64,000 nt of DNA from Coprobacillus sp. (GTDB taxonomy: Bacteria > Bacillota_I > Bacilli_A > RFN20 > CAG-826). Below, one piece after another: positions 1 through 64,000 of this stretch. How positions within the stretch are numbered: the stretch's first letter is position 1; each line of letters opens with the position of its first letter. The DNA lies in the NCBI GenBank assembly GCA_021203905.1, contig JAJQAG010000004.1:65090-129089 (forward strand). Reading direction: 5' to 3'. Both the position numbers and the translations under genes were made by a program. Below the pieces are notes generated by a model. It was not told where the DNA came from, ran no database searches, and was given only the letters and a program-made list of their open reading frames with translations.

Positions 1-44
1 ATAGAACTCTTATTAATAAACTCTATAACTCCGCTCCATCAGCG

Positions 45-1016
45 ATGATTGAACCAATGATGGAAGCTCTGTTTACCTTCCTTAAGGATACGAGTATCTC
101 TTGTTTTGTCAGAGCTCTCGTCATCAGTTTCTACGTTCGTTATGTTAAACCCTTCCCCGCTCTAAATAGTGAGATCTCTGTTCTTCTTATGAAAGCTCTT
201 CTCGTTAAAGAGTATGGAGCGAGTGCTGTCATTATCCCCTTAGAGAAATTCCTCTCTACCAACAACGACAACATTAAGAAGATGTTTACAGAAGTCCAAT
301 CCACAAAAGATATTACCTACTATGTCAATGTTACTATCCCCATTTTAAATAGTGCCTTTGATTCTATTTCATCTCGTCAATCTAACTTTGAAGCGGACGC
401 TATTCAAAGAGAATACTACGGAATGGGGGAAACTCAAGCCGAGCCAGAAGTTGCTCCTAGAGTCGTAGAGACTCCTCGTCCCACTCCCAAAGTGAGTGAA
501 GAGTCTGTCATTGTGACCGAGGTGAGTGAAGAGGCTATTCCCGCTCCTATTGTGGAGCCAGAGGCCACCCCAGTTGTGGAGAAAGTCGTCGCCCCAGCGC
601 CGCAACCCGCTCCTACCCCTATTGTGCAACCCGCACCCACACCTATTGTGAAACCTGCCCCTCAACCTATACCTGAGCCTCAACCCGCCCCTACAAGCAG
701 TGGTTCAGTGGCCTATGCTCCTAATCAATCTGTGATTGCAACTTATCTTCCACCCGCTTTAGATGAGAGAGAAGCTCAAAGACTTGAAGAGCATCTCCTT
801 GAACTTGATCCCACCATGCATCGTGGAGAAGCGGCCTTCTATGCTCGTCATTGTACCATGGGTAAAAAGTACACCATTCAGCAGTGCAAGAGGTATCTTG
901 AATGCGCTTATGAGACCGCCAGGAAAACTATGGAAAGATTAACTGAACTTGGCTATTATAAGAGAGAAATGGTGAAGAATAAGAGTGTGTACACTCCTAT
1001 AGAAAGAAAGCAATAA
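45..1016 (+). CDS. Hypothetical protein with a proline-rich PAPxP linker and a C-terminal winged-helix-like (FtsK-gamma-like) segment. The frame is open to the window edge, so the gene may start upstream.
   Basis: ORF of 323 aa. Repeats PAPTPIVQPAPTPIVKPAPQPIPEPQPAP. The C-terminal ~60 aa loosely resemble the FtsK gamma / wH pattern (…YETARKTMERLTELGYY). There is no in-frame stop between position 3 and the ATG at 45. Confidence 0.45.
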   Translation: MIEPMMEALFTFLKDTSISCFVRALVISFYVRYVKPFPALNSEISVLLMKALLVKEYGASAVIIPLEKFLSTNNDNIKKMFTEVQSTKDITYYVNVTIPILNSAFDSISSRQSNFEADAIQREYYGMGETQAEPEVAPRVVETPRPTPKVSEESVIVTEVSEEAIPAPIVEPEATPVVEKVVAPAPQPAPTPIVQPAPTPIVKPAPQPIPEPQPAPTSSGSVAYAPNQSVIATYLPPALDEREAQRLEEHLLELDPTMHRGEAAFYARHCTMGKKYTIQQCKRYLECAYETARKTMERLTELGYYKREMVKNKSVYTPIERKQ

Positions 1017-1020
1017 AACT

Positions 1021-1296
1021 ATGTTTGTTCCTCTATACGCGAATTCAACTGTCATTATCTTAGTCTCGATTCTTGCCGCGGCGGTGGTGATTGGTATCAT
1101 CGCCTATGTGGTTTATCGTTACACGCGACCAAAACTCAAAAACGATAAACCCAGTGAAGAAGAAGTGGCTCAAGAAGAACTAGATCGCCTCCTCACCCCT
1201 ATTGAGGATGAAGAAACCCTCAAAGAGATGAGTGAGTACGCCCTTAAAGAGGAAGAAGAAGAACAAGAAGACCTTGATCGTGACAAAGATCAATAA
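1021..1296 (+). CDS. Small single-pass membrane protein with a highly acidic C-terminal tail
   Basis: 91 aa. One N-terminal TM helix (VIILVSILAAAVVIGIIAYVVY) followed by an E/D-rich tail. Function unknown. Confidence 0.4.
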   Translation: MFVPLYANSTVIILVSILAAAVVIGIIAYVVYRYTRPKLKNDKPSEEEVAQEELDRLLTPIEDEETLKEMSEYALKEEEEEQEDLDRDKDQ

Positions 1297-2398
1297 TAAA
1301 GAATCTCAAGCCTTATATATTCATATTCCCTTTTGTGATCATCTCTGTTTTTATTGTGACTTCACTAAAGAGATCTATAACCAACTTCGCGTGGATGAAT
1401 ACCTTATTTCTCTTAAGAGAGAAATTGAGTCATATAATATTAAACCTAAGCAATTAAGGACTATCTATATTGGAGGGGGCACCCCATCCTCTTTAAATGT
1501 CAATCAACTTGAGACTCTCCTCAAGATGGTAGAACCCTACCGCGGGAAAGTGAAGGAATATACCTTTGAGGCTAATCCTGAATCTTTCACCCAAGAGAAG
1601 ATTCTTCTTTTAAAAGAGTATGGAGTGAATCGTATCTCACTAGGAGTAGAGTCATCTAATGATGAGATACTCACGAAGATTAATCGTAAGCACACCTTTA
1701 ATGATGTCGTTAATGTCACCCATCTTTTACAAGAAGCGGGACTAAATAATATCAGTTTTGATCTCATCTTAGGGCTTCCTGAAGTCACAGAGAAAATGCT
1801 TCTTAAAGACATAGATAATCTCCTCTCCCTTCATCCTAAACACATCTCTTGCTACTCCCTTGAGATTCACGATGGGACAGTGTTTGCAAAAAGAGGGATT
1901 AAGGAGATGGATGAGGATACCGCTTATAACCAATATCATATTGTGGACTCCGTCCTCACCCTTTGTGGTTTTCATCGTTATGAAGTCTCCAATTGGTCTC
2001 TCCCCCATTATGAATCAAAGCACAATCTCACCTATTGGATGAATGAGCATTACTATGGGTGTGGACTCGGCGCTAGCGGATATCTCTCTCATACCCGTTA
2101 TAAAAACACCACTGATATGAAAAAGTATTTACGTGGAGAGTATCTCGATAGTAGTGAAGATCTCTCCGAAGAAGATATCAAAGAATACGAGCTCATGCTC
2201 CCCTTAAGAACATGTCAGGGATTAAATAATAAAAGGTATAAGAAAGTGACTGGCATAAATCTTATTAAAACTAAGCAAAAAGAGATTAAAGAGATGGTGG
2301 ATAATGGTTATTTATACCAGAAAAACCGCCACAACATCACCTGCACTAATCGGGGTTTATTAGCCTTAAATTCTGTTCTTTTAAAATTAATGGATTAA
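1232..2398 (+). CDS. hemW: Radical-SAM heme chaperone HemW (HemN-like coproporphyrinogen III oxidase family). The true start is likely TTG 1274 or GTG 1280.
   Basis: Radical SAM motif YIHIPFCDHLCFYCDF. Sits at the position of hemN/hemW immediately upstream of hrcA, as in Bacillus. The ATG at 1232 overlaps the upstream ORF in another frame. Confidence 0.85.
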   Translation: MSTPLKRKKKNKKTLIVTKINNKESQALYIHIPFCDHLCFYCDFTKEIYNQLRVDEYLISLKREIESYNIKPKQLRTIYIGGGTPSSLNVNQLETLLKMVEPYRGKVKEYTFEANPESFTQEKILLLKEYGVNRISLGVESSNDEILTKINRKHTFNDVVNVTHLLQEAGLNNISFDLILGLPEVTEKMLLKDIDNLLSLHPKHISCYSLEIHDGTVFAKRGIKEMDEDTAYNQYHIVDSVLTLCGFHRYEVSNWSLPHYESKHNLTYWMNEHYYGCGLGASGYLSHTRYKNTTDMKKYLRGEYLDSSEDLSEEDIKEYELMLPLRTCQGLNNKRYKKVTGINLIKTKQKEIKEMVDNGYLYQKNRHNITCTNRGLLALNSVLLKLMD

Positions 2399-2458
2399 AA
2401 AAATAAAAAGGTAAAGACATAGTCTTTAAGACATACAAAATATCAAAAAATAAAATTT

Positions 2459-2485
2459 TTAGCACTTTTGTGTTGACAGTGCTAA
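2459..2485 (+). promoter_or_regulatory. CIRCE operator 1 (HrcA binding site): TTAGCACTT-N9-CAGTGCTAA
   Basis: Inverted repeat matching the CIRCE consensus TTAGCACTC-N9-GAGTGCTAA with one mismatch per half. It overlaps the -35 element. Confidence 0.8.
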
Positions 2486-2502
2486 TTTTTATTTGTGATA
2501 AT
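2473..2502 (+). promoter_or_regulatory. SigA-type promoter of the hrcA-grpE-dnaK-dnaJ operon (TTGACA-18-GATAAT with an upstream TGn)
   Basis: TTGACA at 2473-2478, TGtGATAAT at 2494-2502, RBS AGGAG before the ATG at 2547. Confidence 0.7.
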
Positions 2503-2506
2503 ATTT

Positions 2507-2533
2507 GTAGCACTTGGAGAGGTAGAGTGCTAA
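2507..2533 (+). promoter_or_regulatory. CIRCE operator 2: gTAGCACTT-N9-GAGTGCTAA
   Basis: Second CIRCE-like inverted repeat between the -10 element and the RBS. The right half is a perfect GAGTGCTAA. Confidence 0.8.
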
Positions 2534-2546
2534 AAAGGAGAAAAAC

Positions 2547-3582
2547 ATGAGCCTAAATCGTAGCGATCAAATTCTTAAATACATTGTCGAGTACTTCATT
2601 AAGAATGCAGAACCCGTGGGCTCTAAAACCTTGATTGAACTCTATAATCTCCCCTATAGCAGTGCGACAGTACGAAATGAGATGATGCACTTAGAAGAAG
2701 AGGGCTTTATTGAAAAGACCCATTCCTCTTCTGGAAGAGTTCCCTCCTCTAAAGGTTATCGATACTATTGTGATCACTTAAGAAACACAGAAGTGGATGA
2801 TGAATTAAAGAACTCTCTCGCCCAGGTACTTGCAAATAAGAGAAAATCCATTGAGGAAACCCTCCAAGCGAGTTGTGAGATTCTCTCCCATATGACCTCT
2901 CTCGTCTCCGTGGTTCTTGGCCCTGATGAGAAGAATGAGAAACTCGCATCTGTCCAACTCATCCAAATCAATGAGAAAACTGTGACTTCAGTCTTTGTTA
3001 CCGATAAAGGTTATGTCGAGAATAAGACCTTCATTGTTGAGGAAGGCCTCAATAGTGAAGATCTCGTCAACTGTGTGAAGATTATCAATGATCGCCTTGT
3101 GGGGACCGCTGTGAGTGACCTCGTTGAGAAGATGGAAGCAATCAAACCTCTTATTGAAGAGTATGTCATTAACCATGATGCTATCTATCAAGCACTTCTT
3201 GAAACCTTTGTGAGATTTGCCTCTGATCGATTATCACTCTATGGCAGAGATGAACTCTTCAACAATCCAGAGTTCAATAGTGACGCTGATAAACTCACAC
3301 GCGTCTTAAAACTATTAAATGATTCTAGTGCCTTTAAAGAAATCAGTGACCAAGATAAAGATGTGGGGATTCACATCGGTGATATTGTCGATAACCCCGA
3401 TATCTCCATGGTGAGCGCTAAAATCAAGATTGGAGAGGAAGGAGAGAATACCATCGCTCTCGTTGGTCCCACCCGTATGGATTACGATAAAGCGGTCTCC
3501 GCGATTGAGTATCTCGCTGATGAATTGAATAAATACTTCGTTTCTGGCGAAGACGTAAATAATGATGAAGGAGGAAATAGTG

Positions 3583-3596
<14 letters not shown>
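2547..3596 (+). CDS. hrcA: Heat-inducible transcription repressor HrcA
   Basis: 349 aa with typical HrcA length and position. Preceded by CIRCE elements and followed by grpE-dnaK-dnaJ. Confidence 0.9.
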
Positions 3597-6029
<2,433 letters not shown>

Positions 6030-6054
6030 TGATGGCTGCTTAAATCATATAACT

Positions 6055-6090
6055 ACCACCTGAGGGGTATCTGATACCCCTTTTGGTGGT
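6055..6090 (+). terminator. Intrinsic terminator/attenuator hairpin between dnaK and dnaJ
   Basis: ACCACC-tga-GGGGTAT-ctg-ATACCCC-TTTT-GGTGGT. The inner stem is 7 bp and is followed by a U-run. The outer ACCACC/GGTGGT arms can also pair. Confidence 0.7.
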
Positions 6091-6108
6091 TAATACAAGG
6101 TATTAACC

Positions 6109-7251
6109 ATGGCAGAAAAAAGAGATTATTATGAAGTATTAGGAGTTAGTAAGAGCGCGAGCAAGGATGAAATTAAATCCGCTTATCGAAGACTTGCCAA
6201 AAAGTATCATCCTGATAATCAACAGACGGGCGATGAAGCAAAGTTTAAGGAAGTCCAAGAAGCTTACGATATCTTATATGACGATAACAAGAGAGCGACC
6301 TATGATCAGTTTGGTTTCGCCGCTTTTGAGCAAGCGGGCACCAACCCAGGCGCTAACCCCTTTAATGGGGGTGGTGGTTTTGGGGGCTTCTCGAACCAAG
6401 ACGTGGATATCAATGATTTCTTCTCCTCATTCTTTGGAGGAGGGATGGGTGGTGCGAGAACCCAGAGAACTCAAAACGGCCCAATGAAAGGACAAGATGC
6501 CCTTTCAAGAGTCTCTATCGACTTCATGGACGCCGTCAACGGAAAGGATATGACTCTCTCCATCAATGTTGATGAGAAGTGTCGTAGTTGTGGTGGAACT
6601 GGAGCCAAATCCCCAAGCGATATCCACACTTGTGGCACTTGTGGTGGACGAGGCTATGTCCGTAGTCAAAGACGAAGTCTTTTTGGGGTCATGGAGAGTC
6701 AAGAACCATGTCCCAATTGTGGTGGCACTGGAAAGATTATCACAGATAAATGTCCCAATTGTAGTGGAAGAGGTTACGTTAGAAGCAAAGTTGACCAAGT
6801 CTTACATATTCCTGTGGGTATTAATGATGGTCAACAGATTAAAGTCGCCGGAAAAGGTGAAAGAGGGATTAATGGAGGCCCTAATGGAGACCTTTATGTG
6901 GAGGTATCCATTAAAAAGCACCCCTATTTCTCAAGAGAGGGCGATGACATTCATCTCGATATTCCTCTCGACTATGCGGATGCGTGTCTCGGATGTAAAA
7001 TTGATGTTCCGACAGTGTATGGGGATGTCACCCTTACCATCCCCGCGGGAACCCAATCCGGAACGATCTTAAGAATGCGGGGACAAGGCATTAAAAACCT
7101 CAGGACGAAAAAGCCTGGTGATCAATATGTTCACGTCAATATCAAGACTCCAGCGAGCCTAAACAAAGAGCAAAAAGAGGCCCTAGAAAAGTATAAGAGT
7201 GCGACCTCTGAAAATGTCTACGATAAATATAAGAAGACATTTAAAAAATAA
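6109..7251 (+). CDS. dnaJ: Co-chaperone DnaJ
   Basis: J-domain with an HPD motif (KYHPDNQ), a Gly-rich region and four CxxCxGxG zinc-finger repeats. Confidence 0.97.
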   Translation: MAEKRDYYEVLGVSKSASKDEIKSAYRRLAKKYHPDNQQTGDEAKFKEVQEAYDILYDDNKRATYDQFGFAAFEQAGTNPGANPFNGGGGFGGFSNQDVDINDFFSSFFGGGMGGARTQRTQNGPMKGQDALSRVSIDFMDAVNGKDMTLSINVDEKCRSCGGTGAKSPSDIHTCGTCGGRGYVRSQRRSLFGVMESQEPCPNCGGTGKIITDKCPNCSGRGYVRSKVDQVLHIPVGINDGQQIKVAGKGERGINGGPNGDLYVEVSIKKHPYFSREGDDIHLDIPLDYADACLGCKIDVPTVYGDVTLTIPAGTQSGTILRMRGQGIKNLRTKKPGDQYVHVNIKTPASLNKEQKEALEKYKSATSENVYDKYKKTFKK

Positions 7252-7254
7252 AAT

Positions 7255-7281
7255 AGGGAGTGAGAAAAAAACTCCCTTTTT
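7255..7281 (+). terminator. Intrinsic terminator downstream of dnaJ
   Basis: AGGGAGT-gagaaaaaa-ACTCCCT followed by TTTTT. Confidence 0.75.
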
Positions 7282-7332
7282 GCGTGTATTAACCAAAAAT
7301 TAACCGGATTTTTGATTATTTTGTGGGGTTTT

Positions 7333-7360
7333 TGTCAATTTTTGCGTTTTTCGCTAAAAT
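7333..7360 (+). promoter_or_regulatory. Putative SigA promoter for the island ABC operon (TTGTCA-16-TAAAAT)
   Basis: -35/-10-like hexamers with 16-bp spacing. An alternative TATAAT sits at 7434-7439, nearer the ATG at 7468. Confidence 0.4.
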
Positions 7361-7467
7361 ACCTAACAATACCCCCATTAAAGTCACTTATTTGTTTTTA
7401 TTTTTTCTCTTCACATATGCGCATAAATGTGTGTATAATACGTAAGATACGTGTGAGAGCGTACACT

Positions 7468-9807
7468 ATGACCTATTTAATCTGCTTATTAACTATTGTC
7501 ATCCCTGGGGGAATATATTCAATCCTTAGATTCTTAACAAAGATCTTCACTAAGGAAAGAATCGTTTGGTTATTAAGGACATTGGCTATCCTTGCTTTGG
7601 GTGTCTTTATCGTCAGATACTTCTCGACAGGAACGACCTTATTTACAGAAATCTTTGGTATGAAATCGAGTGAAGAAAATCCACAATTCTCTTCCTCTTT
7701 TACTTGTGTGATGGCGGATATCTGTGTGTGGTTTGAGTTCATGACGGTGATCATCGTGGTTCTCTACCCCTTCTTTATGAACAAATACCCCATCTTTATG
7801 AACTACGCTAAGTATCTCGGTCTCTTCTCCTGTGTCCTTAACATTGTCTTCCTTCGTTGGAGCGGCTTTGCCTTTACAGGAGATTACGCTTTAAACCTTA
7901 CCAGTGTGATGCTCGCGATAGAGATAGCCCTTGTCACACTCCTTTGTTTATATCCATACTCCGAAAAGGATGGGTATAAAATCTCTAAAAAAGAAGGAAA
8001 GGAAATGGGTATCTATCTTCCAGTAATCCTTCTTTTTTCTATCCCATTTTTCTTCTTCCAACCCCTAACTGGAAACCTTGGTCAATACCGCGCTGTGGAC
8101 TTTGATTTCTATCATCGTGTCTATCTCTATGCCGCGGTGGTTATCGTTATTGGGATGTATTTCTTACTCAGGAAGAGGGATCGGGAATTTATTCGTATGA
8201 TGTTGCTCTACGTCTCTCTAAGTATGCTGACAGCATACTTCTTCGATAAAGACTTTAACTGGTTCGCTTCTCCTAGTGAATATCCTCTTGGAATTATTGA
8301 TCTCTGTATGATCCTTATTCCCCTCTGTCTCTTGGTGAAGTGTAAGTGGCTGTATTACTTTACATTCCTTGTGGGAAGTGTAGGAGCCTTCGTCATGATG
8401 TTTATGCCCTCCTATAGTGCGAACTATGGCTTCTTCTATGCGGAGACGATGCAGTTCTGGATTGCTCAGATTGCGGTCTTTACTCTCCCCATCTTGATGG
8501 TGATGTGTCGAGTGTACGAGAGACCACAAAGTAAGGATTTAGGAGTGACTATAGGAGTCTTAGCCGCCTACGTCATTGTGGCAAGCTTTCTCTCTGGGTG
8601 GTTCAGCGGTCTATATGGAGAGTGCGACTTTGCCTATCTCAATAGTGCCTACCTTGCCTCTCAGATTGGAATGACCTCCTTCTTTAATAACAATGTGTGG
8701 ACTTTCTATCTTGGAGAGGTGGCGACTTCCATCCATCACTGGTATGTCTTAGCATACTTTGGCGTCTATGCCGTCTTTACAGTTATTGTCTATTATCTCT
8801 TTGTCTGGATCTTTTCCGTCCAAGACTACTTTACAAACATTGAAAATATTAATCATAAAATCCGCGTGGATGAATATATGAAAATGCAAGAACATCCCGG
8901 TGAAAAGGCAGGTGAGATTATGAATGAAGAAAGTGTCGACAAACTCGTTGTTAAGCATCTCTATAAGAGATACTCTCGTAGCAAGGTTTTATCCGTCGAA
9001 GATGCGAACTTTGAGGTGAGAGGGGGAGAGATCCTCGGCTTCCTCGGTCACAATGGCGCGGGTAAATCCACAATTATCAAATGTATCGTTGGTATTCAAC
9101 CCCCCTCAAGTGGAAGTGTGGAAATCAATGGCTACGATATCGCTAAAGAACCTGAAGAGGCCAAGATGCAGATTGGCTTCGTCCCTGATCACTATGCCTT
9201 ATATGAAAAACTCACCGGTCGTGAATATATTAACTATGTCGCTGACTTATATAAAGTCAGTAAAGAAGATAGAGATGAGCGATTAGAAAGATTATGCAAT
9301 AATCTTTCAATGACTAAAGCTATCGATAATCCTATTAATACCTATTCTCATGGTATGAAGCAGAAGACCGCGATTATGGCCGCCTTAATCCACGAGCCGA
9401 AACTCTGGATTCTCGATGAGCCACTCACGGGTCTTGATCCAACCTCAATCTATGAAGTGAAGGAGTGTATGAAAGAGCACGCCGCTAAAGGTAACATTGT
9501 CTTCTTCTCCTCTCACTTAATCGATGTCGTTGAGAAACTCTGTGATCGTATCATCATGATTAAAGAAGGTCACATCCTTCTCTCTGAACCCCTTGCGGAT
9601 ATTGAAGCGGAACACTCTGACCTCGAGCAATTCTATCTCGATGTCAATGCCACGCCCGTAGAGAGAAGAGTGGTCAATGATAAAGAGTTTAAGAAAATTA
9701 CTAAAGGAGAACCTAACGACTCTTACTTCTTTAAAACAGAAGATAAAGAAAAGAAGGTCAAAGTGAAAAAGGAAAAGGCTGAAAGTCAAGAAACTAGTGC
9801 GGAATAA
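7468..9807 (+). CDS. Atypical ABC protein with an N-terminal ~520-aa polytopic membrane domain fused to a C-terminal ABC ATPase domain. The ORF-track start at 7312 probably reads through the promoter region, with the likely start being the ATG at 7468.
   Basis: Walker A GHNGAGKST, signature-like YSHGMKQK, Walker B LWILDEPLTGLD, and an H-loop SSH. The Q-loop position reads IGFVPD, so D replaces the usual Q. The N-terminal half has many hydrophobic helices of unknown family. Confidence 0.75.
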   Translation: MTYLICLLTIVIPGGIYSILRFLTKIFTKERIVWLLRTLAILALGVFIVRYFSTGTTLFTEIFGMKSSEENPQFSSSFTCVMADICVWFEFMTVIIVVLYPFFMNKYPIFMNYAKYLGLFSCVLNIVFLRWSGFAFTGDYALNLTSVMLAIEIALVTLLCLYPYSEKDGYKISKKEGKEMGIYLPVILLFSIPFFFFQPLTGNLGQYRAVDFDFYHRVYLYAAVVIVIGMYFLLRKRDREFIRMMLLYVSLSMLTAYFFDKDFNWFASPSEYPLGIIDLCMILIPLCLLVKCKWLYYFTFLVGSVGAFVMMFMPSYSANYGFFYAETMQFWIAQIAVFTLPILMVMCRVYERPQSKDLGVTIGVLAAYVIVASFLSGWFSGLYGECDFAYLNSAYLASQIGMTSFFNNNVWTFYLGEVATSIHHWYVLAYFGVYAVFTVIVYYLFVWIFSVQDYFTNIENINHKIRVDEYMKMQEHPGEKAGEIMNEESVDKLVVKHLYKRYSRSKVLSVEDANFEVRGGEILGFLGHNGAGKSTIIKCIVGIQPPSSGSVEINGYDIAKEPEEAKMQIGFVPDHYALYEKLTGREYINYVADLYKVSKEDRDERLERLCNNLSMTKAIDNPINTYSHGMKQKTAIMAALIHEPKLWILDEPLTGLDPTSIYEVKECMKEHAAKGNIVFFSSHLIDVVEKLCDRIIMIKEGHILLSEPLADIEAEHSDLEQFYLDVNATPVERRVVNDKEFKKITKGEPNDSYFFKTEDKEKKVKVKKEKAESQETSAE

Positions 9808-9812
9808 AAGTT

Positions 9813-11555
9813 ATGGATGAGCAAGTAGTGGAAAAGAAGAGCTTTAAAGAGAGAATGTCTCACGTGTGGCACGCCGTGGCCTCTGTCTTTGCTACTGACC
9901 TTAGTGATGTCGCGGTACTCTACCGCATGCAGGTCAGAGAAAAGGTTGATTTCTCATATTTAAAGAGTGCCAAGAAAGCTCTTGGTCGTGGGCTTGTCCT
10001 TCTCGCCGAGTTTGCAATCGTCATGGCGGTTACTTATGGAATTCTTTGGGGTTGCCGTTATCTCGGTCTCTTCTCCCCTCTTGGCATTATTCCCACTTCC
10101 GTCATGAACGTTGTCTTCATCGTTCTCTTCCTCTTCTCCATCATCTCTTGTATGATTAGCCTTTCAAGAGATCTGTTTAAGGCGAAAGATAATGTCGTTC
10201 TTGAAACCTATCCAGTGAAGGCTAATGATATCTATCTCTCTAAGCTTGCGGTAGCGGTAGTGAAGGAAGTAAGAAGAACGATTATCTTCTATGTCCCAAT
10301 TTTCTTTGCCTACGCAGTGATTGCGGGACTAGCGGTCTACGCTTACTTCTGGATTCTCTTCTGGTTTATCTTCTTTACACTCTTTGAAATATTACTCGCG
10401 GGCATCTTAGCCCTTCCTGTCTACTATATTATTAGGTTCTTTAACCACTTCAACTGGGTAAAGATTGTCCTTGCGGTGGTCTTTGTGCTCGCTCTCATCT
10501 TCCTTGTGGTGTGGCTTGCCAGTATCATTCCCAGTAACATCAACCTCATAAGGACTTGGTCCGCAGTGAGTGAGTGGTTACGTGCTTTCCTCTCGTGGTG
10601 CACGGATAACCTGTATATCTTCTATGCCTTTACGACTTTCCTTGTGGGGAAACAACAAGGGGCAAGCATCATCTTCTTCACCAACTATTCTTGGTCAGTT
10701 CCTCTTATTATCATCGGTTGTATCCTCGTCTTCTTTGTCATCAATATCATTATCTCTAAGTACTTATACTTAAGGATTACGATGAGACAAAACGAGACCA
10801 CCCAAAAAGAGCACAAGGTCAAGAATAATGTCGCCCGCTCATCTTTTGGAGCGGGAGTCTACTACGAGAGTAAGAGAATCCTCTCCTATGGAGGAAAGCT
10901 AGCGACGATGATCACTGTGGTCATTGCCCTTCCACTGATGATTATCTTACTTAATCTTATCTATGCCGCGATGAAGACCAGACTCATGGGTGATTATCTC
11001 ATTGTCTGCTTTAACATCTTAGTTATTGTCCTGTTTACCACCTCCTCGAATGTGTGGGTGTCATCTATCTATTCAAAAGATGCGAATGCCCTGGTGATGG
11101 CAAGAACCTTCCCCACGAACTATGGGCAGACTCTCTTCCCGAGACTTGTCCTCCCCGCTTTAGTGACCGTTTTAACGGTTCTCCCTTCAACCTTTATCTT
11201 TACGATCCTGCAGGGGATTGGAGGTTGGGATATCCTATGGATAATTCTTATAGAATTATGCGTCTGTCTTGGTCATCTCCTTTGGAGTGCGGAGATTGAT
11301 TTCACGCATCCAAAACCTGAATTATATGAAACTAGTGGTAACGCTGCTTCTAACCCTAACGAAGCCAAGAGTATTGGTCTCTCCTTTGGATTAAGCGCGA
11401 TTACCATGGGACTTGTCTTAGTCTTCTTACTCATTAGCTCTAGTTATATGTATTTAAGAGTGCTATTATTTGCCGCCATCTTCCTCATATATCGTATTGT
11501 TTCCTTCTGTCTGAAGGGAAAGGCATTAAATAAACAAGAAGGAGGGAAGGAGTAA
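9813..11555 (+). CDS. Large polytopic membrane protein, a putative ABC-2-type exporter permease partner
   Basis: 580 aa with more than 12 predicted TM helices. It is translationally coupled to the upstream ATPase fusion, with a 5-nt gap. Confidence 0.55.
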   Translation: MDEQVVEKKSFKERMSHVWHAVASVFATDLSDVAVLYRMQVREKVDFSYLKSAKKALGRGLVLLAEFAIVMAVTYGILWGCRYLGLFSPLGIIPTSVMNVVFIVLFLFSIISCMISLSRDLFKAKDNVVLETYPVKANDIYLSKLAVAVVKEVRRTIIFYVPIFFAYAVIAGLAVYAYFWILFWFIFFTLFEILLAGILALPVYYIIRFFNHFNWVKIVLAVVFVLALIFLVVWLASIIPSNINLIRTWSAVSEWLRAFLSWCTDNLYIFYAFTTFLVGKQQGASIIFFTNYSWSVPLIIIGCILVFFVINIIISKYLYLRITMRQNETTQKEHKVKNNVARSSFGAGVYYESKRILSYGGKLATMITVVIALPLMIILLNLIYAAMKTRLMGDYLIVCFNILVIVLFTTSSNVWVSSIYSKDANALVMARTFPTNYGQTLFPRLVLPALVTVLTVLPSTFIFTILQGIGGWDILWIILIELCVCLGHLLWSAEIDFTHPKPELYETSGNAASNPNEAKSIGLSFGLSAITMGLVLVFLLISSSYMYLRVLLFAAIFLIYRIVSFCLKGKALNKQEGGKE

Positions 11556-11557
11556 AT

Positions 11558-11995
11558 ATGAAAAAGTCATCTCTATTCTTGATTGTTATTATCTATATTG
11601 TGTCAATTGTCGCCATTACATTCTTTGGTCAGTCCATTGAGATGGATCAATACAAAGTCTATATGTCTGATATTTGGATTAGCAATGAATCAGAAATTGT
11701 CTCTGGCAGCGATAACATTCGTAATATCAACATTACCTTTAATGATGATGAAGGGTGGGGCGGAATCATCCTTCACTATGAGTTCCTTCCTGAAGATGCG
11801 ACCGATAGTGACGCCGTGAAGTGGTCCTTATATGGTAACACTGGTATCTTAGCGGACACTGGTGAAGAGGTCGTTATTGCGGATATCGATGGGAAGGGAG
11901 AAGTGGTCTTCCATCGTCGAGGAATGGTGACCGCTTACGTGACCACAACCGATGGAAGTAACCTCGTCGATTCTGTGAGAATTACTTGCCGTTAG
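11558..11995 (+). CDS. Small membrane-anchored protein with a Big_2-like (bacterial Ig-like) C-terminal domain
   Basis: N-terminal TM/signal anchor. The C-terminus (…VVIADIDGKGEVVFHRRGMVTAYVTTTDGSNLVDSVRITC) resembles Big_2 domains. Confidence 0.5.
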   Translation: MKKSSLFLIVIIYIVSIVAITFFGQSIEMDQYKVYMSDIWISNESEIVSGSDNIRNINITFNDDEGWGGIILHYEFLPEDATDSDAVKWSLYGNTGILADTGEEVVIADIDGKGEVVFHRRGMVTAYVTTTDGSNLVDSVRITCR

Positions 11996-12028
11996 TGGAC
12001 TTTTTACGGAAAAATACTTAAAATATGA

Positions 12029-12056
12029 ATTGTGCCAAAAACGGCACAATTTTTAT
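12029..12056 (+). terminator. Intrinsic terminator after the island ABC operon
   Basis: ATTGTGCC-aaaaac-GGCACAAT followed by TTTTAT. Confidence 0.75.
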
Positions 12057-12113
12057 AAATTCCGTGTTTTTCAAGTCATTTTTATCAACGAAACGGCGAT
12101 ATTTTTAATTTTT

Positions 12114-12142
12114 TTGGTTTTTCAGTGGTTATTGTGTAGAAT
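12114..12142 (+). promoter_or_regulatory. Putative promoter of lipoprotein paralog 1 (TTGGTT-17-TAGAAT)
   Basis: Hexamers with 17-bp spacing. A good RBS AAGAGG lies 11 nt before the ATG at 12188. Confidence 0.35.
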
Positions 12143-12187
12143 ATAGTTAGTGAGAAGGATATAGGGATGAAGAAAGAGGCATAAGAT

Positions 12188-14842
12188 ATGAAAAAGAGAC
12201 TATTTTTAATGTCATGCATTGCGCTACTATCCGTGGGCTGTGTGACGATGACATCTTGTAAAGGAAAAGATGAAAGAAAGAATGAGTCTGTCAGTGTGGA
12301 GTTATATGGGCTTTATGCCTATTACTATCCAACCGATTCTATTGATTGGGATAGTGTCTATCTCGATGTCACTGTTTACGATAAAAAAGAAGAGATTGAT
12401 CATCTCACTCTCACTAGTGGAGAGTTTGATGTTAGTAAGCAAACTAGTGAGGAGAGCGACTTCGCTTTAAATACCTCTGGTCTTTATACAAATTCCATAA
12501 ATCAAAATACGATTCCGGAAGGGACTTATTCCCTTTCTTATTCTCTTGATTACAACGGAAGGGTCTATAGTGATAGTCTTTTCTCTATCACTGTGGCGAG
12601 CAATTTCTCTGGCATCCTTGAAGCGGAAACCTTCCAGCAACCAGATTCCATTATTAAATTCCTTCAGAATCAACAGAGAGTGGATAGTGAAGATAGTGAG
12701 AGTGAAAGCAATTTCATCGACTATGTCGATGAATATGTGGTTGGAGATGATAATCCCTTTATCTATCGTCCCACACTCGATCTTGTTCCCATTGGAGATA
12801 GCAGCGCTCGTCACTCCTATCCTAATGGTTATCCCGCTATTGTGACGGTAACTTACGACGGAAAAGAATTAGATTTAGATAATAACGAATATGTGACCTT
12901 TGATAGCGCAACCTTTGGTTTCCAGTTCACTAGCGAAGCCATTGGAAAGAGTTTTACTCTTTCTGTCTTTCCAAAAGACTTTAATGCGGACTGGTCTGGT
13001 CTTGCTCTTCAAACCCAGTCATTAACTGTCACTGTTCAAGATGGATACAATGTGTTTAAGGCTCTTGATTTAGGTCGTATGGCCCTTTCTAGTGGCGCGG
13101 ACTACTACATTGATGAAACCAATCACACGAGAACAGATAATAAAGGGAATTACTATGTCCCCTTTAGTAACTATATGTCCGAAGAGAATATTCTCTTTGT
13201 TCAAGATGAAACCACCGGACAAGCTCATTTTGAAAAGATTCGTTACGACGAGACTTGGTATAACTTCCTCGAAAGTCGTGGAGAGACTAATCTCAACGCT
13301 GTCAACGGCATCTTCTTACACGATGACATGGTGATTACGAACAATGATCTTCCTAGTGAATTCATCATTGGAGAAGATGAAGCGAAGTTCTTTGGAGTGG
13401 AATACGACGATATGGTGGGTTCCCTTAGAGATGAAGTCACTATCTATGACCACCAAATGGAAGAAGACTTTACTCTTAATGGTAATCTCTTTGATCTCGA
13501 CGCTAGTCATCTAAAGTGGGCGATGACTCGCCACTTAAACGATGATCCACTAGAGGGAGATGAAAGTGAGAGACAATTGATTTATTACACCGAGAATAAT
13601 ACCTCTTATGATGAAGGTCATAATGTCTTACTCTACGCTGATAACCACATTACCAAGAAAGATGATAGTAAATATCTTAAAGAGGACTTCTTAACCACTC
13701 ACGATGGTGAGAATAAGAAAGTCTATACCTTAAAGAACGTGGAACTCTTTGGTAACCAAGAGAGAAACTGGAATTTTGATCAAGCGAATGAAACTGAGGA
13801 TGCCTCTAAGGCCAGTGGATGTATGACTTGTTTTGAAAGCCGCGCTGGTAGCGCGGTGGTAAATAACGTCATCGTGAAGCACTTCCTTACTTCCTTCTAT
13901 TCTAATTACACTCTCAGTGGAGTGAAATGCTTAAATATCAGTGACTCAAAAATCTATGACTGCTATGGATGCGCTCTTTATGCGAGATACTCCGCAGAAA
14001 ATGTCATCTCTAATTCTGTCTTAAGACGTTTTGGAGGACCCGTTGTCGTCATGATGAGTGGAGAGGGAATCTGTGCTCATAGTGGTTATGATTATTCGAA
14101 AGTCGGATTTGAATTTACCAGTGATGTCGATTGTGAGGCCAACCTCTATGGTGGTGAGTCATGGTTTGATATTTACAATATCAAATCATATATCTCCTAT
14201 CTCAACTGGTTTGATGTTCTCTTCACCGGTGGTAGTCTCCTTGGGATGTTCTCCTTCCCTTCTATGGGTAAGACCATGTTTAATCCTGAGAGAAGCGATG
14301 GAGATTACTTTAATCTCATCGGTGGAGGATTTGATTATCGTGTCTATGGTGGATATCCTATCTATACCTCCCTTTCCTATAATGGAGTGGACTACACTTA
14401 CGACAGCCACTACGGACAAGAATTTAGTTATGTTGAGGATGGTGATCCTGATGATCCCGACAACCCCGATTACACCTACACTGATATCGATGGCTTTGAG
14501 CCCGATACCGAGTGCTTCTCTTACCTTGTGAACTCCTTCATTAATGATTCTAGTATGTCGAGTGTGGATCTCAGTGGTTTCCTCACCTTAACCACTCTCC
14601 CTGTCTTTATGACTAACACTGGAGAAGTCTTTGCCCTTGCTAGTGGCACAAAATTACTTGGACTTCCCCTTGATATGTATCTTGTTGATCTTAAGGCTTA
14701 CTACAATCGTGAGGACGAGTCCTCAAATGTTTTAAATTATAAATTTACTTCTCTTAATCCTGAGGATGACACGGTGTTTATGTATCTTAACATTGCGGGC
14801 ATTGTCTTAACCCTTTGTTTCTCCCTCTACGATTGTGACTAG
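12188..14842 (+). CDS. Large surface lipoprotein, paralog 1 of a 3-member tandem family (possibly beta-helix-type repeats)
   Basis: Signal peptide plus lipobox (LLSVGC). 884 aa. About 75-80% identical to paralog 2. Has a C-terminal hydrophobic tail (YLNIAGIVLTLCFSLY). Confidence 0.85.
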   Translation: MKKRLFLMSCIALLSVGCVTMTSCKGKDERKNESVSVELYGLYAYYYPTDSIDWDSVYLDVTVYDKKEEIDHLTLTSGEFDVSKQTSEESDFALNTSGLYTNSINQNTIPEGTYSLSYSLDYNGRVYSDSLFSITVASNFSGILEAETFQQPDSIIKFLQNQQRVDSEDSESESNFIDYVDEYVVGDDNPFIYRPTLDLVPIGDSSARHSYPNGYPAIVTVTYDGKELDLDNNEYVTFDSATFGFQFTSEAIGKSFTLSVFPKDFNADWSGLALQTQSLTVTVQDGYNVFKALDLGRMALSSGADYYIDETNHTRTDNKGNYYVPFSNYMSEENILFVQDETTGQAHFEKIRYDETWYNFLESRGETNLNAVNGIFLHDDMVITNNDLPSEFIIGEDEAKFFGVEYDDMVGSLRDEVTIYDHQMEEDFTLNGNLFDLDASHLKWAMTRHLNDDPLEGDESERQLIYYTENNTSYDEGHNVLLYADNHITKKDDSKYLKEDFLTTHDGENKKVYTLKNVELFGNQERNWNFDQANETEDASKASGCMTCFESRAGSAVVNNVIVKHFLTSFYSNYTLSGVKCLNISDSKIYDCYGCALYARYSAENVISNSVLRRFGGPVVVMMSGEGICAHSGYDYSKVGFEFTSDVDCEANLYGGESWFDIYNIKSYISYLNWFDVLFTGGSLLGMFSFPSMGKTMFNPERSDGDYFNLIGGGFDYRVYGGYPIYTSLSYNGVDYTYDSHYGQEFSYVEDGDPDDPDNPDYTYTDIDGFEPDTECFSYLVNSFINDSSMSSVDLSGFLTLTTLPVFMTNTGEVFALASGTKLLGLPLDMYLVDLKAYYNREDESSNVLNYKFTSLNPEDDTVFMYLNIAGIVLTLCFSLYDCD

Positions 14843-14881
14843 CTCTTACAAAGACAAATCTCTTTTAAACCAATACGAGAA

Positions 14882-14905
14882 AAGGGAAGAGAAATCTCCC
14901 TTTTT
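14882..14905 (+). terminator. Intrinsic terminator after lipoprotein 1
   Basis: AAGGGA-agagaaatc-TCCCTT followed by TTTTT. Confidence 0.55.
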
Positions 14906-14943
14906 CTTATTATTCGGTTTTACTCTTTTTAGGGAAATAGAGG

Positions 14944-14979
14944 ACATTTGTGGCACAAATGTTCGTTTTTTTTTTTTTT
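14944..14979 (+). terminator. Second hairpin plus T14 tract downstream of lipoprotein 1 (terminator with an unusually long U-tract)
   Basis: ACATTTGTG-g-CACAAATGT palindrome followed by tcg and then 14 consecutive T (14966-14979). Confidence 0.55.
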
Positions 14980-15103
14980 AAAATAAAAAACGCTGAATTA
15001 TTTAAAATTAGTTTATCTTTTAGAAAAAGATATTTATAATAAACGCGATTAGACAAAAGGGGACCCCTACGGGGGTGAATGATGGAAGGAAAAAGCGCAA
15101 AAA

Positions 15104-17746
15104 ATGAAAAGAAGAATGTTTATAATGTCGTGTATCGCTCTGATGTCAGTGGGGTGTGTGACGACAACTTCATGTGAAGAAATAGAAAAAAGATTAAATG
15201 AGTCTCTCAGTGTGGAGTTATATGGACTTAATGCCTATTATTCGCCCACTGATTCAATCGATTGGGAGAGTGTCTATCTCGATGTGACAGTCTTCAACAA
15301 GAAAGAAGAAGTCAATCACTTTACTCTTACTGATGGAGAGTTTGATGTGATTGAGCAAACTAGTGAGGAAAGCGGGTTTGCTCTTGATACCTCTGGTCTC
15401 TACACTAATAGTGTTAATGAAAATACAATTCCGGAAGGGACCTATCCCCTTACCTACTATTTTACCTATAATGAACAAGTCTATAGCGGTAGTCCTTTCT
15501 CTATCGTGGTGGCCTATGACTTCACTGCGGCTTATGAAGTAGTGGCCTTCCAGCAACCAGACACTATTATTAAATTCCTTCAGAATCAACAGAGAGTGGA
15601 TCGTGAAGACGATGTGAGTGAAAGCAATTTCATCGACTATGTCGATGAATATGTGGTTGGGGATGATAATCCTTTTATCTATCGTCCCACCCTCGAACTT
15701 ATTCCCACGGGAGAGGAGGACGCTACTCACCTCTATCCCACTAATTATCCAGTGAATGTCACTGTCACTGATGTTAGTGGAGAAGACGAAGAAGAATTAG
15801 ATCTTGATAATAATGAATATGTGACCTTTGATAGTGCGACCTTTGGTTTCCAATTCACTAGTGAAGCCATTGGAAAGAGTTTTACTCTTTCCGTCTATCC
15901 AAGAGGTTTCAGTCAAGATTTGTTTGGTCTTGCTATTCAAGCCCAGACTTTAACGGTCACTGTTCAAGATGGATATAACGTTTATAAACCTCTTGATTTA
16001 GGTCGTATGGCCCTTTCAAGTGGAAAGGATTACTACATTGATGAGGAAAATCATAGCAGAGTCAATAGTAGGGGATATTACTATGTTCCCTTCTCTAACT
16101 ATGTCACCGAATCAAAAGTTCTCTTTGTTCAAGATGAAGACACCGAGCAAGTCCATTTTGAACGAATTCAATATGACGAGACTTGGTATAACTTCCTTGA
16201 AAGTCGTGGAGAGACTGACTTAACCGCGGTTAACGGCATCTTCTTACACGATGACATGGTGATTACTAATAACGATATTCCTAGTGAATTTGTCATTAGT
16301 GAAGAAGAAGCCAAGTTCTTTGGAGTGGATTACGACGATATGGTGGGCTCTCTTAGAGATGAGGTCGCCATCTACGATCATCAGATGGAAGAGGACTTTA
16401 CCCTTAATGGTAATCTCTTCGCTCTTGATGCGAGCAACCTTAAATGGGCGATGACTCGTCATGGCTATGATGGTTCTGATGATGAATCTGGAAGAGAAAT
16501 AGAATATTATGCTGAGAATAATACTTCTTATGACGAAGGTCATAATGTCCTACTCTATGCGGATAATCACTTTACCCAAGAGGATGATGGTGATTACCTT
16601 AAAGAGGACTTCTTAGCCACTCACGATGGTGAGAATAAGAAGGTCTATACCTTAGAGAATGTCGAGCTCTTTGGTAACCAAGAGAGAAAATGGAATTATG
16701 ATCAAGCGGATGAGAATGAGGATGCCTCTAAGGCCAGTGGTTGTATGACCTGTTTTGAAAGCCGTGCTGGGAGCGCGGTGGTAAATAACGTCATCGTGAA
16801 GCACTTCCTTACTTCCTTCTATGCGTTTTACACTATTGCGGGAGTGACCTGCTTAGATATTAGTGACTCGAAGATCTATGACTGCTATGGAACCGCTTTA
16901 TACGCTCGCTTCTCCGCTGATAACATTATCTCTAACTCCGTCTTAAGACGTTTTGGAGGACCAGTGGTCGTCCTTATTAGTGGTGAAGGCGTCAGCGCTC
17001 ATAGTGGTTATGATTACTCTCGAGCGGGATTTGTATTTACCAGTGATGTCGATTGCGAGGCTAACCTCTATGGTGGTGAGTCATGGTTTGATATTTACAA
17101 TATCAAATCATATATCACTTATCTCAACTGGTTTGATGTTCTCTTTAGCGGTGGCAAACTCCTTGATCTTTACGAATTTAATTCCATGGGTAAGACACTC
17201 TTTAATCCTGAAAGAAGTGATGGAGATTACTTTAATCTCATCGCTGGGGGATTCGACCGTAAGATTAATGGTGGATATCAGATCAATACCTCGATTACCT
17301 ATAATGGAGTGGAGTACACCTATAATAACCACTACGGACAAGAATTCTCTCATACTGGTCAGCAATTCTACTTCACTGACATTGAAGGCTTTGAACCAGA
17401 TACGGAGTGCTTCTCCTATCTTGTGAATAAATTTATTGATGATACAAGTCTCTCATGTGTGGATCTCAGTGGCTATCTTACTTTAGAAACTCTCCCTGTC
17501 TTTATGACTAACACTGGAGAGGTCTTTGCCCTTGCTAGTGGCACACAACTCTTTGGCGTCCCACTAAGTATGTATCTTCTTGATCTTAAGGCTTATTACA
17601 ATCGTGGTGAGGAAGATTCTAGTTCAGCTTCAGACTATAAGTTTACCTCTCTTAATCCTGAGGATGACACGGTGTTTATGTATCTTAATATTGGAGGGAT
17701 CATCTTAACCCTTTGCTTCTCTCTCTACGACACTATTAGTGAATAA
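15104..17746 (+). CDS. Large surface lipoprotein, paralog 2
   Basis: Signal peptide plus lipobox (LMSVGC). 880 aa. Long stretches of near-identical DNA shared with paralog 1. Confidence 0.85.
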   Translation: MKRRMFIMSCIALMSVGCVTTTSCEEIEKRLNESLSVELYGLNAYYSPTDSIDWESVYLDVTVFNKKEEVNHFTLTDGEFDVIEQTSEESGFALDTSGLYTNSVNENTIPEGTYPLTYYFTYNEQVYSGSPFSIVVAYDFTAAYEVVAFQQPDTIIKFLQNQQRVDREDDVSESNFIDYVDEYVVGDDNPFIYRPTLELIPTGEEDATHLYPTNYPVNVTVTDVSGEDEEELDLDNNEYVTFDSATFGFQFTSEAIGKSFTLSVYPRGFSQDLFGLAIQAQTLTVTVQDGYNVYKPLDLGRMALSSGKDYYIDEENHSRVNSRGYYYVPFSNYVTESKVLFVQDEDTEQVHFERIQYDETWYNFLESRGETDLTAVNGIFLHDDMVITNNDIPSEFVISEEEAKFFGVDYDDMVGSLRDEVAIYDHQMEEDFTLNGNLFALDASNLKWAMTRHGYDGSDDESGREIEYYAENNTSYDEGHNVLLYADNHFTQEDDGDYLKEDFLATHDGENKKVYTLENVELFGNQERKWNYDQADENEDASKASGCMTCFESRAGSAVVNNVIVKHFLTSFYAFYTIAGVTCLDISDSKIYDCYGTALYARFSADNIISNSVLRRFGGPVVVLISGEGVSAHSGYDYSRAGFVFTSDVDCEANLYGGESWFDIYNIKSYITYLNWFDVLFSGGKLLDLYEFNSMGKTLFNPERSDGDYFNLIAGGFDRKINGGYQINTSITYNGVEYTYNNHYGQEFSHTGQQFYFTDIEGFEPDTECFSYLVNKFIDDTSLSCVDLSGYLTLETLPVFMTNTGEVFALASGTQLFGVPLSMYLLDLKAYYNRGEEDSSSASDYKFTSLNPEDDTVFMYLNIGGIILTLCFSLYDTISE

Positions 17747-17772
17747 CCTAAGAAATTACTAATGAATACAGA

Positions 17773-17795
17773 AAAGGACCTCGTGGTCCTTTTTT
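17773..17795 (+). terminator. Intrinsic terminator after lipoprotein 2
   Basis: AAAGGACC-tcgt-GGTCCTTT followed by TTTTT. Confidence 0.8.
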
Positions 17796-17925
17796 GGTAG
17801 CGAAAGAAGGAAAAAACGTAAAAAAATATTTACAATACTTTTTTTCTTTATTGAAAGAAAGTGTTAGTTATATAATAACTATGATTGAGTATAGGAAATG
17901 GTATTATAACAAGGAAGTAAGTTAT

Positions 17926-20448
17926 ATGAAAAAGAAAGCCCTTTTATTAGCCACCACCGCAGCATTAGCATTATGCTCCTTCTCCCTCTCTTCATGTAAT
18001 AAAAAGAAAAACAAAGATGTGGAAGAAGAGACTGTTAGTGTGGAAGTCTATGGTTTACAACCATATTATCTACCCACGGATAAGATTGATTGGGATAGTA
18101 TCTATCTAGAAGTGGAAGAGACTTATTACCATCATGGAGAATTTGATGTCACCAGTAAGAGTAAGAGTGAAACGGAATTCACTCTTGATACTTCTGGTCT
18201 CTACACATATACCAGCAATCAAAACACGATTCCTGAAGGGAGTTATCCGATTTCGTATTCCCTCGAATATGAAGGGACAAGCTACAGCGCGAAACTATTT
18301 ACCGTTTACGTGACTTCTAATGTCACCTCTCTCCTTCAAGCGGAATCTTTCTCCCAACCAGAATCAATTATTACCTGGGAGAGAAATCAAACGAGAGTGG
18401 ATACTTCCTCTAGTCAAGATGAGAGTAATTTCATTGAAGGCAAGAGTGAGTACACAGTGGGTTGTGATAATCCCTTTATCTATCGCCCAGTTTTAGAGAT
18501 CAGCGCGAATGACACTAAAAACACCACGGATGTCTATGCCTTCCCAAAGAGCTATGCGGCAAATGTGACTGTCACCCTTGATGGGACGGCGCTTGATGTC
18601 TCAAGTAACGAGTATGTCTCCTTTGATGAGACAGACTTTGGTTTCCAGTTCACTGAAGCGGCTATTGGTAAGACCTTTACCCTCACCATCGCTCCAAGAG
18701 ACTTTACTTCCATTTGGGGAATGTATGTCCTTGAAAGTCAAAGTGTCACGGTGACTGTTCAAAAAGGATGGAATGTCAATAACGCCATCGATCTTGGAAG
18801 AATCAATCTTCTTAGTGATGAGTATAAACCATATATTGACTACTACGAGTACGCAAAACCCAAAGTGAACGAAAAGGAAGTCGCCGGAATCTTCTGGGAC
18901 TCCTCTCGTGGCTACTATAATGAATACAACTATAAGATTTGGGAAAACTTCCTTACTAGTAAAGGAAGAGATGATCTTACTTATACCAGTGCGATATATC
19001 TCCACGATGACATCAATGTCACCATTGATGATATTCCCAGTGAGTTTATCGTCTCTCAAGAAGAGATCAACGCTCAACCAAACCCCAGTCTATATAGCAA
19101 TGATGTCCTTAACTCCGTTAAGGATGGAGTGTATATCTATACTCATTATCTCCAAGGTGAAGACTTTACCCTTGATGGGAATCTCTTCTCCATCCGTTGC
19201 TCCTCTCTTAAGTGGTGCATGACTAGGGTTGATAATGAACAAGGTGATTTTAGATACTACGCGACGAATAAAGCGGACCGCTATAAGATGTGTCACGCGG
19301 CTCTCTTCTCCATTAACGATGTCGCGGATAAGAGTGAAAGTGGACTTCCTAGTGCCCTAACAGAAAGATATAGTGCCACCTTTACTAATATTGAAGCTCA
19401 CGGAAACCAAGAGAGAATTAATCCAGAAGAAGCGACAAGCTATGATAGTCAACTCGCTAGTGGTTGCCTCATCTTTCTTAGAAGTGCTTCCAGTAATACG
19501 AAAGTGACTAATGTTTTAGCGAAGAACTTCCTTCAAGGTTATTATTGCTGCTACTCCGATGATAGCTACTGTGCCTTTGAAGTTGATAAATGTAAAATCT
19601 ACGATTGCTATGGATCTCCTTTCTTTGGTTATGGCAGTAGTAAGAATAAGACCACTAATAGTATTATGTCTCGTTTCGGTGGCCCAATCGTCGTCCTTAA
19701 TAGTGTCTATGGCAATAAATTCCAGCATTGTGGTTGGGAGATAGATGAGTGTGATTATGAATCTCTTCTCATCGGGACAGAAGCGTGGTTTGATATCTTA
19801 GGAATCTCCTCTGTTATTCCTTTCTTTACCGATATTGATAATTGCTTTACAGGAAACGGTAATGTCTTTATCCCTGGTTTTACCTCTAAAGGCTATGGTA
19901 AGTCCCTTAAGAATGAAGATGGCTACTTTGATGTTATAGGTGTCGGTAATGATGCCTCAAGCGGAATGATCGGTGGAGAAGTCGTTGATATCTCGATGAC
20001 TTTCGATGGAGATACTTATTCCTATTCGAGTGATGAAGTTCCTAGTGAACCTGACCCCGAAAACTTTGCTTGGGTCGCTAATGCGTATTATTCAGATTAT
20101 GGAACTCTATATGTCGATGGGGGCTTAATGTGCGAGTTAGCGGGTAATCGTCTCCCCATCTTTATGACGAACACCGGAAAGATCTTTGGTATCCTTCTCT
20201 CAAATAGTAGGACCGCTCTCGTCGATATGGTGGACTTCTATACGAAGTACATTGCTATTGATAATGAGTATTCTAATCGAGATAAGACGGACGCTAACGC
20301 TGAAGAAGCCTTCTGGATGGAGCACTATCCTGAGATGGTGGATATCGAATTTGATGAGGATGATACCTCCGTTTTTGGAATTGATATCACCTCAGCGATG
20401 ACCATTTGTCTCGCCCTAAGACTCTTTGATTATCCCTACGCGGAATAA
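17926..20448 (+). CDS. Large surface lipoprotein, paralog 3, a more divergent family member. The ORF-track start at 17794 reads through the promoter region, and the ATG at 17926 has an AAGGAAG RBS.
   Basis: MKKKALLLATTAALALCSFSLSSC signal/lipobox. Conserved family blocks (VSVEVYGL, NQNTIPEG, NPFIYRP, FGFQFTEAAIGKTFTL, VTVTVQ, LDLGR, LHDD, FTLDGNLF, KIYDCYG, RFGGP.VV). Confidence 0.8.
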   Translation: MKKKALLLATTAALALCSFSLSSCNKKKNKDVEEETVSVEVYGLQPYYLPTDKIDWDSIYLEVEETYYHHGEFDVTSKSKSETEFTLDTSGLYTYTSNQNTIPEGSYPISYSLEYEGTSYSAKLFTVYVTSNVTSLLQAESFSQPESIITWERNQTRVDTSSSQDESNFIEGKSEYTVGCDNPFIYRPVLEISANDTKNTTDVYAFPKSYAANVTVTLDGTALDVSSNEYVSFDETDFGFQFTEAAIGKTFTLTIAPRDFTSIWGMYVLESQSVTVTVQKGWNVNNAIDLGRINLLSDEYKPYIDYYEYAKPKVNEKEVAGIFWDSSRGYYNEYNYKIWENFLTSKGRDDLTYTSAIYLHDDINVTIDDIPSEFIVSQEEINAQPNPSLYSNDVLNSVKDGVYIYTHYLQGEDFTLDGNLFSIRCSSLKWCMTRVDNEQGDFRYYATNKADRYKMCHAALFSINDVADKSESGLPSALTERYSATFTNIEAHGNQERINPEEATSYDSQLASGCLIFLRSASSNTKVTNVLAKNFLQGYYCCYSDDSYCAFEVDKCKIYDCYGSPFFGYGSSKNKTTNSIMSRFGGPIVVLNSVYGNKFQHCGWEIDECDYESLLIGTEAWFDILGISSVIPFFTDIDNCFTGNGNVFIPGFTSKGYGKSLKNEDGYFDVIGVGNDASSGMIGGEVVDISMTFDGDTYSYSSDEVPSEPDPENFAWVANAYYSDYGTLYVDGGLMCELAGNRLPIFMTNTGKIFGILLSNSRTALVDMVDFYTKYIAIDNEYSNRDKTDANAEEAFWMEHYPEMVDIEFDEDDTSVFGIDITSAMTICLALRLFDYPYAE

Positions 20449-20477
20449 TCGCCAAGATCTCTACTCAGATATAAAAT

Positions 20478-20501
20478 GACTAGACGATGTCTAGTCTTTT
20501 T
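20478..20501 (+). terminator. Intrinsic terminator after lipoprotein 3
   Basis: GACTAGAC-gat-GTCTAGTC followed by TTTTT. Confidence 0.8.
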
Positions 20502-20599
20502 ATTTATCCAGTTATTTGTCACTGTCTAAATATTTTTCTTTTTATTTTCTCCCAGTTTTCTCTCTTTCTCCCCTAATAGATATATAACGAGAGGAAAAA

Positions 20600-21841
20600 A
20601 TGTATTTCGTTAAACAAGAAACCACCTATGACTGTCTCTTTACCTGCTTAAAGATTCTTTTAGCCTCTTGTTATCGAGAGAAGAAGTATCTCTATCTAGC
20701 GAGAAAAAAGGATGAAGCTTATTCCTTTTATGATGTCAAAGAGATTGGACAAGAGTATGGTGTCGAGCTTGTTGGTTATCAAACAGAAGAGAAAGATCTC
20801 TCTTCTTTTAAAGATCAAACCATTATCCTCTCCATCAATAAAGACGGCCGGCGTCACGCGGTCATCTTACATAAAGTGGGAAAGAAGAGATGTCAAATTA
20901 TTGACCCAAGTATAGGAAGGCTACGGGTCAGGACATCCTTACTTTTAGAGTGGTGGGACAGGACCTTTTTACTGCTTGAAAATAAATCCCTTCTCGAAAA
21001 TTCATCACTTCAACATCGACATCGTTTTACCCCAAATGACTGTTCCACCCTCTCTCTTAAAGGTCGTGGCCTCGACCTTTATCTCTATAAGTTTCTCTCT
21101 TCTCTTTTTATCATCCTCGGTCTCTTTTTTGTCACCTCGACCTATTTTCTTCTCCCTATCTGTTTCTTCGCTCTCTTCGCCCTTTTTGAAGTTCTCTATC
21201 AAGTAGTGTTAATTAAGAAGATGAAGGAAGTCGATAATCTCTTTTTCCTTTCCCTGAAGCACCCCCTACACACAAAAGAAGAATTAAAGACTTATGAGGA
21301 GTATAAAAGTCAACTCATCTCTCTTCCCGTGATGAGTATGTATGCGATGCTTGTCGCCCTGTTTCTCACCTTTCTATTAGCCTATAACTCTTTATATAAT
21401 CTCATCTTTGTCGGTGTGGTTTTTCTTTTCGCCCTCGTTAAAAGACTCTTTCTTTCTCACCAAACGGAGAGAAAGAAGAGAGAGATTGATAATAAGGAAG
21501 ATGATCTTTTTAAGCAAGAGAGCATCGAAGAGTTTAAAAAGAGTCTCTCTTCCCTTCACACTGAAGTTTATTCCTATACCTATCAAGGCTCCATTTATAA
21601 CTATATCGAATTATTCTTTCTCATCCTCGCGATTATCTTATCGATGTATCTCCAACATATTCTTTCACTTTCTTATGTCTTACTTTACTTTGCCACTTCT
21701 TACTACCTAAAGGAGAACATCGATAAGATAACTTCCCTCCCCACTAGTCTTAGTGACTACACTCTCGTCAAGAGCAAATACTCCACATTGATCTATCACA
21801 ATCAACATGACACGAAAAAAGAAGAAGTTGTGAGTGGATAG
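20600..21841 (+). CDS. C39 (bacteriocin-processing, double-glycine leader) cysteine peptidase domain fused to a 4-6-TM membrane domain, with no ABC ATPase domain (orphan or truncated PCAT-like protein)
   Basis: N-terminus matches the C39 catalytic motifs: Q-x5-DC (VKQETTYDC), HAVILHKV…IIDPS and EWW, aligning with ComA/CvaB peptidase domains (QVDQMDCG; HYYVV…IADP; EEW). Hydrophobic helices follow. The gene ends 48 nt before the next gene. Confidence 0.8.
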   Translation: MYFVKQETTYDCLFTCLKILLASCYREKKYLYLARKKDEAYSFYDVKEIGQEYGVELVGYQTEEKDLSSFKDQTIILSINKDGRRHAVILHKVGKKRCQIIDPSIGRLRVRTSLLLEWWDRTFLLLENKSLLENSSLQHRHRFTPNDCSTLSLKGRGLDLYLYKFLSSLFIILGLFFVTSTYFLLPICFFALFALFEVLYQVVLIKKMKEVDNLFFLSLKHPLHTKEELKTYEEYKSQLISLPVMSMYAMLVALFLTFLLAYNSLYNLIFVGVVFLFALVKRLFLSHQTERKKREIDNKEDDLFKQESIEEFKKSLSSLHTEVYSYTYQGSIYNYIELFFLILAIILSMYLQHILSLSYVLLYFATSYYLKENIDKITSLPTSLSDYTLVKSKYSTLIYHNQHDTKKEEVVSG

Positions 21842-21937
21842 ATTTTAACGAGAACTATTCCCTAATTTCTTTCCCTCACATGTCCCTAAATGCTCTCTTA
21901 TCTTTACTTAGAGAGAGAAACTGCTATAATAAAGGCA

Positions 21938-23524
21938 ATGAAAAAACATGTTATTACCTTAGCCTTAACGATTGTGGTTTCTTTAAGTGCACTTTCTCTT
22001 TCAGGTTGTGATTCATCCTCCTCTTATGAAAGAGTGGATTGCGGGAAATACGGAACAATCTATCAAATTTTCCCCTATTCTTTTGCGGATAGTAATGGAG
22101 ATGGGATTGGAGATATCAAAGGGATTAGCGATAAGCTCGATTATATTGCGGATCTCGGTTTTACAGGAATTTGGATTAATCCTGTTCAACCCTCGCCCAC
22201 CTATCACAAATACGACACCACTGATTACTATTCTATCGATCCTGACTTTGGAACGATTGATGATTATAAAGCGATGGTGGAAAAGGCTCACAGCCTTGAT
22301 TTAACTGTATATCTTGACCTTGTTATTAATCACACCTCCACCCAACACGATTGGTTTAAGCAAAGCGCGAATGCTCATGTGAGTGGAGATACATCAAATG
22401 CCTACTATAACTACTATTATTGGAACCAAGGTGGGAGTGGAGATAATGGAACCTATTCTCGATATGGTTCCTCCGATTGGTACTATAGCCACTATAGCGG
22501 GGATACCCAGATGCCACGACTTAACCTTCAATGGGTTCTAGATGATCCTGAATGCGCTCTGGCTAAAGAACTAGAAAATATCATGGAGTTTTGGCTCGTT
22601 GAGTGTGATGTTGATGGCTTTAGACTCGATGCGGTGACCTCCTATTTTCCCTCTGGTGACACGACCGCTTTCCTCACTTGGTTAGTAGATACCGCTAGAA
22701 GTTATAAAGCTGATTGCTATATCGTTGGGGAAGGTAGCTGGGGAACAAGTAGTAGTAACTCTTCTTATCTAGAGAGCGGGATTGATTCCTTCTTCTGCTT
22801 TGATGACGCAAAGACCAGCGGTTATATTTTAAAAACTTTATCTAATGGGAATGCGAGACTCCTTGCTAGTGGTATTAATAACAATCTCTCCGTCTTTGAT
22901 AATGTGAACAATATTCCCTCTCCCTTTATTGTCAATCACGATTGTAATGGTCGTTTAGTCTCGATGGCCAATGCTCGTAAAGAGACACAAAATCTCAAGT
23001 TTGCGTACGCAACGTTACAGATGTATACCGGTTCCACCTATCATTACTATGGTGATGAAATCGGAATGGCCTGTGCTTCAACCACCAAAGACGAAGATGC
23101 CAGAGCCCCATTCTACTGGGGAGATAGCTACACTCCTGACTATGTTAGTAATAGCACATCTATCTCTCAGGATGAGGCCTATCCTTATGGAAGCGCAAAG
23201 AAACTCTTAAGTAAAAAAGACTCCTCCGTGAACTATGTGAGAAAAGTTAATCAGGTGAGAAATAGTCACCCCGCGATCTTTAGTGGCGGTATTGAAGAGA
23301 TCTATGAGAGCGCTGATCGCACTTTCTCCGCCAATGTGAAGACTTGTGATAGTGAATCTCTTCTCATCCTTCTCAATGCTTCTAAAACTGATAGTTATAC
23401 TTACACAAATGATACAAGCTATACCTCGATTATCGCGGATCTATCCACCATCAGTGGAACGAAACTTCAGAGTCAAGGAAGCGAGTTAATCGTTCCGCCT
23501 CTCTCTATTTGCATCCTTGGTTAA
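21938..23524 (+). CDS. GH13 alpha-amylase-family lipoprotein (alpha-glucosidase/amylase-like). The likely start is the ATG at 21938, since the ORF opens at 21890.
   Basis: Lipobox LSLSGC. GH13 conserved regions DLVINHTS, GFRLDAV, IVGEGSW and FIVNHD. Confidence 0.85.
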   Translation: MKKHVITLALTIVVSLSALSLSGCDSSSSYERVDCGKYGTIYQIFPYSFADSNGDGIGDIKGISDKLDYIADLGFTGIWINPVQPSPTYHKYDTTDYYSIDPDFGTIDDYKAMVEKAHSLDLTVYLDLVINHTSTQHDWFKQSANAHVSGDTSNAYYNYYYWNQGGSGDNGTYSRYGSSDWYYSHYSGDTQMPRLNLQWVLDDPECALAKELENIMEFWLVECDVDGFRLDAVTSYFPSGDTTAFLTWLVDTARSYKADCYIVGEGSWGTSSSNSSYLESGIDSFFCFDDAKTSGYILKTLSNGNARLLASGINNNLSVFDNVNNIPSPFIVNHDCNGRLVSMANARKETQNLKFAYATLQMYTGSTYHYYGDEIGMACASTTKDEDARAPFYWGDSYTPDYVSNSTSISQDEAYPYGSAKKLLSKKDSSVNYVRKVNQVRNSHPAIFSGGIEEIYESADRTFSANVKTCDSESLLILLNASKTDSYTYTNDTSYTSIIADLSTISGTKLQSQGSELIVPPLSICILG

Positions 23525-23608
23525 TATAACCTACTCTAACTTATTGAGAAACTATTGACATCTTCTCTCTACATTTACAAAGAGAGATAACAATGATACA
23601 CTAAAACT

Positions 23609-24070
23609 ATGAAAATTCTATTTTCTAGTTTTTCTTCTAACTACAAAGAATATGAAGCTCTTTTTCTTTCTCTTCTAGAAAAGACTACTTCGATGCTTGA
23701 TTATAATTTTTCCCCTATTGTCAGTGTGGATCTTGTGAAGGAAGAGGTCATTCACACTCTTAATAAACAATACCGGGGAATAGATAGACCCACTGATGTT
23801 CTCTCTTTTGCTTATCTAGAGAATGAAGAAGATAAAGCCGCGATTTTTGCCTCTAGTGAAGAGGTGGAACTAGGGGATATTATTATTTGTTTACCCATTG
23901 CTCGTAAACAAGCTATAGCCTATAAACATAGTGAAAAGAGAGAACTTTGTTTTCTCTTCGTTCATGGATTATTACACCTCTTTGGATATGATCATCAGAA
24001 TAGTAATGATGAGAGAGAGATGTTCTCCCTCCAAGATAAAATCTTAAAAGAAAGCGGGATCGACAGATGA
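23609..24070 (+). CDS. ybeY: rRNA maturation endoribonuclease YbeY
   Basis: HGLLHLFGYDH metal-binding motif. 153 aa. Followed by cdd-era-recO as in Bacillus. Confidence 0.9.
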   Translation: MKILFSSFSSNYKEYEALFLSLLEKTTSMLDYNFSPIVSVDLVKEEVIHTLNKQYRGIDRPTDVLSFAYLENEEDKAAIFASSEEVELGDIIICLPIARKQAIAYKHSEKRELCFLFVHGLLHLFGYDHQNSNDEREMFSLQDKILKESGIDR

Positions 24071-24465
24071 AAGAAGAATTAATTAATAAAGCTAAAGAAG
24101 CGATGAATCTCTCTTATTCTCCATATTCTCATTTTAAAGTTGGAGCGGCGCTTGAAACCACAGGTGGAGAGATATATGTGGGCACAAACATTGAGAATGC
24201 CTCTTATCCCCTATGTATGTGCGCGGAGCGTAACGCTCTTTATAATGCCTATTGTCATGGAGTGAAGAAAGAGGATATTACCACTTTAGTGGTAATTGGA
24301 GAGACAGATGAGCCCATCTCTCCTTGCGGGGCGTGTCGTCAAGTGATGAGTGAACTCCTTTCTAAAGATTGTGTCATCGTTTTATGTAACACTAAAGGAG
24401 AGGTAAAAGAAACCCGTATTGATGAACTCCTTCCCTCTTCCTTTAAAGGAGAAGATTTAAAGTAA
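24067..24465 (+). CDS. cdd: Cytidine deaminase
   Basis: CAERNA and PCGACRQ zinc-binding motifs. 132 aa. Confidence 0.92.
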   Translation: MKEELINKAKEAMNLSYSPYSHFKVGAALETTGGEIYVGTNIENASYPLCMCAERNALYNAYCHGVKKEDITTLVVIGETDEPISPCGACRQVMSELLSKDCVIVLCNTKGEVKETRIDELLPSSFKGEDLK

Positions 24466-24467
24466 GG

Positions 24468-25355
24468 ATGAAATCTGGGTTTGTCTTAATCTTAGGTCGA
24501 CCAAATGTGGGTAAGTCCACAATTTTAAATCACCTCCTTCACGAGAAGGTCTCTATTGTTAGTGAGAAACCCCAAACGACAAGAAACAATATCAGAGGCA
24601 TATACCGAGATGAAGAGAGTGAGATTGTCTTTATTGACACTCCCGGAGTGCAACAAGAAACCCATCAACAATTAGGAGATGTCATGAATGACATGGTCTA
24701 CTCTCACATTAAAGATGGAGATGTTATCCTCCTTATTGTTGATAGTGGGAAGAAGTATGGCTTAGGGGATGATTATATAATCGAAAAGATTAAGGATAAA
24801 CACCGCCCCATCATCATTGTCTTTAATAAAATCGATACCGTAAGGATTGATCAAATCAGTGAACTCAAAGAGAAATATAAAGAAGCCCTACCCGAAGCGA
24901 AGCAGATAGAGTGTGTAGCGACAGAAGGCTTTGGTCTTGATGAAATTATTAGGGCTCTTAAAGACGCTCTTCCTGAAGGTCCTGCTTACTACGGAGGGAA
25001 TGAGGTCACAGATAAAGACGAAGTCTTTCAGATTAAAGAAATCATTAGGGAGAAAGCTCTTCATTACTTAAAAGAAGAAGTTCCCCACGCTGTGGCAATC
25101 TATATCCGTAATATTGAGTGGGAATCCACTCCCCTAGAGATTGACGCCACAATCTACGTTGAGAAAGAGAGTCAAAAGCCCATTGTCATCGGAGAGAATG
25201 GACAGATGATCAAAAAGATTGGGAGCGCAGCGAGAAAAGACATCGAGAGACTTCTTAAGAAACATGTCCAACTCAACTTAGTGGCGAGAGTGGATAAGGA
25301 TTGGCGGTCTAATCAAAAGAGCATCAAGAAATACGGATATACGAAAGAGGGATAG
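24468..25355 (+). CDS. era: GTPase Era
   Basis: G1 motif GRPNVGKST, DTPG, NKID, and a C-terminal KH domain. Confidence 0.95.
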   Translation: MKSGFVLILGRPNVGKSTILNHLLHEKVSIVSEKPQTTRNNIRGIYRDEESEIVFIDTPGVQQETHQQLGDVMNDMVYSHIKDGDVILLIVDSGKKYGLGDDYIIEKIKDKHRPIIIVFNKIDTVRIDQISELKEKYKEALPEAKQIECVATEGFGLDEIIRALKDALPEGPAYYGGNEVTDKDEVFQIKEIIREKALHYLKEEVPHAVAIYIRNIEWESTPLEIDATIYVEKESQKPIVIGENGQMIKKIGSAARKDIERLLKKHVQLNLVARVDKDWRSNQKSIKKYGYTKEG

Positions 25356-25356
25356 G

Positions 25357-26085
25357 ATGGATCTTATAATTCTTTCTATTAACCACTACAAAGAAAAAGA
25401 TGCGGTCATTACCGCGATTAGTGAGAAGGAGTGCTTCTCTTTTTTAGCGAAGGGTGTCTTTAATGAAAGGAATATAGAGAACAACGTCTTAAACACTCCG
25501 TGTTTAGAGATTGATGCTTCCTTTTTAGATAATAAACAATATAAGCATCCCGTCTTAAAAGAATTTAGCATTATTCACTCTCCTCTAGGAGGAGAGTATT
25601 CTCTCTCCACTTTACTCACAATTTCTTTCTTAGGAGAGGTGAGCTCAAAGATTCTTCCCCCAGAAGAGATGCATCTCTTGTTTCTTCCTCTTAAGGAGTG
25701 TTTATCTCTTTTAAGTGGAGAAGTAGATTATGACCTACTCTCTCTTATCTATCTATTTATCGCTCTTTCAAAGAGTGGTTATTGCTTTGAGGTTAATCAA
25801 TGTGTGAACTGTGGAAGTAAAGAAGGAATCTATGACTTCTCATTTGACGAAGGAGGACTACTTTGTAAAGATTGTATCTCTAAAAGAGATAAAAGAGAAT
25901 TTGAGAAGGATGAAATCTTAGTTATCCGCTACATCGTGAATCACCTCTCTAACATCACTGAAACTGTCACTCACTCTTATTTTGAAAAAGAAACTCTCAC
26001 CAAGATCCTTAATCGGGCTGTGATCTTTGCGAGTGATTCCCTTGGAGTAACTATTAATAGTTTTAAGATGATGAAGAAGGCTTAA
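25357..26085 (+). CDS. recO: DNA repair protein RecO
   Basis: Conserved position after era. Zinc-finger CVNCGS…CKDC. 242 aa. Confidence 0.85.
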   Translation: MDLIILSINHYKEKDAVITAISEKECFSFLAKGVFNERNIENNVLNTPCLEIDASFLDNKQYKHPVLKEFSIIHSPLGGEYSLSTLLTISFLGEVSSKILPPEEMHLLFLPLKECLSLLSGEVDYDLLSLIYLFIALSKSGYCFEVNQCVNCGSKEGIYDFSFDEGGLLCKDCISKRDKREFEKDEILVIRYIVNHLSNITETVTHSYFEKETLTKILNRAVIFASDSLGVTINSFKMMKKA

Positions 26086-26169
26086 TAAAACCTTCTTACT
26101 TGAAGAGAACAATAAAACTATATGCAATCTGATAATTGCATAAAGGAAGAAAATAACACTCATATTAGG

Positions 26170-26198
26170 TTGACAAAAAATAGTATTAGACATAATAT
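26170..26198 (+). promoter_or_regulatory. SigA promoter of glyQS (TTGACA-17-TAATAT); no T-box leader
   Basis: Consensus -35 and a good -10, with AGGAG RBS before the ATG at 26226. The intergenic region is only 140 nt. Confidence 0.65.
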
Positions 26199-26225
26199 AT
26201 TTTCCTGTGTGTAGGAGAAATAATC

Positions 26226-27593
26226 ATGTTTGATTTTGATAAATTAACCAATCACTTCATAACCTCAGGATACTACTATCAAGGAAGTGAGATTTATGGT
26301 GGCATTTCTAACACCTGGGACTATGGTCCCCTTGGAGTGGAGATTAAGAAGAATATCCGCGATATGTGGTGGAAGAGATTTGTCCAACAAAGCCCCACTA
26401 ATGTGGGAGTGGATGCCGCTATTTTAATGAACCCTAAAGTATGGGAAGCCACTGGACATGTCTCCACCTTTAACGATCCTCTTATTGATTGTAAGTCTTG
26501 TAAAATGCGTTATCGTGCGGATGAATTAATTGATGCTATTGATAAAGATGCTCATGCGGAGCGCTTAAGTAACGAAGAACTCATGAATTACATTCATGAG
26601 CATCATGTTAAGTGCCCTAACTGTGGAAAAGAGGAGTGGACAGACATCCGTCAGTTTAACATGATGTTTAAAACTCATTTAGGAGTGGTTGAGAATGCCA
26701 CTAGTGCGGTTTATCTCCGTCCTGAGACCGCTCAAGGAATGTTTGTGAACTTTAAGAATGTTCTCCGCACCACCAGAAAGAAACTCCCTCTTGGAATCTG
26801 TAATGTTGGTAAAGCCTTTAGAAACGAGATTACCCCTGGGCAACTAACCTTTAGAACCCGAGAGTTTGATCAGATGGAAATGGAATTCTTCTGTAAGCCA
26901 GGAGATGACCTTAAATGGTTCTCTTATTGGAAAGATAAATGCTTAACATTTATCAGCGAACTAGGTATTAAGAAAGATCATCTTCGTTATCGTGACCACG
27001 ATCCCAAAGAATTAGCCTTTTATAGTGCGGCCACCACAGACATAGAATATCTCTTCCCTTGGGGATGGGGTGAAATCTGGGGAATTGCGGATCGCACTGA
27101 TTACGATTTAAAAAGACACATGGAGTATTCTGGTGAATCCTTAGAGTATCTTGATCCCGACACCAATGAAAAATATGTTCCGTATTGTATTGAACCTAGT
27201 GTCGGTCTCGACCGCTTAGTCCTTATGACTTTATGCGATAGTTATGATGAAGAAGTCTTAGAAGATGGAGAGACAAGAATCGTCATGCACCTTGATCCAT
27301 GCGTCGCTCCTTATAAAGTTGCGGTCTTACCGCTTTCGAAAAAACTCGAAGATAAAGCTAAAGAAATTAACACTATCTTATCTGGTTATATGTCATGTAT
27401 TTATGATGATACAGGAAGCATTGGAAAACGCTATCGAAGAGAAGATGCGATAGGGACACCATACTGTGTCACCATTGATTTTGATACCCTTAATGATAAC
27501 TCGGTCACCGTTAGAGATCGAGACACTATGAAGCAAATTCGTCTCCCTGTTGACCAACTCGCAGAATACCTTAGAGTGAAAGTATTCTTCTAA
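26226..27593 (+). CDS. glyQS: Glycine--tRNA ligase, single-chain (alpha2) type
   Basis: 455-aa class II aaRS with eukaryote/archaeal-like GlyRS features and an anticodon-binding C-terminus. Confidence 0.92.
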   Translation: MFDFDKLTNHFITSGYYYQGSEIYGGISNTWDYGPLGVEIKKNIRDMWWKRFVQQSPTNVGVDAAILMNPKVWEATGHVSTFNDPLIDCKSCKMRYRADELIDAIDKDAHAERLSNEELMNYIHEHHVKCPNCGKEEWTDIRQFNMMFKTHLGVVENATSAVYLRPETAQGMFVNFKNVLRTTRKKLPLGICNVGKAFRNEITPGQLTFRTREFDQMEMEFFCKPGDDLKWFSYWKDKCLTFISELGIKKDHLRYRDHDPKELAFYSAATTDIEYLFPWGWGEIWGIADRTDYDLKRHMEYSGESLEYLDPDTNEKYVPYCIEPSVGLDRLVLMTLCDSYDEEVLEDGETRIVMHLDPCVAPYKVAVLPLSKKLEDKAKEINTILSGYMSCIYDDTGSIGKRYRREDAIGTPYCVTIDFDTLNDNSVTVRDRDTMKQIRLPVDQLAEYLRVKVFF

Positions 27594-27630
27594 TTTAGTA
27601 GAAAACTAGTAGGAAAGTAGTAGGTAGTTT

Positions 27631-29430
27631 ATGCCAGGTAGAATTGATGATGCCGTCGTTAATGAGCTTCTCAAACACACAGATATTGTCTCGATTATTT
27701 CTTCATATTTACCCACGACGAAGAAAGGAAGAAACTATGTCGCTGTGTGTCCTTTCCATGACGATACTTCTCCCTCACTAACTATCTCTCCCGAGAAACA
27801 AATCTTCCGTTGTTTCGCTTGTGGAGCGAGTGGTAACGCGATTTCTTTTGTCAGTAAATACGAAAAGATTTCTTATCCCGAAGCCATTCATAAAGTCGCA
27901 GAGATGTCAGACTTTCATGATGAAAGACTTGAACAACATGTTGTCACTAAACCTGTGGATGAGAATAAAGAAGTTCTCTATAAGTGTCTTGAAGACTTAA
28001 CGAGCTATTATCAACTCGCTTTAACATCACAAGAAGGGGAAGCCGCTCTTCAATATCTTGAAGAGAGAGGCCTTGATAGTCATATCAGAGAGAAATTTAG
28101 ACTTGGTTTTGCTCCTGAAGACGGGGTCGCCACTTGTCTCTTCCTTCAACAACGTGGTCATTCTCTTAAAGTGATTGAAGATAGTGGGGTCTCTACGATG
28201 CTTGGAGGTCAACCTGTGGATAAGAATCGGGGAAGAGTTATCTTCCCACTCTGTGATCCTGATGGAAGAGTCGTCGGTTATAGTGCAAGAAACCTCAAAA
28301 ATAATGATGAGGCAAAATATGTCAATACTGCAGATACACTCTTATTTCATAAGAGTAGCATCTTATATAACTATCACAACGCTCGGGATAGTAGCAAGAT
28401 GACAGGTTATGTCTATATCGTTGAGGGCTTCATGGATGTCTTGGCCCTAGAAAAGGTGGGGATCAATTGTGCATTAGCTTTGATGGGTACCGCTCTTACA
28501 CAAAATCACATCCCACTGCTAAGAAGCCTTAATTGTGAATTGAGATTATGCCTTGATGGAGATGTTGCGGGTCAAGAAGCGAGCATCAAAGCGTCTAATC
28601 TTCTCTCTCGTGGGCAACTACGCTACAGAATCGTCGATTCTCAGGGCGAAAGGAGAGACCTTGATGAAATCCTTAAGCAAGAGGGAAACGACGCTCTCCT
28701 CGCCCACGTCTCTAATTTACTTGATCGTTTAGACTTTGCTCTTAACTACTACACTAAGACTAATCCCTTACAGACAAATGACGAGAGAAAGAAACTTATT
28801 GAATCTTTCCTTCCTGTTCTTGTGGATCTCGATATGCTTGATCAGTCTAAGTATATCTCGGAACTCTCTAAGGCCACGGCCTATCCGATGAAGACCATTG
28901 AAGACTTAGTCAAGAATTATAAGAAGGAGCAGAAGCAAGTAACTCCTAAGGAGTTAATGGAGAAGTACGCTCCGGATAAAGTATTATCAAGAAGACTCCT
29001 TGCCACAGAAAATGAGATTCTCTATCTTATGATGCACTACGAAGAAGCAAGAGAATACTACCTAGATAAAGTCAATCCCTTTACTGATGAGACATTAAGG
29101 GAGATAGCGGAGTATCTCTTAGATATGAGAAGTAAAGGGATCGAGATTGATGAGGCTTCTCTCGCGGACTTTATTGAGAGAAGTGATATTGATGAAAAAA
29201 GAAAAGACTCTCTCATCGCCCAAGCGCTTGATGTCATGAACTCCACTCGTTATTCTCCCAAGTATAGTCAAGAGAGAATCCAAGACTTACAAACGACGAG
29301 AGAAAACGAGATGACTAAAGGTCGATTCAATGACTACGTCCACGAAGCGACGAGAGGAAAGAGTGAAAGTGAGAAATCACGTATCTATACAAATGTCCAA
29401 AACGGAAAACATCGAGAAGGAGGTAAATAA
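27631..29430 (+). CDS. dnaG: DNA primase DnaG
   Basis: Zinc-binding [10 protein letters not shown]…CFACG, TOPRIM domain ([10 protein letters not shown]). Located upstream of rpoD. Confidence 0.95.
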
Positions 29431-29432
29431 CG

Positions 29433-30731
29433 ATGCCAGAAGAAGAAGTGAAAAAAAGAGGGAGACCCCCAAAAACTGAAGGGGAACCAGGAACTCCCAC
29501 TTTAGCGAAAAAGAAGAAAGCGACGAAAATCATCACAGTCTACGATGAAGACGGGAACCTTTTAAGTTTGGAACAAATTGAAGAGAAGATTGTCCAAAAA
29601 GCGAAGAAGAATGACAATAAGATTTTACAAAGTGAAATCTATGATATCTTAAATCACTACGAACTCGAAGATGACATGATTGAGCAGATGATGGATTACT
29701 TCCGAGATAGTGATATTGAGATTATCGAGACTGATGAAGAAGATGAAGAAGATGATTCTCTCGATAACCTTGAAGAGGAAGACATCAATCTTGAAGAGAA
29801 TCCTGACTTTGATGAAGATGTCGATGATGAATTCATCGCCGATGAAGAAGTCCCAATCGATGATAATGATGTCACCTTTAGTGATGTCAAGATTAACGAC
29901 TCTGTGAAACTCTACCTTAAAGATATTGGTAAGTATCAACTCCTTAAACCAGAAGAAGAACCAGAACTCGCTAAAAGGATCTTAGAGGGAGATGAAGAAG
30001 CGAGAGCCAAGCTCATCAACGCTAACTGTCGTCTCGTGGTAAATATTGCTAAACACTATGTCGGAAGAGGCATGCTTTTTGTGGACCTCATCCAAGAGGG
30101 AAACATCGGTCTTATGAAAGCGGTGCAGAAGTTTGATTACACGAAAGGATATAAGTTTTCAACCTACGCTACATGGTGGATTAGACAAGCGATTACCCGA
30201 GCCATAGCCGATCAAGCACGAACCATTCGTATTCCTGTCCATATGGTGGAAACCATTAATAAGATTACTCGAAGTCAGAGAAGACTTATCCAAGAACTTG
30301 GAAGAGAACCCACAGCGGAAGAGATCTCTGATGATATGAAAGGAGAATTATCCGCTCAAGAGATTAGACACATTCAAAGAATTGCGATTGAACCTGTCTC
30401 TCTTGAATCTCCTATTGGAGAGGAAGATGATTCTCACTTAGGAGACTTTATCGAAGATAAAGAGAGTGAGTCTCCTGTGGACTACGCGACCAAGCAACTC
30501 TTAAAAGAAGAGTTATATAAAGTCTTAGACGAACTCAACGAAAGAGAAGAGAGAGTCATTAGACTCAGATATGGTCTTGATGATAACCGCCCAAGAACTC
30601 TTGAAGAAGTTGGGAAAGAGTTCGGAGTCACTCGTGAGCGTATTCGTCAAATCGAAGCCAAAGCTATTAAGAAGCTCAAACATCCGACGAGAAGTCGTCG
30701 TTTAGGAGATTATAGAGATATCAAGTCATGA
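29433..30731 (+). CDS. rpoD: RNA polymerase primary sigma factor (SigA/RpoD)
   Basis: Acidic N-terminal region, region 2 (…[36 protein letters not shown]), and region 4 HTH ([20 protein letters not shown]). Confidence 0.97.
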
Positions 30732-31393
30732 TCGAACTCAGTCCGAGATTACAAGCAATCTTTGAGATGGTTCCCAAAAGTGTCGTTGCCGATGTTGGAA
30801 GTGACCATGGGAAGCTCATTATTTCTCTTGTCGAGAATGGAGTGGCCCTTAAGGGTTATGCGATCGAGAATAAGAAAGGTCCCTACACAACGATGCTTAA
30901 CGCCATCCGTAAGAGCGGGCTCTTTGAAAAGATTACCCCTCTTCTTTCGGATGGAATCAGTGAACTTCCCCCTGATGTCTCCACTGTTGTGCTCGCGGGT
31001 TTAGGGGGTGCGACGATTATTGATATCTTAAATGAGCATCCAGAGAAGCTTCACCATGTGACCACCATTATCGTGGACGCTCACTCGATGATTAAAGAAG
31101 TGAGAGAGTTTATCTGCGAGAATGGTTATGTCATCTCTGATGAAAAGATTGTCAAAGAAGATGATATTTACTATGAAATAGTAAAGTTTACGAGAAGTGA
31201 ACAAGCAATCTATAGTGAAGAAGACTTTGAATACGGCCCCATCTTAAGACAAGAGAAGGGGATCTTATTTAAAGAAAAGTACGAGAGAAGAGTGAAACAG
31301 ATCGAAGAGATTATGGATTCTCACTCTCTTCCTGAAGCCAGGATCGCCGCGCTTAAGAGTGAACTAGAAAAGATTAGAAGTGTCATTGAATGA
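30728..31393 (+). CDS. trmK: tRNA (adenine22-N1)-methyltransferase TrmK (YqfN family)
   Basis: SAM-MTase motif DVGSDHG. Conserved position after sigA. Confidence 0.8.
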
Positions 31394-32163
31394 AAACTAA
31401 ATTACTTGTCACTAAGCTTGGAAAACAGTTCCCTAAAAGAATTGCCAAAGAGAATAACGACTTTGTCGGTTTAATGTGTGGGAAGCTCAAAGAAGAGACG
31501 AAAACGATTGTTCTCTGTCTCGATTTTGATGATGTCGTTTATGAAAAGATGATGAAAGATGGATCAAAGCCTGATCTTATTCTCACCCATCATCCTTTTA
31601 TTTATGGGACGAAAAAATATGTCTTAGAACATGACCCAGTTAAAAGAGAACTTTTTCATAAGATGGAAAAGTTAGATATTCCAATCTATAGCCTCCACAC
31701 TCCCTTTGATACCGGAAAAGGGGGAATGAATGACGCATTAATGGAAGCTTTAGAGATGGAAGATATCCACCAAGATGAAACGGAACCCATGATGAGAGTG
31801 GGAAGACTAAAAGAAGAGATGGAAGTTCATGAGTTTGTGAGATATGTCAAAGAGAAACTTCATCTTCCCTATGGTTTACTCGTTCATAGTGGTAGTGACA
31901 TAGTCAAGCAAGTCTCCCTTATCGCGGGTGGGGGAAGCCGGGAGTGGAATATCGCTATGGCTAACGGCAGCGATATCTATATCTCTGGTGACGCTCCTCA
32001 TCACATGAGAAGAGATATCGTTCTAAATAATTTCAATTATTTAGACTTACCCCATGAAATCGAGAGAATCTTTATGCCCACGATGAAAAAAATCCTTCTC
32101 GGATTTGATAGTTCTTTAAATATTGTCTGTTATGATCACGAAGAATTACCAGAGCTAGTTTAA
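31390..32163 (+). CDS. Nif3-family dinuclear metal-center protein (YqfO-like, short form)
   Basis: THHP…, HTPFD and GDAPHH motifs. Conserved position after trmK. Confidence 0.75.
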   Translation: MKTKLLVTKLGKQFPKRIAKENNDFVGLMCGKLKEETKTIVLCLDFDDVVYEKMMKDGSKPDLILTHHPFIYGTKKYVLEHDPVKRELFHKMEKLDIPIYSLHTPFDTGKGGMNDALMEALEMEDIHQDETEPMMRVGRLKEEMEVHEFVRYVKEKLHLPYGLLVHSGSDIVKQVSLIAGGGSREWNIAMANGSDIYISGDAPHHMRRDIVLNNFNYLDLPHEIERIFMPTMKKILLGFDSSLNIVCYDHEELPELV

Positions 32164-33030
32164 TCTCGCTTCAAGGTATTCATAAATATGACTCACGAGT
32201 TTAATCGGAGTGGCCGCACCGCTCGCAATAGCGATGTGTTTTTTATCTTTAAGCTGATTTAAGGAGATATCTTTAACCCCAGAGATCTGCATAACCAAAG
32301 CATTTGGATGAGAGGATTGAGCCACTCTTGTAAGTTGATTAGAGTTCGCGGAATTTAAGTCCCCAACGATGATAATGGCATCGTAAATATCTGGTAAATT
32401 CTTAACCGCTTCTTGTCTTTCTTTAGAGACATTACAGACAGTTTCATTAATGCGACATTTGGGGTAAGCTTCTTTAATTTTGGCATAAATTTCTTGTAAA
32501 TCATCGACATTCAAAGTGGACTGATTTAAGACAAAAGGAGACTTATCAGTCAATAAATGGTTGTTTTCTAGTAGGTAGTCACCAAAGGGATGAACATGCT
32601 TAGAAATGGAGAGGGCCGCTTTACTTTCGGTGTGTTTAGGGTTCCCAATCCAGATGACTTCGTGCTTCTGTTCTACCTCTTTTCTGATGGCGTCAAAATT
32701 CTTTTTGACAATGGGGCAGATGGCATCGTAAGTCTTGATTTTATGCTTAATTGTATACTTCTCTAAATCCTGGTGATGACCATGAGCCGCAAAGATTACT
32801 ACATCCTCTTGATTCACTCTCTTTAAGAGGTGCATAAGATCCACACGATTAGATGTCAGGGTCTGAATTCCTTCTTTTTCGAGCTCATCAATGGTCTCTT
32901 TGTTGTGGACAATAGGTCCTAAGGTGTAGACATTAGAATCTGGATTCTCATCTCTTGCACTGCGGGCTAAAGCCACCGCAATAGCGACACCTTGGCAATA
33001 TCCATAAGGGTTAACTAAGTCTATTTTCAT
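32155..33030 (-). CDS. ispH: 4-hydroxy-3-methylbut-2-enyl diphosphate reductase IspH (LytB)
   Basis: Conserved Cys motifs (YCQGV, DAICPIV, CNVS) and the IVGDLNSANSNQL block. Confidence 0.92.
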   Translation of the reverse strand: MKIDLVNPYGYCQGVAIAVALARSARDENPDSNVYTLGPIVHNKETIDELEKEGIQTLTSNRVDLMHLLKRVNQEDVVIFAAHGHHQDLEKYTIKHKIKTYDAICPIVKKNFDAIRKEVEQKHEVIWIGNPKHTESKAALSISKHVHPFGDYLLENNHLLTDKSPFVLNQSTLNVDDLQEIYAKIKEAYPKCRINETVCNVSKERQEAVKNLPDIYDAIIIVGDLNSANSNQLTRVAQSSHPNALVMQISGVKDISLNQLKDKKHIAIASGAATPIKLVSHIYEYLEARLN

Positions 33031-33094
33031 ATCAAAATAGTATCATTTTCATTCTCTTCATGCATTAAGATTATACATTTTGTATAATAGAGGC

Positions 33095-33982
33095 ATGGCA
33101 AAAGAAAAAATTATTATTGGTTCCCATATTTCTCTTGCGGGACCTGACTATTATCTTGGAACTGTGAAAGAAGCTCTTAGTTATGGAGAGACGACTTTCA
33201 TGTTTTATACAGGCGCTCCCCAAAATACGATTAGAATCCCCACGGAGAGATTTAAGATTGATGAAGGACGCGCTTTAATCAAAGAAAGTGGCATCGATGA
33301 AGCTACGATTGTGTGTCACGCTCCTTATATCATTAACCCCGCTAATACAATTAATCCCTCAACTCTTGATCTCGCCAAGTCCTTCCTTTTAAGTGAACTT
33401 AAAAGAGTGAGTGATTTTCATGTCTCGATGATTGTTCTTCACCCAGGCGCTCATGTAGGTGCGGGCCCAGAAGCGGGCATCCAATCGTGCATCGATGTTC
33501 TTAACGAAGTTTTAAGTCAAGATGGAACGGATGTCAAAATCGCTATTGAGACCATGGCGGGTAAAGGGAGTGAAATCGGAGTGACCTTTGAGCAGATTAA
33601 GCAAATCCTTGATGGAGTAGAGTATCCCAAGCGTGTGGGTGTATGCCTTGATACATGTCATGTGAATGATGCGGGTTATGATGTCCATGATGTTGATGGA
33701 CTCCTTGAAGAATTTGACCGCGTCATCGGTCTTGATAAACTCTTAGTGGTTCACATCAATGATTCGAAGAATCCCATAGGCGCGCATAAAGACCGCCACT
33801 CAAATATTGGGCTTGGAGAGATTGGCTTTGAGACCATTGAAAAGTTTGTCACCCATCCTAAACTCACAAAGATTCCAAAAATCTTAGAAACTCCTTATAT
33901 AGGGGAAAAACCTCCTTATAAGAAGGAGATTGAGATGCTTGTCAATGGAAAATACGATCCAGACTGGCAAAAAGATCTATAA
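33095..33982 (+). CDS. nfo: Endonuclease IV (Nfo). The start is the ATG at 33095, and the TTG-opened ORF at 33080 is the -10 region.
   Basis: N-terminus MAKEKIIIGSHISLAG matches Nfo/YqfS (…IGSHVS…). TIM-barrel metal-ligand motifs HAPY, HPG, ETMAG and HINDS. Confidence 0.9.
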   Translation: MAKEKIIIGSHISLAGPDYYLGTVKEALSYGETTFMFYTGAPQNTIRIPTERFKIDEGRALIKESGIDEATIVCHAPYIINPANTINPSTLDLAKSFLLSELKRVSDFHVSMIVLHPGAHVGAGPEAGIQSCIDVLNEVLSQDGTDVKIAIETMAGKGSEIGVTFEQIKQILDGVEYPKRVGVCLDTCHVNDAGYDVHDVDGLLEEFDRVIGLDKLLVVHINDSKNPIGAHKDRHSNIGLGEIGFETIEKFVTHPKLTKIPKILETPYIGEKPPYKKEIEMLVNGKYDPDWQKDL

Positions 33983-33983
33983 C

Positions 33984-35030
33984 TTATAAAGATTCGATTT
34001 CTTTCATAAAGACGCTGTAAGCGTCTTTTTCTTTGCATTTAGCGACTTGTTCACCCTTTTTAAAGATGATGATATCATCACCCTCTCCAGTGATTCCTAT
34101 ATCAGCATCTTTTCCTTCTCCTATGCCGTTAACAACGCATCCCATAACCGCGACAGTGATGGGTTTATTAATGGTTTGGAGATAGTCATAGACTTGGTGA
34201 GCGAGTTTATTGACCTCAATAGTGGCTCTTCCACATATGGGGCAGGAGATAAGAGTGGGGTAGTTAGGATATAACCCCACATCATGGAGGAGTTCTTTCG
34301 CGGCAATTACCTCTCCTTTGACATCTCCCGTAATAGAGATCCTCATCGTGGATCCAATCCCCTCTAAAAGAAGGGGAGCGAGAGAAGCGCTACTTCGTAC
34401 GAGGGAGACATCACTTATCCCCGCTTCGGTTACTCCAAGATGAAGGGGATATTTATACTTTTTTGCAAGCGCTCGATAAACCTTTAAGGTTTCTTCTAAA
34501 CTTGAGCATTTTGCGCTTAATACGATATCGTAGAATCCAAAGGATTCTACATATTTAACATTATCCTTAATAGAGGCGAGTAGGGCTTTCACTCTATCAG
34601 ACTCTTTAGTGTACTTCTTTTCAATGCTTCCAGCATTAAAACCAAGTCGTAAGGGAATCCCTTTTTCTTTGGCTTTTTCCACAACTAATTTAATCTTTTC
34701 TTTGCCCCCGATATTTGCGGGATTAATCCTCACTTTATCAATGCCCTCTTCCATCGCTAGTAAAGCAAGGCGATAGTCGAAGTGGATATCCGCGACCAAA
34801 GGAAGAGAGACTTTCTTTTTGATAAGAGGAATCGCCCTAGCGTCTTTTTCATCCTTAATCGCGATCCTCATTAATTGGCAACCAATTGATGCGCACTCAT
34901 TAATCTCGTTAACGACTTCTTCGACATTCTCAGTCTTAATGTCACACATGGATTGAATAATGACATCATTATTCCCTCCAAGAGTGAGATTGGCCACTTT
35001 TATAGATCTAGTTTGTCTTCGATTATGCAT
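33984..35030 (-). CDS. ispG: 4-hydroxy-3-methylbut-2-en-1-yl diphosphate synthase IspG (GcpE)
   Basis: N-terminal RRQTRSIKVANLTLGG…IQSMCD and C-terminal CPSCGR-type cluster motifs (ISCPICGR). Confidence 0.92.
   Translation of the reverse strand: MHNRRQTRSIKVANLTLGGNNDVIIQSMCDIKTENVEEVVNEINECASIGCQLMRIAIKDEKDARAIPLIKKKVSLPLVADIHFDYRLALLAMEEGIDKVRINPANIGGKEKIKLVVEKAKEKGIPLRLGFNAGSIEKKYTKESDRVKALLASIKDNVKYVESFGFYDIVLSAKCSSLEETLKVYRALAKKYKYPLHLGVTEAGISDVSLVRSSASLAPLLLEGIGSTMRISITGDVKGEVIAAKELLHDVGLYPNYPTLISCPICGRATIEVNKLAHQVYDYLQTINKPITVAVMGCVVNGIGEGKDADIGITGEGDDIIIFKKGEQVAKCKEKDAYSVFMKEIESL
34011..34034 (+). terminator. Intrinsic terminator for nfo, lying inside the 3' end of convergent ispG
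   Basis: GACGCT-gta-AGCGTC followed by TTTTTCTTT. Confidence 0.55.
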
Positions 35031-35137
35031 AGGTTGATTATATCATATTCTTTCCCTTTCTTTGACCATAAATAAAAATGTTTTATTTATCAGTGGTAAA
35101 TGATAGAATTATTAACCGGAACAAGAGGAGAAAAACT

Positions 35138-35302
35138 ATGGCAAAGAAAGACGATCGTATTTCCTTCACCCTTAAGTGCACAGAATGTGGAGAGGAAAAC
35201 TACATCACCACAAAAAACAAAAAACACAATCCTGACAGACTCGAAGTTATGAAGTATTGTCCTCGTTGTCAAAAGAAGACTCTACATAGAGAGAAGAAAT
35301 AA
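35138..35302 (+). CDS. rpmG: 50S ribosomal protein L33. The ATG at 35138 has an AGAGGAG RBS, and the ORF-track start at 35078 is too long.
   Basis: [54 protein letters not shown], with the typical L33 zinc ribbon. Confidence 0.9.
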
Positions 35303-35340
35303 CTTGTTATTTCTTTCTTTTATTTTAGGAGGTAGAAACA

Positions 35341-35898
35341 ATGATTAATGTTACAGAATTAAGACCCGGTAACTACTTTGAAGAAGATGGTAATATGTAC
35401 CAAGTTCTCGATATTCTTCTCAATAAAACCGCGATGAGAAAGATGATTGCTAAAGTCAAAGTGAAGAATGTGAGAAGTGGAGCGATTAGTGAGCTCTCTC
35501 GTAATAGTGGTTATATGATTGAGACTATTCGTCTCGATAAGAGAAGCATGCAATACATCTATGATAACGGGGATAGCCTCGTCTTCATGGATCAAGAAAC
35601 ATATGAGCAAATAGAGATTCCTAAGTCTCGTCTTGAGTGGGAAATGCAATTCCTTAAAGGCGATGAAATCGTCGATATTGCTTCCTACAACGGAGAGATA
35701 CTCTCCGTTGTCTTACCCGCAAAAGTGGCACTTCAAATCACGGAGTGTGAGCCAGCGGTGAGAGGAGACACCGTGACATCTGCCCGAAAAGATGCGGTAT
35801 GTGAGACTGGAATTAGAATTAGAGTGCCTCTATTCATCAATAATGGTGAGACAGTTCTCGTTAGAACTGACACTGGTGAATATGACGGAAGAGCATAA
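35341..35898 (+). CDS. efp: Elongation factor P
   Basis: 185 aa. KPGKG-like loop region (RPGNYFE…), OB folds. AGGAGG RBS. Confidence 0.92.
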   Translation: MINVTELRPGNYFEEDGNMYQVLDILLNKTAMRKMIAKVKVKNVRSGAISELSRNSGYMIETIRLDKRSMQYIYDNGDSLVFMDQETYEQIEIPKSRLEWEMQFLKGDEIVDIASYNGEILSVVLPAKVALQITECEPAVRGDTVTSARKDAVCETGIRIRVPLFINNGETVLVRTDTGEYDGRA

Positions 35899-35912
35899 GG
35901 AGGAATGAAATA

Positions 35913-36131
35913 ATGGCAACATGGATTTGGATTATACTTCTTGTCGTTTGTGTCATCGCTGGAGGGGTCATTGGTTTCTTTATCGCCAGATGGTACTTTA
36001 AGAAACAACTCGCCGATAATCCTCCTATCAACGAGAAAATGATTCGAGTGATTTACGCGCAAATGGGTCGTACTCCTAGTGAAGCAAAGATCCGTGAAAT
36101 CATGAATTCAATGAAGAATCAAAACAAGTAA
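35913..36131 (+). CDS. yneF: UPF0154 family small membrane protein (YneF-like)
   Basis: 72 aa. N-terminal TM plus NPPINEKMIRVIYAQMGRTPSEAKIREIMNSMKNQNK, which closely parallels B. subtilis YneF. Lies next to plsY/parE as in Bacillus. Confidence 0.85.
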   Translation: MATWIWIILLVVCVIAGGVIGFFIARWYFKKQLADNPPINEKMIRVIYAQMGRTPSEAKIREIMNSMKNQNK

Positions 36132-36154
36132 AAGTTGAGATAAAAACGGAAAAG

Positions 36155-36180
36155 AAAAGGCTCCAGACGTGGAGCTTTTT
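36155..36180. terminator. Bidirectional intrinsic terminator between yneF (+) and plsY (-)
   Basis: AAAAGGCTCCA-gacg-TGGAGCTTTTT, with an A-run before the stem and a T-run after it. Confidence 0.75.
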
Positions 36181-36262
36181 TCTTATTCTCGATGAGAGAT
36201 TTTCTTATTTTTGAGTAAATTACTAAATTATTTATAAAACTACTAGAAAACTACTAATTTAA

Positions 36263-37015
36263 TTATAACCATGTCACTTTATCTTCTTCACCGCGTTTAA
36301 TTCTCTTCACATTTTCGCGGTGTTTGAGAAGTAAAAGTCCTCCCATGAGGGTGATGACAATCGCATAGACCCAATTGCAATACATGGTGATTCCCCAGGT
36401 CCCAAACAGTCCCCAATTACCCATGTCCACAGTGAGGAGTAATATCGCCCAAGTCCAGGTAAAAATGATCCCCACAATCGCGGACACAATCGATCCTAGT
36501 GAGATGTATTTTTTCGCTCCAAGAGCACTCATGAAGCTCACTCCACTGATGATAAAGAGTGCCCAGTTGGTTCCCGCTAGTCCGCCTAAGTAGTTAGCGA
36601 CTCCCTTTCCTCCACGGAAATTATAGTACACTGGATAAACATGTCCAATCTCCGCTCCGAGGAGACATAACCAGTAAACAGGCCATTCTACGATATGGCC
36701 TGCGGTTTCTCCATTTAGCATTTCTCTAGCGCTTGCCATAATCGTTGTCCCATCCACTTTAATGAAAGCGAGGATAGCCCAACATGCCCAAAGGGGGATT
36801 AAAGTCTTTGCCATATCAAGGATTACGACGATCGTACCCACTCTTCTTCCCCAGAGACGAGAGGCATTCGTACCTCCAGCATTTCCCGAGCCATAATCTC
36901 TTGGATCTTGGTGATAAACACCCTTTCCTATGGAAATGGAGATGGAAATTGACCCAATTAAATAGCCCACAATGAGGCATCCAATCGCGGCGATAATATT
37001 GTATACAATATTCAT
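36263..37015 (-). CDS. plsY: Glycerol-3-phosphate acyltransferase PlsY
   Basis: Polytopic membrane protein. Motifs …GSGNAGGTNA… and the conserved PlsY N-terminus. Confidence 0.9.
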   Translation of the reverse strand: MNIVYNIIAAIGCLIVGYLIGSISISISIGKGVYHQDPRDYGSGNAGGTNASRLWGRRVGTIVVILDMAKTLIPLWACWAILAFIKVDGTTIMASAREMLNGETAGHIVEWPVYWLCLLGAEIGHVYPVYYNFRGGKGVANYLGGLAGTNWALFIISGVSFMSALGAKKYISLGSIVSAIVGIIFTWTWAILLLTVDMGNWGLFGTWGITMYCNWVYAIVITLMGGLLLLKHRENVKRIKRGEEDKVTWL

Positions 37016-37094
37016 TTTTTTCCTGGGTCTTTCTCTAAATAATTCTAGTAAAATTATTTAAAATTTCAATGTTAATTGATATATAATTTAACCC

Positions 37095-39050
37095 ATGGCA
37101 ACCAAGAGTGACTATACCGCAAATGACATTCGTGTGCTCAAAGGTCTTGAGGGAGTAAGAAAGAGACCAGCGATGTACATTGGAAGCACCAATGCGACGG
37201 GCCTCCATCATTTAGTGTGGGAAATTGTCACTAACTCTATAGATGAAGCCTTAAGTGGATATGGAAATCGTATCATCGTCACCCTTCATAAAGATGGAAG
37301 TTGTTCCGTTCAAGATGAAGGTCGTGGAATCCCTACAGGAATCAATGATGAAGAGGGAAGAAGTGCTCTTGAATTAGTCTTCTGTGAACTCCATGCCGGG
37401 GGAAAATTTAACGATTCAGTCTATAAAACCGCTGCAGGACTCCATGGTGTGGGAGCCTCTGTTACCAATGCCCTATCCTGCTATCTCGATGTCTTAGTGT
37501 ATCGGGATGGGGAGATCTCTCATATGCATTTTGTGGATGGTGGGAGGATTGAAACTCCTCTTGAAGTTATCGGGACGACAAAGAAACACGGCACGACAGT
37601 GCGCTTCCTTCCTGATCCCACAATTTTCTCCACAATTGAGTTTAAATGGGACACGGTGAGTAATAGATTACAAGAATATGCCTTCTTGATGAAGGATGTA
37701 ACTTTCATCTTGATTGATGAGAGAATTGGCCAAAGTGCGGAGTATCACTACCCCAATGGTTTAGTGGAGTATGTCGAGACTGTGAATCAGAATAAAACTC
37801 CTCTTTCTCCAGTGATGTATTTTGATGACTTTGATAATGAGACTCAAATCGAAGTAGAGATCGCTATGCAGTATTGTAATAACGACTATAACGAAACTCT
37901 TATCTCCTATGTCAATAACGCCAGAACCGGTGATGGTGGAACCCATGAAAGTGGTTTTAAAACAGGAATCACTAAGGCTATTAATGACTTTATTGAAGCT
38001 AATAAACTCAACAAGGGAAAGCACCTAGAAGGTAGTGATGTAAGAGAGGGTTTAACTGCGATTCTATCGCTTAAAATCCCAGAAAAATACCTTCAATTTG
38101 AAGGTCAGACTAAAGGAAAACTTGGCACGAATGAAGCCTTTAATATCACCGCGAATATCGTTTCCACCAAACTCACCTATTATTTGAATGAAAACAAAGA
38201 ATTGGCCTTTAACATCATCAAAAAATGCATTGATAGTCAAAATGCCAGATTGGCGGCGAGAAAAGCCAAAGATGAAGCGAGAAGTAATAAAAAAGTCAAA
38301 CAAGACATCATTTTAAGTGATAAATTAACACCCGCTCAAAGTAAGGATTACATGAAAAATGAACTCTTTATTGTGGAGGGTAATTCTGCCGGTGGAAGTG
38401 CTAAAAAAGGAAGAGATCGTGTCCACCAAGCGATTCTCCCACTAAGAGGAAAACCCCTAAATACGGATTCTGTCTCTCTTGAAAGACTTCTTAAAAACGA
38501 AGAATTTGCCACCATAATTAACACTATTGGAGCGGGTTATGGTCAATCCTTTGACCTCGATAGTATCAAATACGGGAAGATCATCATCATGAGTGATGCC
38601 GATAGTGATGGAGCGCATATCCAGACATTACTTTTAACCTTCTTCTATCATTATATGAGACCACTAATTACTAGTGGTCACGTCTTTGTCGCGGTTCCTC
38701 CTCTCTATCGTGTTTATAAGGAAAACGGGAGTAAAACGACCGCTCAAGAATATGCTTGGGATGATGAAGATTTAGAGAAGGCGAAGAAGAAAGTTGGTCC
38801 AGGTTATAAGATTAATCGTTATAAAGGACTAGGAGAAATGGAAGATGTGGAATTAAAAGAAACCACCATGGATCCTAAGAGTAGAAGACTTATTCAAATC
38901 AATATTGAAGACCCCTTTTTAGTGGAGAAGAGAGTGGGAATCCTTATGGGTAATGACTCCTCTATGAGAAAACAATGGGTGGAAGAAAATGTCGATTTTA
39001 ATGAAGAAGATAAATTCATCAAAGAGGTGAAACATGACGAAAAAAACTGA
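37095..39050 (+). CDS. parE: DNA topoisomerase IV subunit B (ParE)
   Basis: GHKL ATPase plus TOPRIM ([22 protein letters not shown]). plsY-parE-parC synteny as in Bacillus favours ParE over GyrB. Confidence 0.85.
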
Positions 39051-41643
39051 GAGTGAAGTAGAAGAAGAAATCGTAGAGAACATCTCAGTAGAGCCTCTTG
39101 AAGAGGTCATGGGTGATAAGTATGCGACCTATGCGAAGTATGTCATCCAAGACCGCGCTATCCCGGATGTGAGGGATGGTTTAAAGCCGGTTCAGAGAAG
39201 AATAATTTACTCCATGTGGCAAGATGGAAATCTTTATAATAAGCCCACAAAAAAGTGTGCTCACACTGTCGGAGCGGTCATGGGGACTTATCATCCTCAT
39301 GGTGATTCGAGTATCTATGAAGCCCTTTCAAGAATGAGCCAAGATTGGAAACTCCGCTACCCATTAGTGGATTTTCAAGGAAATAATGGTTCCATTGATG
39401 GGGATAGCCCCGCAGCATATCGATATACAGAATCTCGTCTTTCTAAGCTCTCTAATGAACTTGTAAAAGACCTAGAGAAAGAAACTGTCGATATGCAACT
39501 TAACTATGATGACACTCGTCTTGAGCCTGTTGTCTTACCTTCTCGTTTCCCTAATCTTTTTGTTAATGGCGCGGAAGGTATCGCTGTGGCTCTTGCCACG
39601 GAGATCCCTCCTCATAATCTCACGGAGATGATTGAAGCGACAATCTATCGTATCAGACATAAAAATGCGACGATAGAGGATATCTTAAATATTATCCAAG
39701 GACCAGATTTTCCTACAGGGGGAATCGTCTATAAGAGTGAAGGTCTTAGAAGTATCTATACCACGGGCAAAGGAAGAATTGAGATTGCCTCAAAATGTGA
39801 GATTGTCGAACAAAAGGATATCCAACAAATCATTATCAGTGAAGTTCCTTATAAGGTTGTAAAGATTAACATCGCTTATGAGATCGATAAGATTCGTCAC
39901 TCCAAAGCTATCGATGGAATATTAGAGGTCAGAGATGAGAGTGATATCTCCGGAATTAAGATTGTGGTGGATATCAAGAAGGACGCGAAAGCGGACTTAA
40001 TTTTAACCTATCTTATGAATAAGACTTCTCTGAAGACGAGCTATACCGCTAATATCGTTGCCATCGTTAATGGACGTCCAAAAACCCTTAATATCATGGA
40101 ATATCTTGATGCCTATATCGCTCATCAAGTGGAGGTCGTCACAAGAAAAACCAAATACGATTTAGATAAATTTAGTGCGAGACTTCATATTGTCGATGGT
40201 CTTATTATCGCGTCTTTAAATATCAATGATGTCGTAGACATCATTAAGAAATCTAAAGATAAAGCGGATTCAAAAGTGAATTTAATCGCCGCTTATAATC
40301 TCTCTAATGAGCAAGCGGAAGCGATTGTCACTATGCCTTTATATAAGCTCTCTCACACTGATGAGATTGCCCTAGAGAGCGAAAAGAAACAACTTGAAAC
40401 CTCCATTGATAAATGTCACCAACTTCTTGATGATCCCGAAAAACTCAATCGTCAGATCTGCTCTGACCTTAAAGAAATTGAGAAAGAATACGGGGATGAG
40501 AGAAGAACAGTGATTGAAGAAAAGGGTGAAGTTAAAGCGGTGGATAAGAGAGAACTCATCGCTAAAGAAGAGGTTGTTCTCTCTCTTACAAGAGATGGCT
40601 ACGCAAAGCGTAGTTCTCTTAAATCTTATAAATCTAGTGGGGATAATCCTCTTCCTGGTATTAAAGAAGGGGATAGCCTTATTGGTTATGCTAGGGCCCT
40701 TACCACAGATTATCTCATGGCCTTTACTAATCTTGGAAACTATATCTGTCTTCCTATCCATGAACTCGTTGAGAACAAGTGGAAAGATGAAGGTAGTCAC
40801 CTCAATAACTTCTTTACCTTTAGTAGCGGAGAAAAGATTATTAAGGGCTTAATAGTGGAGGGGATTAGAGATGACCTCTATTTAGCGGTGGTTACTAAAC
40901 TCGGACAAATCAAGAGAATGAATCTCAATCAACTCGATTGCGCGAAGCGCTCTCGACCCACAAGGATCATGAAGATCTCTCCTAGTGATGAAGTTGTGGA
41001 TATCGCGCTTCTCTCTGGTAATAGTGACCTCTTTGTCATGAGTGAGAACGGGAAGTGTAGCTTCTTTAATGAGAATGAATTAACGATCGTCTCCTCTAAA
41101 GCGGGAGGAGTAAAATCCATGAATGGTTTGGCTAAGGATTCTATTGTCTCTCTTCTCTCCTTTGATGAAAACGAGAAGAATAAAATTCTTCTCATCACGA
41201 ATAGAGGGTGTGCGAGAGTGGATGATATCTCTCACTTTACTAAGTCTCAACGACTAGCGAAACCTCAAGTCTTATTTACTTGTTTTAAGAATGATATCCA
41301 CCATTTAGTAGCCGCCATAAAGGTGACGAAGAAAGATCCTCTTAATTTAGTGATTGTCCTTAATGATGGGAAGTTAGTGAACTACACTCAAAAAGATTAC
41401 TATCTCACCGATAGCGGAAAGAACATGAAAAAGAACATCTCCTATCCCACGAAGAATAAAGTGGAGAGAGTGTTTGGTCTCGAGTTTGAAAGAATTGATC
41501 AGAATAATGTTTCTCATCCTATTGTGGAAAAGACCCCAGTCATTAAAACTCCCTCTGTTGATGTAGAGCAAGAAGATGCTTCCACAAAAGATGTTAAAGA
41601 GGAACAGATCTCTATCTTTGATGATTTTGACGACGATTTCTAA
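39034..41643 (+). CDS. parC: DNA topoisomerase IV subunit A (ParC)
   Basis: Active-site region …[11 protein letters not shown]… (catalytic Tyr). 869 aa with an acidic C-terminal tail. Confidence 0.85.
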
Positions 41644-41718
41644 AAGAATAATTTCTCTTATTGGTTGATAAAAAGTTAAAAGTATTAATTTTTCTTTTAG
41701 GTATGCTAAAATAAAAAT

Positions 41719-42243
41719 ATGAAGAGAGAATTGGTTCCCACATATGTCGCTAAAGATATATTTGAGATAGATTCCGCATTCTATAAAAAAATAGGGGTGA
41801 CCAATCTCTTTATAGATATTGATAATACACTAGATAGTTGTCGCACAAAGACTCCTAGTGAAAGAGTAGTAGCCCTCTTAAATACCTATAAAGACGAAGG
41901 TTTAAATGTCTATATAACCTCGAATAACTCGAAGAAGAGAGTGAGAGTCTACATGAGTGGGTTAGAAGGCTTTAAGTATATAGGAAGAGCCTTTAAACCT
42001 TGGTTGTGGAAATTAGGAAAATTTATTCGTGAGAATAACATTGACCTCGAGGAAACCCTCGTTATTGGAGATCAGGTTTATACAGATGTGAACTTCTCTA
42101 GTAGACATCATGTCCGCTGTGTATTGACCGAACCAATCGTTGAAGAAGATCAACTTATCTCTTGCTTTAATAGGTGGCGAGATCAAAGACACAGAGCGAA
42201 GCTCGCAAAGCAAAACAAATTAATTAACTGGAGGTCAGTCTAA
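41719..42243 (+). CDS. yqeG: YqeG-family HAD phosphatase
   Basis: DIDNTL (DxDxT) motif. Conserved position before yqeH. Confidence 0.8.
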   Translation: MKRELVPTYVAKDIFEIDSAFYKKIGVTNLFIDIDNTLDSCRTKTPSERVVALLNTYKDEGLNVYITSNNSKKRVRVYMSGLEGFKYIGRAFKPWLWKLGKFIRENNIDLEETLVIGDQVYTDVNFSSRHHVRCVLTEPIVEEDQLISCFNRWRDQRHRAKLAKQNKLINWRSV

Positions 42244-42245
42244 CT

Positions 42246-43391
42246 ATGGGACACGCACAAAGATTATTCCGTTGCCATAGATGTGGAACTGTATTACAGT
42301 CCGAGAACCCCGAACAACCCGGCTACATTCCTGCATCTGTGCTTTCACGTGAGGTTTTATCCACTCACGTTTTATATTGTCAAAAATGCTTTGACACCAT
42401 CGAAGGACTGAACAAAAGTGAACTTGATACCTCTGTCGATGAAGATATTTTAAGAATGCTTGATGACGCGGTGGCCACTGACGCCGCGATTATCTGGATT
42501 GTCAATCTCTTTACCTTCTCAGGAATCCTCTCTCCCGCGGTGATAGAGAAAGTCAAACATCTTCCTGTGGCGGTAGTGGGGACAAAAGTGGATTTGTTCC
42601 ACTCTAAAACTGACTTAACCGCTCCTTTCTCTGTCTTTCTTCAAGACCGCTTTATTGAAGCGGGTATTACCCCAGAGTATGTCAAAGTCGTTGGGAAGGG
42701 AGATAATAAAGAAGCCGCCGATTTCATTAACTTTGTTAATGACTTTAGAAAAGGGAGAGATGTCTATCTCATTGGAGAGGTTGGTAGTGGAAAGACCACT
42801 CTCATCAATAGATGTCTTCTTGCTTATGAGAATAATTCCGAGTGGCAGATTAAGAGAGAGTACTATCCTGGCACTAATGAAATGGTCTTAGAGATTCCTC
42901 TCTCGAATTCAAACTTCTTATATGAACTACCAGGAATTAGTAGAAACTACTCTGTGCTTGCAAAAGTAGAAAAAGAAGTGCAGAGGATGATTACTCCAAA
43001 GAATGAAGTCAAGGTGACCACGAAAACACTCAAACCTGGAGAGTGCCTCATGCTCGGTGGTCTCGCTGCTTTTGCCCTCTATGAAGGGAAGGAGACCTCC
43101 TTTAGAGTGTACGTTTCTGAGGGAGTGGAGATTAAAGTGGTGCCTTGGAATAAATATGAATCCATCTTTCAAAAGAACTTACATACGAGAGAGGTAAGAC
43201 CAGTCAGTGAGAAACTCACCGACTTCATGGACTTTGATCTCTTTGAGTATCAAATGGAAGATGATTGGAATAAACACGATATCGCGATTGAAGGTTTAGG
43301 ATGGGTCACCTTTGTGGCGATGGGCCAAACTATCAGAGTGAGACTCCCCCATCAAGCCGCGGTCAAAGAAGCCAAGAGCAGATTAGGCTAA
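42246..43391 (+). CDS. yqeH: Ribosome biogenesis GTPase YqeH (circularly permuted GTPase)
   Basis: N-terminal zinc ribbon (CHRCG…CQKC), then TKVDL…GEVGSGKTT, with the permuted G-motif order. Confidence 0.85.
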   Translation: MGHAQRLFRCHRCGTVLQSENPEQPGYIPASVLSREVLSTHVLYCQKCFDTIEGLNKSELDTSVDEDILRMLDDAVATDAAIIWIVNLFTFSGILSPAVIEKVKHLPVAVVGTKVDLFHSKTDLTAPFSVFLQDRFIEAGITPEYVKVVGKGDNKEAADFINFVNDFRKGRDVYLIGEVGSGKTTLINRCLLAYENNSEWQIKREYYPGTNEMVLEIPLSNSNFLYELPGISRNYSVLAKVEKEVQRMITPKNEVKVTTKTLKPGECLMLGGLAAFALYEGKETSFRVYVSEGVEIKVVPWNKYESIFQKNLHTREVRPVSEKLTDFMDFDLFEYQMEDDWNKHDIAIEGLGWVTFVAMGQTIRVRLPHQAAVKEAKSRLG

Positions 43392-43392
43392 G

Positions 43393-43689
43393 ATGTTAAA
43401 TAAGAGACAAAAGAGTTACTTAAGAAGCGAGAGCAATAAGCTTAAAAACAAGTATCAAATTGGGAAGAATGAAATTACTGACCAAGTGATCGAGATGCTT
43501 GATGAGGGCTTAAAAGCTCATGAACTTATTAAAGTGAGCCTTCTTAAAACTGTGAGTCTCAGTGCGAACGGAACAGCGATTGTTCTTGCCCAGTCTCTCA
43601 ATGCGGAGATTGTTCAGGTCATTGGGAGAGTTATTACCTTATATCGGGCTAACAAGGATAATCCCATGTATAAGATTAATAAATTATGA
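43393..43689 (+). CDS. yhbY: RNA-binding protein YhbY/YqeI (CRS1 domain)
   Basis: 98 aa with a CRM-domain pattern. Conserved position before nadD. Confidence 0.8.
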   Translation: MLNKRQKSYLRSESNKLKNKYQIGKNEITDQVIEMLDEGLKAHELIKVSLLKTVSLSANGTAIVLAQSLNAEIVQVIGRVITLYRANKDNPMYKINKL

Positions 43690-44774
43690 GTAATATTATT
43701 CTCTTCCTTGGTGATTTTAACCCCATTCATAATGGGCATATTAATATGGCCTTAAAAGCCAGTGAATGGTTAGAGGCGAGAGTGATTTTTGTGCCCTCAA
43801 AAGTTTCCGTGTGGAAAGATGAGAGCGTCTCTCATTATCACAAACTCAACATGCTTCACCTCGCTCTTGATAAGTATCCTCAATTTTCCATTGATGAGTG
43901 GGAACTAAATCAAGAAGCGGAGCATACTTATTCCATTGAGACAATTAGACACTTTAAAGAAGTCTATCCTAGTGACAGACTGCATCTTTTAATTGGTTAT
44001 GATCATGTCCAACTCTTTGATCAATGGAAAGACGCCCTAGAGATAAGTGAGCTCGCTCAAATTATCTTTTATGCGAGAAACGGGCAGGAGTGGAATAGTG
44101 AAAATATCGAAAAGTATCACATGGAAGGAATATACGGGAGTGAGTATAGTGTCTCCTCCACTGATATCAGAGCACTAAGAAATGCGGACACCCCCATAGA
44201 GGTATTAGAGTATATTGAAGATAATGAACTCTATTCCATCCCCATGATTAAAGATATGATGAAACCCAAGAGGTGGGAACATGTTAAAAGTGTCGCTCAT
44301 CTCGCTCTTGAGATTGCTCAAAGAAATAACATCTTTGCCCCTTGGAAACTCTATGTTGCGGGTCTTATCCACGATATGGCTAAAGATATCGATAAAGACG
44401 AAGTCTTAGAGAGAATGGAGACAGAATACCCTCAGTATGCGGATATGCCTTATCCTGTCTTTCATCAGTTTATTGGTGCGGATCTCGCTTGTGAGATTCT
44501 TGAAATCGAGGATCCAGATATCCTCTCGGCGATTTGGTGTCATACGACAGGGAAAGCAAATATGAATGCTTATGAGATGATCTTATTTGAAAGCGATAAG
44601 ATTGAACCCACGCGAGGATTTGATTCTCAAGAATTAATCGAGGCGTGCTTAAACGATTATTATGATGGCTTTAAGAAAACATTAGCCGCGAATAAAGAAT
44701 TCTTAAAACAGATGAATAGTGAGATTGATAACTCTCTCACTGATGAATGCTATGCTTGTTATCACATTGAGTAA
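43686..44774 (+). CDS. nadD: Fused nicotinate-nucleotide adenylyltransferase NadD and HD-domain hydrolase YqeK
   Basis: N-terminal GDFNPIHNGH (HxGH nucleotidyltransferase). The C-terminal half has HD motifs (HVKSVAH…LIHDMAK) typical of YqeK. The single ORF is 362 aa. Confidence 0.85.
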   Translation: MSNIILFLGDFNPIHNGHINMALKASEWLEARVIFVPSKVSVWKDESVSHYHKLNMLHLALDKYPQFSIDEWELNQEAEHTYSIETIRHFKEVYPSDRLHLLIGYDHVQLFDQWKDALEISELAQIIFYARNGQEWNSENIEKYHMEGIYGSEYSVSSTDIRALRNADTPIEVLEYIEDNELYSIPMIKDMMKPKRWEHVKSVAHLALEIAQRNNIFAPWKLYVAGLIHDMAKDIDKDEVLERMETEYPQYADMPYPVFHQFIGADLACEILEIEDPDILSAIWCHTTGKANMNAYEMILFESDKIEPTRGFDSQELIEACLNDYYDGFKKTLAANKEFLKQMNSEIDNSLTDECYACYHIE

Positions 44775-44893
44775 TTAGACATCTGGTAATTAGCTTTTAT
44801 AGATTCTCATGGTGACATGGGGATTTTCTTTTAGACATTTTCCTCACTAGTGGAGTGGGATCTCTCTTAATCCTCAACTGCCACTCTAATACT

Positions 44894-44902
44894 TGATATA
44901 AT
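44894..44902 (+). promoter_or_regulatory. Orphan extended -10 promoter element TGaTATAAT in the yqeK-permease intergenic region
   Basis: A perfect TGnTATAAT with no ORF downstream before the terminator at 45057-45093. Confidence 0.45.
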
Positions 44903-45056
44903 AAACTTCGCATAATTTCCATTATGTAAACCAAATACACGCAAAAGCCTTACAGGGTAAGGACTTTAAGTGTTTTGGTTCTATTTATATATATTTAATA
45001 TAGAATCATCTTTAAGGGAGTTATCCACCGTTTGCACAGGCTTATATCTACTAAAA

Positions 45057-45093
45057 AACTACTAGCACTATTCCTTCTAGTAGTTCTTTTTTC
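45057..45093. terminator. Bidirectional intrinsic terminator
   Basis: AAAAAA-AACTACTAG-cactattcctt-CTAGTAGTT-CTTTTTTC. Confidence 0.7.
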
Positions 45094-45119
45094 TTTTATT
45101 TCTCTCTCTATTTATGATT

Positions 45120-45902
45120 CTATACTTTAATATCTGGGAGCGCTTTTCTCACAAAATGAAGAATAAGATCAATGACCGCCATAATAATAAGACACATAAC
45201 AACAACCGCTAATATCTGTTTCATATCGGCAATCTGACTCCCTTGATAGATAAGTCTTCCTAATCCATGGATACGAGAGTTCCCACATAAGATCTCCGCC
45301 ATAAGAGTGACCTTAAGACCAAGACTCAGAGATTGAACAACTCCCACCGCAATATAAGGACCACTCATCGGTAAGACAACTTTAAAAAGAGAATTAGGTC
45401 GGTACACTGGTCCATCAAGTCTAAGGACATCCATCGTCTCTTTGGGGATATTTCTAATGCCTCCTGCGACCGCTTCATATAAGATGGGAAAGATGAGTAA
45501 GAAGGTGACTGTAAAGATCGCCGCCTCTGTTTGAAAGAGACAAATTAAGACAAAGATAATTGCCGCAGTGGGTAGCATCCTTAAAATTTCTATTAAAGGA
45601 GAGAGGAAAGTATATAAGGAAGGAAGATACCCCGCAAGCACTCCAATAATAAGAGCTAAGATGAAGCATAGCGCTAAAGCGATAATTAAACGAAGAATCG
45701 TTTCTCCTATCGCTCTCCAAGTCATCCCCTCTCCAAGCATCTCAAACATATATCCAATTGTCACCCAAGGATCAGGGAACAAGGATGTCTTTAAACACGC
45801 AGAGATAAGCCACCACAAGAGCAAGACAAAGATAATCCCACAGATAATGAGAGTCCATTTATATAGGGGACGCGCCATAAAGGCTTTTAATCTTTTCATC
45901 AA
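45120..45902 (-). CDS. ABC importer permease (binding-protein-dependent, NitT/TauT-like 6-TM type)
   Basis: EAA-like loop YEAVAGGIRNIPKETMDVLRLDG. 260 aa with 6 TM. Confidence 0.75.
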   Translation of the reverse strand: MMKRLKAFMARPLYKWTLIICGIIFVLLLWWLISACLKTSLFPDPWVTIGYMFEMLGEGMTWRAIGETILRLIIALALCFILALIIGVLAGYLPSLYTFLSPLIEILRMLPTAAIIFVLICLFQTEAAIFTVTFLLIFPILYEAVAGGIRNIPKETMDVLRLDGPVYRPNSLFKVVLPMSGPYIAVGVVQSLSLGLKVTLMAEILCGNSRIHGLGRLIYQGSQIADMKQILAVVVMCLIIMAVIDLILHFVRKALPDIKV

Positions 45903-45908
45903 CGTTAA

Positions 45909-46922
45909 TTAAAACATTAAGTAATGACTAAAGTCGTCATCAATTCCTAATGTGGTAAGGAAAGTAGTAAAGTCAAGAGACTCACTCTCTTGTGCACTCA
46001 CCACTGCTAAACCATTAGGTTCACCATTACTGGCTTTCGTTTGCACTTTATAGACAATATCACCACCCACTCCAATAGTGTCAGCGAGCTCCTCTGGATA
46101 ATTATTCATCGTATCTCTGACCAAAGCGGGATCATTAATCACCACGTCTATTGATTCTTCAAGCTGTGCGAAGAAATCTTCGTAATACTCAGGATAACGA
46201 TTATAGTAAGTCTGACTGACAAAGAGTCCCGCTTGAGGAATCACGGGAGCGAGTTCAGTGGCTTGTGCCCACAAGTCTTTAAGAGTGGCCACCACATGAT
46301 AATCACTCGGATCTTCAACGACATTAGTTAAAGCATTAGTTAAGGATGGTTCCGCGGCAATGACATAGTCAACATACTCACCACCATTCTTCTTGGTTGA
46401 CATAATCCCAGGGATCTGATCCGCGCCACTGACAAGATCTAGGCTCGCTTCACCAAGTTCTGGATAGAGATATTTAAACACTCTTACAGGGACTGAGGTT
46501 TCGCTTCCAAAGCCGACAACATAACTATCATCACCATCCGTGGGAAGCTGGTCATTGACGACATCATCATGATCGATTCCGACAAGATAGAGATTACCAC
46601 CAGTGAGGATTCTCGCTAATTTATAATCACCTCCATTAGTGGTTAAGGAACTTAAGCCTTGTTGGAAATCAAAGACAATAACTCCATATTCTGGATCTCC
46701 TTGATCTTGGAAATGGGCTAATAAATTTGAAGGGGTTGAATAAGTCGTTAAGTGATAATTCTCGACTTGGTCATAGAATATCACCGCGGGAGCGCCGGTT
46801 GGAGATCCAATCCTTTGATAATTAGGAACCTCTTCATATTTAGAGGTACATGATGTTGTGCATAAAGCGACGAGCACTAAAGAGAAGATGATTGATTTTT
46901 TCATGTGTCTATTCCTCCTCAA
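45909..46922 (-). CDS. ABC transporter substrate-binding lipoprotein
   Basis: Signal peptide plus lipobox (ALCTTSC). 337 aa. Co-operonic with the permease. Overlaps the deoB stop by 14 nt. Confidence 0.6.
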   Translation of the reverse strand: MRRNRHMKKSIIFSLVLVALCTTSCTSKYEEVPNYQRIGSPTGAPAVIFYDQVENYHLTTYSTPSNLLAHFQDQGDPEYGVIVFDFQQGLSSLTTNGGDYKLARILTGGNLYLVGIDHDDVVNDQLPTDGDDSYVVGFGSETSVPVRVFKYLYPELGEASLDLVSGADQIPGIMSTKKNGGEYVDYVIAAEPSLTNALTNVVEDPSDYHVVATLKDLWAQATELAPVIPQAGLFVSQTYYNRYPEYYEDFFAQLEESIDVVINDPALVRDTMNNYPEELADTIGVGGDIVYKVQTKASNGEPNGLAVVSAQESESLDFTTFLTTLGIDDDFSHYLMF

Positions 46923-48111
46923 ACACTTCTTTTATTGGGGTACCAAGTAGGTTAACTGGTTTCTCAAGGTGGAAGTTATATAATACTGTGGCCCCGATAT
47001 CCGCATAGGTATCTCTTTCTTTTTCAAGGTACTTTCCATGCTTGAAGCATGGAGAATAAATAAGGTTGGGAACCTTTTCTCGGGTGTGATCGGTTCCACT
47101 CCAAGTGGGATCATTACCATGATCTGCGGTCACAATTAATAAGTCATCATCGTTTAAAGATTCCATTAATTCTATAAGTTGTTTATCAAAATCTTCTAAG
47201 GCTTTCGCGTAGCCTACTGGGTTACGACGATGGCCATACTCGCTATCAAACTCCACGAGATTGACAAAGCAAAGTCCGGTGTAATCATTGGCTTTCGCTT
47301 GGGCAATAGTCTTTTCCATCCCGTCAATATTAGAGAGCGTTTTTACACTTTGGGTGACTCCCGCACCATTAAAGATATCGGAGATTTTCCCTACACAAGA
47401 TACGGTATAACCGTGATCTGCTAAGACATTCATCACTGTGGGAATACTTGGACTTAAAGCGTAGTCATGGCGGTTTGGAGTTCTTTTAAAGTTATCTTTA
47501 TTATCCCCAACAAAGGGACGAGCGATGATTCGCCCCACCATCCACTCTGGTTTCATACACATCTCTCGGGCTATTTCACAACAACGATATAATTCCTCTA
47601 CTCCAGTGGTCTCTTCGTGAGCAGCAATTTGAAGCACACTATCACTTGATGTATAGACAATAAGAGAATTATCTCTTTTTTGTTCTTCTCCGAGTTGTTT
47701 AAGAATTTCTGTTCCACTTGCGGCGTAGTTACCAATGACTTTATGTCCCGTCTTCTCTTCTAGTTCATCTATTAATTCTTTGGGGAAACCATTATCAAAG
47801 AAGGTGACAAAAGGATGAATGGTATTAATACCCATCATCTCCCAGTGTCCCGTCATCGTGTCTTTACCATTAGAACGCTCTATGGCTCTCACACTATAGG
47901 ATTGAGGATGATTCACAATACTTGTTCCTTTAATGGGAGCGAGATCACCGAGTCCTAAAGCGTTCATATGAACAAGGTTTAATCCTCCGACATAGTCGGC
48001 AATATGACAAAGAGTGTTCGCCCCTTCATCCCCAAATTCTCCACTTCTAGGTTCACTTCCACAACCAACACTATCAAGAACGATAACAAAAATTCTCTTA
48101 TATTCTTTCAT
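46909..48111 (-). CDS. deoB: Phosphopentomutase
   Basis: VIVLDSVGCG metal-binding N-terminus, alkaline-phosphatase-superfamily motifs. 400 aa. Confidence 0.92.
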   Translation of the reverse strand: MKEYKRIFVIVLDSVGCGSEPRSGEFGDEGANTLCHIADYVGGLNLVHMNALGLGDLAPIKGTSIVNHPQSYSVRAIERSNGKDTMTGHWEMMGINTIHPFVTFFDNGFPKELIDELEEKTGHKVIGNYAASGTEILKQLGEEQKRDNSLIVYTSSDSVLQIAAHEETTGVEELYRCCEIAREMCMKPEWMVGRIIARPFVGDNKDNFKRTPNRHDYALSPSIPTVMNVLADHGYTVSCVGKISDIFNGAGVTQSVKTLSNIDGMEKTIAQAKANDYTGLCFVNLVEFDSEYGHRRNPVGYAKALEDFDKQLIELMESLNDDDLLIVTADHGNDPTWSGTDHTREKVPNLIYSPCFKHGKYLEKERDTYADIGATVLYNFHLEKPVNLLGTPIKEVFEEE

Positions 48112-48138
48112 AGTTTTTGTTTCCTTATTTATTCTATA

Positions 48139-49020
48139 TTAATTCTTATTAATATACAAATCATACGCACTGATGATACGTTTAGTGGAGAGGTGGGTGT
48201 AAATTTGGGTGGTGGCAATGTTGGCGTGGCCTAACATTTCTTGTACTGCCCTCAGTTGTGCTCCCCCTTCTAACATGTGTGTAGCGAAGCAATGCCTTAA
48301 GGTATGAGGAGAGATTTCTTTCTCAATTCCCGCTTCATCAGCATACTTTCTAATGACCTTAAAGAAGTATTGTCTGGTTAAGGGTTGACCATATTTAGAG
48401 AGGAAGAGATATTTACTTGAAGCATTAGGATTCTTATTTCTCACTTCATTGATATATTTCACAATATACTCACAAGCATAGTCTCCAAGAGGAACCTTTC
48501 TCTGTTTGCTCCCTTTTCCTATCACCGAGACTATCTTATTTTTAAGATCCACTTTACTCCTCTCTAAAGAGAGTAATTCAGAGACACGGAGACCCGTGGC
48601 ATACATCGTTTCTAGCATCGCCCGATCTCTAATCCCATCTGGTTTTTTCATATTAGGAGCGTTTAATAAGTCTTCCACCTCTTCCATAGAGAGACAGATA
48701 GGTAGATGAGAGGGTTTCTTTGGAGAGGGAACATCTAAGATTTCATCTTCTATATAACCCTCTTTCTTAAGAAAGAGATAGAAGCTTCTTGTGGAAGAGA
48801 GTCTTCTTAAGGCGGTGGGCACACTTCTTCCAATCGAGAGCTCATAATTAAGGAACTGAGCGAGGTCAGTTCCTCTTAAATCAGAAGTATCCCTTTTATC
48901 TTTAAAGTATTCAAAGAAGAGCTTTAAATCTTCATAGTACTCTTTAAGGGTTTGTTTGCTTAAACCTTTATCCGCGAGGATATATTGTCCAAAGTCATCG
49001 AGAGCGGTTTCTATATCCAT
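48139..49020 (-). CDS. xerD: Tyrosine site-specific recombinase XerD (RipX-like)
   Basis: Catalytic R…HxLRH…Y motif (HTLRHCFATHMLEGGAQLRAVQEMLGHANIATTQIYTHL). ripX-drm(deoB)-like synteny. Confidence 0.8.
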   Translation of the reverse strand: MDIETALDDFGQYILADKGLSKQTLKEYYEDLKLFFEYFKDKRDTSDLRGTDLAQFLNYELSIGRSVPTALRRLSSTRSFYLFLKKEGYIEDEILDVPSPKKPSHLPICLSMEEVEDLLNAPNMKKPDGIRDRAMLETMYATGLRVSELLSLERSKVDLKNKIVSVIGKGSKQRKVPLGDYACEYIVKYINEVRNKNPNASSKYLFLSKYGQPLTRQYFFKVIRKYADEAGIEKEISPHTLRHCFATHMLEGGAQLRAVQEMLGHANIATTQIYTHLSTKRIISAYDLYINKN

Positions 49021-49022
49021 AC

Positions 49023-50201
49023 TTACTTCCTTTCTAGGTCACTCATCCTCGTGAGGACATCTTTCTTAAATTTTCTATTGAGTTCATTAATTAAGAGTTT
49101 GGTTTCACTCTCTTCTTCATACTTCTCGTAGTCAAATAAAGACATTTGTATGGCCATATCTCTTATAGAGATAAGGTTTTGTAAGGTCACTCCCACAAGA
49201 CGAACTTCCACATCATCAAAATTCTTATGATATAAGTCTCGACTAATCTCATAGATCGCTCCTTCATCATTAGTGGGAGTCTCAAAAGTCTTAGACTTAT
49301 TATGACTAATAAAGGATGTATCTTTCACCGTTATCTGAACAGTATAACCAATCTTTTCTTCTTTCTTGGCGCGCCTTGCGACTTCCTTAGAGAGAGATAA
49401 TAACATCTTCTCAATCTCTATGGGGTTGGCGGTATCATGGGTTAAGGTGGAGGAGTTACCGATCGATTTGGGATCCGCGTCCTCTGTGGGCACAATATCA
49501 TTACTCTCCCCAACCAGTTCCTTCTTCACATCATCTAGATACTTTCCAAAGATACTCTCTAGTAAAGGATCATGATTATCGATGTGCTCTTTTAAGTCTC
49601 CGATAGTATCGATTCCTATTCCTTTTAGTCTTGGCGCGGTCTTTTTCCCAATCCCATACATATCCTCTATAGGTAAAGGATATAGAATATCCTTTATATC
49701 TCTATTTCTAATAATGGTGATTCCTTGAGGTTTCTTATAGTCACTTCCCATCTTCGCTAAAAAGAGGGTCGTGGCCACTCCGATAGAACACTTAAGTTGG
49801 GTTTCTTTATATAAGTCTTGTTGTAACTTACGAAAGAAAGAAACCACATCTTTGACATCTTTTAAAGTCTCACTAAAATCCGCGTAGGCTTCATCTATAC
49901 TCGCCATATGGATAATCGAGGTATATCTTTGTAAGAATTTTTGAAACTCACTGCTCTTTTTGAGATAGAAATCAAAATCCACAGGCTTAAGGATGAGATG
50001 AGGGCAGAGCTTCACCGCTTGAAAAGTGGGCATTCCACTTCTTACCCCTTTTTCTCTCGCTTCATAAGAGCAAGTGGAGATAATTCCGCTTCGACCTAAA
50101 TGGCCAATACCCACAGCCTTATGCTCTAGAGAAGGATCTTTAATCTCTTCGCAACGGACAAAGAAGGTATTTAAATCAATGTGAACAATTATTTTTCTCA
50201 T
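49023..50201 (-). CDS. dinB: DNA polymerase IV (DinB, Y-family)
   Basis: N-terminal IIVHIDLNTFFVRCE (the VDMDAFFAS-type motif). 392 aa. Confidence 0.9.
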   Translation of the reverse strand: MRKIIVHIDLNTFFVRCEEIKDPSLEHKAVGIGHLGRSGIISTCSYEAREKGVRSGMPTFQAVKLCPHLILKPVDFDFYLKKSSEFQKFLQRYTSIIHMASIDEAYADFSETLKDVKDVVSFFRKLQQDLYKETQLKCSIGVATTLFLAKMGSDYKKPQGITIIRNRDIKDILYPLPIEDMYGIGKKTAPRLKGIGIDTIGDLKEHIDNHDPLLESIFGKYLDDVKKELVGESNDIVPTEDADPKSIGNSSTLTHDTANPIEIEKMLLSLSKEVARRAKKEEKIGYTVQITVKDTSFISHNKSKTFETPTNDEGAIYEISRDLYHKNFDDVEVRLVGVTLQNLISIRDMAIQMSLFDYEKYEEESETKLLINELNRKFKKDVLTRMSDLERK

Positions 50202-50344
50202 CAGTATTATTATAAATAAAAATACTGATTATGTTAACCAAGAATAGGAAACCAGTCGTGGTTTCTCTTTTCATTATCGTTAAGATTCTCAGTATTAAAA
50301 GAAAATTAAACTATAAGAATAAATATACTAGAAAACTACTAATA

Positions 50345-50539
50345 TTATTCTTTTCCCACTATTTCTTTGATTTTCTCTTCAGTTTCATTGAGGAGTTTTT
50401 CGATTGAATTGATGAGTTCTGTCGCACGATTATAAAGGACTAGTGTCTCATCAAGGCCAAGATCACTATCTCCCATTTTGGCGACGAGTTCATCAAGTTC
50501 ATCAAGCTGACTTTTGAGTTCACTCTTTTTCTCTGGCAT
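50345..50539 (-). CDS. xseB: Exodeoxyribonuclease VII small subunit. The likely start is MPEKK at 50539, since the ORF opens at 50587 overlapping xseA.
   Basis: Coiled-coil ~65 aa (…LDELDELVAKMGDSDLGLDETLVLYNRATELINSIEKLL) immediately after xseA. Confidence 0.8.
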   Translation of the reverse strand: MPEKKSELKSQLDELDELVAKMGDSDLGLDETLVLYNRATELINSIEKLLNETEEKIKEIVGKE

Positions 50540-50540
50540 A

Positions 50541-51695
50541 TTACCTCTCCTTCTTATCACTAACTTTACTTCTGACTTGCCCATCACTGGTCACTGTTAT
50601 TAGTTCATCATTGATGTTGATATTTTTTACGGACTTCACTACTTTTCCATTTTTATCATAGGTAATTGTGTATCCTCTAGAGATAACCCCATAGGGGTTA
50701 AGGGATTCCACTAATGCTTTCTTGGAATTAAATCTCTCTCTTATTATCTCTACTTTATGAGTAAGGATATTAGATATCTGCTTTTTAGAGAAAGCGAGAT
50801 CTGCTTTGATGTCATCAACCTTATTAGAGATAACTTCTTTAATCTTAAGGGATGTATCAAAGAGTCTTTGCTCTATCTCTTGAGTGTCTGCAACCGCGGC
50901 TTCCGCTGCTCCTGTGGGAGTGCTCACCCTTAAATCCGCCACTAACTCCACGAGGGTAACATCAATTTCGTGTCCCACCGCGGCAATCACCGGACAGTTA
51001 GAGGAGGCCACCGCTCTAACAAAGGCCTCATCGTTAAAAGCGCCAAGATCCTCACTCGCTCCTCCCCCTCTTGAGATAATAAGTGTGTCTAAGTCATAGG
51101 TTTGAGAGAGTTTAAAGGCTCTAAGTAGATCTTTAGGAGCCCCTTCTCCTTGCACTTGACTAGGAAAGAAGTATATTTCTACCGGTTTATATCTCCGATA
51201 TATATTTGTGGTGATATCGGTTATCGCCGCACTTCCTTTTCCAGAGATCACTCCGATTCGCGTGGGATAGGTATTAATCTTTCTCTTTCTTTCAGGATCA
51301 AAGAGTCCTTCACTGGCGAGTTGTTTACGGAGTTTCTCAAGTTCCATTAAGGCTTTACCTGTTCCCACCTCTTCCACTTGATAGGCATTAAGTTGATAAC
51401 TACCTCGCGCGGTGTATAGATCGACACTGGCTAAGACCACAACTTCCATCCCGTCTTGAAGAGTGAAATCAAGAGTGCGGTTATACATGGAAAAGAAAGT
51501 GACATTGACTAGTGATTCTTCATCTTTAAGAGAGAAATACATATGTCCAGCCTTAGGCTGGCACTTAAAGTTAGAGACTTCACCTTTCACTAAAACATAA
51601 CGGAGATTCTCATCTTCTTTTAAGACCTTCTTCACGTACTCATTGATTTGGGTCACGGAATAAATAAGAGATTCATCCATATCGGAGATTTTCAT
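50541..51695 (-). CDS. xseA: Exodeoxyribonuclease VII large subunit
   Basis: N-terminal OB-fold (VKGEVSNFK) and a conserved catalytic domain. nusB-xseA-xseB order. Confidence 0.9.
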   Translation of the reverse strand: MKISDMDESLIYSVTQINEYVKKVLKEDENLRYVLVKGEVSNFKCQPKAGHMYFSLKDEESLVNVTFFSMYNRTLDFTLQDGMEVVVLASVDLYTARGSYQLNAYQVEEVGTGKALMELEKLRKQLASEGLFDPERKRKINTYPTRIGVISGKGSAAITDITTNIYRRYKPVEIYFFPSQVQGEGAPKDLLRAFKLSQTYDLDTLIISRGGGASEDLGAFNDEAFVRAVASSNCPVIAAVGHEIDVTLVELVADLRVSTPTGAAEAAVADTQEIEQRLFDTSLKIKEVISNKVDDIKADLAFSKKQISNILTHKVEIIRERFNSKKALVESLNPYGVISRGYTITYDKNGKVVKSVKNININDELITVTSDGQVRSKVSDKKER

Positions 51696-52102
51696 GCTAA
51701 CACTCCATCAAGAAGCGCATTGATAAACTTCGCTTGTTTCTCATCAATGTATTTCTTTGCTAAATCCACCGCGATATTAATAACAATCCTCTTATCGACC
51801 TTTTCGACATATTGAAAGTGAGCGACACTCATAAGAAGAATACTTCTGGTGAGTAAGGGAAGCCTCTCCCACTTCCAATCTCTCAGGCGAGCAGATAGTA
51901 AATCTAAGATTTCTTTATAGTGATTAAGACTCTCATAGACAACCTGTTCCACAAAAAGAGAATCACTATCACGGCAGAGATCTTTAATCATTTCTCTGGG
52001 GTCAATAAAAGTCTTATCTTTACTCATATCTAGATCTAAAAGAACTTGGTAGAGAACGGTCATAGTGACATAGTGTTGTTGATTTCTTGTTAAAGCGCTC
52101 AT
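51692..52102 (-). CDS. nusB: Transcription antitermination factor NusB
   Basis: 136 aa. All-helical NusB pattern. Asp23-…-nusB-xseA synteny. Confidence 0.85.
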   Translation of the reverse strand: MSALTRNQQHYVTMTVLYQVLLDLDMSKDKTFIDPREMIKDLCRDSDSLFVEQVVYESLNHYKEILDLLSARLRDWKWERLPLLTRSILLMSVAHFQYVEKVDKRIVINIAVDLAKKYIDEKQAKFINALLDGVLA

Positions 52103-52821
52103 GTGTTTACTTCCCTACTCTCTTCTTTTAACTCTTTGGTTTCTGCTTCTTCACTTTCTAGTTTGAGATTAACACTCTTGGCTTTTAGTTTATCCGCTTT
52201 TCTTTGTTCTCTAATCCACTTTCTAGAGATCTTTCCCTCTTCTGGGTGATCTCTAATATATTCAATAGCAAAGACTCTTCGATAATAGAAGAAGCCCCTA
52301 ATGGCAAAGTACGCGGTAATGACATGCATTCCAAGCATTAACCAAAGTTCGTTATATGACATATAGGTCTCAGAATACTCATTCCTAATAGAATAGAGAA
52401 GGATTAAAAAGACCCAGTCGACGATATAGATAATATAGGAGGCATAGATATATTTCTTTTTTCCAAGTCTGGCCTCCGCACCAAACCAACAGACTAGGGC
52501 GGCCACTGCTGCGGCCACGACCATAAATAAGATTGAAGCAAAGATGGTGTTATCAAGCATCCAACTCATGATCGGGGCTTGGGTAAAGATAAACATCTGT
52601 AAGGAGAGACATAAAAAGTGTCCCCAGTAGTTTTCACCCCCACCGATGGGGATAAGGAAAAAGATCGCGCCGATAACATTAAAGATCGCGATAAAGATAA
52701 AGACGGTCGTATATCTCTTAAATCCTTTGACCGCTTTATTGTGACTCTCGATATATGTCGGTGGGGTTTTGACTCTCTTCTCCCACTTCTTTTTCTGCTT
52801 CTTTTCTTTTTCCTTAGCCAA
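52099..52821 (-). CDS. Hypothetical 4-TM membrane protein with basic N- and C-terminal tails
   Basis: 240 aa. Lysine-rich termini and four hydrophobic helices. No recognisable family. Confidence 0.4.
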   Translation of the reverse strand: MAKEKEKKQKKKWEKRVKTPPTYIESHNKAVKGFKRYTTVFIFIAIFNVIGAIFFLIPIGGGENYWGHFLCLSLQMFIFTQAPIMSWMLDNTIFASILFMVVAAAVAALVCWFGAEARLGKKKYIYASYIIYIVDWVFLILLYSIRNEYSETYMSYNELWLMLGMHVITAYFAIRGFFYYRRVFAIEYIRDHPEEGKISRKWIREQRKADKLKAKSVNLKLESEEAETKELKEESREVNT

Positions 52822-52834
52822 GAAGGTCTCCTCC

Positions 52835-53170
52835 CTAGATTAGGTTTTCGATCTTGACATTGACATCAAAAGGAACTTGATCAGTATAGGTCATAAAGAT
52901 TCTCGTGATTTCATCACAGATCTCTTTACTGACATCTTGAATATTCGCACTCTTCTCGACGTCGACCGCCATCCACACATGGATGATCCCCTTTTTAATC
53001 GTCGTGCACACAGGACGATTAAGACGAAGGTGTTTGGTCTTAGATACGGTCTTAGAAGTGGAAATTCCTAAGTTATGGAGGGCCACTAAAACGAGTTGGT
53101 CAAAGACATTTTGACTAATCGCAAGTTTTCCTCTTTGAGTGTAGTTATTAATGTAAACAAATTCCGCCAT
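52835..53170 (-). CDS. Asp23/Gls24-family alkaline-shock protein (YqhY-like)
   Basis: 111 aa with the Asp23 family pattern. Upstream of nusB as in Bacillus. Confidence 0.8.
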   Translation of the reverse strand: MAEFVYINNYTQRGKLAISQNVFDQLVLVALHNLGISTSKTVSKTKHLRLNRPVCTTIKKGIIHVWMAVDVEKSANIQDVSKEICDEITRIFMTYTDQVPFDVNVKIENLI

Positions 53171-53178
53171 AACGCCTC

Positions 53179-55173
53179 CTATTTCACAATCTCTTTAATT
53201 TTACTAACAACATCATCCACAGTGAAATGATACTTCTTAATCACCTCTTCTGCTTTTCCGCTCTCTCCATAGGTATCAACACTCATGTGGTAGGCTGCCC
53301 ACTTATCCCAGCCAAAGGAAGAGAGCATCTCAATAGAGAGTCTCTTACTTCTATCAAGGGTTAAAACACTATCTTTAACTTCTTTACTTTGTCTCTCAAA
53401 GGTTTCCATACAAGGCATGGAGATCACGGAGACATTGATCCCCTTCTTCGCGACTTTTGTTTGTGCGGCCACCGCTAGAGAAACTTCACTTCCCGTCGCA
53501 ATGATCTCTAAGTCTAGCGGTTTATCACTCTTTGCGGGACTGATGACATACGCTCCTTGCTCCACGAGTTGCGCACTACTACCAACTTCTAGGGGTAAGT
53601 TTTGTCTTGAAAGAATTAAGGCCGTCGGAGCGTCCACACTCTTTAAGGCCATATGCCAAGCCCCATACATCTCTCTCTCATCGCAAGGCCTGACTACTCT
53701 CAGTCCGGGGATAGAGCGGAGCATGGCAACCTGCTCCACGGGTTGATGAGTGGGCCCATCTTCTCCCACCGCAATAGAATCATGAGAGAAGAGATAGATA
53801 CTCGGTAAATGCATCATCGCCGCCATACGAATCGCGGGTTTCATGTAATCTGAGAAGACTAAGAAACACCCACAATAGGTTCTAATCCCGTCATGTAGGA
53901 GCATGCCATTACAAATAGAGGCCATGGCAAATTCTCTAATTCCAAAGTTGATGTTATGTCCATAAGGGCACTCTGGCGTGAGATCATGTCCTCCTATTAG
54001 TTTGGTCATGACACTCGCAGCGACATCGGCGCAACCTCCCACAAGGTTGGGGAGAGATAACATATAATCGTTAAGCGCTTTTCCGCTCGCGTTTCTTGTG
54101 GACATCTCGCTTCCTTCTTTAAAGTTTGGATAAACATCAGGAAGATACTTTGAGGTATCTAGGTGGAGAGTGTTAAGTAATCTCTCATAGTCAGTTTCAT
54201 GTTTCTTACAGTAGTTTTTCACTTTATTTTCCCAGTGGAGATATTCATCTCTTCCCCTGGCAATACACACAGTCTTAAAGTGCTCATAGACTTCAGGGGG
54301 AACATAGAAGTCTTCATAAGGGAAGTGATAGACTTCTTTTTTGGTGCTCTCTCCATCAGGATAACCAAGAGGAGTCCCGTGGGCTTTAGAGGTCCCGGCG
54401 ACACTACTTCCATATCCAATCACCGTGTGAACAATAATCACCGTGGGTTGATCACTCTTTTTCGCCCGGCAAATCGCTTTATCAATACTCTCGATATCAT
54501 TCCCCTCTTCTACTTCTAAGACATTCCACTTCGCGGCGAGAAATCTTCCTTTTGTGTCTTCCACACTAGAGAGAGAAAGGGGTCCATCAAGAGTGACATC
54601 ATTCATATCATAGAGAAGAATGAGTTTACGGAGTTTCTGTTTGCCCGCAAAAGAAATGGCTTCTTGACTAATCCCCTCTTCGAGGCATCCATCTCCACAT
54701 AGGACATAGGTATAGTGATCAATAATCTCATCCCCGTCTGTATAATTCGCCGCGAGAGATTCTTCCGCAAGAGCCATACCCACTCCTTGAGCAATTCCTT
54801 GACCAAGAGGACCAGTAGAGGCATCAATCCCATCGGTATGTCCGACTTCTGGATGACCTGGGGTCATCGATCCTGCTTGTCTGAATTGTTTTAAATCTTC
54901 CATGGTGATGTTATAACCACAGAGATGAAGAATCGCATAGTGAATGGTTGAAGCGTGACCCGCACTAAAGATGAAGCGGTCACGATTAATCCAGTCTGAG
55001 TGTTCATGAGTGCATCTCATATGACGAGAATACAAGGTGTATAAAATTGGAGCGGACCCTAAGGCCATCCCTGGATGACCGCTGTTCGCTTTATTAATCA
55101 TATCGATAGCGAGTGACCTAATCGTGGCCACACATAAATCATCAATCCGACGATTTTTATATTTCTTTGGCAT
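53179..55173 (-). CDS. tkt: Transketolase
   Basis: TPP-binding GHPG…, GDGCLEEG, and conserved transketolase pyrimidine and C-terminal domains. 664 aa. Confidence 0.93.
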   Translation of the reverse strand: MPKKYKNRRIDDLCVATIRSLAIDMINKANSGHPGMALGSAPILYTLYSRHMRCTHEHSDWINRDRFIFSAGHASTIHYAILHLCGYNITMEDLKQFRQAGSMTPGHPEVGHTDGIDASTGPLGQGIAQGVGMALAEESLAANYTDGDEIIDHYTYVLCGDGCLEEGISQEAISFAGKQKLRKLILLYDMNDVTLDGPLSLSSVEDTKGRFLAAKWNVLEVEEGNDIESIDKAICRAKKSDQPTVIIVHTVIGYGSSVAGTSKAHGTPLGYPDGESTKKEVYHFPYEDFYVPPEVYEHFKTVCIARGRDEYLHWENKVKNYCKKHETDYERLLNTLHLDTSKYLPDVYPNFKEGSEMSTRNASGKALNDYMLSLPNLVGGCADVAASVMTKLIGGHDLTPECPYGHNINFGIREFAMASICNGMLLHDGIRTYCGCFLVFSDYMKPAIRMAAMMHLPSIYLFSHDSIAVGEDGPTHQPVEQVAMLRSIPGLRVVRPCDEREMYGAWHMALKSVDAPTALILSRQNLPLEVGSSAQLVEQGAYVISPAKSDKPLDLEIIATGSEVSLAVAAQTKVAKKGINVSVISMPCMETFERQSKEVKDSVLTLDRSKRLSIEMLSSFGWDKWAAYHMSVDTYGESGKAEEVIKKYHFTVDDVVSKIKEIVK

Positions 55174-56903
55174 TATTTTTCCTCCTTTAAGAGAGAAAGA
55201 GCGAGCTCATCAAGTTGACTCTTATCGACCTCTGTCGGGGCGCCACTCATGGGATCACCACCACTAAGGTTCTTCGGGAAGGCGATGACATCACGAATGT
55301 TATCGCTAGCACAGAGTATCATCGTGAGTCTATCGAGTCCAAAGGCAATACCCGCATGCGGGGGAGTGCCGTATTGGAAGGCTTCAAGGAAGAAACCAAA
55401 TCTCTTTTTCACTTCACTATCACTAAGTCCGAGAACTTTAAACACTCTCTTTTGAACTTCTTGGTCATAGATTCTTAGTGAACCCCCACCAATCTCATTC
55501 CCGTTAAGGATGAGATCATAGGCATAAGAGGAGACACCTAAAGGATCAGACTCTAACTTTTCTAAATCACTATCATTAGGACGGGTAAAGGGATGATGAA
55601 CACTAGTAATATTTCCTTCGACATCTCTTTCAAAAAGTGGGAAGTCAACGACCCACACTAAATCATAAGTTCCCTCTTTTGTGAGGTGTAATTGTTTCGC
55701 ATAGTCCACTCTTAAAGCGCCGAGGAAGAAACTCACTCTCTTATAGTCTCCCCAAGAAATAATTAAGATATCACCACTTTTTAAGCCAGTTTTAGCGATT
55801 ATTTCTTTTTGTTGACTCTCACTGAGGAATTTTACTATCCCCCCACTGAGGGTGTTCTTGCTATCAAGCTTTAAGACACTAGTTCCCTCAACAAGATACT
55901 TCTTTCCTTCACTAGTAAGATCATCAATGACTTTTCTTGTTGTGGTTTCACTGACCCCGGGGATGACGATTCCTCTCACCGCCTCAGCGTGGAAACCACT
56001 AAAGTCACTGTCTTTGACGATATCTTTGAGACAGACGAGTTTTAAATCATAACGAGTGTCAGGTTTATCACTGCCATAATCTTTAACAGCGCTTTCATAA
56101 CTAATTTGTTTAAAGGGTGTTTGAATATCGATGTTTATCGCTTCCTTAAAGATGTTTTTAACGAGTCCCTCCACTAAAGAAATAACTTCCTTTTGACTCA
56201 TAAAAGACATCTCAATATCAATCTGAGTAAATTCTGGTTGACGGTCACTCCTGAGATCTTCATCTCGAAAGCAATGGGCAATCTGATAGTATTTTTCAAT
56301 TCCGGAAATCATTAAGAGTTGTTTAAAGATTTGTGGGGATTGAGGAAGAGCATAGAAACTCCCCTTCTTGAGTCTTGAAGGCACTAAGAAATCTCTCGCT
56401 CCTTCAGGAGTGGATAAATTTAATATTGGGGTTTCCACTTCAATAAAGCCTTGGTTATTAAGGTATTCATGAGTGGCCATCTTAATCGCGTTTCTAATGT
56501 CAAGGTTATGTTGCATCGTAGGACGACGTAAGTCGAGATAACGATATTTGAGACGGACATCTTCTAAAGCATCCGTTTCATCGGCGATAATCAAAGGTGT
56601 TGTTTTAGCGGTATTTAAGACATTAACTTCTTTCGCACTTACTTCTATCTCTCCACTTTTTAAGTTCGGGTTAGGGGTTTCTCTCTTAGTGACCACTCCT
56701 AAGACTTCTAGGACATACTCATTACGGATGTCCACTTTAATTTCATCGGTTTTAATCACTACTTGAACTATTCCGCTTCGATCACGGAGGTCCACAAAAG
56801 TAATCGCTCCAAAATTACGAATCTTACTGGCCCAACCAGCGACGACAACTTCTTGTCCGAGGTTAGTGATATTTAGTTCACCATTTTTATGTGTTCTTTC
56901 CAT
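55173..56903 (-). CDS. aspS: Aspartate--tRNA ligase
   Basis: Class II aaRS motifs (FRDEDLR, GLDR), an N-terminal OB fold, and a GAD insertion domain. 576 aa. Confidence 0.95.
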   Translation of the reverse strand: MERTHKNGELNITNLGQEVVVAGWASKIRNFGAITFVDLRDRSGIVQVVIKTDEIKVDIRNEYVLEVLGVVTKRETPNPNLKSGEIEVSAKEVNVLNTAKTTPLIIADETDALEDVRLKYRYLDLRRPTMQHNLDIRNAIKMATHEYLNNQGFIEVETPILNLSTPEGARDFLVPSRLKKGSFYALPQSPQIFKQLLMISGIEKYYQIAHCFRDEDLRSDRQPEFTQIDIEMSFMSQKEVISLVEGLVKNIFKEAINIDIQTPFKQISYESAVKDYGSDKPDTRYDLKLVCLKDIVKDSDFSGFHAEAVRGIVIPGVSETTTRKVIDDLTSEGKKYLVEGTSVLKLDSKNTLSGGIVKFLSESQQKEIIAKTGLKSGDILIISWGDYKRVSFFLGALRVDYAKQLHLTKEGTYDLVWVVDFPLFERDVEGNITSVHHPFTRPNDSDLEKLESDPLGVSSYAYDLILNGNEIGGGSLRIYDQEVQKRVFKVLGLSDSEVKKRFGFFLEAFQYGTPPHAGIAFGLDRLTMILCASDNIRDVIAFPKNLSGGDPMSGAPTEVDKSQLDELALSLLKEEK

Positions 56904-56905
56904 AA

Positions 56906-58174
56906 TTAGTGTCCTTTTCTTAAGGTGGAGATGAGATCTTCTTTCTTTATCGTTACCTGTTCTTGAGTGGCTAAGTTCTTTAATTGAAGGGTGCCACGAG
57001 AGAGCTCATCCTCTCCCACGATGACTCCATAATCCATACTTAATCTCTCAGCTTTTTTAAACATGGAACCAATCTTTCCACCTTCGTAGTTCACTTCCGT
57101 GACAAAGCCATTGATTCTTAGGGTGTGAGCAATGTCACTGGCATAGTTATAGCAAGGATCACTTAAAGGCATGACGTAGACCTTTTTACCTAAAGGTAAA
57201 CGCACATCAATAGCGAGTTCACTAAGAAGGGTCATAAGTCTTTCCACGCCAAAGGAGAAACCCACTCCCTCAAGGTCTGGCCCTCCAAGTTGGGCCACTA
57301 AATTGTGGTAGTGACCACCCCCAAGAATTGCTCCTTGAGTGACATCTCCTCTTAGGGGATGAACTTCAAAGACAATCCCTGTATAGTAATCAAGACCTCT
57401 CACGAGTTTATGATCAATTTCACAGTGCACTCCAAGTTTCTTTACGCTCTCGCACACCTTCTCTAATTCTCCCTTTTCCTTTTCCGAAAGGAATTGGTCA
57501 ATGGTGGGTGCCCCTTTGATAATCTGTTGATCTTCTTCCACTTTACAATCAAGGATTCTTAAGGGATTAACATCAAGCCTTTCATGACAATCCGGACACA
57601 TAAAGGCCACTCTTGGAGAGAAGTATAACTTTAAAGCGTCCCGATAGGCTTTTCTCGTCTTTTCTCCTCCAAGGTGATTGACTTTAACAACCACTTGATC
57701 ACGAAGAGCAAAAGCGGAGAGGAAATCTACGACGAGTGCTAGGACTTCAATATCAGATTGAATAGAGGTGGTTCCGACACACTCCACCCCTCCTTGATAA
57801 AACTCTCTATATCTTCCACTTTGGGGTCTTTCATATCGAAAGCTAGGACCAAAATAACAAGACTTAATGGGGAGAGGTTCAGTGGCATAGAGTTTATTCT
57901 CCACAATACTTCTCACAATCCCCGCGGTAAACTCTGGTCTCAAAGTAATAGAGCGGTTATTTTTATCCATGAATGTATACATCTCTTTACGGACAATGTC
58001 ACTACCTTCTCCCACACTACGAGAGAAGAGCTCACTATATTCCATTGTGGGCACATAGTGACTATTAAAGGAGTAGCGTTCACAGACGCGGTTAAAGACA
58101 TTACGAATTGCCTCGAGAGTGGAGGCATCTTTTTTAATAAAATCATGGGTTCCTTTTACTTTTTGATAGCTCAT
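56906..58174 (-). CDS. hisS: Histidine--tRNA ligase
   Basis: Class II motifs (…RYERPQ.GR.REF…, GGGRYD-like GGGHYHNL) and a C-terminal anticodon-binding domain. Confidence 0.93.
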   Translation of the reverse strand: MSYQKVKGTHDFIKKDASTLEAIRNVFNRVCERYSFNSHYVPTMEYSELFSRSVGEGSDIVRKEMYTFMDKNNRSITLRPEFTAGIVRSIVENKLYATEPLPIKSCYFGPSFRYERPQSGRYREFYQGGVECVGTTSIQSDIEVLALVVDFLSAFALRDQVVVKVNHLGGEKTRKAYRDALKLYFSPRVAFMCPDCHERLDVNPLRILDCKVEEDQQIIKGAPTIDQFLSEKEKGELEKVCESVKKLGVHCEIDHKLVRGLDYYTGIVFEVHPLRGDVTQGAILGGGHYHNLVAQLGGPDLEGVGFSFGVERLMTLLSELAIDVRLPLGKKVYVMPLSDPCYNYASDIAHTLRINGFVTEVNYEGGKIGSMFKKAERLSMDYGVIVGEDELSRGTLQLKNLATQEQVTIKKEDLISTLRKGH

Positions 58175-58186
58175 AGTTTTTCTCCT

Positions 58187-60403
58187 TTAATGGGTTGCCC
58201 TTTTAATATCATACACTCCATTAATATTTAAAAGAATATTAATTACATCAGTAAGACGTTTACTATTAGGGACTAAGATTGTGGTTTGAAAGTTAACCTT
58301 TCCACTATTACCCACCACTTTCCCATGGATTTGGGTAAGAGGTATTTTGTGGTTGGCTAAAGCGGACATGATATCGAGTAAGAGTTTTTGTCTATCCACC
58401 GCTTGAATGACAAGATCCACTGGATAGTTTTCTTTATCAAGATTGGGTTTCCAATAGACATCGATTAATCGATCTTTCTCATTCTCGATGTTGGGGCAAT
58501 CATGACGATGGACAGAGATTCCTTTCCCTCTCGTGATATAACCAACGATTTCATCTCCGGGGATGGGAGTGCAACAATTAGCGAGAGAGATAGCGATATT
58601 ATCCGCTCCCTTACAATAGACTGGGCAGGTAGAATCCGCTTTAAAGTTAAATGTCGCATCAGAGTCATTACTCTGATTAACAGGTTTTCTAATCTTGAGA
58701 TAATCAATTACTGCGGAGGGAGAGGGTTTTCTCCCATAGACCATGACATAGAGATCATCTAAACTATTACACTCAAAGTGCTCTAAAACTTTCTTGGTAT
58801 TTAAGAGAGAAACCATCTCTTCTTCATCAATTCCCTTATCCTTAAAGGAATCAAGGAGAGATTGTTTCCCCTTTTGAATCTTCTCTCCTCTTTCTTGATC
58901 GGCATTCTTCTTAGAGATAAATCTCTTGATAGATTGCTTGGCGAGAGAAGACTTGACAAAGCTTAACCACCCTTCACTTGGAGTGGAATTCTTACTGGTC
59001 TTAATCTCCACCATATCGCCAGTCTCAAGAACTGTATTTAGTGGCACCATCACTCCATTAACTAAGGCTCCCACAGTGGTGTCCCCCACTTTGGTGTGAA
59101 TCTTATAAGCAAAGTCCACTGGAGTGGATCCACTTGGAAGTTCGATGACCTTACCTTTAGGGGTAAAGACATAAATATTCGCCTCAAAGATATCTTTAGT
59201 TAAGGAATCAACATACTCTTTCGCATCCCCCTCTTCCGCATTACTACTGAGAGAGACAAAGTCTCTGAACCAGTGAAGTTTATTTTCAATTTCTTGTTGT
59301 TCTTGCTTAGAGTTATAACCATTTCCTTCTTTATAAGCCCAGTGAGCCGCCACTCCAACCTCGGCCACTTCATCCATCTCTTTGGTTCTAATCTGGACTT
59401 CGTAACGGTTTCCATCTCCTCCAAGAATGGAGGTATGGAGAGATTGATAAAGATTAGGTTTCGGCATAGCGATATAATCTTTAAATCTTCCCGGAATAGG
59501 AACATAGGTTTGATGAATCAAACCGAGGATTTCATAACATTGGATTTCAGTGTCCGTAATAATACGGAGGGCTAAGATATCATAAATCTCATCAAATGGA
59601 GTGTTTAGGACATACATCTTGTGATAAATCGAATAGATAGATTTAACCCTGGATTCAATCTCAAAAGGAATGTGATTCTCAAAGAGAAGATCAGCGATTC
59701 TCTTCTTAATTCCATCAAGAGATTTCTCCAAGGTCTTGGTCTTTTTTGTTAAGAGAGAGGTGATGTGCTTATAGATGTCTGGTTCGAGATACTTAAGACA
59801 TAAGTCTTGCATCTCACTCTTAATCTTATCAAGACCTAATCTATGGGCTATCGGGATAAAAACATCCATGCTCTCTTGAGCGAGAGCAATTTGTCTATCA
59901 CAAGATAAAGAACCTAAAGTTCTTAAGTTATGTAATCTATCAGCGAGTTTAATAAGAATGACACGGATGTCTTTCGCCATCCCAATAAAGATACGACGGT
60001 GATCCTCCGCTTCAAACTCTTCATTCTCCATACGAGAGAGCTTTAATCTCTGAATTTTCGTGAGGGATTCAACAAGCATCCCCACGTCTTCTCCGAAAAA
60101 ATGAACGATCTCTTCAAGAGAAGTCTTAGTATCCTCTAATGTATCATGTAAAAGTCCGGCGATAATGGTATTAGGTCCACAGTGAAGGTCACTTAAAATA
60201 TAGGCGACCTCAATCAAGTGTTGAGCGTAGTCTTCACCACTCATTCTCTTCTGTCCTTCATGCTTTTCAAGCATGAACTCATAGGCTTGGTTAATACGCT
60301 TACGATCGTGTTCACTCGAGATGTACTCATAGTAAAGATCTTCGACATCCGCGAAGGTGTGCATGGGATAACCACCATTAGGGAGATTTTTTACTTCTGC
60401 CAT
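58187..60403 (-). CDS. relA: Bifunctional (p)ppGpp synthetase/hydrolase RelA/SpoT (Rel). The likely start is MAEVKN at 60403, since the ORF opens with TTG at 60418.
   Basis: HD hydrolase (HCGPNTIIAGLLHDTLED), synthetase, TGS and ACT domains. Confidence 0.92.
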   Translation of the reverse strand: MAEVKNLPNGGYPMHTFADVEDLYYEYISSEHDRKRINQAYEFMLEKHEGQKRMSGEDYAQHLIEVAYILSDLHCGPNTIIAGLLHDTLEDTKTSLEEIVHFFGEDVGMLVESLTKIQRLKLSRMENEEFEAEDHRRIFIGMAKDIRVILIKLADRLHNLRTLGSLSCDRQIALAQESMDVFIPIAHRLGLDKIKSEMQDLCLKYLEPDIYKHITSLLTKKTKTLEKSLDGIKKRIADLLFENHIPFEIESRVKSIYSIYHKMYVLNTPFDEIYDILALRIITDTEIQCYEILGLIHQTYVPIPGRFKDYIAMPKPNLYQSLHTSILGGDGNRYEVQIRTKEMDEVAEVGVAAHWAYKEGNGYNSKQEQQEIENKLHWFRDFVSLSSNAEEGDAKEYVDSLTKDIFEANIYVFTPKGKVIELPSGSTPVDFAYKIHTKVGDTTVGALVNGVMVPLNTVLETGDMVEIKTSKNSTPSEGWLSFVKSSLAKQSIKRFISKKNADQERGEKIQKGKQSLLDSFKDKGIDEEEMVSLLNTKKVLEHFECNSLDDLYVMVYGRKPSPSAVIDYLKIRKPVNQSNDSDATFNFKADSTCPVYCKGADNIAISLANCCTPIPGDEIVGYITRGKGISVHRHDCPNIENEKDRLIDVYWKPNLDKENYPVDLVIQAVDRQKLLLDIMSALANHKIPLTQIHGKVVGNSGKVNFQTTILVPNSKRLTDVINILLNINGVYDIKRATH

Positions 60404-60485
60404 GCCTTTATCATACAAAAAAATCCCTTATTTATAAAGATAAATAAAAAGGATTGCTATAGATATCAATCATTTTTAACTTCAC

Positions 60486-62042
60486 TTATAGGGACTCTTT
60501 TATGTCCTTTATCATGAAGTCGAGACTAGTCACCCCACGATACTCACTGAGGGAATAATTCCCATAAATATCGATATAGTTATAGTGAGAGAGCATCTCT
60601 TTTGTGTATCCAAAGCCGATGAATTTCGCGTGGATTGAGATTCTTGAGATGATGTGCTCGCCCGAGCGGGAATACTCTAAACTAGAGGCTTTTACCCTCT
60701 CTAATCGAAATAATGGTTGTTCCCAATCTATGCCAAAAGGTGAGAGTTTATTAAGTAAATAGTAGTTTTCTAGTGTAATTTCAGTAATATTGACATCAAT
60801 CACTTTTTCTTCAACTTCTTCAACTTCAATCCCCTTAACGAGGACTTTAAAGTCTCTTGAGAAGTCACTAAAATCGCTCTCTCTAATCGAGAGGCCTCCC
60901 GCACTGGTGTGACCACCACTAGAGACTAAATATTGAGAGAGTTTAGTGAATATTTCCATGACATCATATCCCGCGGGAGTTCTAATTGATCCTTTAAGAC
61001 AACCACTATTGACGGAGTCCTGGGCGAAGCAGACAACTGGGACATTGAATTTCCTTAAGATGGTATTCGCGATAATCCCAAGGAGCCCTTCTTGAATGTC
61101 ATATTTTAAGACATAGGCCTCTTCTCTTTCCATACTCTCGACAGAGGCGACAATTCCCTCGGAGAGGGCCTTTCTCTCCGCGTTGATGTCATTAATCCAT
61201 AAAGCGTATTTCGAGATTAATTCCTTATCATCCGTTACAAAGTAACGGACTAGTCTATTTATTGTTGTGTCTTTAACAACTCTCCCCACCGCATTAATCT
61301 TTGGAGAGATCCGACTTCCTATTCCGCTTTCATCAAAATCAAGGCCCTCATTTAAGGTATCGAAGGCGCTAAAAAGGCCAAGGCGATAGCTTTTAAAAAC
61401 ACTGCGGAGTAAATCCCTATTATATTCTCTTAGGGGCATCATATCTCCAATGGTGGCGACTGCCGCCATCAAAGCGAGTTTATAGTCATATCTCTCAAGT
61501 AAGTAAATCGAGAAGAGATAGGCAAGGTAACCTGCGCAAACAGGTGTCTTACCATAATGAGATAGATCAGGGTGTAAGATATAGTCTGCACGAGGTAGTT
61601 TATCAATCATTTCGTGGTGGTCAATCACAATAACGGTGATCCCCTTATCTTTTAGATAAGAGATGGGCTCAAAGACAGTCACCCCATTATCGATAAGAAT
61701 CACCACTTGATAGCCCTTCTGTGCTATCTCCTGGGCTTTCTCTAGGCTCATCCCGTAGCCATCAAGATATCGAGACGGAATATAATAACCAACTTGGGCT
61801 TTTAACTCCTCTAGGGCTCTTACTAAGATTGATGTGGACATAATCCCATCTGTGTCATAATCTCCATAGATCATGACCTTCTCTCCGTTTTGGATATGTT
61901 TCTTTAGTTGGTCACTAACCTCCTTCATCCCTTGGAATTCTCTTGGGATATGATACGTGTCAAAAGAGATATCTCTAGTGAGATAGGTGTAATCATCTTG
62001 ACTAATCTCATAATAACGAAGGAGTTTATCAATAAAGTTCAT
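60486..62042 (-). CDS. recJ: Single-stranded-DNA-specific exonuclease RecJ (short form)
   Basis: DHH motifs (DYDTDG, IDHH) and a DHHA1 domain (GGHTSAGG). Confidence 0.85.
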   Translation of the reverse strand: MNFIDKLLRYYEISQDDYTYLTRDISFDTYHIPREFQGMKEVSDQLKKHIQNGEKVMIYGDYDTDGIMSTSILVRALEELKAQVGYYIPSRYLDGYGMSLEKAQEIAQKGYQVVILIDNGVTVFEPISYLKDKGITVIVIDHHEMIDKLPRADYILHPDLSHYGKTPVCAGYLAYLFSIYLLERYDYKLALMAAVATIGDMMPLREYNRDLLRSVFKSYRLGLFSAFDTLNEGLDFDESGIGSRISPKINAVGRVVKDTTINRLVRYFVTDDKELISKYALWINDINAERKALSEGIVASVESMEREEAYVLKYDIQEGLLGIIANTILRKFNVPVVCFAQDSVNSGCLKGSIRTPAGYDVMEIFTKLSQYLVSSGGHTSAGGLSIRESDFSDFSRDFKVLVKGIEVEEVEEKVIDVNITEITLENYYLLNKLSPFGIDWEQPLFRLERVKASSLEYSRSGEHIISRISIHAKFIGFGYTKEMLSHYNYIDIYGNYSLSEYRGVTSLDFMIKDIKESL

Positions 62043-62050
62043 AGGCTAGT

Positions 62051-62077
62051 AAATTAAAAGGCTACATAAGTAGCCTT
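62051..62077 (-). terminator. Intrinsic terminator downstream of secDF (minus strand)
   Basis: AAGGCTAC-ataa-GTAGCCTT. The minus-strand transcript is followed by UUAAUUU. Confidence 0.5.
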
Positions 62078-62098
62078 ATTAAGATTACGGGAGAAAAC

Positions 62099-64000
62099 TT
62101 AATCGTTAATTCCGATAAAGATTGCCTCTTCAGGCTCGCTTGTGTGCTGGACAGGTTTCTTCTTTTTCTTGTCTGCTTTCGGCTTACGATTAATTCTATA
62201 ACGACTGAGTCGACGATAGAACCACTGACTAAGAGGACCGAGAAGTTCAATCGAGACAAAGGTAGCAATCAGACCACCGATGATGATTCCGAGATAGACC
62301 ACATAGGTTCCCACCGCTCCAAAACCGAAGAAGCTGAATCCTCCAAGAACGAGTAAGCATAAAGCGAGAATGACAATCGAGAAGATGAGAGTGGTCGATT
62401 GAGACATAATCTGATATCTGTCTTGGGGCAGTAATTCTCTCTTCTTACTATCGGTGACCATCTCTTTCTCTTTACTCATCTGGAAAATAGCGATCATAAA
62501 GCCAAAGGTCACCGTGAAGGGAAGGGCTAAAATCAGTGCTGGCGCCACCATCACACGTATTAAGGCAAAGATACCAATAGTGACCGTTCCCGCCACTGTG
62601 GTGGTCACTAAAGTGGCAAGACCACGACTTGGACGATATCTGAACATGAGATAGATGGCGGAGACTGCAAGTCCCACCGCTGTCGCTAAGATAATCTTAT
62701 ATAAGTCTGGAGTGTAGGTAGAAACTACCTCTCCATCTTTAATTTCAATTGTGGCTTTAGAATCAACGATTCCAGATGTTTGTTGCCCGCTCGCATAGAT
62801 TATGACATCATTAACGGTTAACCCGTTAGTGGCCTCAATATCTTCAACAGCGTTCTCTTCGCTTCCCACATAGAAGCAGATGGTTTCACTGGTAACATCA
62901 GTGCTCTGTAAAGAGACGATGTAGAAATAGTAATCGACATACTCTTCATCCACTAAGATGTTTTGATAGTAATCATCGATACCAATGACATAATCTTCGA
63001 TTGTCATATACTCTTCGTGGAGCGCTTCACTAGTGAACTGGATATCACTATCAAAGTCATATTCACCGATATAGATTTTATCTAGGAATTTATGAATCGA
63101 ATCATTATTTATCGTTGAGGTTTCCGCGGTAGTTTCAAAATAGATCTGAGATTCTGGAGTGGCATTCTTTGAATTAAAGAAGTTATGATCACTACTCACA
63201 CAGCCAAAGGTAATAAGACCAGCGAGAGAAGCGACAAAGAACACTCCACAGATAATTCCCATAGTCTTGGGTCTCTTGACAATGACTCGATCTTGATTAG
63301 GAGCAAGATAGGTTTGAGTCTCACCCTTAGAAGTATCGGGAATGAGTTCTCGATTCATTCCAAACTTATCATAGGCTCCGACCCACTTATGATTACCAGT
63401 AATCATAAGCATCGACCCATTGAGTAAGAAGGTATTACAGAGCATCGACGCCACCCCACCGAGGACTGTGACCGCGGCAAAGCTTGCCATATAGGCCCCA
63501 CCTAATAGATAGGCACAGGCTCCAATAATAATTAAGACTAAGTTGATATCAAAGATGGGCCAGAGAGAACGCTTTCTCGCATCACTATTGGCTTTCTTAA
63601 TACTACGTCCTTTATAGCACTCCTCTTTAAACTTATTAAAGTACATGACAGAGGAGAGACAACTCGCCAGCATTAACAGTAAGATACCGACAATGCCCGC
63701 TGTGGTAAATTCCACACTGAGAGCGACACTTAAGCCCACTGCGGCAAACATCGAAACGGATGTTAAGACAAAGGTTGCGGTGCAGAGCCATTTATAGACA
63801 AAGGCTAAGGCAATAATCATGAGTAAGAGAGCAATTAAGGTGGCCCCTAAGGTTTCTGACCAGGCAATTGAAGCTCTGTTTCCGTAGGAAACAACATTAT
63901 CCACCCACGCATCGACAACACTCTCATAAATAAAGGTGACATCATAGTCATAGGCATCAGTATTTAAGATATTGACGAGATATCGTGCATCAGAATAGGC
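62099..64000 (-). CDS. secDF: Protein translocase subunit SecDF (fused), with the 5' part running off the window end
   Basis: Two 6-TM SecD/SecF-like membrane blocks with periplasmic domains. The reading frame stays open to position 64000. Confidence 0.85.
   Translation of the reverse strand, partial: AYSDARYLVNILNTDAYDYDVTFIYESVVDAWVDNVVSYGNRASIAWSETLGATLIALLLMIIALAFVYKWLCTATFVLTSVSMFAAVGLSVALSVEFTTAGIVGILLLMLASCLSSVMYFNKFKEECYKGRSIKKANSDARKRSLWPIFDINLVLIIIGACAYLLGGAYMASFAAVTVLGGVASMLCNTFLLNGSMLMITGNHKWVGAYDKFGMNRELIPDTSKGETQTYLAPNQDRVIVKRPKTMGIICGVFFVASLAGLITFGCVSSDHNFFNSKNATPESQIYFETTAETSTINNDSIHKFLDKIYIGEYDFDSDIQFTSEALHEEYMTIEDYVIGIDDYYQNILVDEEYVDYYFYIVSLQSTDVTSETICFYVGSEENAVEDIEATNGLTVNDVIIYASGQQTSGIVDSKATIEIKDGEVVSTYTPDLYKIILATAVGLAVSAIYLMFRYRPSRGLATLVTTTVAGTVTIGIFALIRVMVAPALILALPFTVTFGFMIAIFQMSKEKEMVTDSKKRELLPQDRYQIMSQSTTLIFSIVILALCLLVLGGFSFFGFGAVGTYVVYLGIIIGGLIATFVSIELLGPLSQWFYRRLSRYRINRKPKADKKKKKPVQHTSEPEEAIFIGIND

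Follow-up and report, generated by a model that had tools for sequence, protein, structure and literature searches.

The window analysed here is a 64,000-nucleotide stretch of DNA from a Coprobacillus-like MAG. Its dnaJ-ybeY interval of approximately 16 kb contains eight genes, all of them found where an earlier note had placed them, with corrected start codons for three (the fusion gene, the third lipoprotein gene and the GH13 gene). The backbone order on either side was confirmed as hemW-hrcA-grpE-dnaK-dnaJ to the left and ybeY-cdd-era-recO to the right, and all of these genes exceeded NCBIfam cut-offs. The domain assignments made earlier were likewise recovered: a C-terminal ABC ATPase on a polytopic protein, a 580-aa polytopic protein, a C39 peptidase and a GH13 protein with a lipobox. 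The interval is composite and comprises a conserved cassette (positions 7468-20448), a native C39 gene and a separately added GH13 amylase gene.

The cassette begins with three plus-strand genes packed as one operon. Upstream of them lies a promoter-like site (TTCACA-18-TATAAT, 7410..7439, plus strand), which had the top scan score with 11 of 12 matches and is a consensus match only. A hairpin with a T-run, located at about 7255-7281 directly after the dnaJ stop codon, precedes this site. The first gene (7468..9807, plus strand) encodes a fusion protein of 779 aa with approximately 12 TM helices, including a core with the TMEM164 fold (roughly residues 205-450); its C-terminal part (roughly residues 490-740) is an ATPase similar to the ABC-2/DrrA type. 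The alignment of homologues, the 779-aa NCBI product (P0037) and the position of the promoter-like site place the start at 7468 and not at 7312. The ATPase matched PF00005 (ABC_tran, 2e-30) and scored 209 bits against TIGR01188 drrA (cut-off 312) and 204 against GldA (cut-off 403), values that denote subfamily similarity and fall short of equivalog status. Among solved structures of single ATPase domains, 4rvc, 1vpl and 4yer came closest, and NosF was also a solved relative. The N-terminal domain matched TMEM164 and possesses the conserved six-TM core fold of the ATGY superfamily. Its profile had no match among PDB sequences, and a word-indexed protein search with the same profile, a method insensitive for a TM-rich query, returned 7 proteins.

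Directly 3' of the ATPase gene, as in all 80+ loci, follows the gene for a polytopic 12-TM permease of 580 aa (9813..11555, plus strand), the presumed membrane partner of the ATPase. The window permease itself had no Pfam match at E<=0.01, and the permease profile had none among PDB sequences. Matches were obtained for its homologues: PF16949 (ABC_tran_2) in 10 of 16 aligned sequences (best 1.3e-13), ABC2_membrane_4 in 3 of the 16, and precomputed PF09847 (12TM_1) matches for the permeases of loci L007 and L094, the latter of which also matched PF16949. The window permease is therefore assigned to the family only tentatively, through its homology to members. The third gene (11558..11995, plus strand) is located 3' of the permease gene in almost all TMEM164-positive loci and encodes a small bitopic protein of 145 aa with an N-terminal membrane anchor and one Ig-like ectodomain. 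The protein aligned with the N-terminus of 310-aa TM-anchored Big_2 proteins from split-type loci (hhalign 98.2%). Its former description as Big_2-like was thus upheld for a TM-anchored protein related to Big_2-bearing anchors, Big_2 itself being scored in the larger homologues. We propose that it acts as an adaptor. The operon is followed by a terminator-like hairpin with a T-run (12028..12051, plus strand), a consensus match only, which the scan scored on the minus strand and which reads likewise on the plus strand. The assumption that every unit has its own promoter and terminator held at the level of the consensus scan only; the three transporter genes share one operon.

Three tandem lipoprotein genes on the plus strand form the remainder of the cassette. 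Lipoprotein 1 (12188..14842, 884 aa) has a lipobox with Cys24 and two Ig-like domains towards its N-terminus, a right-handed beta-helix and, at the C-terminus, a beta-sandwich; in the consensus scan, its gene is followed by a terminator-like hairpin with a 10-bp stem and a T-run (14942..14964, plus strand). Its tandem paralogue, lipoprotein 2 (15104..17746, 880 aa), has a protein identity of 76-78% to lipoprotein 1, and lipoprotein 3 (17926..20448, 840 aa from the corrected start, as in the 840-aa product P0005) one of 37-39%. The paralogy claimed for the three was confirmed by DNA identities of 77-87% between copies 1 and 2 and of about 72% in conserved blocks for copy 3. On the right, the inserted cassette ends at a further terminator-like hairpin from the consensus scan (20478..20496, plus strand). 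A fourth paralogue (P0011, LUC31_02415) is encoded on the same 267,591-bp contig outside the window; exact-sequence look-ups of this protein and of the window lipoprotein yielded no recorded match.

The signal peptides of the three paralogues end in LSVGC, MSVGC and SLSSC. A lipobox signal peptide was present in all 50 distinct members of the lipoprotein family, with an invariant Cys24, and the proteins are predicted to be lipidated by the Lgt/Lsp pathway; double-glycine leaders were not found on them. The idea that they are cargo of the ABC machine was not sustained, given the Sec-type lipoprotein signals in the entire family and an ATPase that is not of the C39-linked exporter type. Their core has the beta-helix of the pectin-lyase fold, and NosD of the NosDFY complex was among the fold matches. 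This similarity is one of generic fold only; no match to a NosD model of Pfam or NCBIfam was obtained. A Foldseek comparison of the whole lipoprotein with the PDB gave weak tandem-Ig matches only, and S-layer domains were weakly similar to the Ig-like domains. The family, whose members are duplicated and fast-diverging, has no invariant catalytic acid. The large duplicated beta-helix lipoproteins are likely major surface structures of these host-associated organisms.

The two genes between the cassette and ybeY are not part of it. The first (20600..21841, plus strand) encodes a C39 peptidase domain (Peptidase_C39, 5.8e-14) and a polytopic membrane domain, with the motifs Q..DCG, His and Asp-Pro conserved; it reached 27 bits against NF045998 (cut-off 500). 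It was correctly described as an orphan, with no ABC ATPase domain attached. The gene was absent from every other cassette locus, and in the relatives L092 and L093, whose cassette lies elsewhere, the interval reads dnaJ-C39-ybeY with nothing more in between. In this lineage the gene belongs to the backbone. The order of a C39 domain followed by a membrane domain recalls the peptidase-containing ABC exporters PCAT1, ComA and LagD. In contrast to these, the window protein has no ATPase and no double-glycine substrates, and its gene is part of the syntenic backbone and shows no co-conservation with the cassette. On the same grounds, and because of the lipobox signals of the lipoproteins, we rejected a system for the export of bacteriocins or double-glycine peptides.

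The second gene (21938..23524, plus strand, from a start corrected to 21938) encodes an alpha-amylase-type GH13 lipoprotein (Alpha-amylase, 2.2e-74) with a signal peptide ending in LSLSGC; its closest solved structures were the alpha-amylases 7jjn, 7jjt, 9fz2 and 1wza. The gene adjoins the cassette only in the window and in its close relative L001 (the sequence of L094 ends before that position), and it is absent from the dnaJ-ybeY interval of L092 and L093. It is a separate, ordinary amylase insertion between the C39 gene and ybeY, common to the window and L001, and the view of it as a module component was abandoned. A polysaccharide-utilisation locus consisting of GH13 and beta-helix proteins was rejected on account of this restricted pairing, the exporter-type ABC and the lack of a solute-binding protein.

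The window copy of the cassette has four components, with the lipoprotein gene triplicated, and was inserted between dnaJ and the native C39 gene in one Coprobacillus-like sub-lineage; its presence at this site is polymorphic among relatives. Comparison of the interval in these relatives bore out a lineage-variable cassette and excluded the C39 gene from the variable part. The earlier note had the island standing in place of prmA-rsmE-mtaB and phoH-yqfF. Relatives without the cassette at this site have dnaJ-C39-ybeY; therefore prmA-rsmE-mtaB was not replaced, and no housekeeping genes were displaced. Neither prmA nor rsmE nor mtaB was among the 10 other window genes checked. Within the interval neither an integrase nor a transposase was found, direct or inverted flanking repeats were absent around it, and its GC content (0.37-0.44) was like that of the flanks. 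A mobile genomic island was rejected for these reasons, in keeping with the earlier view of a lineage-variable surface module lacking the hallmarks of a classical mobile element. A defence island was rejected as well, the similarity to PADLOC anti-phage proteins being limited to generic ABC/AAA ATPase similarity.

More than 50 genomes of uncultured Bacillota have this gene set with its order preserved, at chromosomal sites that are unrelated to one another: next to dnaJ, tyrS/rpsD, pnp, rpsB-tsf or a polysaccharide cluster. The carriers are gut and rumen bacteria and include Christensenellales-like Clostridia, RF39-like 'Bacilli', Acholeplasmataceae, Izemoplasmatales, Anaeroplasmataceae and Coprobacillaceae. 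The four gene families lie side by side in all 56 TMEM164-positive modules with enough flanking sequence (46 fused, 10 split). In the 7 genomes found via the lipoprotein, its gene adjoins those of the fusion, permease and small proteins. The lipoprotein partner was also adjacent in loci found independently via the ATPase; these came from a search with the full-length fusion alignment and were thus seeded by ATPase motifs. The ABC machine and the large lipoproteins belong together. Of the previously suggested association of ABC machine, lipoproteins and C39 peptidase, the first two members were thus retained and the third was not.

Loci without the TMEM164-like domain have either a membrane-anchored beta-helix homologue or no partner. 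Where a partner was present (n=11), a protein of 800-2090 aa with an N-terminal TM anchor and Big_2 domains was encoded after the permease. These proteins contain the beta-helix core of the lipoproteins (hhalign 95.4%, E 1.8e-8), and the small Ig-like protein is homologous to their unit of TM anchor plus first Ig domain. Both types of partner therefore represent one ectodomain family, which is either tethered beside the permease by a helix or separated from it as a lipoprotein, the latter exactly where the TMEM164-like domain occurs.

TMEM164, a dimer, is an acyltransferase of the Cys/His type (PMC12830759; bioRxiv 10.1101/2022.07.06.498872), and in the bacterial domains a Cys/His pair was kept in 59 of 65 sequences. 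Its equivalence to human C123 and H181 is deduced from spacing and conservation alone. At these positions the window protein has Ile277 and Gln334 and thus no catalytic dyad, and both residues are also lost in L001 and L094. The domain of this lineage is nevertheless under purifying selection (dN/dS 0.077), and catalysis therefore is not its sole role. In the TMEM164/ATGY superfamily (AIG1/TMEM164/GPC1/YwaF/YpjA, including B. subtilis LhaT, which is YpjA) the core fold is common to all members and the cassette domain. The latter differs in its fusion to an ABC ATPase, in about six extra N-terminal helices and in its local motif HLCN, which in human TMEM164 is N121-P122-C123-H124. No activity has been reported for any member of the bacterial TMEM164/YwaF branch. 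In the literature, functional work on the bacterial YwaF, PF16949, PF09847, DUF2074 and ATGY families was not found beyond LhaT.

We tentatively interpret the lipoproteins as extracytoplasmic partners that dock onto the ATPase machine, in an arrangement like that of NosDFY, a reading to which we give somewhat less than an even chance and whose mechanism is inferred as a whole. Two TMEM164-fold/ATPase fusions and the 12-TM permease would form an ABC-2-type membrane machine. The lipoproteins would leave the cell via Sec and signal peptidase II and not through this machine. Outside, two elements may hold them at the machine: the membrane-anchored Ig-like adaptor, and the lipid-binding TMEM164-like domain, which would engage their lipid anchor. 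The docked beta-helix protein could then be what ATP hydrolysis acts on or works through, by a conformational drive or by the hand-off of a substrate. Acyl transfer is probably a further activity of the TMEM164-like domain in most members of the family; in the window lineage it presumably acts non-catalytically because both presumed catalytic residues are gone.

The model is NosDFY, which together with the lipoprotein NosL serves in the maturation of nitrous-oxide reductase and in which the beta-helix protein NosD works with NosFY (PDB 7o0y), much as the lipoproteins would with their machine. The cassette is not a member of that family. It lacks NosD Pfam matches, nos genes were absent from every cassette locus, and the fermentative gut MAGs offer no nosZ context. 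Moreover, its permease is a single 12-TM chain, its beta-helix protein is itself a lipoprotein with Ig-like domains, and it has an extra TMEM164-fold domain on the ATPase as well as a separate Ig-like adaptor. The docked-partner reading has its concept in common with mechanotransducing ABC systems such as FtsEX with PcsB/CwlO, and LolCDE, whose ATPase serves a lipoprotein or another partner outside the membrane and does not move a solute across it. Their permeases are of the FtsX/MacB type with large extracytoplasmic domains, a fold class that differs from the cassette permease, and no homology was detected.

The ATPase subfamily and the ABC-2-like Pfam matches of the permease relatives also recall the ABC-2 (type V) exporters DrrAB, TagGH, Wzm-Wzt/KpsMT and ABCA. 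None of these exporters has a TM-anchored Ig-like protein, a beta-helix lipoprotein or an ATGY domain as an obligatory part, and the drrA and GldA scores of the cassette ATPase fall below the curated cut-offs. The machine could export or flip a lipid-linked glycan, a glycolipid or a lipid, perhaps acylated by the TMEM164-like domain, with the lipoproteins processing the product as depolymerase, epimerase or lyase and no stable complex being needed. We regard this explanation as unlikely, though worth keeping in view. Most cassettes lie among unrelated housekeeping genes with no glycosyltransferases near, the lipoproteins have no invariant catalytic acid, and the distribution of TM-anchored partners versus lipoproteins with TMEM164 is left unexplained.

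The strict co-occurrence of lipoprotein partner and TMEM164-like domain, and the Cys/His pair of most such domains, would be accounted for if the cassette remodelled lipoprotein acyl groups. Permease and ATPase would bring an acyl-donor lipid to the outer leaflet, and the Cys/His domain would acylate the N-terminus or anchor of its cognate lipoprotein; the window copy would then be a derivative that has lost catalysis. An acyl-Cys intermediate is formed by TMEM164 (PMC12830759). The related LhaT acts on lipoprotein N-termini, which it N-acetylates from a lipid-borne donor, and no donor flippase has been identified for it (PMC12345273). By analogy with these enzymes such remodelling is conceivable, yet we consider it improbable as the whole explanation: the sub-lineage of the window, L001 and L094 retains the dyad-less domain under selection, and the need for an ABC machine in TMEM164-less cassettes with TM-anchored partners is not explained.

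Surface coat or adhesin genes might simply accompany an unrelated ABC exporter for drug or peptide resistance, with no functional coupling between the two. The apparently separate transcription units of the consensus scan, the duplication and rapid divergence of the lipoproteins and their weakly S-layer-like Ig domains are compatible with this. Such a coincidence is very unlikely in view of a gene order kept across Bacillota orders and many insertion sites, and of a partner encoded immediately after the permease in the TMEM164-less clade. Hardly credible is the model of the earlier note, a single export module that has the large lipoproteins processed and exported by the ABC machine together with a C39 double-glycine peptidase. 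The peptidase motifs are intact and the window and L001 have the genes next to one another, but the C39 gene stands alone between dnaJ and ybeY where the cassette lies elsewhere, the lipoproteins have Sec/lipobox signals, and the ABC-2-type ATPase is not attached to the C39 protein.

A bolder reading takes the cassette for a new class of ABC machine dedicated to one cognate surface lipoprotein. The TMEM164-fold domain would recognise the lipid anchor and remodel it where Cys and His are intact, the permease would provide the lipid donor or a mechanical drive, and the window version would be dead but selected. This reading is rather unlikely and is offered as a possibility only. As to novelty, the full-text literature held no description of the cassette or of its Pfam families; the claim of an undescribed system type thus stands for the ABC-lipoprotein cassette, without the C39 protein as a member.

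As a unit of four parts the cassette is compact and portable; many uncultured Bacillota of gut and rumen carry it, and none of its components has a known function. It joins a lipid-acyltransferase fold, only recently understood from human TMEM164 and Bacillus LhaT, to an ABC ATPase and a dedicated surface lipoprotein. It thereby offers a testable entry to the role of the bacterial TMEM164/YwaF branch and to the question of how lipoproteins beyond the monoderm membrane are supplied with acyl donors or energy. If the machine is indeed dedicated to its lipoprotein, the bacterial TMEM164/YwaF branch would gain its first function, and lipoprotein biogenesis in monoderms a new kind of coupling to ATP.

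The eight plus-strand genes that the earlier note had described were found again between hemW, hrcA, grpE, dnaK and dnaJ (1232-7251) on the left and ybeY, cdd, era and recO (23609-26085) on the right, with the flanking genes identified by NCBIfam. The source is a metagenome-assembled 'Coprobacillus sp.' genome (Erysipelotrichales; locus tags LUC31_027xx; contig of 267,591 bp). As also claimed before, the interval holds no integrase or transposase; flanking repeats were likewise absent, and the windowed GC content (0.37-0.44) equals that of the flanks. The start of the first gene was set to ATG 7468 in place of the mechanical ORF start TTG 7312, because of the alignment of homologues and the 779-aa NCBI product (P0037); in addition, 7410-7439 resembles a promoter, and a hairpin with T-run comes right after the dnaJ stop. 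The starts of the third lipoprotein gene and of the GH13 gene were corrected to 17926 and 21938. The window ORFs 45-1016 and 1021-1296 had no NCBIfam match. The lepA-hemW gap of the related loci L092 (2347-4424) and L093 (3097-4808) contains two genes without any family match, one large and one of 84-94 aa, to which these window ORFs correspond. A small RDD-domain gene in the hemW-hrcA gap is present in both of these loci and absent from the window and the related locus L094.

The first six genes (7468-20448), here termed the cassette, encode a fusion protein, a permease, a small Ig-like protein and three paralogous large lipoproteins. The large lipoprotein family is rare, with 36 matches among 5.8 billion clustered proteins. 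In every genome with a visible neighbourhood its members were accompanied by three other genes, coding for an ABC ATPase fused to a polytopic domain (737-850 aa), a polytopic protein of 540-586 aa and a protein of 134-165 aa. The sites are unrelated: between tyrS and rpsD, beside pnp, near rpsB-tsf, and beside a LytTR two-component system and a polysaccharide cluster. An independent search of species-representative genomes, seeded with the ATPase motifs, gave at least 600 matching stretches, and HMMs of the five parts were built and run over the best 80 loci. Where a locus has the fused domain and sufficient sequence, the genes nearly always run fusion, permease, small protein, large lipoprotein, except that the lipoprotein lies upstream in a few loci and two carry tandem double cassettes (L007, 12496-21245; L029, 1231-16609). 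Even in loci missed by the lipoprotein HMM, the gene 3' of the small protein encodes a large lipobox protein, and all 50 distinct family members carry a lipoprotein signal peptide. The cassette is shown to be one unit. The hosts are uncultured Bacillota of gut, rumen and sediment, entitled Christensenella, 'Clostridia', 'Bacilli', Acholeplasmataceae, Izemoplasmatales or Anaeroplasmataceae in their records.

Comparison of relatives shows that the dnaJ-ybeY interval is composite. The cassette follows dnaJ in three genomes: the window, L001 (lipoprotein 84% identical), which has all eight genes, and L094 (DnaJ 83% identical), where transporter genes and lipoproteins extend to the contig end. In the more distant L092 and L093 (DnaJ 71-72% identical), only a C39 membrane protein gene lies between dnaJ and ybeY. 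L092 shares its assembly with L005, whose cassette lipoprotein adjoins rpsD; in the fuller locus L006, with an identical lipoprotein, the cassette lies between tyrS and rpsD. The C39 gene is therefore part of the lineage's backbone, the six cassette genes having been inserted between dnaJ and C39 and the GH13 gene between C39 and ybeY. The proposed replacement of prmA-rsmE-mtaB or phoH-yqfF did not hold, as none of these genes occurs at this junction in the relatives; no gene was displaced. Both the C39 and the GH13 genes are shown to lie outside the cassette. The former is conserved in Coprobacillus-like genomes as one gene between dnaJ and ybeY and encodes a C39-peptidase domain and a roughly 6-TM membrane domain without ABC ATPase (window 20600-21841; L092 about 11080-12253; L093 about 11180-12378). 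Its catalytic motifs (Q..DCG, His, Asp-Pro) are conserved in all three; the annotated starts in L092 and L093 exclude the Cys motif, which was found in frame upstream. The GH13 protein is an ordinary alpha-amylase-type lipoprotein (closest solved relatives 7jjn, 7jjt, 9fz2 and 1wza).

At its C-terminus the fusion protein carries an ABC-2/DrrA-type ATPase. Its best-scoring models, drrA and GldA, stay below their cut-offs, and solved relatives include 4rvc, 1vpl, ABCA1/3/4/7, LptB, NosF and TagH. About 12 helices make up the N-terminal half, and homologues match Pfam TMEM164 (PF14808) at 51-65 bits (cut-off 25). An exhaustive phmmer search with the N-terminal domain of the window protein against 1.84 billion representatives returned only 109 clusters, mostly of 700-830 aa, so that the fused family is a small one. 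The lipid acyltransferase TMEM164 is a dimer; it forms an acyl-Cys123 intermediate and uses His181 (PMC12830759; bioRxiv 10.1101/2022.07.06.498872). Like LhaT of B. subtilis, which N-acetylates lipoproteins (PMC12345273), it is a member of the ATGY superfamily. Cys and His are kept in 59 of 65 distinct TMEM164-like domains, the Cys in the motif P-[LFI]-[HQ]-L-C-N and the His about 57 residues on, with an aromatic residue at His -4; human TMEM164 resembles this in spacing (C123-H181, 58 residues; Y177 at H181 -4). The sub-lineage at dnaJ (window, L001, L094) lacks this dyad (Cys to Ile/Val/Thr, His to Gln/Gly). Even so, selection on the domain between window and L001 is strongly purifying (dN/dS 0.077 at dS 0.89); the domain must therefore serve a purpose independent of that dyad. 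The fusions of three Acholeplasmataceae MAGs (L054, L055, L059), with a weak N-domain profile match and neither residue, represent a second, independent loss or divergence. In the tandem pair of L007 one fusion keeps Cys and His and the neighbouring copy has His to Met, suggesting that a genome can carry live beside dead copies.

PF16949 was matched by 10 of 16 relatives of the permease, and some match ABC-2 membrane families or 12TM_1; the window copy had no direct family match. The small protein, an N-terminal anchor with one Ig-like domain, shares homology with the beginning of larger Big_2 proteins that have a TM anchor (hhalign 98.2%). The predicted lipoprotein model (pLDDT 82.8, pTM 0.84) comprises Ig-like domains, a right-handed beta-helix and a C-terminal beta-sandwich, and Foldseek found no whole-protein structural relative. 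Lipoproteins 1 and 2 (12188-17746) arose by a recent tandem duplication; the repeat period is about 2.9 kb, and DNA identity ranges by block between 77% and 87%. A fourth paralogue, P0011 (LUC31_02415, 894 aa), lies on the same contig outside the window, some 58 genes upstream if locus tags are counted; it is 34% identical to lipoprotein 1 and 35% to protein P0009 of the related locus L004, and may mark a second cassette.

The loci were sorted into four permease clades. The first (46 modules) has the fused TMEM164-ATPase and a lipoprotein partner; the second (10 modules) encodes the TMEM164-like protein separately, together with a lipoprotein and a TM-anchored Big_2 protein of 310 aa. Its sister, the third (11 modules), has no TMEM164-like gene and no lipoprotein, and directly 3' of the permease lies a partner of 800-2090 aa that has Big_2 domains and is TM-anchored at its N-terminus. 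The fourth (11 modules) has neither TMEM164-like gene nor partner. In the sister clade (L057, L060, L061, L063-L066, L072, L079, L085, L090) the permease is followed by one or two such anchored proteins (770-2090 aa, up to seven Big_2 domains). A lipoprotein partner occurs in 56 of 56 TMEM164-positive modules against at most 2 (ambiguous) of 23 without the domain, a pattern that goes back to only about two evolutionary transitions. The beta-helix core of the lipoproteins recurs in the TM-anchored partners (hhalign 95.4%, E 1.8e-8). One ectodomain family thus occurs in two forms, helix-tethered right after the permease or, exactly where the TMEM164-like domain is present, a separate lipoprotein.

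The lipoproteins carry Sec-type lipoprotein signals and therefore need no dedicated exporter. From gene order, folds and conservation we tentatively favour, at just short of an even chance, that they are extracytoplasmic partners of the ABC machine. Alternatively, the machine might export a lipid or glycan which the beta-helix proteins, as putative enzymes, process outside the cell. Across 46 members, however, only structural residues (Gly, Asn, Phe) are invariant, and conservation of the acidic candidates D387, D415, D591 and E657 reaches no more than 80-85%; we consider this export reading unlikely. A LhaT-like system dedicated to acyl remodelling of lipoproteins would agree with the widely kept dyad, and the window copy, having lost it, would be a dead derivative; for the family as a whole this is quite improbable. 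That ABC genes and lipoproteins are unrelated neighbours is very hard to reconcile with their shared order at unrelated sites. The C39-dependent export of lipoprotein cargo proposed earlier is practically negligible, since the peptidase gene stands alone in L092 and L093 and is no member of the module.

Full-text literature searches found no description of the cassette, nor any function assigned to the TMEM164/YwaF branch in bacteria. The parts of the cassette fall into established superfamilies, and ABC machines that act with partners outside the cell have been described before; the nearest described arrangement is NosDFY, whose NosD is likewise a beta-helix protein. As outside partners of an ABC-2-type machine, the lipoproteins would be bound by the Ig-like adaptor, the TMEM164-like domain would hold their lipid anchor, and ATP hydrolysis would work on or through the docked lipoproteins.

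Follow-up and report, generated by a model that had tools for sequence, protein, structure and literature searches.

The question raised by positions 7468-11555 of the window (the whole 64,000-nucleotide stretch of Coprobacillus sp. DNA that was analysed) is what a large N-terminal membrane domain does on an ABC protein with altered ATPase motifs, encoded directly ahead of a second large membrane protein. The sequence-only reading had considered a polytopic N-terminal domain on an ABC-2-type nucleotide-binding domain (NBD) unusual, and it is; the unusual aspect is the fusion of a YwaF module to the NBD, together with its operon. Both ORFs were found as claimed on the plus strand, a fusion gene of 779 codons (7468-9807) whose product joins a long YwaF/TMEM164-type membrane module to a C-terminal ABC-2/DrrA-like NBD, and a gene for a 580-residue protein (9813-11555). 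Each product was 100% identical to a protein called on a Coprobacillus sp. MAG contig, the fusion to the entry P0001. The tight adjoining of the two genes was likewise confirmed: the TAA stop of the fusion gene (9805-9807) is separated by 5 nt from the ATG of the permease gene (9813), and 4-nt overlaps are frequent at homologous loci.

The start of the fusion gene was placed at the ATG at 7468, backed by alignment with 10 homologues. A promoter-like site, TTCACA-18 nt-TATAAT (7410-7439, plus strand), identified by consensus match only, agrees with 11 of the 12 consensus positions and was the top-scoring site in the region 7000-21000. It is located 29 nt 5' of the ATG and downstream of both an alternative TTG at 7312 and the dnaJ terminator hairpin (~7255-7282). 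From this start the protein comprises an N-terminal extension (aa 1-195; 7468-8052) with six predicted TM helices, a TMEM164/YwaF (PF14808) core (aa 214-447; 8107-8808) with seven, a cytoplasmic linker helix (aa 448-490; 8809-8937) that connects TM13 to the NBD, and the ABC nucleotide-binding domain (aa 491-727; 8938-9648), all on the plus strand. The structure model of the fusion, of medium confidence (pLDDT 65.9, built with six sequences), gives a membrane part of ~475 residues, shorter than the ~520 originally allotted, with 13 TM helices and the linker helix, which is continuous over 424-475. A conserved motif of this linker, KI+V+EY, served as a search pattern. The loop charges (9 K/R inside versus 3 outside) indicate an N-out protein with a cytoplasmic NBD.

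The N-terminal domain had been assigned to no recognisable family, but when this region was scanned alone it matched PF14808 (TMEM164/YwaF) over aa 218-419, with an E-value of 4.5e-7 and a score of 30.1 bits, above the cut-off of 25. The same family was found in all five homologues scanned (38.7-70.6 bits, E 1e-10 to 2e-19) and in the precomputed annotations of six proteins; in profile searches by sequence, the TMEM164 entry of the PDB was not recovered. Members of PF14808 belong to the ATGY superfamily of membrane acyl-transferases/hydrolases and share the seven-helix core seen here, whereas the fusion module is twice their length, owing to its extra six-helix N-terminal half, and is joined to an ABC NBD. 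The first 195 residues, which account for these six helices, were assigned to no family in the Pfam scan. Alignment of this half with the core (hhalign) gave a probability of 47% and an E-value of 2e-4, a weak hint that aa 1-195 may have arisen long ago as a second copy of the TMEM164 core and since degenerated. The same module, of ~480 residues, also exists as a stand-alone protein that covers profile positions 1-455, and no NBD or permease genes were detected beside these stand-alone copies. To judge from its sequence, the odd N-terminal domain is thus a YwaF/TMEM164-type, lipid-acyltransferase-like module and not a transport domain.

The catalytic dyad of TMEM164 is C123/H181 (bioRxiv 10.1101/2022.07.06.498872; PMC12830759). 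Among the relatives of the fusion, a Cys occurs at the equivalent of position 277 in 125 of 131 representatives and a His at the equivalent of position 334 in 121 of 126, while 143 of 155 sequences carry the two together. They are 57 residues apart in the family, compared with 58 for human C123-H181, and the helices that bear them, core TM2 and TM4, agree with descriptions of the superfamily. Their conservation, spacing and helix position suggest that they correspond to the TMEM164 dyad. The window protein departs from this pattern, since the dyad residues are replaced by Ile277 (8296-8298) and Gln334 (8467-8469), and its nearest relatives, P0145 and P0002, likewise lack both Cys and His. It therefore does not combine a nucleophile (Cys, Ser or Thr) with the invariant His and, because the pair has been replaced, the YwaF domain of this lineage is probably catalytically dead. 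The protein retains Cys280 (in DLC), three residues downstream of Ile277, which could in principle substitute for the lost Cys; no His was found near Cys280 in the window protein.

The 580-residue partner (9813-11555, plus strand) consists of two fused type V (ABC-2) TMDs. More than 12 TM helices had been proposed for it, whereas the model contains 12, arranged in a type V exporter fold with a 399-residue match to Rv1217c. In this type, the six-helix TMDs are not domain-swapped and TM2 is linked to TM3 by a coupling helix, features that were recognized in the permease. Its duplicated motifs sit in short helices, at TM2/TM3 and TM8/TM9, and the putative coupling helices read AKDNVVLETYP (aa 123-133) and SKDANALVMARTFP (aa 421-434). 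The extracytoplasmic part of the model is a small hairpin only (aa 280-287), and a large domain is lacking. Searched alone, the window permease gave no match to PF16949 at E<=1 and reached no Pfam threshold, but it belongs with this family (ABC_tran_2, putative ABC permease), which was matched by 14 of 16 aligned homologues (best E 1.2e-7) and in precomputed annotations as well. Having two full type V TMDs and two coupling-helix motifs, the single chain is sufficient for two NBDs.

Such an arrangement has a precedent in Rv1217c-Rv1218c of M. tuberculosis (PDB 8k1m), in which the single two-TMD chain Rv1217c works with a homodimer of the NBD protein Rv1218c (PMC11406275). There, as here, both TMDs (12 TM) reside in one polypeptide and are served by a DrrA-like NBD homodimer encoded separately. 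Rv1218c matches the fusion NBD at E 3.6e-28, and its signature departs from the canonical one at the Gly that is altered here (YSKGN versus YSHGM). The systems differ in that the two permeases are ~9% identical in sequence, Rv1218c has no N-terminal membrane module, no Q-to-D change has been reported for it, and neither a Big_2 anchor nor a lipoprotein is co-encoded. The NBD together with the 580-residue partner fits the type V layout, contrary to the view that no standard ABC exporter layout applies.

The NBD itself is readily recognized (PF00005, E 2e-30, 106.6 bits, cut-off 25), with gap-free alignments to PDB chains. Its best NCBIfam match was TIGR01188, drrA (E 6e-62), at 209.6 bits, below the curated cut-off of 312.45 bits; it is related to the DrrA subfamily and, by the curated threshold, not a member. 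The domain is DrrA/GldA-like and aligns to ABCA, 4rvc, 1vpl, NosF, LptB and Rv1218c, and the best Foldseek matches were EcsA (first, 35% identity, 9a6w_B), 4rvc, NosF and LptB. The entry 9a6w models EcsA, of the EcsAB system of Bacillus/Staphylococcus, bound to the membrane-embedded enzyme RasP, and offers a non-covalent precedent for an ABC-2 NBD beside an intramembrane enzyme. RasP, however, is a protease and unfused, unlike the YwaF module, EcsB belongs to another, smaller permease family, and EcsAB lacks a lipoprotein cassette.

All the motifs reported by the sequence-only reading were present in the NBD. Walker A is GHNGAGKST (Lys533), and the Walker B motif WILDEP (Glu651) and the H-loop SSH (His683) are intact. 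In the Q-loop, IGFVPDHYALY, Asp574 (9187-9189) takes the place of Gln, and the signature, YSHGMKQK instead of LSGGQ, has His628 (9349-9351) at the first Gly and retains the Ser and the second Gly. In phmmer alignments with ABCA3 and ABCA4, the Q-loop Gln is matched by Asp574 and the first Gly of SGG by His628; because no gap intervenes, the substitutions are real and the Gln is not merely offset by an insertion. No second NBD of this kind was found in the window by an NBD HMM search, so that, as had been supposed, a dimer would contain two identical altered sites. The label "non-canonical" holds for the substitutions as such, but they are conserved throughout the clade and have functional precedents. 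All 11 full-length fusions compared carry VPDHYALYE and YSHGMKQK unchanged, and among the 120 best NBD matches VPD occurs in 114 and YSHGMKQK in 118. Strict conservation of both motifs across a large clade points to selection rather than decay, and the two changes appear to be fixed traits of this NBD clade, not degeneracy. The YSKGN signature of Rv1218c is one such precedent, and in locus L007 a neighbouring ABC-2 NBD combines a Q-loop Glu with the signature SLGM.

Another precedent is the "E-loop" of LanF, in which Glu replaces the Q-loop Gln and is essential for function but dispensable for ATP hydrolysis. The LanFEG lantibiotic immunity transporters share with the fusion an ABC-2-type NBD and an acidic residue in place of this Gln, but the residue is Glu rather than Asp, the membrane part is made of two separate 6-TM subunits, an enzyme-like domain is missing and the genomic context is different. 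As nothing is altered in Walker A, the Walker B Glu, the D-loop or the H-loop, the Asp/His variant would, by analogy with the Glu precedent, most likely be competent for hydrolysis. The acidic residue probably tunes coupling between NBD and TMD, as in the LanF E-loop, and Asp574 may pair with the conserved Lys/Arg in the permease's two coupling-helix motifs, which have the form [K/R]-[D/E].

The cassette does not end at 11555, as first thought, but runs on to about 20448. The permease gene is followed by one for a small 145-residue protein (11558-11995, plus strand) that is anchored in the membrane by its N-terminus and carries an Ig-like (Big_2-type) domain on the extracytoplasmic side; its orthologue in locus L011 matches PF02368 (Big_2) at E 6e-6. 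Three genes for large surface lipoproteins come next on the same strand: paralogue 1 (884 aa; 12188-14842; lipobox LSVGC), paralogue 2 (880 aa; 15104-17746; MSVGC), which is 78% identical to paralogue 1, and paralogue 3 (~840 aa from the ATG at 17926; 17926-20448; LSSC), which is 40% identical to it. A terminator-like hairpin (20478-20496) is located 3' of paralogue 3. A lipobox Cys was found in every large downstream protein examined, with equivalent motifs in seven orthologues, and Cys24 is invariant in a 15-sequence alignment; with signal peptide and lipobox Cys, the three window paralogues are predicted to be bacterial lipoproteins. A weak right-handed beta-helix signal (PF13229) was detected in paralogue 1 (E 0.017) and altogether in 5 of 15 lipoproteins (best E 0.0035), in all cases below the cut-off, and profile searches with the lipoproteins matched neither NosD nor a PDB chain. 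In every examined locus long enough to reveal it (about 25 distinct), the gene order is fusion, permease, ~140-residue TM+Big_2 protein and then the large lipoproteins, one to three in number, and the cassette is conserved in gut Firmicutes. The flanking genes are unrelated between loci and in the window are housekeeping genes. Beyond the cassette, a C39-peptidase-like membrane protein is encoded at 20600-21841.

These data bear unequally on four other explanations. Were the N-terminal domain a novel transport TMD, it would form with the 580-residue protein an unprecedented hetero-TMD exporter. This we regard as highly improbable: the domain is polytopic and covalently joined to the NBD, and six of its helices are without a family, yet aa 214-447 fall within an enzyme family, PF14808, the ~475-residue module also stands alone without ABC genes nearby, and the partner already supplies two type V TMDs, as does Rv1217c-Rv1218c. 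Improbable too is a degenerate ATPase, in which the Q-to-D and G-to-H changes abolish hydrolysis and leave a regulatory or ATP-binding-only ABC module. The Q-loop and signature motifs contact Mg/water and the gamma-phosphate. Both changes lie in these motifs, and a homodimer would be left without a canonical site. The intact Walker A Lys, Walker B Glu, D-loop and H-loop His, the clade-wide strictness of both motifs and the LanF Glu, needed for function and not for hydrolysis, nonetheless argue against loss of activity, as does the fact that Rv1218c, with its YSKGN, is part of a transporter that confers rifampicin resistance (PMC11406275).

The remaining two explanations concern the role of the whole complex. 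An exporter for immunity to peptides or antibiotics, of the LanFEG/BcrAB/PmtCD type, with the lipoproteins as LanI-like binding partners, would accord with the NBD matches to the lantibiotic-protection family (8e-42) and to PmtA (3e-39), with the E-loop-like acidic Q-loop and with the C39-peptidase-like gene. However, the NBD scores far below the cut-offs of those families, the other loci, with their different flanks, contain neither a C39-like gene nor bacteriocin genes, lipoproteins of 740-1546 residues are unlike LanI, and the cassette is flanked in the window by housekeeping genes, all of which makes this role quite improbable. A mechanotransmitter, as in NosDFY or FtsEX, seems unlikely, although it has more to commend it. 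No substrate would cross the membrane; ATP hydrolysis would instead drive movements that reach one or more beta-helix lipoproteins by way of the permease and the Big_2 anchor and activate or load them, for example as adhesins or as enzymes acting on glycans. NosD has a beta-helix fold. The best NBD matches include NosF, lipoprotein genes accompany the transporter throughout, and NosDFY(L) (PDB 7o0y), a copper-site assembly ABC-2 system, also employs extracytoplasmic partners, including a lipoprotein. In that Gram-negative, periplasmic system, however, NosY is a 6-TM homodimer rather than a fused 12-TM chain, a YwaF module is lacking and homology of NosD or NosL to the cassette proteins was not detected. 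The beta-helix matches that would support the comparison all remain below threshold, the lipoproteins yielded neither NosD nor a PDB chain, and the permease is modelled without a large extracytoplasmic domain. Lipid and polymer exporters of type V score nearly as high with that model, and the YwaF module is left unexplained.

The reading that we favour, with some reserve, is a YwaF-module fusion on an ordinary exporter of the lipid type (type V), set in a four-gene lipoprotein cassette. It is well supported that 7468-11555 encodes a type V (ABC-2 fold) transporter, composed of one 12-TM chain with two TMDs and two copies of one NBD. Equally, it is well supported that each NBD is preceded in the same chain by a 13-helix "long YwaF" module, with an acyltransferase-type core of the TMEM164/YwaF kind (ATGY superfamily) as its C-terminal half. 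This two-part architecture implies that the N-terminal module is an accessory, enzyme-derived membrane domain outside the translocation pathway, and it would be tethered beside the transporter. The transporter in turn forms one conserved unit with the Big_2 anchor protein and the one to three surface lipoproteins encoded downstream. To judge from the rest of type V, the complex probably acts on an outer-leaflet lipid or lipid-anchored surface molecule; alternatively, it may pass ATP-driven movement to extracellular partners. Most family members retain the Cys/His, placed towards the outer leaflet of the membrane, and their YwaF core would act on the substrate in cis, adding or removing an acyl group. 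In the window lineage, with Ile277 and Gln334, the domain has most likely been kept as a non-catalytic module for lipid binding or scaffolding.

Both open reading frames described in the sequence-only reading were present on the forward strand, one encoding a 779-aa protein (7468-9807; the fusion) and the other a 580-aa protein (9813-11555; the permease), and both products were 100% matches to proteins on a 267-kb Coprobacillus sp. MAG contig (Coprobacillus belongs to the Erysipelotrichales, Bacillota). The likely start of the fusion is ATG 7468, since 10 homologues align from this codon and the best-matching promoter-like sequence of the region (TTCACA-18-TATAAT) falls at 7410-7439, after TTG 7312 and before the ATG; on the same two observations, TTG 7312 was rejected as an alternative start. 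A terminator hairpin is found 3' of dnaJ. The fusion and permease genes are separated by 5 nt and often overlap by 4 nt in homologous loci, which makes their tight coupling plausible.

The N-terminal region of the fusion, initially considered to be of unrecognisable family, proved to be a member of a known one. When scanned alone, residues 218-419 matched PF14808 (TMEM164/YwaF) with an E-value of 4.5e-7, over the gathering score; among homologues of the fusion the matches reached 2e-19, and one relative is named “YwaF family protein” by NCBI. The AlphaFold model, of medium confidence (pLDDT 65.9), contains six helices in aa 1-195 and seven in aa 214-447, followed by a long linker helix leading into the nucleotide-binding domain (NBD). 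A Foldseek search of PDB with the full-length model returned matches for the NBD only and none for the membrane module. The loop charges (9 K/R inside versus 3 outside) would fit an N-out topology with a cytoplasmic NBD. Alignment of the N-terminal half (7468-8052) with the TMEM164 core (8107-8808) by hhalign gave a probability of 47% (E 2e-4), a hint that this half might have arisen as an ancient copy of the core that has since degenerated. In this weak alignment, the invariant Glu152 of the N-terminal half falls opposite the His of the core.

An exhaustive profile search with the N-terminal module yielded 424 representatives (50% clustering), 97 of them with E <= 1e-30. Two length classes were evident: proteins of 720-830 aa, which are fusions, and proteins of 460-500 aa, which span the whole profile without an NBD, while ordinary YwaF proteins of ~240 aa cover only profile positions ~218-393. 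The shorter class is encoded by complete ORFs of ~480 aa, with NBD, permease and lipoprotein genes absent nearby. This makes the “long YwaF” module of ~475 aa a protein type in its own right, joined to an ABC ATPase by fusion, and not an ABC transport domain. The genomic contexts of the stand-alone form were obtained by a metagenome scan with the group bearing the PLQLC motif; an equivalent scan with the protein P0149 found none. The resulting loci (L034-L049, e.g., 5920-7512 of L035 and 5953-7491 of L037), from human-gut and other metagenomes, encode a family with PLQLC and E-H motifs, no ABC genes nearby, and neighbouring genes that vary from locus to locus.

Human TMEM164 is a phospholipid-dependent acyltransferase that employs a Cys123 acyl-enzyme intermediate together with His181, and its superfamily, which includes bacterial YwaF, combines a variable nucleophile on core TM2 with an invariant His on core TM4 (bioRxiv 10.1101/2022.07.06.498872, PMC12830759). 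The most conserved polar residues of the long YwaF proteins are the Cys of P-[LF]-[HQ]-[LI]-C (in 125 of 131 representatives) and the His of N/E-H (121 of 126); of the 155 sequences that cover both sites, 143 have Cys and His together. The two are spaced by 57 residues, versus 58 in the human protein, and fall on the helices where the dyad would be expected. We infer that the pair is equivalent to C123/H181 of TMEM164, an assignment drawn from conservation, spacing and helix position rather than from alignment or superposition on TMEM164 itself; searches of PDB sequences with the N-terminal module profile and with a core profile of 17 diverse sequences retrieved nothing relevant and did not reach TMEM164. 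The model and the charge rule would place the pair in the outer-leaflet half of the membrane.

In the fusion under study the two positions are occupied by Ile277 and Gln334, and its nearest relatives also lack both residues (Thr/Gly in P0145, Ser/Arg in P0002 and Ser/Gln in P0152). The YwaF domain is thus predicted to be catalytically inactive in this lineage, although a Cys is present one helical turn further on, at aa 280.

The NBD occupies residues ~491-727 (PF00005, E 2e-30), and its best NCBIfam matches, DrrA (6e-62) and GldA (4e-60), both remain under the curated cut-offs. The altered motifs originally noted in this domain were borne out: in phmmer alignments to ABCA3 and ABCA4, the Q-loop Gln is replaced by Asp574 and the first Gly of the signature SGG by His628. 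These alignments are free of gaps in the relevant regions, so that the Gln is not simply offset by an insertion. Walker A (GHNGAGKST), Walker B (WILDEP, with Glu651) and the H-loop His683 are all intact. All of the 11 full-length relatives compared retain VPDHYALYE and YSHGMKQK unchanged, despite only 30-41% identity in their membrane parts, and among the 120 best NBD matches in 5.8 billion proteins VPD was found in 114 and YSHGMKQK in 118. Judged by this sequence conservation, the “non-canonical” motifs are traits of a clade, with no sign of decay.

Related substitutions have been described in other transporters. LanF ATPases carry a Glu at the Q-loop position (the “E-loop”), which is needed for function and dispensable for ATP hydrolysis (bioRxiv 10.1101/2025.10.09.681468), and Rv1218c, part of a transporter conferring rifampicin resistance, has the signature YSKGN, in which a Lys replaces the same Gly (PMC11406275). 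The Q-loop Glu recurs, together with an SLGM signature, in an unrelated ABC-2 NBD of locus L007. No precedent was found for Asp, instead of Glu, at this position. The ATPase is predicted to be active, with the acidic Q-loop residue putatively tuning the coupling.

The possibility that this NBD clade is commonly unfused was also considered, since three proteins with 60-70% identity to the NBD appeared to stand alone; each turned out to be a fusion that had been miscalled, frameshifted or truncated, and the idea was rejected. P0088, called as a 251-aa ABC ATPase, belongs to an ORF that extends upstream (5579-7756 of L010) to give a 725-aa fusion; P0121, called as a 308-aa ABC ATPase, derives from a fusion frameshifted into 5554-6174 and 6041-7927 of L011; and P0027 is a fusion cut by the contig end of L013. 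As the first two gene calls illustrate, the fusion architecture is under-counted in databases.

A Pfam scan of the permease alone matched no family; 14 of its 16 aligned homologues matched PF16949 (“putative ABC” permease). In comparisons with known permeases, NosY ranked first (16.2), followed by ABCA4 and ABCG2 (15.7 each), Cdr1 (14.3), Rv1217c (13.9, with 399 residues aligned), PmtD (12.3) and CcmB (10.7), while Wzm, KpsM and LptF/G ranked after CcmB. The earlier view that the gene pair matches no standard exporter layout does not hold, since Rv1217c comprises two non-identical transmembrane domains in one chain and is paired with a homodimer of Rv1218c (PMC11406275), which is the same layout. 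The permease halves carry related motifs in short helices, [S/A]-[K/R]-D-N-x-V-L-x-T-[Y/F]-P between TM2 and TM3 in the first half and Y-S-[R/K]-[D/E]-G ... [K/R]-T-x-P between TM8 and TM9 in the second. Both motifs are conserved in 36 permeases and occupy the site of the type V coupling helices; the basic residue conserved in them may pair with the Q-loop Asp. Aligned to each other, the halves gave a probability of only 7%, yet the repeated motif is clear and hints at an internal duplication.

The transporter is embedded in a conserved cassette. In every homologous locus of sufficient length, the fusion and permease genes are followed by a gene for a ~140-aa anchor and Big_2-type protein and by at least one gene for a protein of 740-1546 aa. 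This order was counted in about 25 distinct loci from Clostridia, Bacilli, Christensenellaceae and Coprobacillus MAGs, which, going by record names, derive from rabbit, yak and goat samples; the flanking genes are unrelated between loci. The ~140-aa protein has an N-terminal anchor and, in one orthologue, a Big_2 match (E 6e-6). All of the large downstream proteins examined contain a lipobox Cys. Right-handed beta-helix matches were obtained for 5 of 15, all sub-threshold, and a search with a large lipoprotein against PDB and NCBIfam gave no credible match.

In the window, three tandem lipoprotein paralogues (12188-14842, 15104-17746 and 17926-20448) are encoded, the second sharing 78% and the third 40% identity with the first. 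As one or two copies are present at other loci, this component has expanded in the present genome. Hairpin-plus-T-run sites occur between and after the three genes, including a terminator-like hairpin at 20478-20496. Elsewhere, the lipoprotein of L005 (9331-13971) reaches 1546 aa and bears a Big_3 domain, and in L021 a copy (334-2754) is located upstream of the fusion gene, not downstream. The cassette sits in a housekeeping region, between the grpE-dnaK-dnaJ operon (3562-7251) and a ybeY-cdd-era-recO-tRNA synthetase-dnaG block (23609-29430), and its GC content (0.39-0.43) is not distinct from that of its flanks.

Adjoining the cassette (20600-21841) is a gene for a 413-aa protein that begins with a C39 peptidase domain (E 6e-14), continues into a membrane region and lacks an ABC NBD. 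C39 domains usually occur on bacteriocin ABC exporters; a bacteriocin link was rejected, since the gene is missing beside the cassette in other loci.

Taken together, the fusion and permease form a type V ABC transporter core of known stoichiometric layout, in which the single NBD bears a YwaF/TMEM164-type membrane module. The core layout itself is not new: Rv1217c-1218c is the closest analogy in layout and signature variant, NosDFY in permease fold and extracytoplasmic partners, and EcsA, the best Foldseek match, in the NBD (the entry models EcsA bound to the membrane enzyme RasP), while LanFEG provides a precedent for an acidic Q-loop. The complex probably acts on a lipid or on a molecule anchored by one, or passes force to extracellular partners in the manner of NosDFY. 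The YwaF core would act on the substrate of the complex in most members and be a pseudoenzyme in the window.

A more specific proposal, to which we assign little likelihood, is that the fusion is an ATP-coupled machine for remodelling lipid anchors. An outward-facing Cys/His transacylase would use a phospholipid donor and, like TMEM164, an acyl-Cys intermediate; it would modify the co-encoded surface lipoproteins, at their lipid anchor or N-terminus, or a glycolipid bound by them. The type V ABC module would extract or position the substrate, and the version in the window, which lacks the dyad, would represent a derived pseudoenzyme. If true, the proposal would give Firmicutes a new route for the acyl remodelling of lipoproteins or lipids, beside the non-homologous LnsAB, Lit and Bacillus N-acetylation systems (PMC7387801, PMC8275575, PMC12345273), and provide the first function for bacterial YwaF proteins.

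To our knowledge, human TMEM164 is the only characterised relative of the bacterial YwaF proteins. A literature search found no paper on the YwaF-NBD fusion or the cassette and none relevant under “YwaF”, and the database labels of the fusion and permease proteins are generic only. The strictly conserved natural Asp Q-loop and His signature variants would be useful for testing these positions in type V transporters, and the Cys/His pair, present in about 92% of members and replaced by Ile/Gln here, offers a natural comparison of active and dead forms within one family. The significance of the system lies in a YwaF module covalently joined to the ATPase of a lipid-type ABC exporter and operon-locked with lipoproteins in many uncultured gut Firmicutes. 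Fusion and operon together constitute a strong guilt-by-association lead, pointing to outer-leaflet acyl-chain chemistry coupled to ATP-driven handling of lipid or lipid-anchored components; the enzyme-ABC fusion, the tight lipoprotein link and a dyad that was lost naturally provide a testable lead into the function of bacterial YwaF.

Follow-up and report, generated by a model that had tools for sequence, protein, structure and literature searches.

Three consecutive genes on the forward strand of a 64-kb stretch of DNA, referred to here as the window and originating from a Coprobacillus MAG (Erysipelotrichales), encode large paralogous lipoproteins of 884, 880, and 840 amino acids, which we designated G1, G2, and G3. 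They directly follow the genes of an ABC transporter, and lipoprotein and transporter genes are linked in both directions of search, forming a widespread and unnamed four-part cassette. On balance, we favor the interpretation that G1 to G3 represent the extracytoplasmic components of this conserved ABC-2 module and operate by a logic like that of NosDFY, where an ABC-2 transporter cooperates with a β-helix protein located outside the membrane. With this linkage to one specific ABC-2 transporter, itself equipped with a fused acyltransferase-like domain and a Big_2 subunit, the three formerly anonymous genes become a machine that can be tested.

The ORFs of the triplet, all on the forward strand as are the other features described below, extend from positions 12188 to 14842 (G1), 15104 to 17746 (G2), and 17794 to 20448 (G3). 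The actual start of G3 was placed at the ATG at position 17926 (gene 17926 to 20448), as this codon is preceded by the ribosome-binding site AAGGAAG and the resulting product equals the deposited 840-residue protein P0005. A preliminary description of this DNA had likewise listed three consecutive large paralogous genes, and its approximate length for the third protein proved to be exact. All three proteins have the SPII-type N terminus with lipobox cysteine that had been noted there; the N termini of G1 (MKKRLFLMSCIALLSVGCVTMTSC) and G3 (MKKKALLLATTAALALCSFSLSSC) show a positive charge, a hydrophobic core, and a lipobox ending in cysteine. This cysteine, C24 of G1, was invariant in two sets of family members (33/33 and 51/51), and SPII-type N termini were found in nearly all relatives. 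Judged from these sequences, G1 to G3 are probably processed by signal peptidase II. G1 contains all ten peptides quoted earlier as shared blocks, and G3 contains close variants of them. A fourth copy in the same genome, P0011, appears to be an orphan without a cassette.

In G1, the lipobox Cys24 is followed by three Ig-like domains, a right-handed β-helix, and a C-terminal β domain. Stacked three-strand rungs were recovered in the structural test, corresponding to the right-handed parallel β-helix (pectin-lyase-like) fold that had been proposed from the repeated segments. According to these models, G1 to G3 are membrane-tethered lipoproteins with an Ig-like stalk and a right-handed β-helix head. 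In the suggested Pfam search, the family Beta_helix (PF13229) scored G1, G2, and G3 with 15.2, 15.4, and 17.4 bits, which is below the gathering threshold of 25.9 bits; 8 of 33 relatives reached an E value of ≤0.1. Searches of NCBIfam and PHROGs with the lipoproteins gave zero matches, a PDB profile search with the family was empty at E ≤ 10, and Foldseek comparison with the PDB returned weak Ig-like matches only, to the N-terminal domains. Conservation within the family is highest in residues 181 to 300, with the motifs YxVGDDNxF, FxFT, and DGxNV, and not in the β-helix. In agreement with this distribution, G1 and G3 share 54 to 56% identity in the N-terminal part and 30 to 36% in the helix and C terminus. 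Invariant residues in G1 include D187, D188, N189, N288, H378, D387, D415, N433, N560, E657, and N709. At a level of 50% identity, the family falls into about 1,170 clusters, nearly all of which derive from uncultured Bacillota of gut, rumen, and digesters; it has no Pfam or NCBIfam model, and all sources that name its members label them "hypothetical protein."

The cassette directly upstream of G1 occupies positions 7468 to 11995; the region treated in the preliminary description stops short of it. The first gene (7468 to 9807) encodes a fusion protein, ATGY-ABC, composed of an N-terminal polytopic TMEM164/YwaF-like (ATGY) membrane domain and a C-terminal ABC ATPase (Pfam ABC_tran, E value of 2e-30). 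Its ORF opens at a TTG at position 7312; the ATG at 7468 is the likely start, and the 780-residue protein of the sister species begins at the equivalent ATG. The single-ORF fusion was kept in all cassette loci, and we found no description of an ATGY domain fused to an ABC ATPase in the literature. Alignment A3 revealed the invariant ATPase motifs GHNGAGKST, YSHGMKQK, ILDEP, and FSSH, i.e., Walker A, signature, Walker B with the catalytic glutamate, and H-loop; the Q-loop deviates in reading VPDH, with aspartate replacing the canonical glutamine. The best profile matches of the nucleotide-binding domain (NBD) were ABCA1/3/4/7, bacterial ABC-2-class NBDs, LptB, and NosF.

The second gene (9813 to 11555) encodes a permease with 12 transmembrane helices. 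The structural test returned the type V transmembrane fold, here as a tandem ABC-2 arrangement, and FtsX-type folds ranked far below ABC-2 folds. The best structural match was NosY, which is merely suggestive because ABC-2 folds are generic; a PDB sequence search with the permease profile gave no matches. The third gene (11558 to 11995) encodes a small protein with an N-terminal membrane anchor and one Big_2-like Ig domain. Alignment A4 of this protein showed a conserved anchor (MKKS, a hydrophobic stretch, and FFG) followed by the pattern P.NAT...V.F...VD..G.VTF..G...I..TDGS, and the homologue in locus L084 gave a weak Big_2 match. In most loci, the small-protein gene lies between the permease and lipoprotein genes.

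Among species-level genome loci with enough upstream DNA, the lipoprotein gene was located directly downstream of the cassette in 50 of 55, with the order ATGY-ABC, permease, (small protein), lipoprotein on a single strand. The reciprocal search, started from the permease and restricted to metagenome loci with at least 3 kb of downstream sequence, found a family lipoprotein downstream in 39 of 40 cases. The linked loci come from Clostridia, Bacilli, Erysipelotrichaceae, Christensenellales, and Oscillospiraceae and show no conservation of their outer flanks. A gene for a C39 peptidase, considered as a further module part, was rejected as it recurs only in a close relative.

These counts bear on the possibility that the lipoproteins act on their own at the surface, either as glycan-degrading enzymes or as adhesins, to help the cell forage or attach in the gut, and that the ABC cassette serves a separate job. 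The pectin-lyase-like fold is shared with many such proteins (phage tailspike depolymerases, GH28/GH87/GH110, PL families, AlgE/AlgG epimerases, and the PfbA and SRRP adhesins). However, sequence identity to these proteins is 6 to 14%, and none of their catalytic motifs is recognizable in the lipoproteins, which agrees with the earlier impression by eye; no catalytic residues could be identified, and no CAZy-type or adhesin Pfam family was matched. The lipoproteins further differ in that their most conserved residues precede the helix and in their obligate linkage to an ABC transporter, which in both directions, across classes and with unrelated flanks, is far beyond chance. An amylase gene was a neighbor only in a close relative, and no sugar-import genes were conserved alongside the lipoprotein. 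We therefore regard a stand-alone function as unlikely.

The reading as a transporter module draws on the likeness to NosDFY, in which the gene of a β-helix protein also lies beside those of an ABC-2 permease and an ATPase (NosD, NosY, and NosF; PDB 7o0y). None of 33 family members matched the NosD Pfam family at E ≤ 0.1, NosD was only at rank 33 among generic β-helix structural matches, and no NosZ or NosL Pfam label was present within 10 kb in the annotated loci L001 to L009. In the present system, the β-helix component is a lipoprotein whose stalk consists of Ig-like domains, the permease forms a tandem of 12 helices rather than a dimer of 6 helices each, an ATGY membrane domain is fused to the ATPase, a Big_2 subunit is added, and the hosts are gut and rumen Bacillota. 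In concept, FtsEX-PcsB/EnvC, LolCDE, and MacB are also similar, as an ABC ATPase is coupled to the work of a partner outside the membrane.

Under the module reading, the ATPase and permease would move or present membrane-derived cargo, and the β-helix lipoprotein would bind or process this cargo at the external membrane surface. The ABCA-like NBD and the acyltransferase-like domain make a lipid-linked or an amphipathic cargo probable. One transporter would serve three heads of differing specificities, as the N-terminal Ig-like region is the part best conserved between G1 and G3 and the head varies. The fold, the lipobox, the paralogy, the gene linkage in either search direction, and the conversion history are shown by the data, and what we infer is that the lipoproteins are coupled to the transporter, physically or functionally, as well as the transport direction and the nature of the cargo. 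If coupling of the NosDFY type holds, an ABC-2 transporter with an extracytoplasmic β-helix partner would be a general design and not a peculiarity of nitrous oxide reductase assembly, and it would indicate that abundant anaerobes of the gut possess an unrecognized pathway for surface polymers or lipids. In some relatives, 300 to 1400 additional residues of Ig-like repeats separate the lipobox from the conserved core; the head would then sit at a great distance from the membrane, which speaks against a requirement for docking on the permease. Counting against coupling are also the lipoprotein orphans without a cassette (L067 and the P0011 copy mentioned above) and the cassette L084, which has no adjacent lipoprotein.

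The ATGY domain raises the question of whether the lipoproteins are substrates rather than partners, i.e., whether ATGY remodels their lipid anchor or N terminus, with the ABC-2 transporter serving to extract or release them, in what would be a dedicated system for lipoprotein maturation or release. The ATGY superfamily includes LhaT, the lipoprotein N-acetyl transferase of Bacillus subtilis (PMC12345273), and transacylases with a Cys/His dyad (bioRxiv 10.1101/2022.07.06.498872). Relatives of the window protein resemble such acyltransferases (TMEM164, YwaF, LhaT/YpjA) in that their domain matches Pfam TMEM164 (PF14808; 29 to 74 bits, cut-off 25) and in that the motifs WPLHLCN and FWINHY, with the nucleophile cysteine and the invariant histidine, are kept in 27 of 29 cassettes. 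The invariant lipobox cysteine and an NBD closest to ABCA lipid transporters would also suit substrates. The window protein, in contrast to the known acyltransferases, is fused to an ABC ATPase, has no match to PF14808, and lacks both dyad residues, reading GII...Q at these positions; its homology to the ATGY-ABC family is evident from alignment A3 (49% identity to L010). The dyad is also lost in the sister species; acyl transfer therefore cannot be a required step here, and these two loci are the ones that carry the most lipoprotein copies. Known lipoprotein extractors of the LolCDE kind use the type VII fold, not ABC-2, and the low rank of FtsX-type folds for the permease does not fit such a role. 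Together, these points make substrates an improbable reading.

An extension of the module reading, which we put forward as a speculation with little chance of being correct in full, is a novel Gram-positive envelope machine in which the ABC-2 transporter with its built-in ATGY transacylase would pass lipid-linked cargo to dedicated β-helix lipoproteins or remodel their lipid anchor, and in which lineages would multiply the heads to change specificity. If true, the NosDFY principle would exist in a second, independent version with different chemistry, covering about a thousand uncharacterized family clusters in gut and rumen bacteria.

Terminator-like hairpins surround the array. One with a U-run (12023 to 12060; −14.7 kcal/mol, z of −6.6) ends the operon of ABC, permease, and small-protein genes, one followed by T14 lies between G1 and G2 (14942 to 14979), and two more are located 3′ of G2 (17769 to 17796; −18.1 kcal/mol, z of −5.9; kept in the sister locus) and 3′ of G3 (20478 to 20501). 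Every lipoprotein gene has its own terminator-like hairpins and promoter-like region, and the promoter-like regions of G2 and G3 are kept in the sister. T14 is the sole homopolymer of at least 8 bases in the window. It forms a terminator tail upstream of the −35 region of the G2 promoter and has a counterpart of about equal length (~15 T) at the same site in the sister locus L008. The genes and promoter spacers of the array are free of homopolymers of this length, and we found no coding tandem repeats, promoter-flanking inverted repeats, or recombinase gene in it; an Rfam search of the window returned no RNA family.

The preliminary description had estimated 75 to 80% protein identity for the first two paralogues and a more diverged third, and the alignments bear this out: G1 and G2 share 76% over the full length by BLASTP (77.7% by global alignment), and G1 and G3 share 37% (E value of 3e-155; 41.9% by global alignment). 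The longest identical DNA runs of G1 and G2 in the codon alignment were 54, 51, 45, 41, 36, and 35 nt. Shuffling of codon columns gave a mean longest run of 35 (standard deviation of 6.8), and 54 was reached in 1.75% of the shuffles, so the runs are real but exceed only modestly the length that an overall nucleotide identity of 80% would predict. The 50-nt tract quoted earlier occurs exactly twice (13851 to 13900 in G1 and 16773 to 16822 in G2), with 0 matches expected by chance.

On either side, the DNA flanking G2 is orthologous to that of the sister species, but the G2 coding sequence is not, and dS is 0.69 between G1 and G2, compared to 1.37 between the G1 orthologues. After the separation from the sister species, gene conversion replaced the coding sequence of G2 with that of G1. 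G3 is an old paralogue, the orthologue of the sister's third gene (82% amino acid identity). The G1/G2/G3 array is older than the overwriting, and from then on G2 has changed at about twice the rate of G1. A dS of 0.69 with 80% nucleotide identity points to an old conversion and not to ongoing homogenization; the identical runs are present as described, but to call them "recombination-ready" was an overstatement. Selection on the lipoproteins is purifying, with dN/dS values of 0.206 (G1-G2), 0.086 (G1 orthologues), and 0.108 (G3 orthologues) and no sliding window above 1.

The conversion, the tandem paralogues with identical runs of up to 54 nt, a copy number ranging from 1 to 3 between lineages plus orphans, and the T14 tract upstream of the G2 promoter would fit a phase- or antigen-variable family in which recombination between copies creates surface diversity, but the age of the conversion, the purifying selection (dN/dS of 0.09 to 0.21), the lack of repeats, promoter-bracketing inverted repeats, and recombinase, the position of the T-tract in a terminator and its similar length in the sister, the retention of nearly all family-invariant residues in G1, G2, and G3, and a single copy in most relatives make this very improbable. 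The earlier comparison to variable lipoproteins of wall-less Firmicutes is not supported: the genus Coprobacillus is walled, and although the Vsp/Vlp/Vsa proteins of mycoplasmas are also tandem paralogues with signs of inter-copy recombination, G1 to G3 are large globular folded proteins that lack repeat-rich variable regions, an invertase, invertible promoters, and a hypermutable tract in promoter spacer or coding sequence. The locus also offers a clean natural case of gene conversion limited to the coding sequence, followed by asymmetric divergence. The only other contig with G3 (L078) begins 268 bp upstream of this gene.

The three lipoprotein genes on which the preliminary description had centred belong to a widespread unnamed four-part module at window positions 7468-20448, which consists of an ATGY-ABC fusion protein, an ABC-2 permease, a Big_2 anchor protein and one to three beta-helix lipoproteins. 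The upstream transporter context is what that description had missed. In every homologue locus opened, three same-strand genes were found upstream of the lipoprotein gene, encoding a TMEM164-like membrane domain fused to an ABC ATPase (730-850 aa), a membrane protein (about 550-590 aa) and a protein of about 130-170 aa. The corresponding plus-strand genes of the window lie at 7468-9807 (fusion), 9813-11555 (permease) and 11558-11995 (small protein). The order of this cassette followed by a lipoprotein gene was present in 50 of the 55 species-level loci whose upstream DNA was long enough; in three of the other five the cassette was rearranged, L061 was misclassified, as its cassette is present with the start lost at the contig end, and L067 is a true orphan. 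In the reciprocal test, the permease as query yielded 80 metagenome loci, 40 of which had at least 3 kb downstream and were scored. A family lipoprotein was located downstream of the permease in 39 of these. In the exceptional locus, L084, the cassette (ABC fusion, permease and Big_2 protein, 7738-12064) has no adjacent family lipoprotein and is followed by a convergent gene for a 519-aa membrane protein to which no family was assigned.

Conservation is limited to the four-part module, since the outer flanks vary between lineages. Downstream of the array in the window lie genes for a C39 peptidase and an amylase, which recur solely in the close relative represented by the sister-species locus L008. 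The former (20600-21841) adjoins the array only in the window and L008 and was rejected as a part of the module; its product joins a C39-peptidase domain to a membrane region with multiple passes, lacks an ABC ATPase domain and has weak NCBIfam similarity to Mbov_0121-type peptidase-ABC transporters and FilB/FapD. The latter (21890-23524), outside the conserved module, encodes an alpha-amylase of lipoprotein type (Pfam Alpha-amylase, 2e-74) whose signal peptide contains LSLSGC.

The fusion ORF as mechanically called opens at TTG 7312 (831 aa), and its start was placed at ATG 7468 on the basis of the 780-aa sister protein and the family alignment. Walker A, Walker B with the catalytic Glu, and the H-loop of the ABC ATPase are all canonical, and its best profile matches were the nucleotide-binding domains of ABCA1/3/4/7 (E about 1e-73), bacterial ABC-2-class ATPases, LptB and NosF (3e-36). 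Family-wide, the ATPase domain (window 8990-9600) carries an invariant VPDH at the position of the Q-loop Gln and YSHGM instead of the usual SGG-type signature motif (alignment A3). The fused membrane domain belongs to the ATGY superfamily (TMEM164, YwaF, LhaT), membrane transacylases with a nucleophile/His dyad. In the window protein, which is below detection by Pfam PF14808, both dyad motifs are lost (residues about 273-334; YPLGIIDLC for WPLHLCN and FWIAQI for FWINHY). They are also gone in the sister protein (L008 5257-7599) and retained in 27 of 29 cassettes. Judged from these substitutions, the ATGY domain is probably catalytically dead in this clade, the one that carries three lipoprotein copies. 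The small protein comprises a membrane anchor and a single Big_2-like Ig domain.

The three consecutive lipoprotein genes proceed on the plus strand as G1 (12188-14842, 884 aa), G2 (15104-17746, 880 aa) and G3 (17794-20448 as mechanically called). The start of G3 is most likely ATG 17926, giving 840 aa, because an AAGGAAG ribosome-binding site precedes this ATG and a strong terminator hairpin overlaps the upstream TTG; the 840-aa product is the deposited protein P0005. The triplet is thus confirmed. All three proteins have SPII-type N-termini, and the lipobox Cys is the sole invariant N-terminal residue (33/33 and 51/51 relatives). The three products match exactly LUC31_02705, 02710 and 02715, annotated as hypothetical proteins in a Coprobacillus sp. 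MAG. Identity to G1 is 76% for G2 and 37% for G3 by BLASTP, and 77.7% and 41.9%, respectively, by global alignment. A fourth family member (P0011, LUC31_02415; 894 aa, 34% identical to G1) is encoded on this 267-kb contig too, but outside the window, about 58 genes further upstream. An independent assembly with an identical G3 (Logan contig SRR15221294_1597) begins 268 bp upstream of this gene, which may reflect an assembly break from the G1/G2 repeat.

A word-indexed search returned 36 relatives; an exhaustive profile search returned 1,172 clusters (50% identity) at E ≤ 1e-3 and 798 at E ≤ 1e-30. All members bearing any source name are called "hypothetical," none of the curated families searched covers them, and the 68 loci obtained from species representatives in GTDB come without exception from Bacillota MAGs or uncultured bins. 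The beta-helix fold previously suggested from the sequence is supported by a confident AF2 model of G1 (pLDDT 82.8, pTM 0.84). In this model, residues 1-31 (signal and linker) are disordered and precede beta-sandwich domains that extend to roughly residue 290; then come a capping helix (292-299), the beta-helix (about 370 to 650) and C-terminal beta domains. Among 51 diverse members, conservation was maximal directly before the beta-helix, in residues 181-300, with the motifs Y183-x-V-G-D-D-N-x-F191, F247 and D285-G-x-N288; the beta-helix itself has scattered conserved polar residues (H378, D387, D415, N433, N560, E657). Nearly all family-conserved positions are kept in G1, G2 and G3. In relatives that reach lengths of 2,030 aa, Ig-like repeats of 300-1,400 residues are inserted between lipobox and core, with Pfam Big_2 or Big_3 matches in P0026/P0031 and P0033/P0035, suggesting stalks that project the beta-helix head well away from the membrane. 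Members of 1,480-2,030 aa with such very long lipobox-to-core extensions occur in L026, L057, L059, L061, L062, L065, L067 and L071.

The closest known architecture is that of NosDFY, in which the ABC-2 permease NosY and the ATPase NosF work with an associated extracytoplasmic beta-helix protein, NosD (PMC8457098; PDB 7o0y). By this analogy, G1-G3 would be alternative extracytoplasmic beta-helix components of a single ABC-2 machine, and the module would be a variant of the known systems that pair an ABC-2 transporter with a beta-helix protein on the outer side. The proposal would be a NosDFY-like working, not a Nos system, and sequence-level membership in the NosD family fails for the lipoproteins. 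G1 and G3 share 54-56% identity in the N-terminal Ig-like part versus 30-36% in the helix and C-terminus, a pattern that would be compatible with a common anchoring or docking module bearing variable heads. Against strict docking stand the long Ig-like insertions, the cassette-less orphan lipoproteins and the NosD mismatch, and a rival explanation is that the lipoproteins are stand-alone glycanases or adhesins. A further rival is a system for the remodelling or release of lipoprotein anchors. We infer from the ABCA-like ATPase and the acyltransferase-like domain a hint of a lipid-linked or amphipathic cargo, and the beta-helix fold might likewise hint at a glycan or polymer.

The long identical DNA runs previously noted in G1 and G2 are genuine. 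The 50-nt tract cited as an example has precisely two copies (13851-13900 and 16773-16822), and the longest runs in the codon alignment are 54, 51, 45 and 41 nt. Codon-column shuffles gave a mean longest run of 35 nt (sd 6.8) and reached 54 nt in 1.75% of cases, so that the runs are only a modest excess over the expectation at 80% nucleotide identity. Recombination between the copies, for which these runs had been considered ideal substrates, has left a historical trace. The sister species has the same array at the same genomic position, with 84.5% identity between the G1 orthologues and 82% between the G3 orthologues, yet the middle genes are merely 53.5% identical. Both intergenic flanks of the middle gene are alignable, terminators included, with near-identical promoter cores. 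Homology between G1 and G2 is restricted to an interval that opens 19 nt ahead of the ATG and ends about 10 nt short of the stop codon. The G1-G2 pair showed dN 0.142, dS 0.69 and dN/dS 0.206, compared to 0.118, 1.37 and 0.086 for the G1 orthologues and 0.125, 1.15 and 0.108 for the G3 orthologues. Flank orthology, CDS-limited homology and these rates indicate that, once the two species had separated, G1 sequence took the place of the earlier G2 coding sequence. Three-point estimates made by hand from the pairwise dN and dS values gave branch dN/dS ratios of about 0.28 (G2) and about 0.12 (G1). dS varies from 0.4 to 1.4 along the gene, which may reflect patchy conversion. The replacement is old, and selection was purifying throughout.

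A variable antigen, as implied by the proposed likeness to the variable surface-lipoprotein families of wall-less Firmicutes, is not supported, given this selection and the lack of any sign of phase variation: the coding sequences are free of tandem repeats, no promoter is flanked by inverted repeats, and the array contains no gene for a recombinase. The host belongs to Coprobacillus (Erysipelotrichales, Bacillota), a walled genus. Each gene is delimited by a terminator-like hairpin of its own (-9.8 to -18.1 kcal/mol; z ≤ -5.9 in three of four). Only one homopolymer in the entire 64-kb window is at least 8 bases long. It is a T14 tract at 14966-14979, which trails the hairpin of the G1 terminator as its tail and precedes the putative G2 -35 element by about 35 nt. 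A T-tract of similar length (~15 T) occupies the same place in the sister species (L008, about 12765-12779), and T14 may have no role beyond that of an extended terminator tail, or may act as an UP-like element.

What the first reader, a model, noticed from the sequence alone, without database searches (positions are those of the whole stretch)
20600..21841. Orphan C39 double-glycine peptidase fused to a membrane domain without an ATPase (split or truncated PCAT?)
The first ~130 aa align motif by motif with bacteriocin-processing C39 peptidase domains such as ComA and CvaB. VKQETTYDC matches QVDQMDCG, with Gln and Cys at the same spacing. RHAVILHKVGKKRCQIIDPSIG matches HYYVV…IHIADPDPG. EWWDRTFLL matches EEWTGVTLF. 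The catalytic Cys/His/Asp triad appears intact. About 280 aa with 4-6 hydrophobic helices follow, and then the gene ends. No nucleotide-binding domain is present, and the next gene starts 48 nt later. The only ABC ATPase in the neighbourhood is the unusual fusion at 7468-9807, on the far side of the lipoprotein array. Two explanations are possible. One is a decaying PCAT remnant. The other is a functional standalone leader peptidase whose substrates are unknown, since no obvious GG-leader peptide genes are visible nearby.
Basis: partly seen in the sequence, partly recalled or inferred. Interest (0 to 1): 0.7.

Follow-up and report, generated by a model that had tools for sequence, protein, structure and literature searches.

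The report
ATPase-less relative of peptide-cleaving ABC exporters
This gene encodes a leader-cutting cysteine protease joined to the six-helix membrane part of an ABC peptide exporter with no ATP motor, and it is a conserved gene in the same housekeeping position in at least 70 gut Bacilli species, which suggests, but does not show, that it works without ATP.

Summary
ORF 20600-21841 (+) encodes 413 aa with a genuine Peptidase_C39 domain (Pfam E 5.8e-14). Six long membrane helices follow and there is no nucleotide-binding domain (NBD). "Decaying remnant" is rejected.

- **Family size:** an all-against-library HMMER search finds 239 clusters at E<1e-10, and nearly all of the 150 listed are about 390-405 aa and match full length.
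- **Conserved position:** 72 species genomes carry intact 371-415 aa copies. In 60 of 67 they lie 14-96 nt upstream of ybeY, within dnaJ…(rpsU)-[C39-TM]-ybeY-cdd-era-recO-glyS-dnaG-sigA.
- **Active site:** Gln6, Cys12, His86 and Asp102 are invariant in those 72 species.
- **Selection:** dN/dS is 0.21.
- **Partners and substrates:** no NBD gene and no double-glycine-leader gene lies nearby in any locus. The loops that would dock an NBD are the least conserved parts.

Best reading: a PCAT derivative that lost its motor. It is a membrane-bound, cytoplasm-facing double-glycine peptidase, possibly a secondary or passive peptide exporter. Substrate and energy source remain unknown.

The parts
20600..21841 (+). 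C39-TM gene (413 aa): C39 peptidase plus a six-helix ABC-exporter-like membrane domain, no NBD
   Evidence: ORF. Pfam C39. 100% identical to NCBI 'MAG: cysteine peptidase family C39 domain-containing protein [Coprobacillus sp.]'. AlphaFold pLDDT 92.5. PCAT1 is the best structural match.
20600..20989 (+). Cytoplasmic C39 (double-glycine-type) cysteine peptidase domain, residues 1-130
20615..20617 (+). Gln6 codon (oxyanion-hole Gln)
   Evidence: 72/72 species and 132/133 family sequences.
20633..20635 (+). Cys12 codon (catalytic nucleophile)
   Evidence: 72/72 and 133/133.
20855..20857 (+). His86 codon (catalytic His)
   Evidence: 72/72 and 132/133.
20903..20905 (+). Asp102 codon (catalytic Asp, DP.xG motif)
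   Evidence: 72/72 and 131/133.
20990..21040 (+). Variable linker, residues 131-147, low-confidence and gap-rich
   Evidence: pLDDT 53-54. Gap fraction 0.39-0.56 across orthologues.
21041..21808 (+). Six-helix membrane domain (residues 148-403) with a type IV ABC-exporter fold, shortened, with coil loops where coupling helices would be
21188..21190 (+). Glu197 codon: acidic residue in the hydrophobic stretch of helix 2, conserved in the family
   Evidence: 59/72 species and 110/133 family sequences. PCAT1 has Gln at the aligned position (alignment). A role in proton coupling is pure inference.
20478..20496 (+). Terminator-like hairpin ending the upstream lipoprotein gene, so the C39-TM gene starts its own transcript here
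   Evidence: Sequence.
23609..26085 (+). ybeY-cdd-era-recO: the conserved downstream partners of the family gene. They are separated from it in this window by an inserted amylase gene.
   Evidence: Synteny in about 70 loci. The gap from the family gene to ybeY is 14-96 nt in 60 of 67 loci.
21890..23524 (+). Alpha-amylase lipoprotein gene, a lineage-specific insertion between C39-TM and ybeY (not part of the system)
   Evidence: Pfam Alpha-amylase E 2.2e-74. Present only in the window and L001-L003.
7312..20448 (+). Inserted block (odd ABC fusion, 580-aa and 145-aa membrane proteins, three paralogous lipoproteins of about 880 aa) between dnaJ and C39-TM (not part of the system)
   Evidence: Absent in L004-L006 and in the distant loci, where dnaJ or rpsU precedes the gene.

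Best explanation
The gene encodes a working, membrane-embedded double-glycine-type cysteine endopeptidase. It descends from a peptidase-containing ABC transporter (PCAT) that lost its ATPase in the ancestor of a clade of small-genome gut Bacilli. From the MAG names this clade is probably GTDB order RFN20 and relatives.

Shown:
- The C39 domain is intact, with an invariant Gln/Cys/His/Asp.
- All six helices of the type IV exporter membrane domain are kept.
- The modelled C39 domain sits against the membrane domain as in substrate-loading PCAT1.
- No NBD is fused or encoded nearby.
- The gene is under purifying selection in a fixed slot directly upstream of ybeY.

Inferred:
- The protein forms a homodimer like PCAT1.
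- The cytoplasmic C39 domain binds an amphipathic leader ending in GG, GA or GS on a peptide or small protein encoded elsewhere in the genome. It cleaves the leader while the cargo sits in the cavity of the membrane domain.
- The cargo is then released across or into the membrane without ATP. This could happen by thermally driven alternating access down the cargo's own gradient, or by proton coupling as in SbmA/BacA and NBD-less LmrA.
- Glu197 in helix 2, and the conserved Asp212, Lys236 and Glu300 on the cytoplasmic side, are candidate coupling or gating residues.

A more modest version of the same idea is that the membrane domain only activates and positions the peptidase, as it does in PCAT1 and NukT, and that export is left to another system.
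For: - **C39 domain and active site:**
- **Family size and uniform length:** 379 clusters at E<1e-3 and 239 at E<1e-10. Nearly all of the 150 listed are about 390-405 aa and match full length. There are 72 intact species copies of 371-415 aa.
- **Synteny:** fixed in about 70 loci and tight spacing to ybeY.
- **Selection:** dN/dS 0.21 overall, 0.23 for C39 and 0.17 for the membrane domain. The membrane part is at least as constrained as the protease, which argues for more than an anchor.
- **No NBD docking surface:** the loops where coupling helices would contact an NBD (residues 219-225 and 304-308) are coil in the model. They fall in the least conserved blocks (0.28) and carry indels.
- **No NBD gene nearby:** none in the window or in the flanks of the loci.
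- **Precedents from papers:** SbmA/BacA has the ABC-exporter fold, no NBD and no coupling helices, and is proton-driven. LmrA without its NBD is energised by the proton gradient (PMC8442886, PMC13316013). The membrane domain enhances C39 activity in PCAT1 and NukT (PMC6363468, PMC10885120).
Against: - No substrate was found. No GG-leader ORF lies in the 64 kb window or in about 1.1 Mb of related loci.
- Nothing here measures transport, energy coupling or oligomeric state.
- Glu197 is conserved in only 82-83% of sequences (Gln, Ser or Asn in the rest), so an obligatory proton site is doubtful.
- Asp212, Lys236 and Glu300 align to similar (Asp, Lys or Arg, Asp) residues in PCAT1, so they may be ancestral structural residues and not new coupling sites.
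- The rest of each genome could not be searched, so an orphan NBD or a full-length ABC partner elsewhere cannot be excluded.
- Sequence-level homology of the membrane domain to ABC_membrane is weak. Pfam PF00664 is hit by 0 of 20 members, and hhalign to one full PCAT aligned only the C39 part. The fold assignment therefore rests mainly on the AlphaFold model.
Confidence: 0.5

Rival explanations
1. Split PCAT. The protein is the peptidase-permease half of an ABC exporter whose ATPase is a separate polypeptide encoded elsewhere in the genome. Alternatively it heterodimerises with a full-length ABC half-transporter.
For: The membrane domain keeps cytoplasmic helix extensions of about 13-25 residues beyond the membrane. 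Helix 6 continues about 25 residues into the cytoplasm, where an NBD would normally follow. Only 64 kb of this genome and about 16 kb around each orthologue could be inspected.
Against: No NBD gene is adjacent in any of about 70 loci. The next gene is ybeY at 14-96 nt. The would-be coupling loops are coil, poorly conserved and indel-prone, as in SbmA, where this was taken as proof that no NBD docks (PMC8442886). From general knowledge, type IV exporters almost always have the NBD fused. The only ABC ATPase in the window is fused to its own unrelated membrane domain of about 11 helices and is absent from relatives.
Confidence: 0.15
2. Membrane-anchored processing or regulatory protease with no transport role. 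The C39 domain cleaves a cytoplasmic or membrane protein for maturation, quality control or signalling. The old exporter membrane domain now serves only as scaffold, activator or sensor.
For: The gene sits in a housekeeping string (rpsU, ybeY, era, recO) and not in a bacteriocin or RiPP cluster. It has no adjacent substrate, immunity or modification genes. The membrane domain is known to activate the peptidase in PCAT1 and NukT (PMC6363468).
Against: All six helices and the overall exporter fold have been kept, and the membrane domain has a lower dN/dS than the protease. A simple anchor would need one helix. The same gene string in Bacillus subtilis also holds unrelated membrane proteins (pgpH, dgkA; general knowledge), so the context says little about function.
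Confidence: 0.2
3. Peptide importer with built-in processing. Like SbmA, the NBD-less membrane domain imports peptides, and the cytoplasmic C39 domain cleaves them on arrival for nutrition or signal sensing.
Confidence: 0.07
4. Decaying remnant of a PCAT (non-functional truncated gene).
For: Absence of the NBD. Two MAG copies look truncated (L054 233 aa, L079 93 aa), though these may be assembly or frameshift artefacts.
Against: There are 72 intact copies of uniform length across species at 22-77% identity, with invariant catalytic residues, dN/dS 0.21 and fixed synteny. No NBD-coding remnant fits in the 14-96 nt before ybeY.
Confidence: 0.02

Closest known systems
PCAT/AMS transporters (PCAT1 of Clostridium thermocellum, ComA, LahT, NukT)
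   Different: There is no nucleotide-binding domain. The membrane domain is about 25% shorter and has coil loops in place of coupling helices. Pfam ABC_membrane is not detectable. The gene lies in a housekeeping string and not next to leader-peptide, modification or immunity genes.
NCBIfam NF045998, 'Mbov_0121 family peptidase domain-containing ABC transporter' (mycoplasmas)
   Same: It is the full-length PCAT family that most members match (18 of 20, best E 5.5e-15). For the window protein the match runs from the C39 domain into the membrane domain (residues 42-374 against profile positions 42-405). Mycoplasmatales are reported as the sister group of RFN20 (PMC10868615).
   Different: Scores of about 27 bits are far below the 500-bit family cut-off. 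That family is about 673 positions long and includes an ATPase. No function is known for it either (one search found only passing mentions).
SbmA/BacA (SLiPT fold) and NBD-less LmrA
   Different: No sequence relationship is detectable. SbmA has an extra TM0 pair and no peptidase, is an importer, and has a 'glutamate ladder'. Here only one conserved acidic residue lies in a hydrophobic helix stretch (Glu197, about 82%). The NBD loss is therefore independent.
C39-like domains (CLD) of type 1 secretion ABC transporters (HlyB)
   Different: CLDs lack the catalytic Cys and are not proteases (PMC6363468). Here Cys12 is invariant. HlyB also has an NBD.
Stand-alone C39 peptidases (FapD, FilB, excised LahT150)
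   Same: C39 domain without an ATPase. There are weak NCBIfam hits to FapD and FilB.
   Different: Those proteins have no six-helix exporter domain, and FapD and FilB act in extracytoplasmic fibre or pilus maturation.

Membership tests
Peptidase C39 (bacteriocin-processing, double-glycine) family | Sequence match to the C39 profile above the curated threshold | tested here: met
   PF03412 52.5 bits against a cut-off of 22, covering profile positions 3-131 of 133. 20 of 20 family members hit it.
Peptidase C39 (bacteriocin-processing, double-glycine) family | Catalytic Cys and His, plus Asp and the oxyanion Gln, at the canonical positions | tested here: met
   Gln6, Cys12, His86 and Asp102 align to the PCAT1 and ComA sites. 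They are invariant in 72 species, and Cys is 133/133.
Peptidase C39 (bacteriocin-processing, double-glycine) family | Cleaves after a GG/GA/GS motif of an N-terminal leader | not testable with these tools
   No substrate was identified. No GG-leader ORF lies in the window or loci. This needs a biochemical assay.
PCAT / AMS ABC transporter | N-terminal active C39 domain | tested here: met
PCAT / AMS ABC transporter | Six-helix type IV exporter membrane domain (Pfam ABC_membrane) | tested here: inconclusive
PCAT / AMS ABC transporter | C-terminal nucleotide-binding domain (Walker A/B, ABC signature) | tested here: not met
   The protein ends after helix 6. There is no ABC_tran hit. All 72 orthologues are 371-415 aa, with ybeY 14-96 nt downstream in 60 of 67.
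PCAT / AMS ABC transporter | Genomic association with leader-peptide substrate genes | tested here: not met
   None in the window or in about 80 related loci.
NCBIfam NF045998 (Mbov_0121 family) | Score at or above the curated cut-off (500 bits) over the full 673-position model | tested here: not met
   27.3 bits for the window protein. The best family member reaches E 5.5e-15.
SLiPT (SbmA/BacA) secondary peptide transporters | ABC-exporter-like membrane domain with no NBD and no coupling helices | tested here: met
SLiPT (SbmA/BacA) secondary peptide transporters | Sequence membership (Pfam SbmA_BacA) and the N-terminal TM0 helix pair | tested here: not met
   No such Pfam hit. The N-terminus is a C39 domain and not TM0.
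SLiPT (SbmA/BacA) secondary peptide transporters | Proton-driven transport through a ladder of conserved glutamates | not testable with these tools
   Only Glu197 is a conserved acidic residue within a hydrophobic helix stretch, at 82-83%. Energy coupling needs proteoliposome assays.
C39-like domain (CLD) transporters of type 1 secretion | Catalytic Cys replaced, so no protease activity | tested here: not met
   Cys12 is invariant.

The most novel reading that the evidence does not exclude
A whole bacterial clade has turned a peptide-processing ABC exporter into a motor-less machine. A C39-plus-membrane-domain dimer would cleave a double-glycine leader and move the cargo across the membrane with no ATP, either proton-coupled or passive. 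This would be a second, independent ABC-to-secondary-transporter transition after SbmA/BacA and the first on the export and processing side. It would be kept as a core gene next to ybeY because it matures a still unknown, lineage-wide peptide or protein, for example a surface or signalling factor of these reportedly wall-deficient gut Bacilli.
Probability: 0.3. Interest if true: 0.8.

Novelty: new variant of a known kind. Interest (0 to 1): 0.62.

Why it matters
PCATs are the textbook case of proteolysis coupled to ATP-driven export. A large, conserved family that keeps the protease and the full translocation domain but has no ATPase raises a direct question. Either the membrane domain alone can carry out, or be re-energised for, peptide export, or its essential role is to activate the protease.

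The family gives ABC-transporter researchers a natural 'NBD-deleted' PCAT to test against the SbmA and LmrA-MD precedents. It also flags an unknown, probably important, processed substrate in uncultured small-genome gut Bacilli found in ruminant, horse, chicken and human gut metagenomes.

For annotation, 'cysteine peptidase family C39 domain-containing protein' hides a distinct family that deserves its own model.

Tried and rejected
- **GG-leader substrates:** regex scans of all ORFs of at least 25 aa in the window, and of ATG-start ORFs only in 84 loci, found only chance hits inside housekeeping genes. The small conserved ORF upstream in most loci turned out to be rpsU (S21), not a precursor peptide.
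- **Detached NBD:** a Walker A plus signature scan and Pfam annotation of most of the window's other ORFs found only the 7468-9807 ABC. That gene has its own unrelated membrane domain and is missing from relatives.
- **Link to the lipoprotein array:** rejected, because the block is a lineage-specific insertion.
- **Defence system:** no PADLOC hit for the C39-TM protein.
- **RNA elements:** no Rfam family at gathering threshold anywhere in the window.
- **Single-sequence search of PDB sequences:** only noise. The family profile was needed.
- **Word-indexed homologue search with the family profile:** almost nothing new.
- **hhalign to a single full-length PCAT (P0154):** aligned only the C39 domain.
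- **AFDB50 fold search:** the library was unavailable.
- **First genome scan with the 133-sequence alignment:** failed for lack of a conserved stretch. It was repeated with 20 sequences.
- **Literature:** searches for an NBD-less PCAT family found none. The library is incomplete, so this is absence of evidence only.

Full report
**1. The observation**

ORF 20600-21841 (+) encodes 413 aa. An AGAGGA ribosome-binding site precedes it, and a terminator-like hairpin at 20478-20496 closes the upstream lipoprotein gene.

Residues 2-129 match Pfam Peptidase_C39 over the whole model (E 5.8e-14, 52.5 bits against a cut-off of 22).

A hydropathy scan shows three pairs of hydrophobic segments after residue 158. 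There is no ABC_tran hit. The next ORF is an alpha-amylase lipoprotein.

The only ABC ATPase motif in the 64 kb window is at 9046, in the 7312/7468-9807 gene. Pfam annotation of 20 further ORFs, which covers most but not all of the rest of the window, found only housekeeping genes.

**2. A family, not a remnant**

The protein is identical to an NCBI entry named 'MAG: cysteine peptidase family C39 domain-containing protein [Coprobacillus sp.]'.

An exhaustive HMMER search of 1.84 billion cluster representatives gave 379 hits at E<1e-3 and 239 at E<1e-10. Nearly all of the 150 listed are about 390-405 aa and align end to end at 23-44% identity.

In a 133-sequence alignment Cys12 is invariant. 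Gln6, Asp11, Lys18, His86, Asp102, Pro103, Gly106, Asp212, Lys236, Asn263 and Glu300 are at least 90% conserved.

A scan of one genome per GTDB species found 83 loci. Of these, 72 carry complete ORFs, 71 of which are 371-415 aa. The exception is a 723-aa Bacteroidota PCAT. In the 71 family orthologues plus the window copy, Gln6, Asp11, Cys12, Lys18, His86 and Asp102 are 100% conserved.

Against its 77%-identical orthologue (L001), dN/dS is 0.21. It is 0.23 for the C39 part and 0.17 for the membrane part. The neighbouring ybeY, era, recO, amylase and lipoprotein genes give 0.05-0.11. The gene therefore evolves faster than core housekeeping genes but is clearly under purifying selection, and the membrane part is at least as constrained as the protease.

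**3. Genomic context**

In essentially every locus with enough flank, the gene lies in the string hrcA-grpE-dnaK-dnaJ-…-[C39-TM]-ybeY-cdd-era-recO-glyS-dnaG-sigA. The distance to ybeY is 14-96 nt in 60 of 67 loci.

Upstream there are two arrangements. Either dnaJ comes directly before the gene, as in the closest relatives L004-L006. Or the order is dnaJ, a zinc-ribbon protein, rsmE, a protein of about 265 aa, mtaB, deoC, rpsU. These names are my reading of the N-terminal sequences and of the Pfam marks. From my own knowledge, this is the Bacillus subtilis dnaJ…rpsU…phoH-pgpH-ybeY-dgkA-cdd-era-recO arrangement, with the C39-TM gene in the phoH/pgpH slot.

In the window and in L001-L003, two lineage-specific insertions flank the gene. 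One is the 13 kb block at 7312-20448 (ABC fusion, 580-aa and 145-aa membrane proteins, three paralogous lipoproteins). The other is the amylase gene. Other lineages carry different insertions at the same two junctions.

The lipoprotein array and the odd ABC are therefore not partners of this gene. No locus has an adjacent NBD gene, leader-peptide gene, or modification or immunity gene.

The MAG names (Coprobacillus sp., Firmicutes bacterium CAG:449, Candidatus Onthovivens, 'Bacilli bacterium' from rumen, horse and chicken) suggest the GTDB order RFN20 and relatives. That assignment rests on names and my own knowledge, and was not tested. According to PMC10868615, RFN20 is sister to Mycoplasmatales, and its families CAG-826 and CAG-288 are predicted to lack peptidoglycan.

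**4. Structure**

AlphaFold2 with the 133-sequence alignment gives mean pLDDT 92.5 and pTM 0.89. The model has a C39 domain (residues 1-128), a low-confidence linker (about 131-147) and six long helices: 148-179, 184-218, 226-263, 265-303, 309-352 and 357-403.

- Foldseek against the PDB ranks PCAT1 chains first (E 3.5e-12 to 1e-9, TMq 0.53-0.63, about 470 columns). HlyB, TM287/288, TAP and MsbA follow.

At the sequence level, the family profile matches PCAT1 at E 2.8e-18, with the alignment running through residue 301, the end of helix 4. 18 of 20 members weakly match the mycoplasma PCAT family NF045998, and for the window protein the match extends into the membrane domain.

However, no member hits Pfam ABC_membrane, and hhalign to one full PCAT aligned only the C39 part. 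The membrane domain is therefore a strongly diverged and shortened (about 250 against about 320 residues) type IV exporter domain.

The charge distribution of the loops (K/R-rich loops after helices 2 and 4 and at both ends) places the C39 domain and both long loops in the cytoplasm, as in PCATs.

**5. Is an ATPase expected to dock?**

In type IV exporters, short coupling helices at the tips of the two cytoplasmic loops engage the NBD. Here those tips (219-225 and 304-308) are modelled as coil. They fall in the least conserved 10-residue blocks of the protein (0.28) and carry the main indels of the membrane domain.

This is the argument used for SbmA, which has the ABC-exporter fold, lacks coupling helices and an NBD, and is driven by the proton gradient. 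The same paper notes that LmrA stripped of its NBD can be proton-energised (PMC8442886; see also PMC13316013).

The family has one conserved acidic residue within a hydrophobic helix stretch, Glu197 in helix 2 (59/72 and 110/133), where PCAT1 has Gln. The nearly invariant Asp212, Lys236 and Glu300 on the cytoplasmic helix extensions align to similar (Asp, Lys or Arg, Asp) residues in PCAT1. They are probably ancestral structural residues.

**6. Interpretation**

*Shown:*
- An intact, conserved C39 active site.
- A complete exporter-type membrane domain.
- No fused or neighbouring NBD.
- No neighbouring substrate gene.
- Fixed position in a housekeeping gene string.
- Purifying selection.

*Inferred:*
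- The protein is a homodimeric, cytoplasm-facing double-glycine peptidase that still uses its membrane domain.
- At the least, the membrane domain activates and positions the protease, as documented for PCAT1 and NukT (PMC6363468, PMC10885120).
- At the most, it is an ATP-independent conduit, proton-coupled or passive, for the cleaved cargo.

I put about 0.5 on this family of explanations. Within it I put about 0.3 on real ATP-independent transport.

The rivals, in order of confidence, are:
- A protease-only regulatory or maturation role (0.2).
- A split PCAT with a distant NBD or a full-length partner (0.15).
- An SbmA-like importer with processing (0.07).
- A decaying remnant (0.02).

**7. 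Comparison and novelty**

The protein works most like a PCAT and is evidently derived from one. It fails the defining ABC feature (the NBD), so it should not be filed as an ABC transporter.

It shares the 'exporter fold without motor' principle with SbmA/BacA. It is not a sequence member of that family and lacks its TM0 helices, so the loss of the NBD is independent.

It is not a C39-like (inactive) domain protein, because the Cys is invariant.

No Pfam or NCBIfam model describes the family, and NCBI's name is generic. My literature searches found no description of an NBD-less PCAT family. The paper library is incomplete, so this is only absence of evidence.

I rate it a new variant of a known kind, of moderate-to-high interest. 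The anatomy and conservation are solid. The mechanism and the substrate are open.

Noticed in passing
window 44905-44932 (intergenic 44775-45119): Candidate dif site and replication terminus. ACTTCGCATAATTTCCATTATGTAAACC matches 21 of 28 positions of the B. subtilis dif sequence as I recall it, and the ATTATGTAAAC arm is exact. It lies where GC skew changes sign (cumulative maximum at about 44 kb) and gene orientation flips from + to -. A XerC/D-like tyrosine recombinase gene lies at 48139-49020 (-). A search with at most 3 mismatches missed the site; I found it by eye.
   Followed up: partly
window 7312/7468-9807, 9813-11555, 11558-11995: Unusual ABC. A membrane domain of about 500 aa and about 11 helices, with no Pfam match, is fused to an ABC_tran NBD whose signature motif reads YSHGM and not LSGGQ. 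A 580-aa polytopic protein and a 145-aa single-pass protein follow, both with no Pfam match. The NBD gives only generic ATPase hits in PADLOC. The block is absent from relatives L004-L006.
   Followed up: partly
window 12188-14842, 15104-17746, 17794/17926-20448: Three tandem paralogous lipoproteins of about 880 aa (lipobox ...VGC or ...SSC). One has a weak Beta_helix hit, and each has a hydrophobic C-terminal segment (...YLNI[AG]GI[VI]LTLCFSLYD). L001-L003 carry three such genes of 879, 961 and 839 aa.
   Followed up: no
L005 5050-7047(-); L026 9254-10534; L037/L053 9249-12817; L073 9128-14817: The junction between the C39-TM gene and ybeY repeatedly holds lineage-specific insertions. These are lipoprotein genes in L005, L026 and L073, and a four-gene block in L037 and L053 that looks to me like nickel-pincer cofactor (larBCE-like) genes from its N-termini. 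The junctions behave like an insertion hot spot.
   Followed up: no
L054 341-1042; L079 301-582: Two MAGs carry apparently truncated copies of the family gene (233 aa and 93 aa, each ending in a stop). These may be pseudogenes or assembly errors.
   Followed up: no
L073 6984-7919; L074 7035-7958; L078 7022-7951: In a few loci a gene of about 310 aa directly precedes the C39-TM gene. From its N-terminus it looks to me like sporulation protein YqfD, which fits the B. subtilis yqfD-phoH-pgpH-ybeY order. I did not test it against any profile.
   Followed up: no
loci L022, L029, L038, L050, L062 (record titles): Several bins labelled Gemmiger, Oscillospiraceae, Coriobacteriaceae, Bacteroidaceae or Lachnospiraceae carry the same Bacilli-type synteny as all the other loci. 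Their taxonomic labels are probably wrong.
   Followed up: no
window 1-64000: No Rfam family reaches its gathering score anywhere in the 64 kb window.
   Followed up: yes
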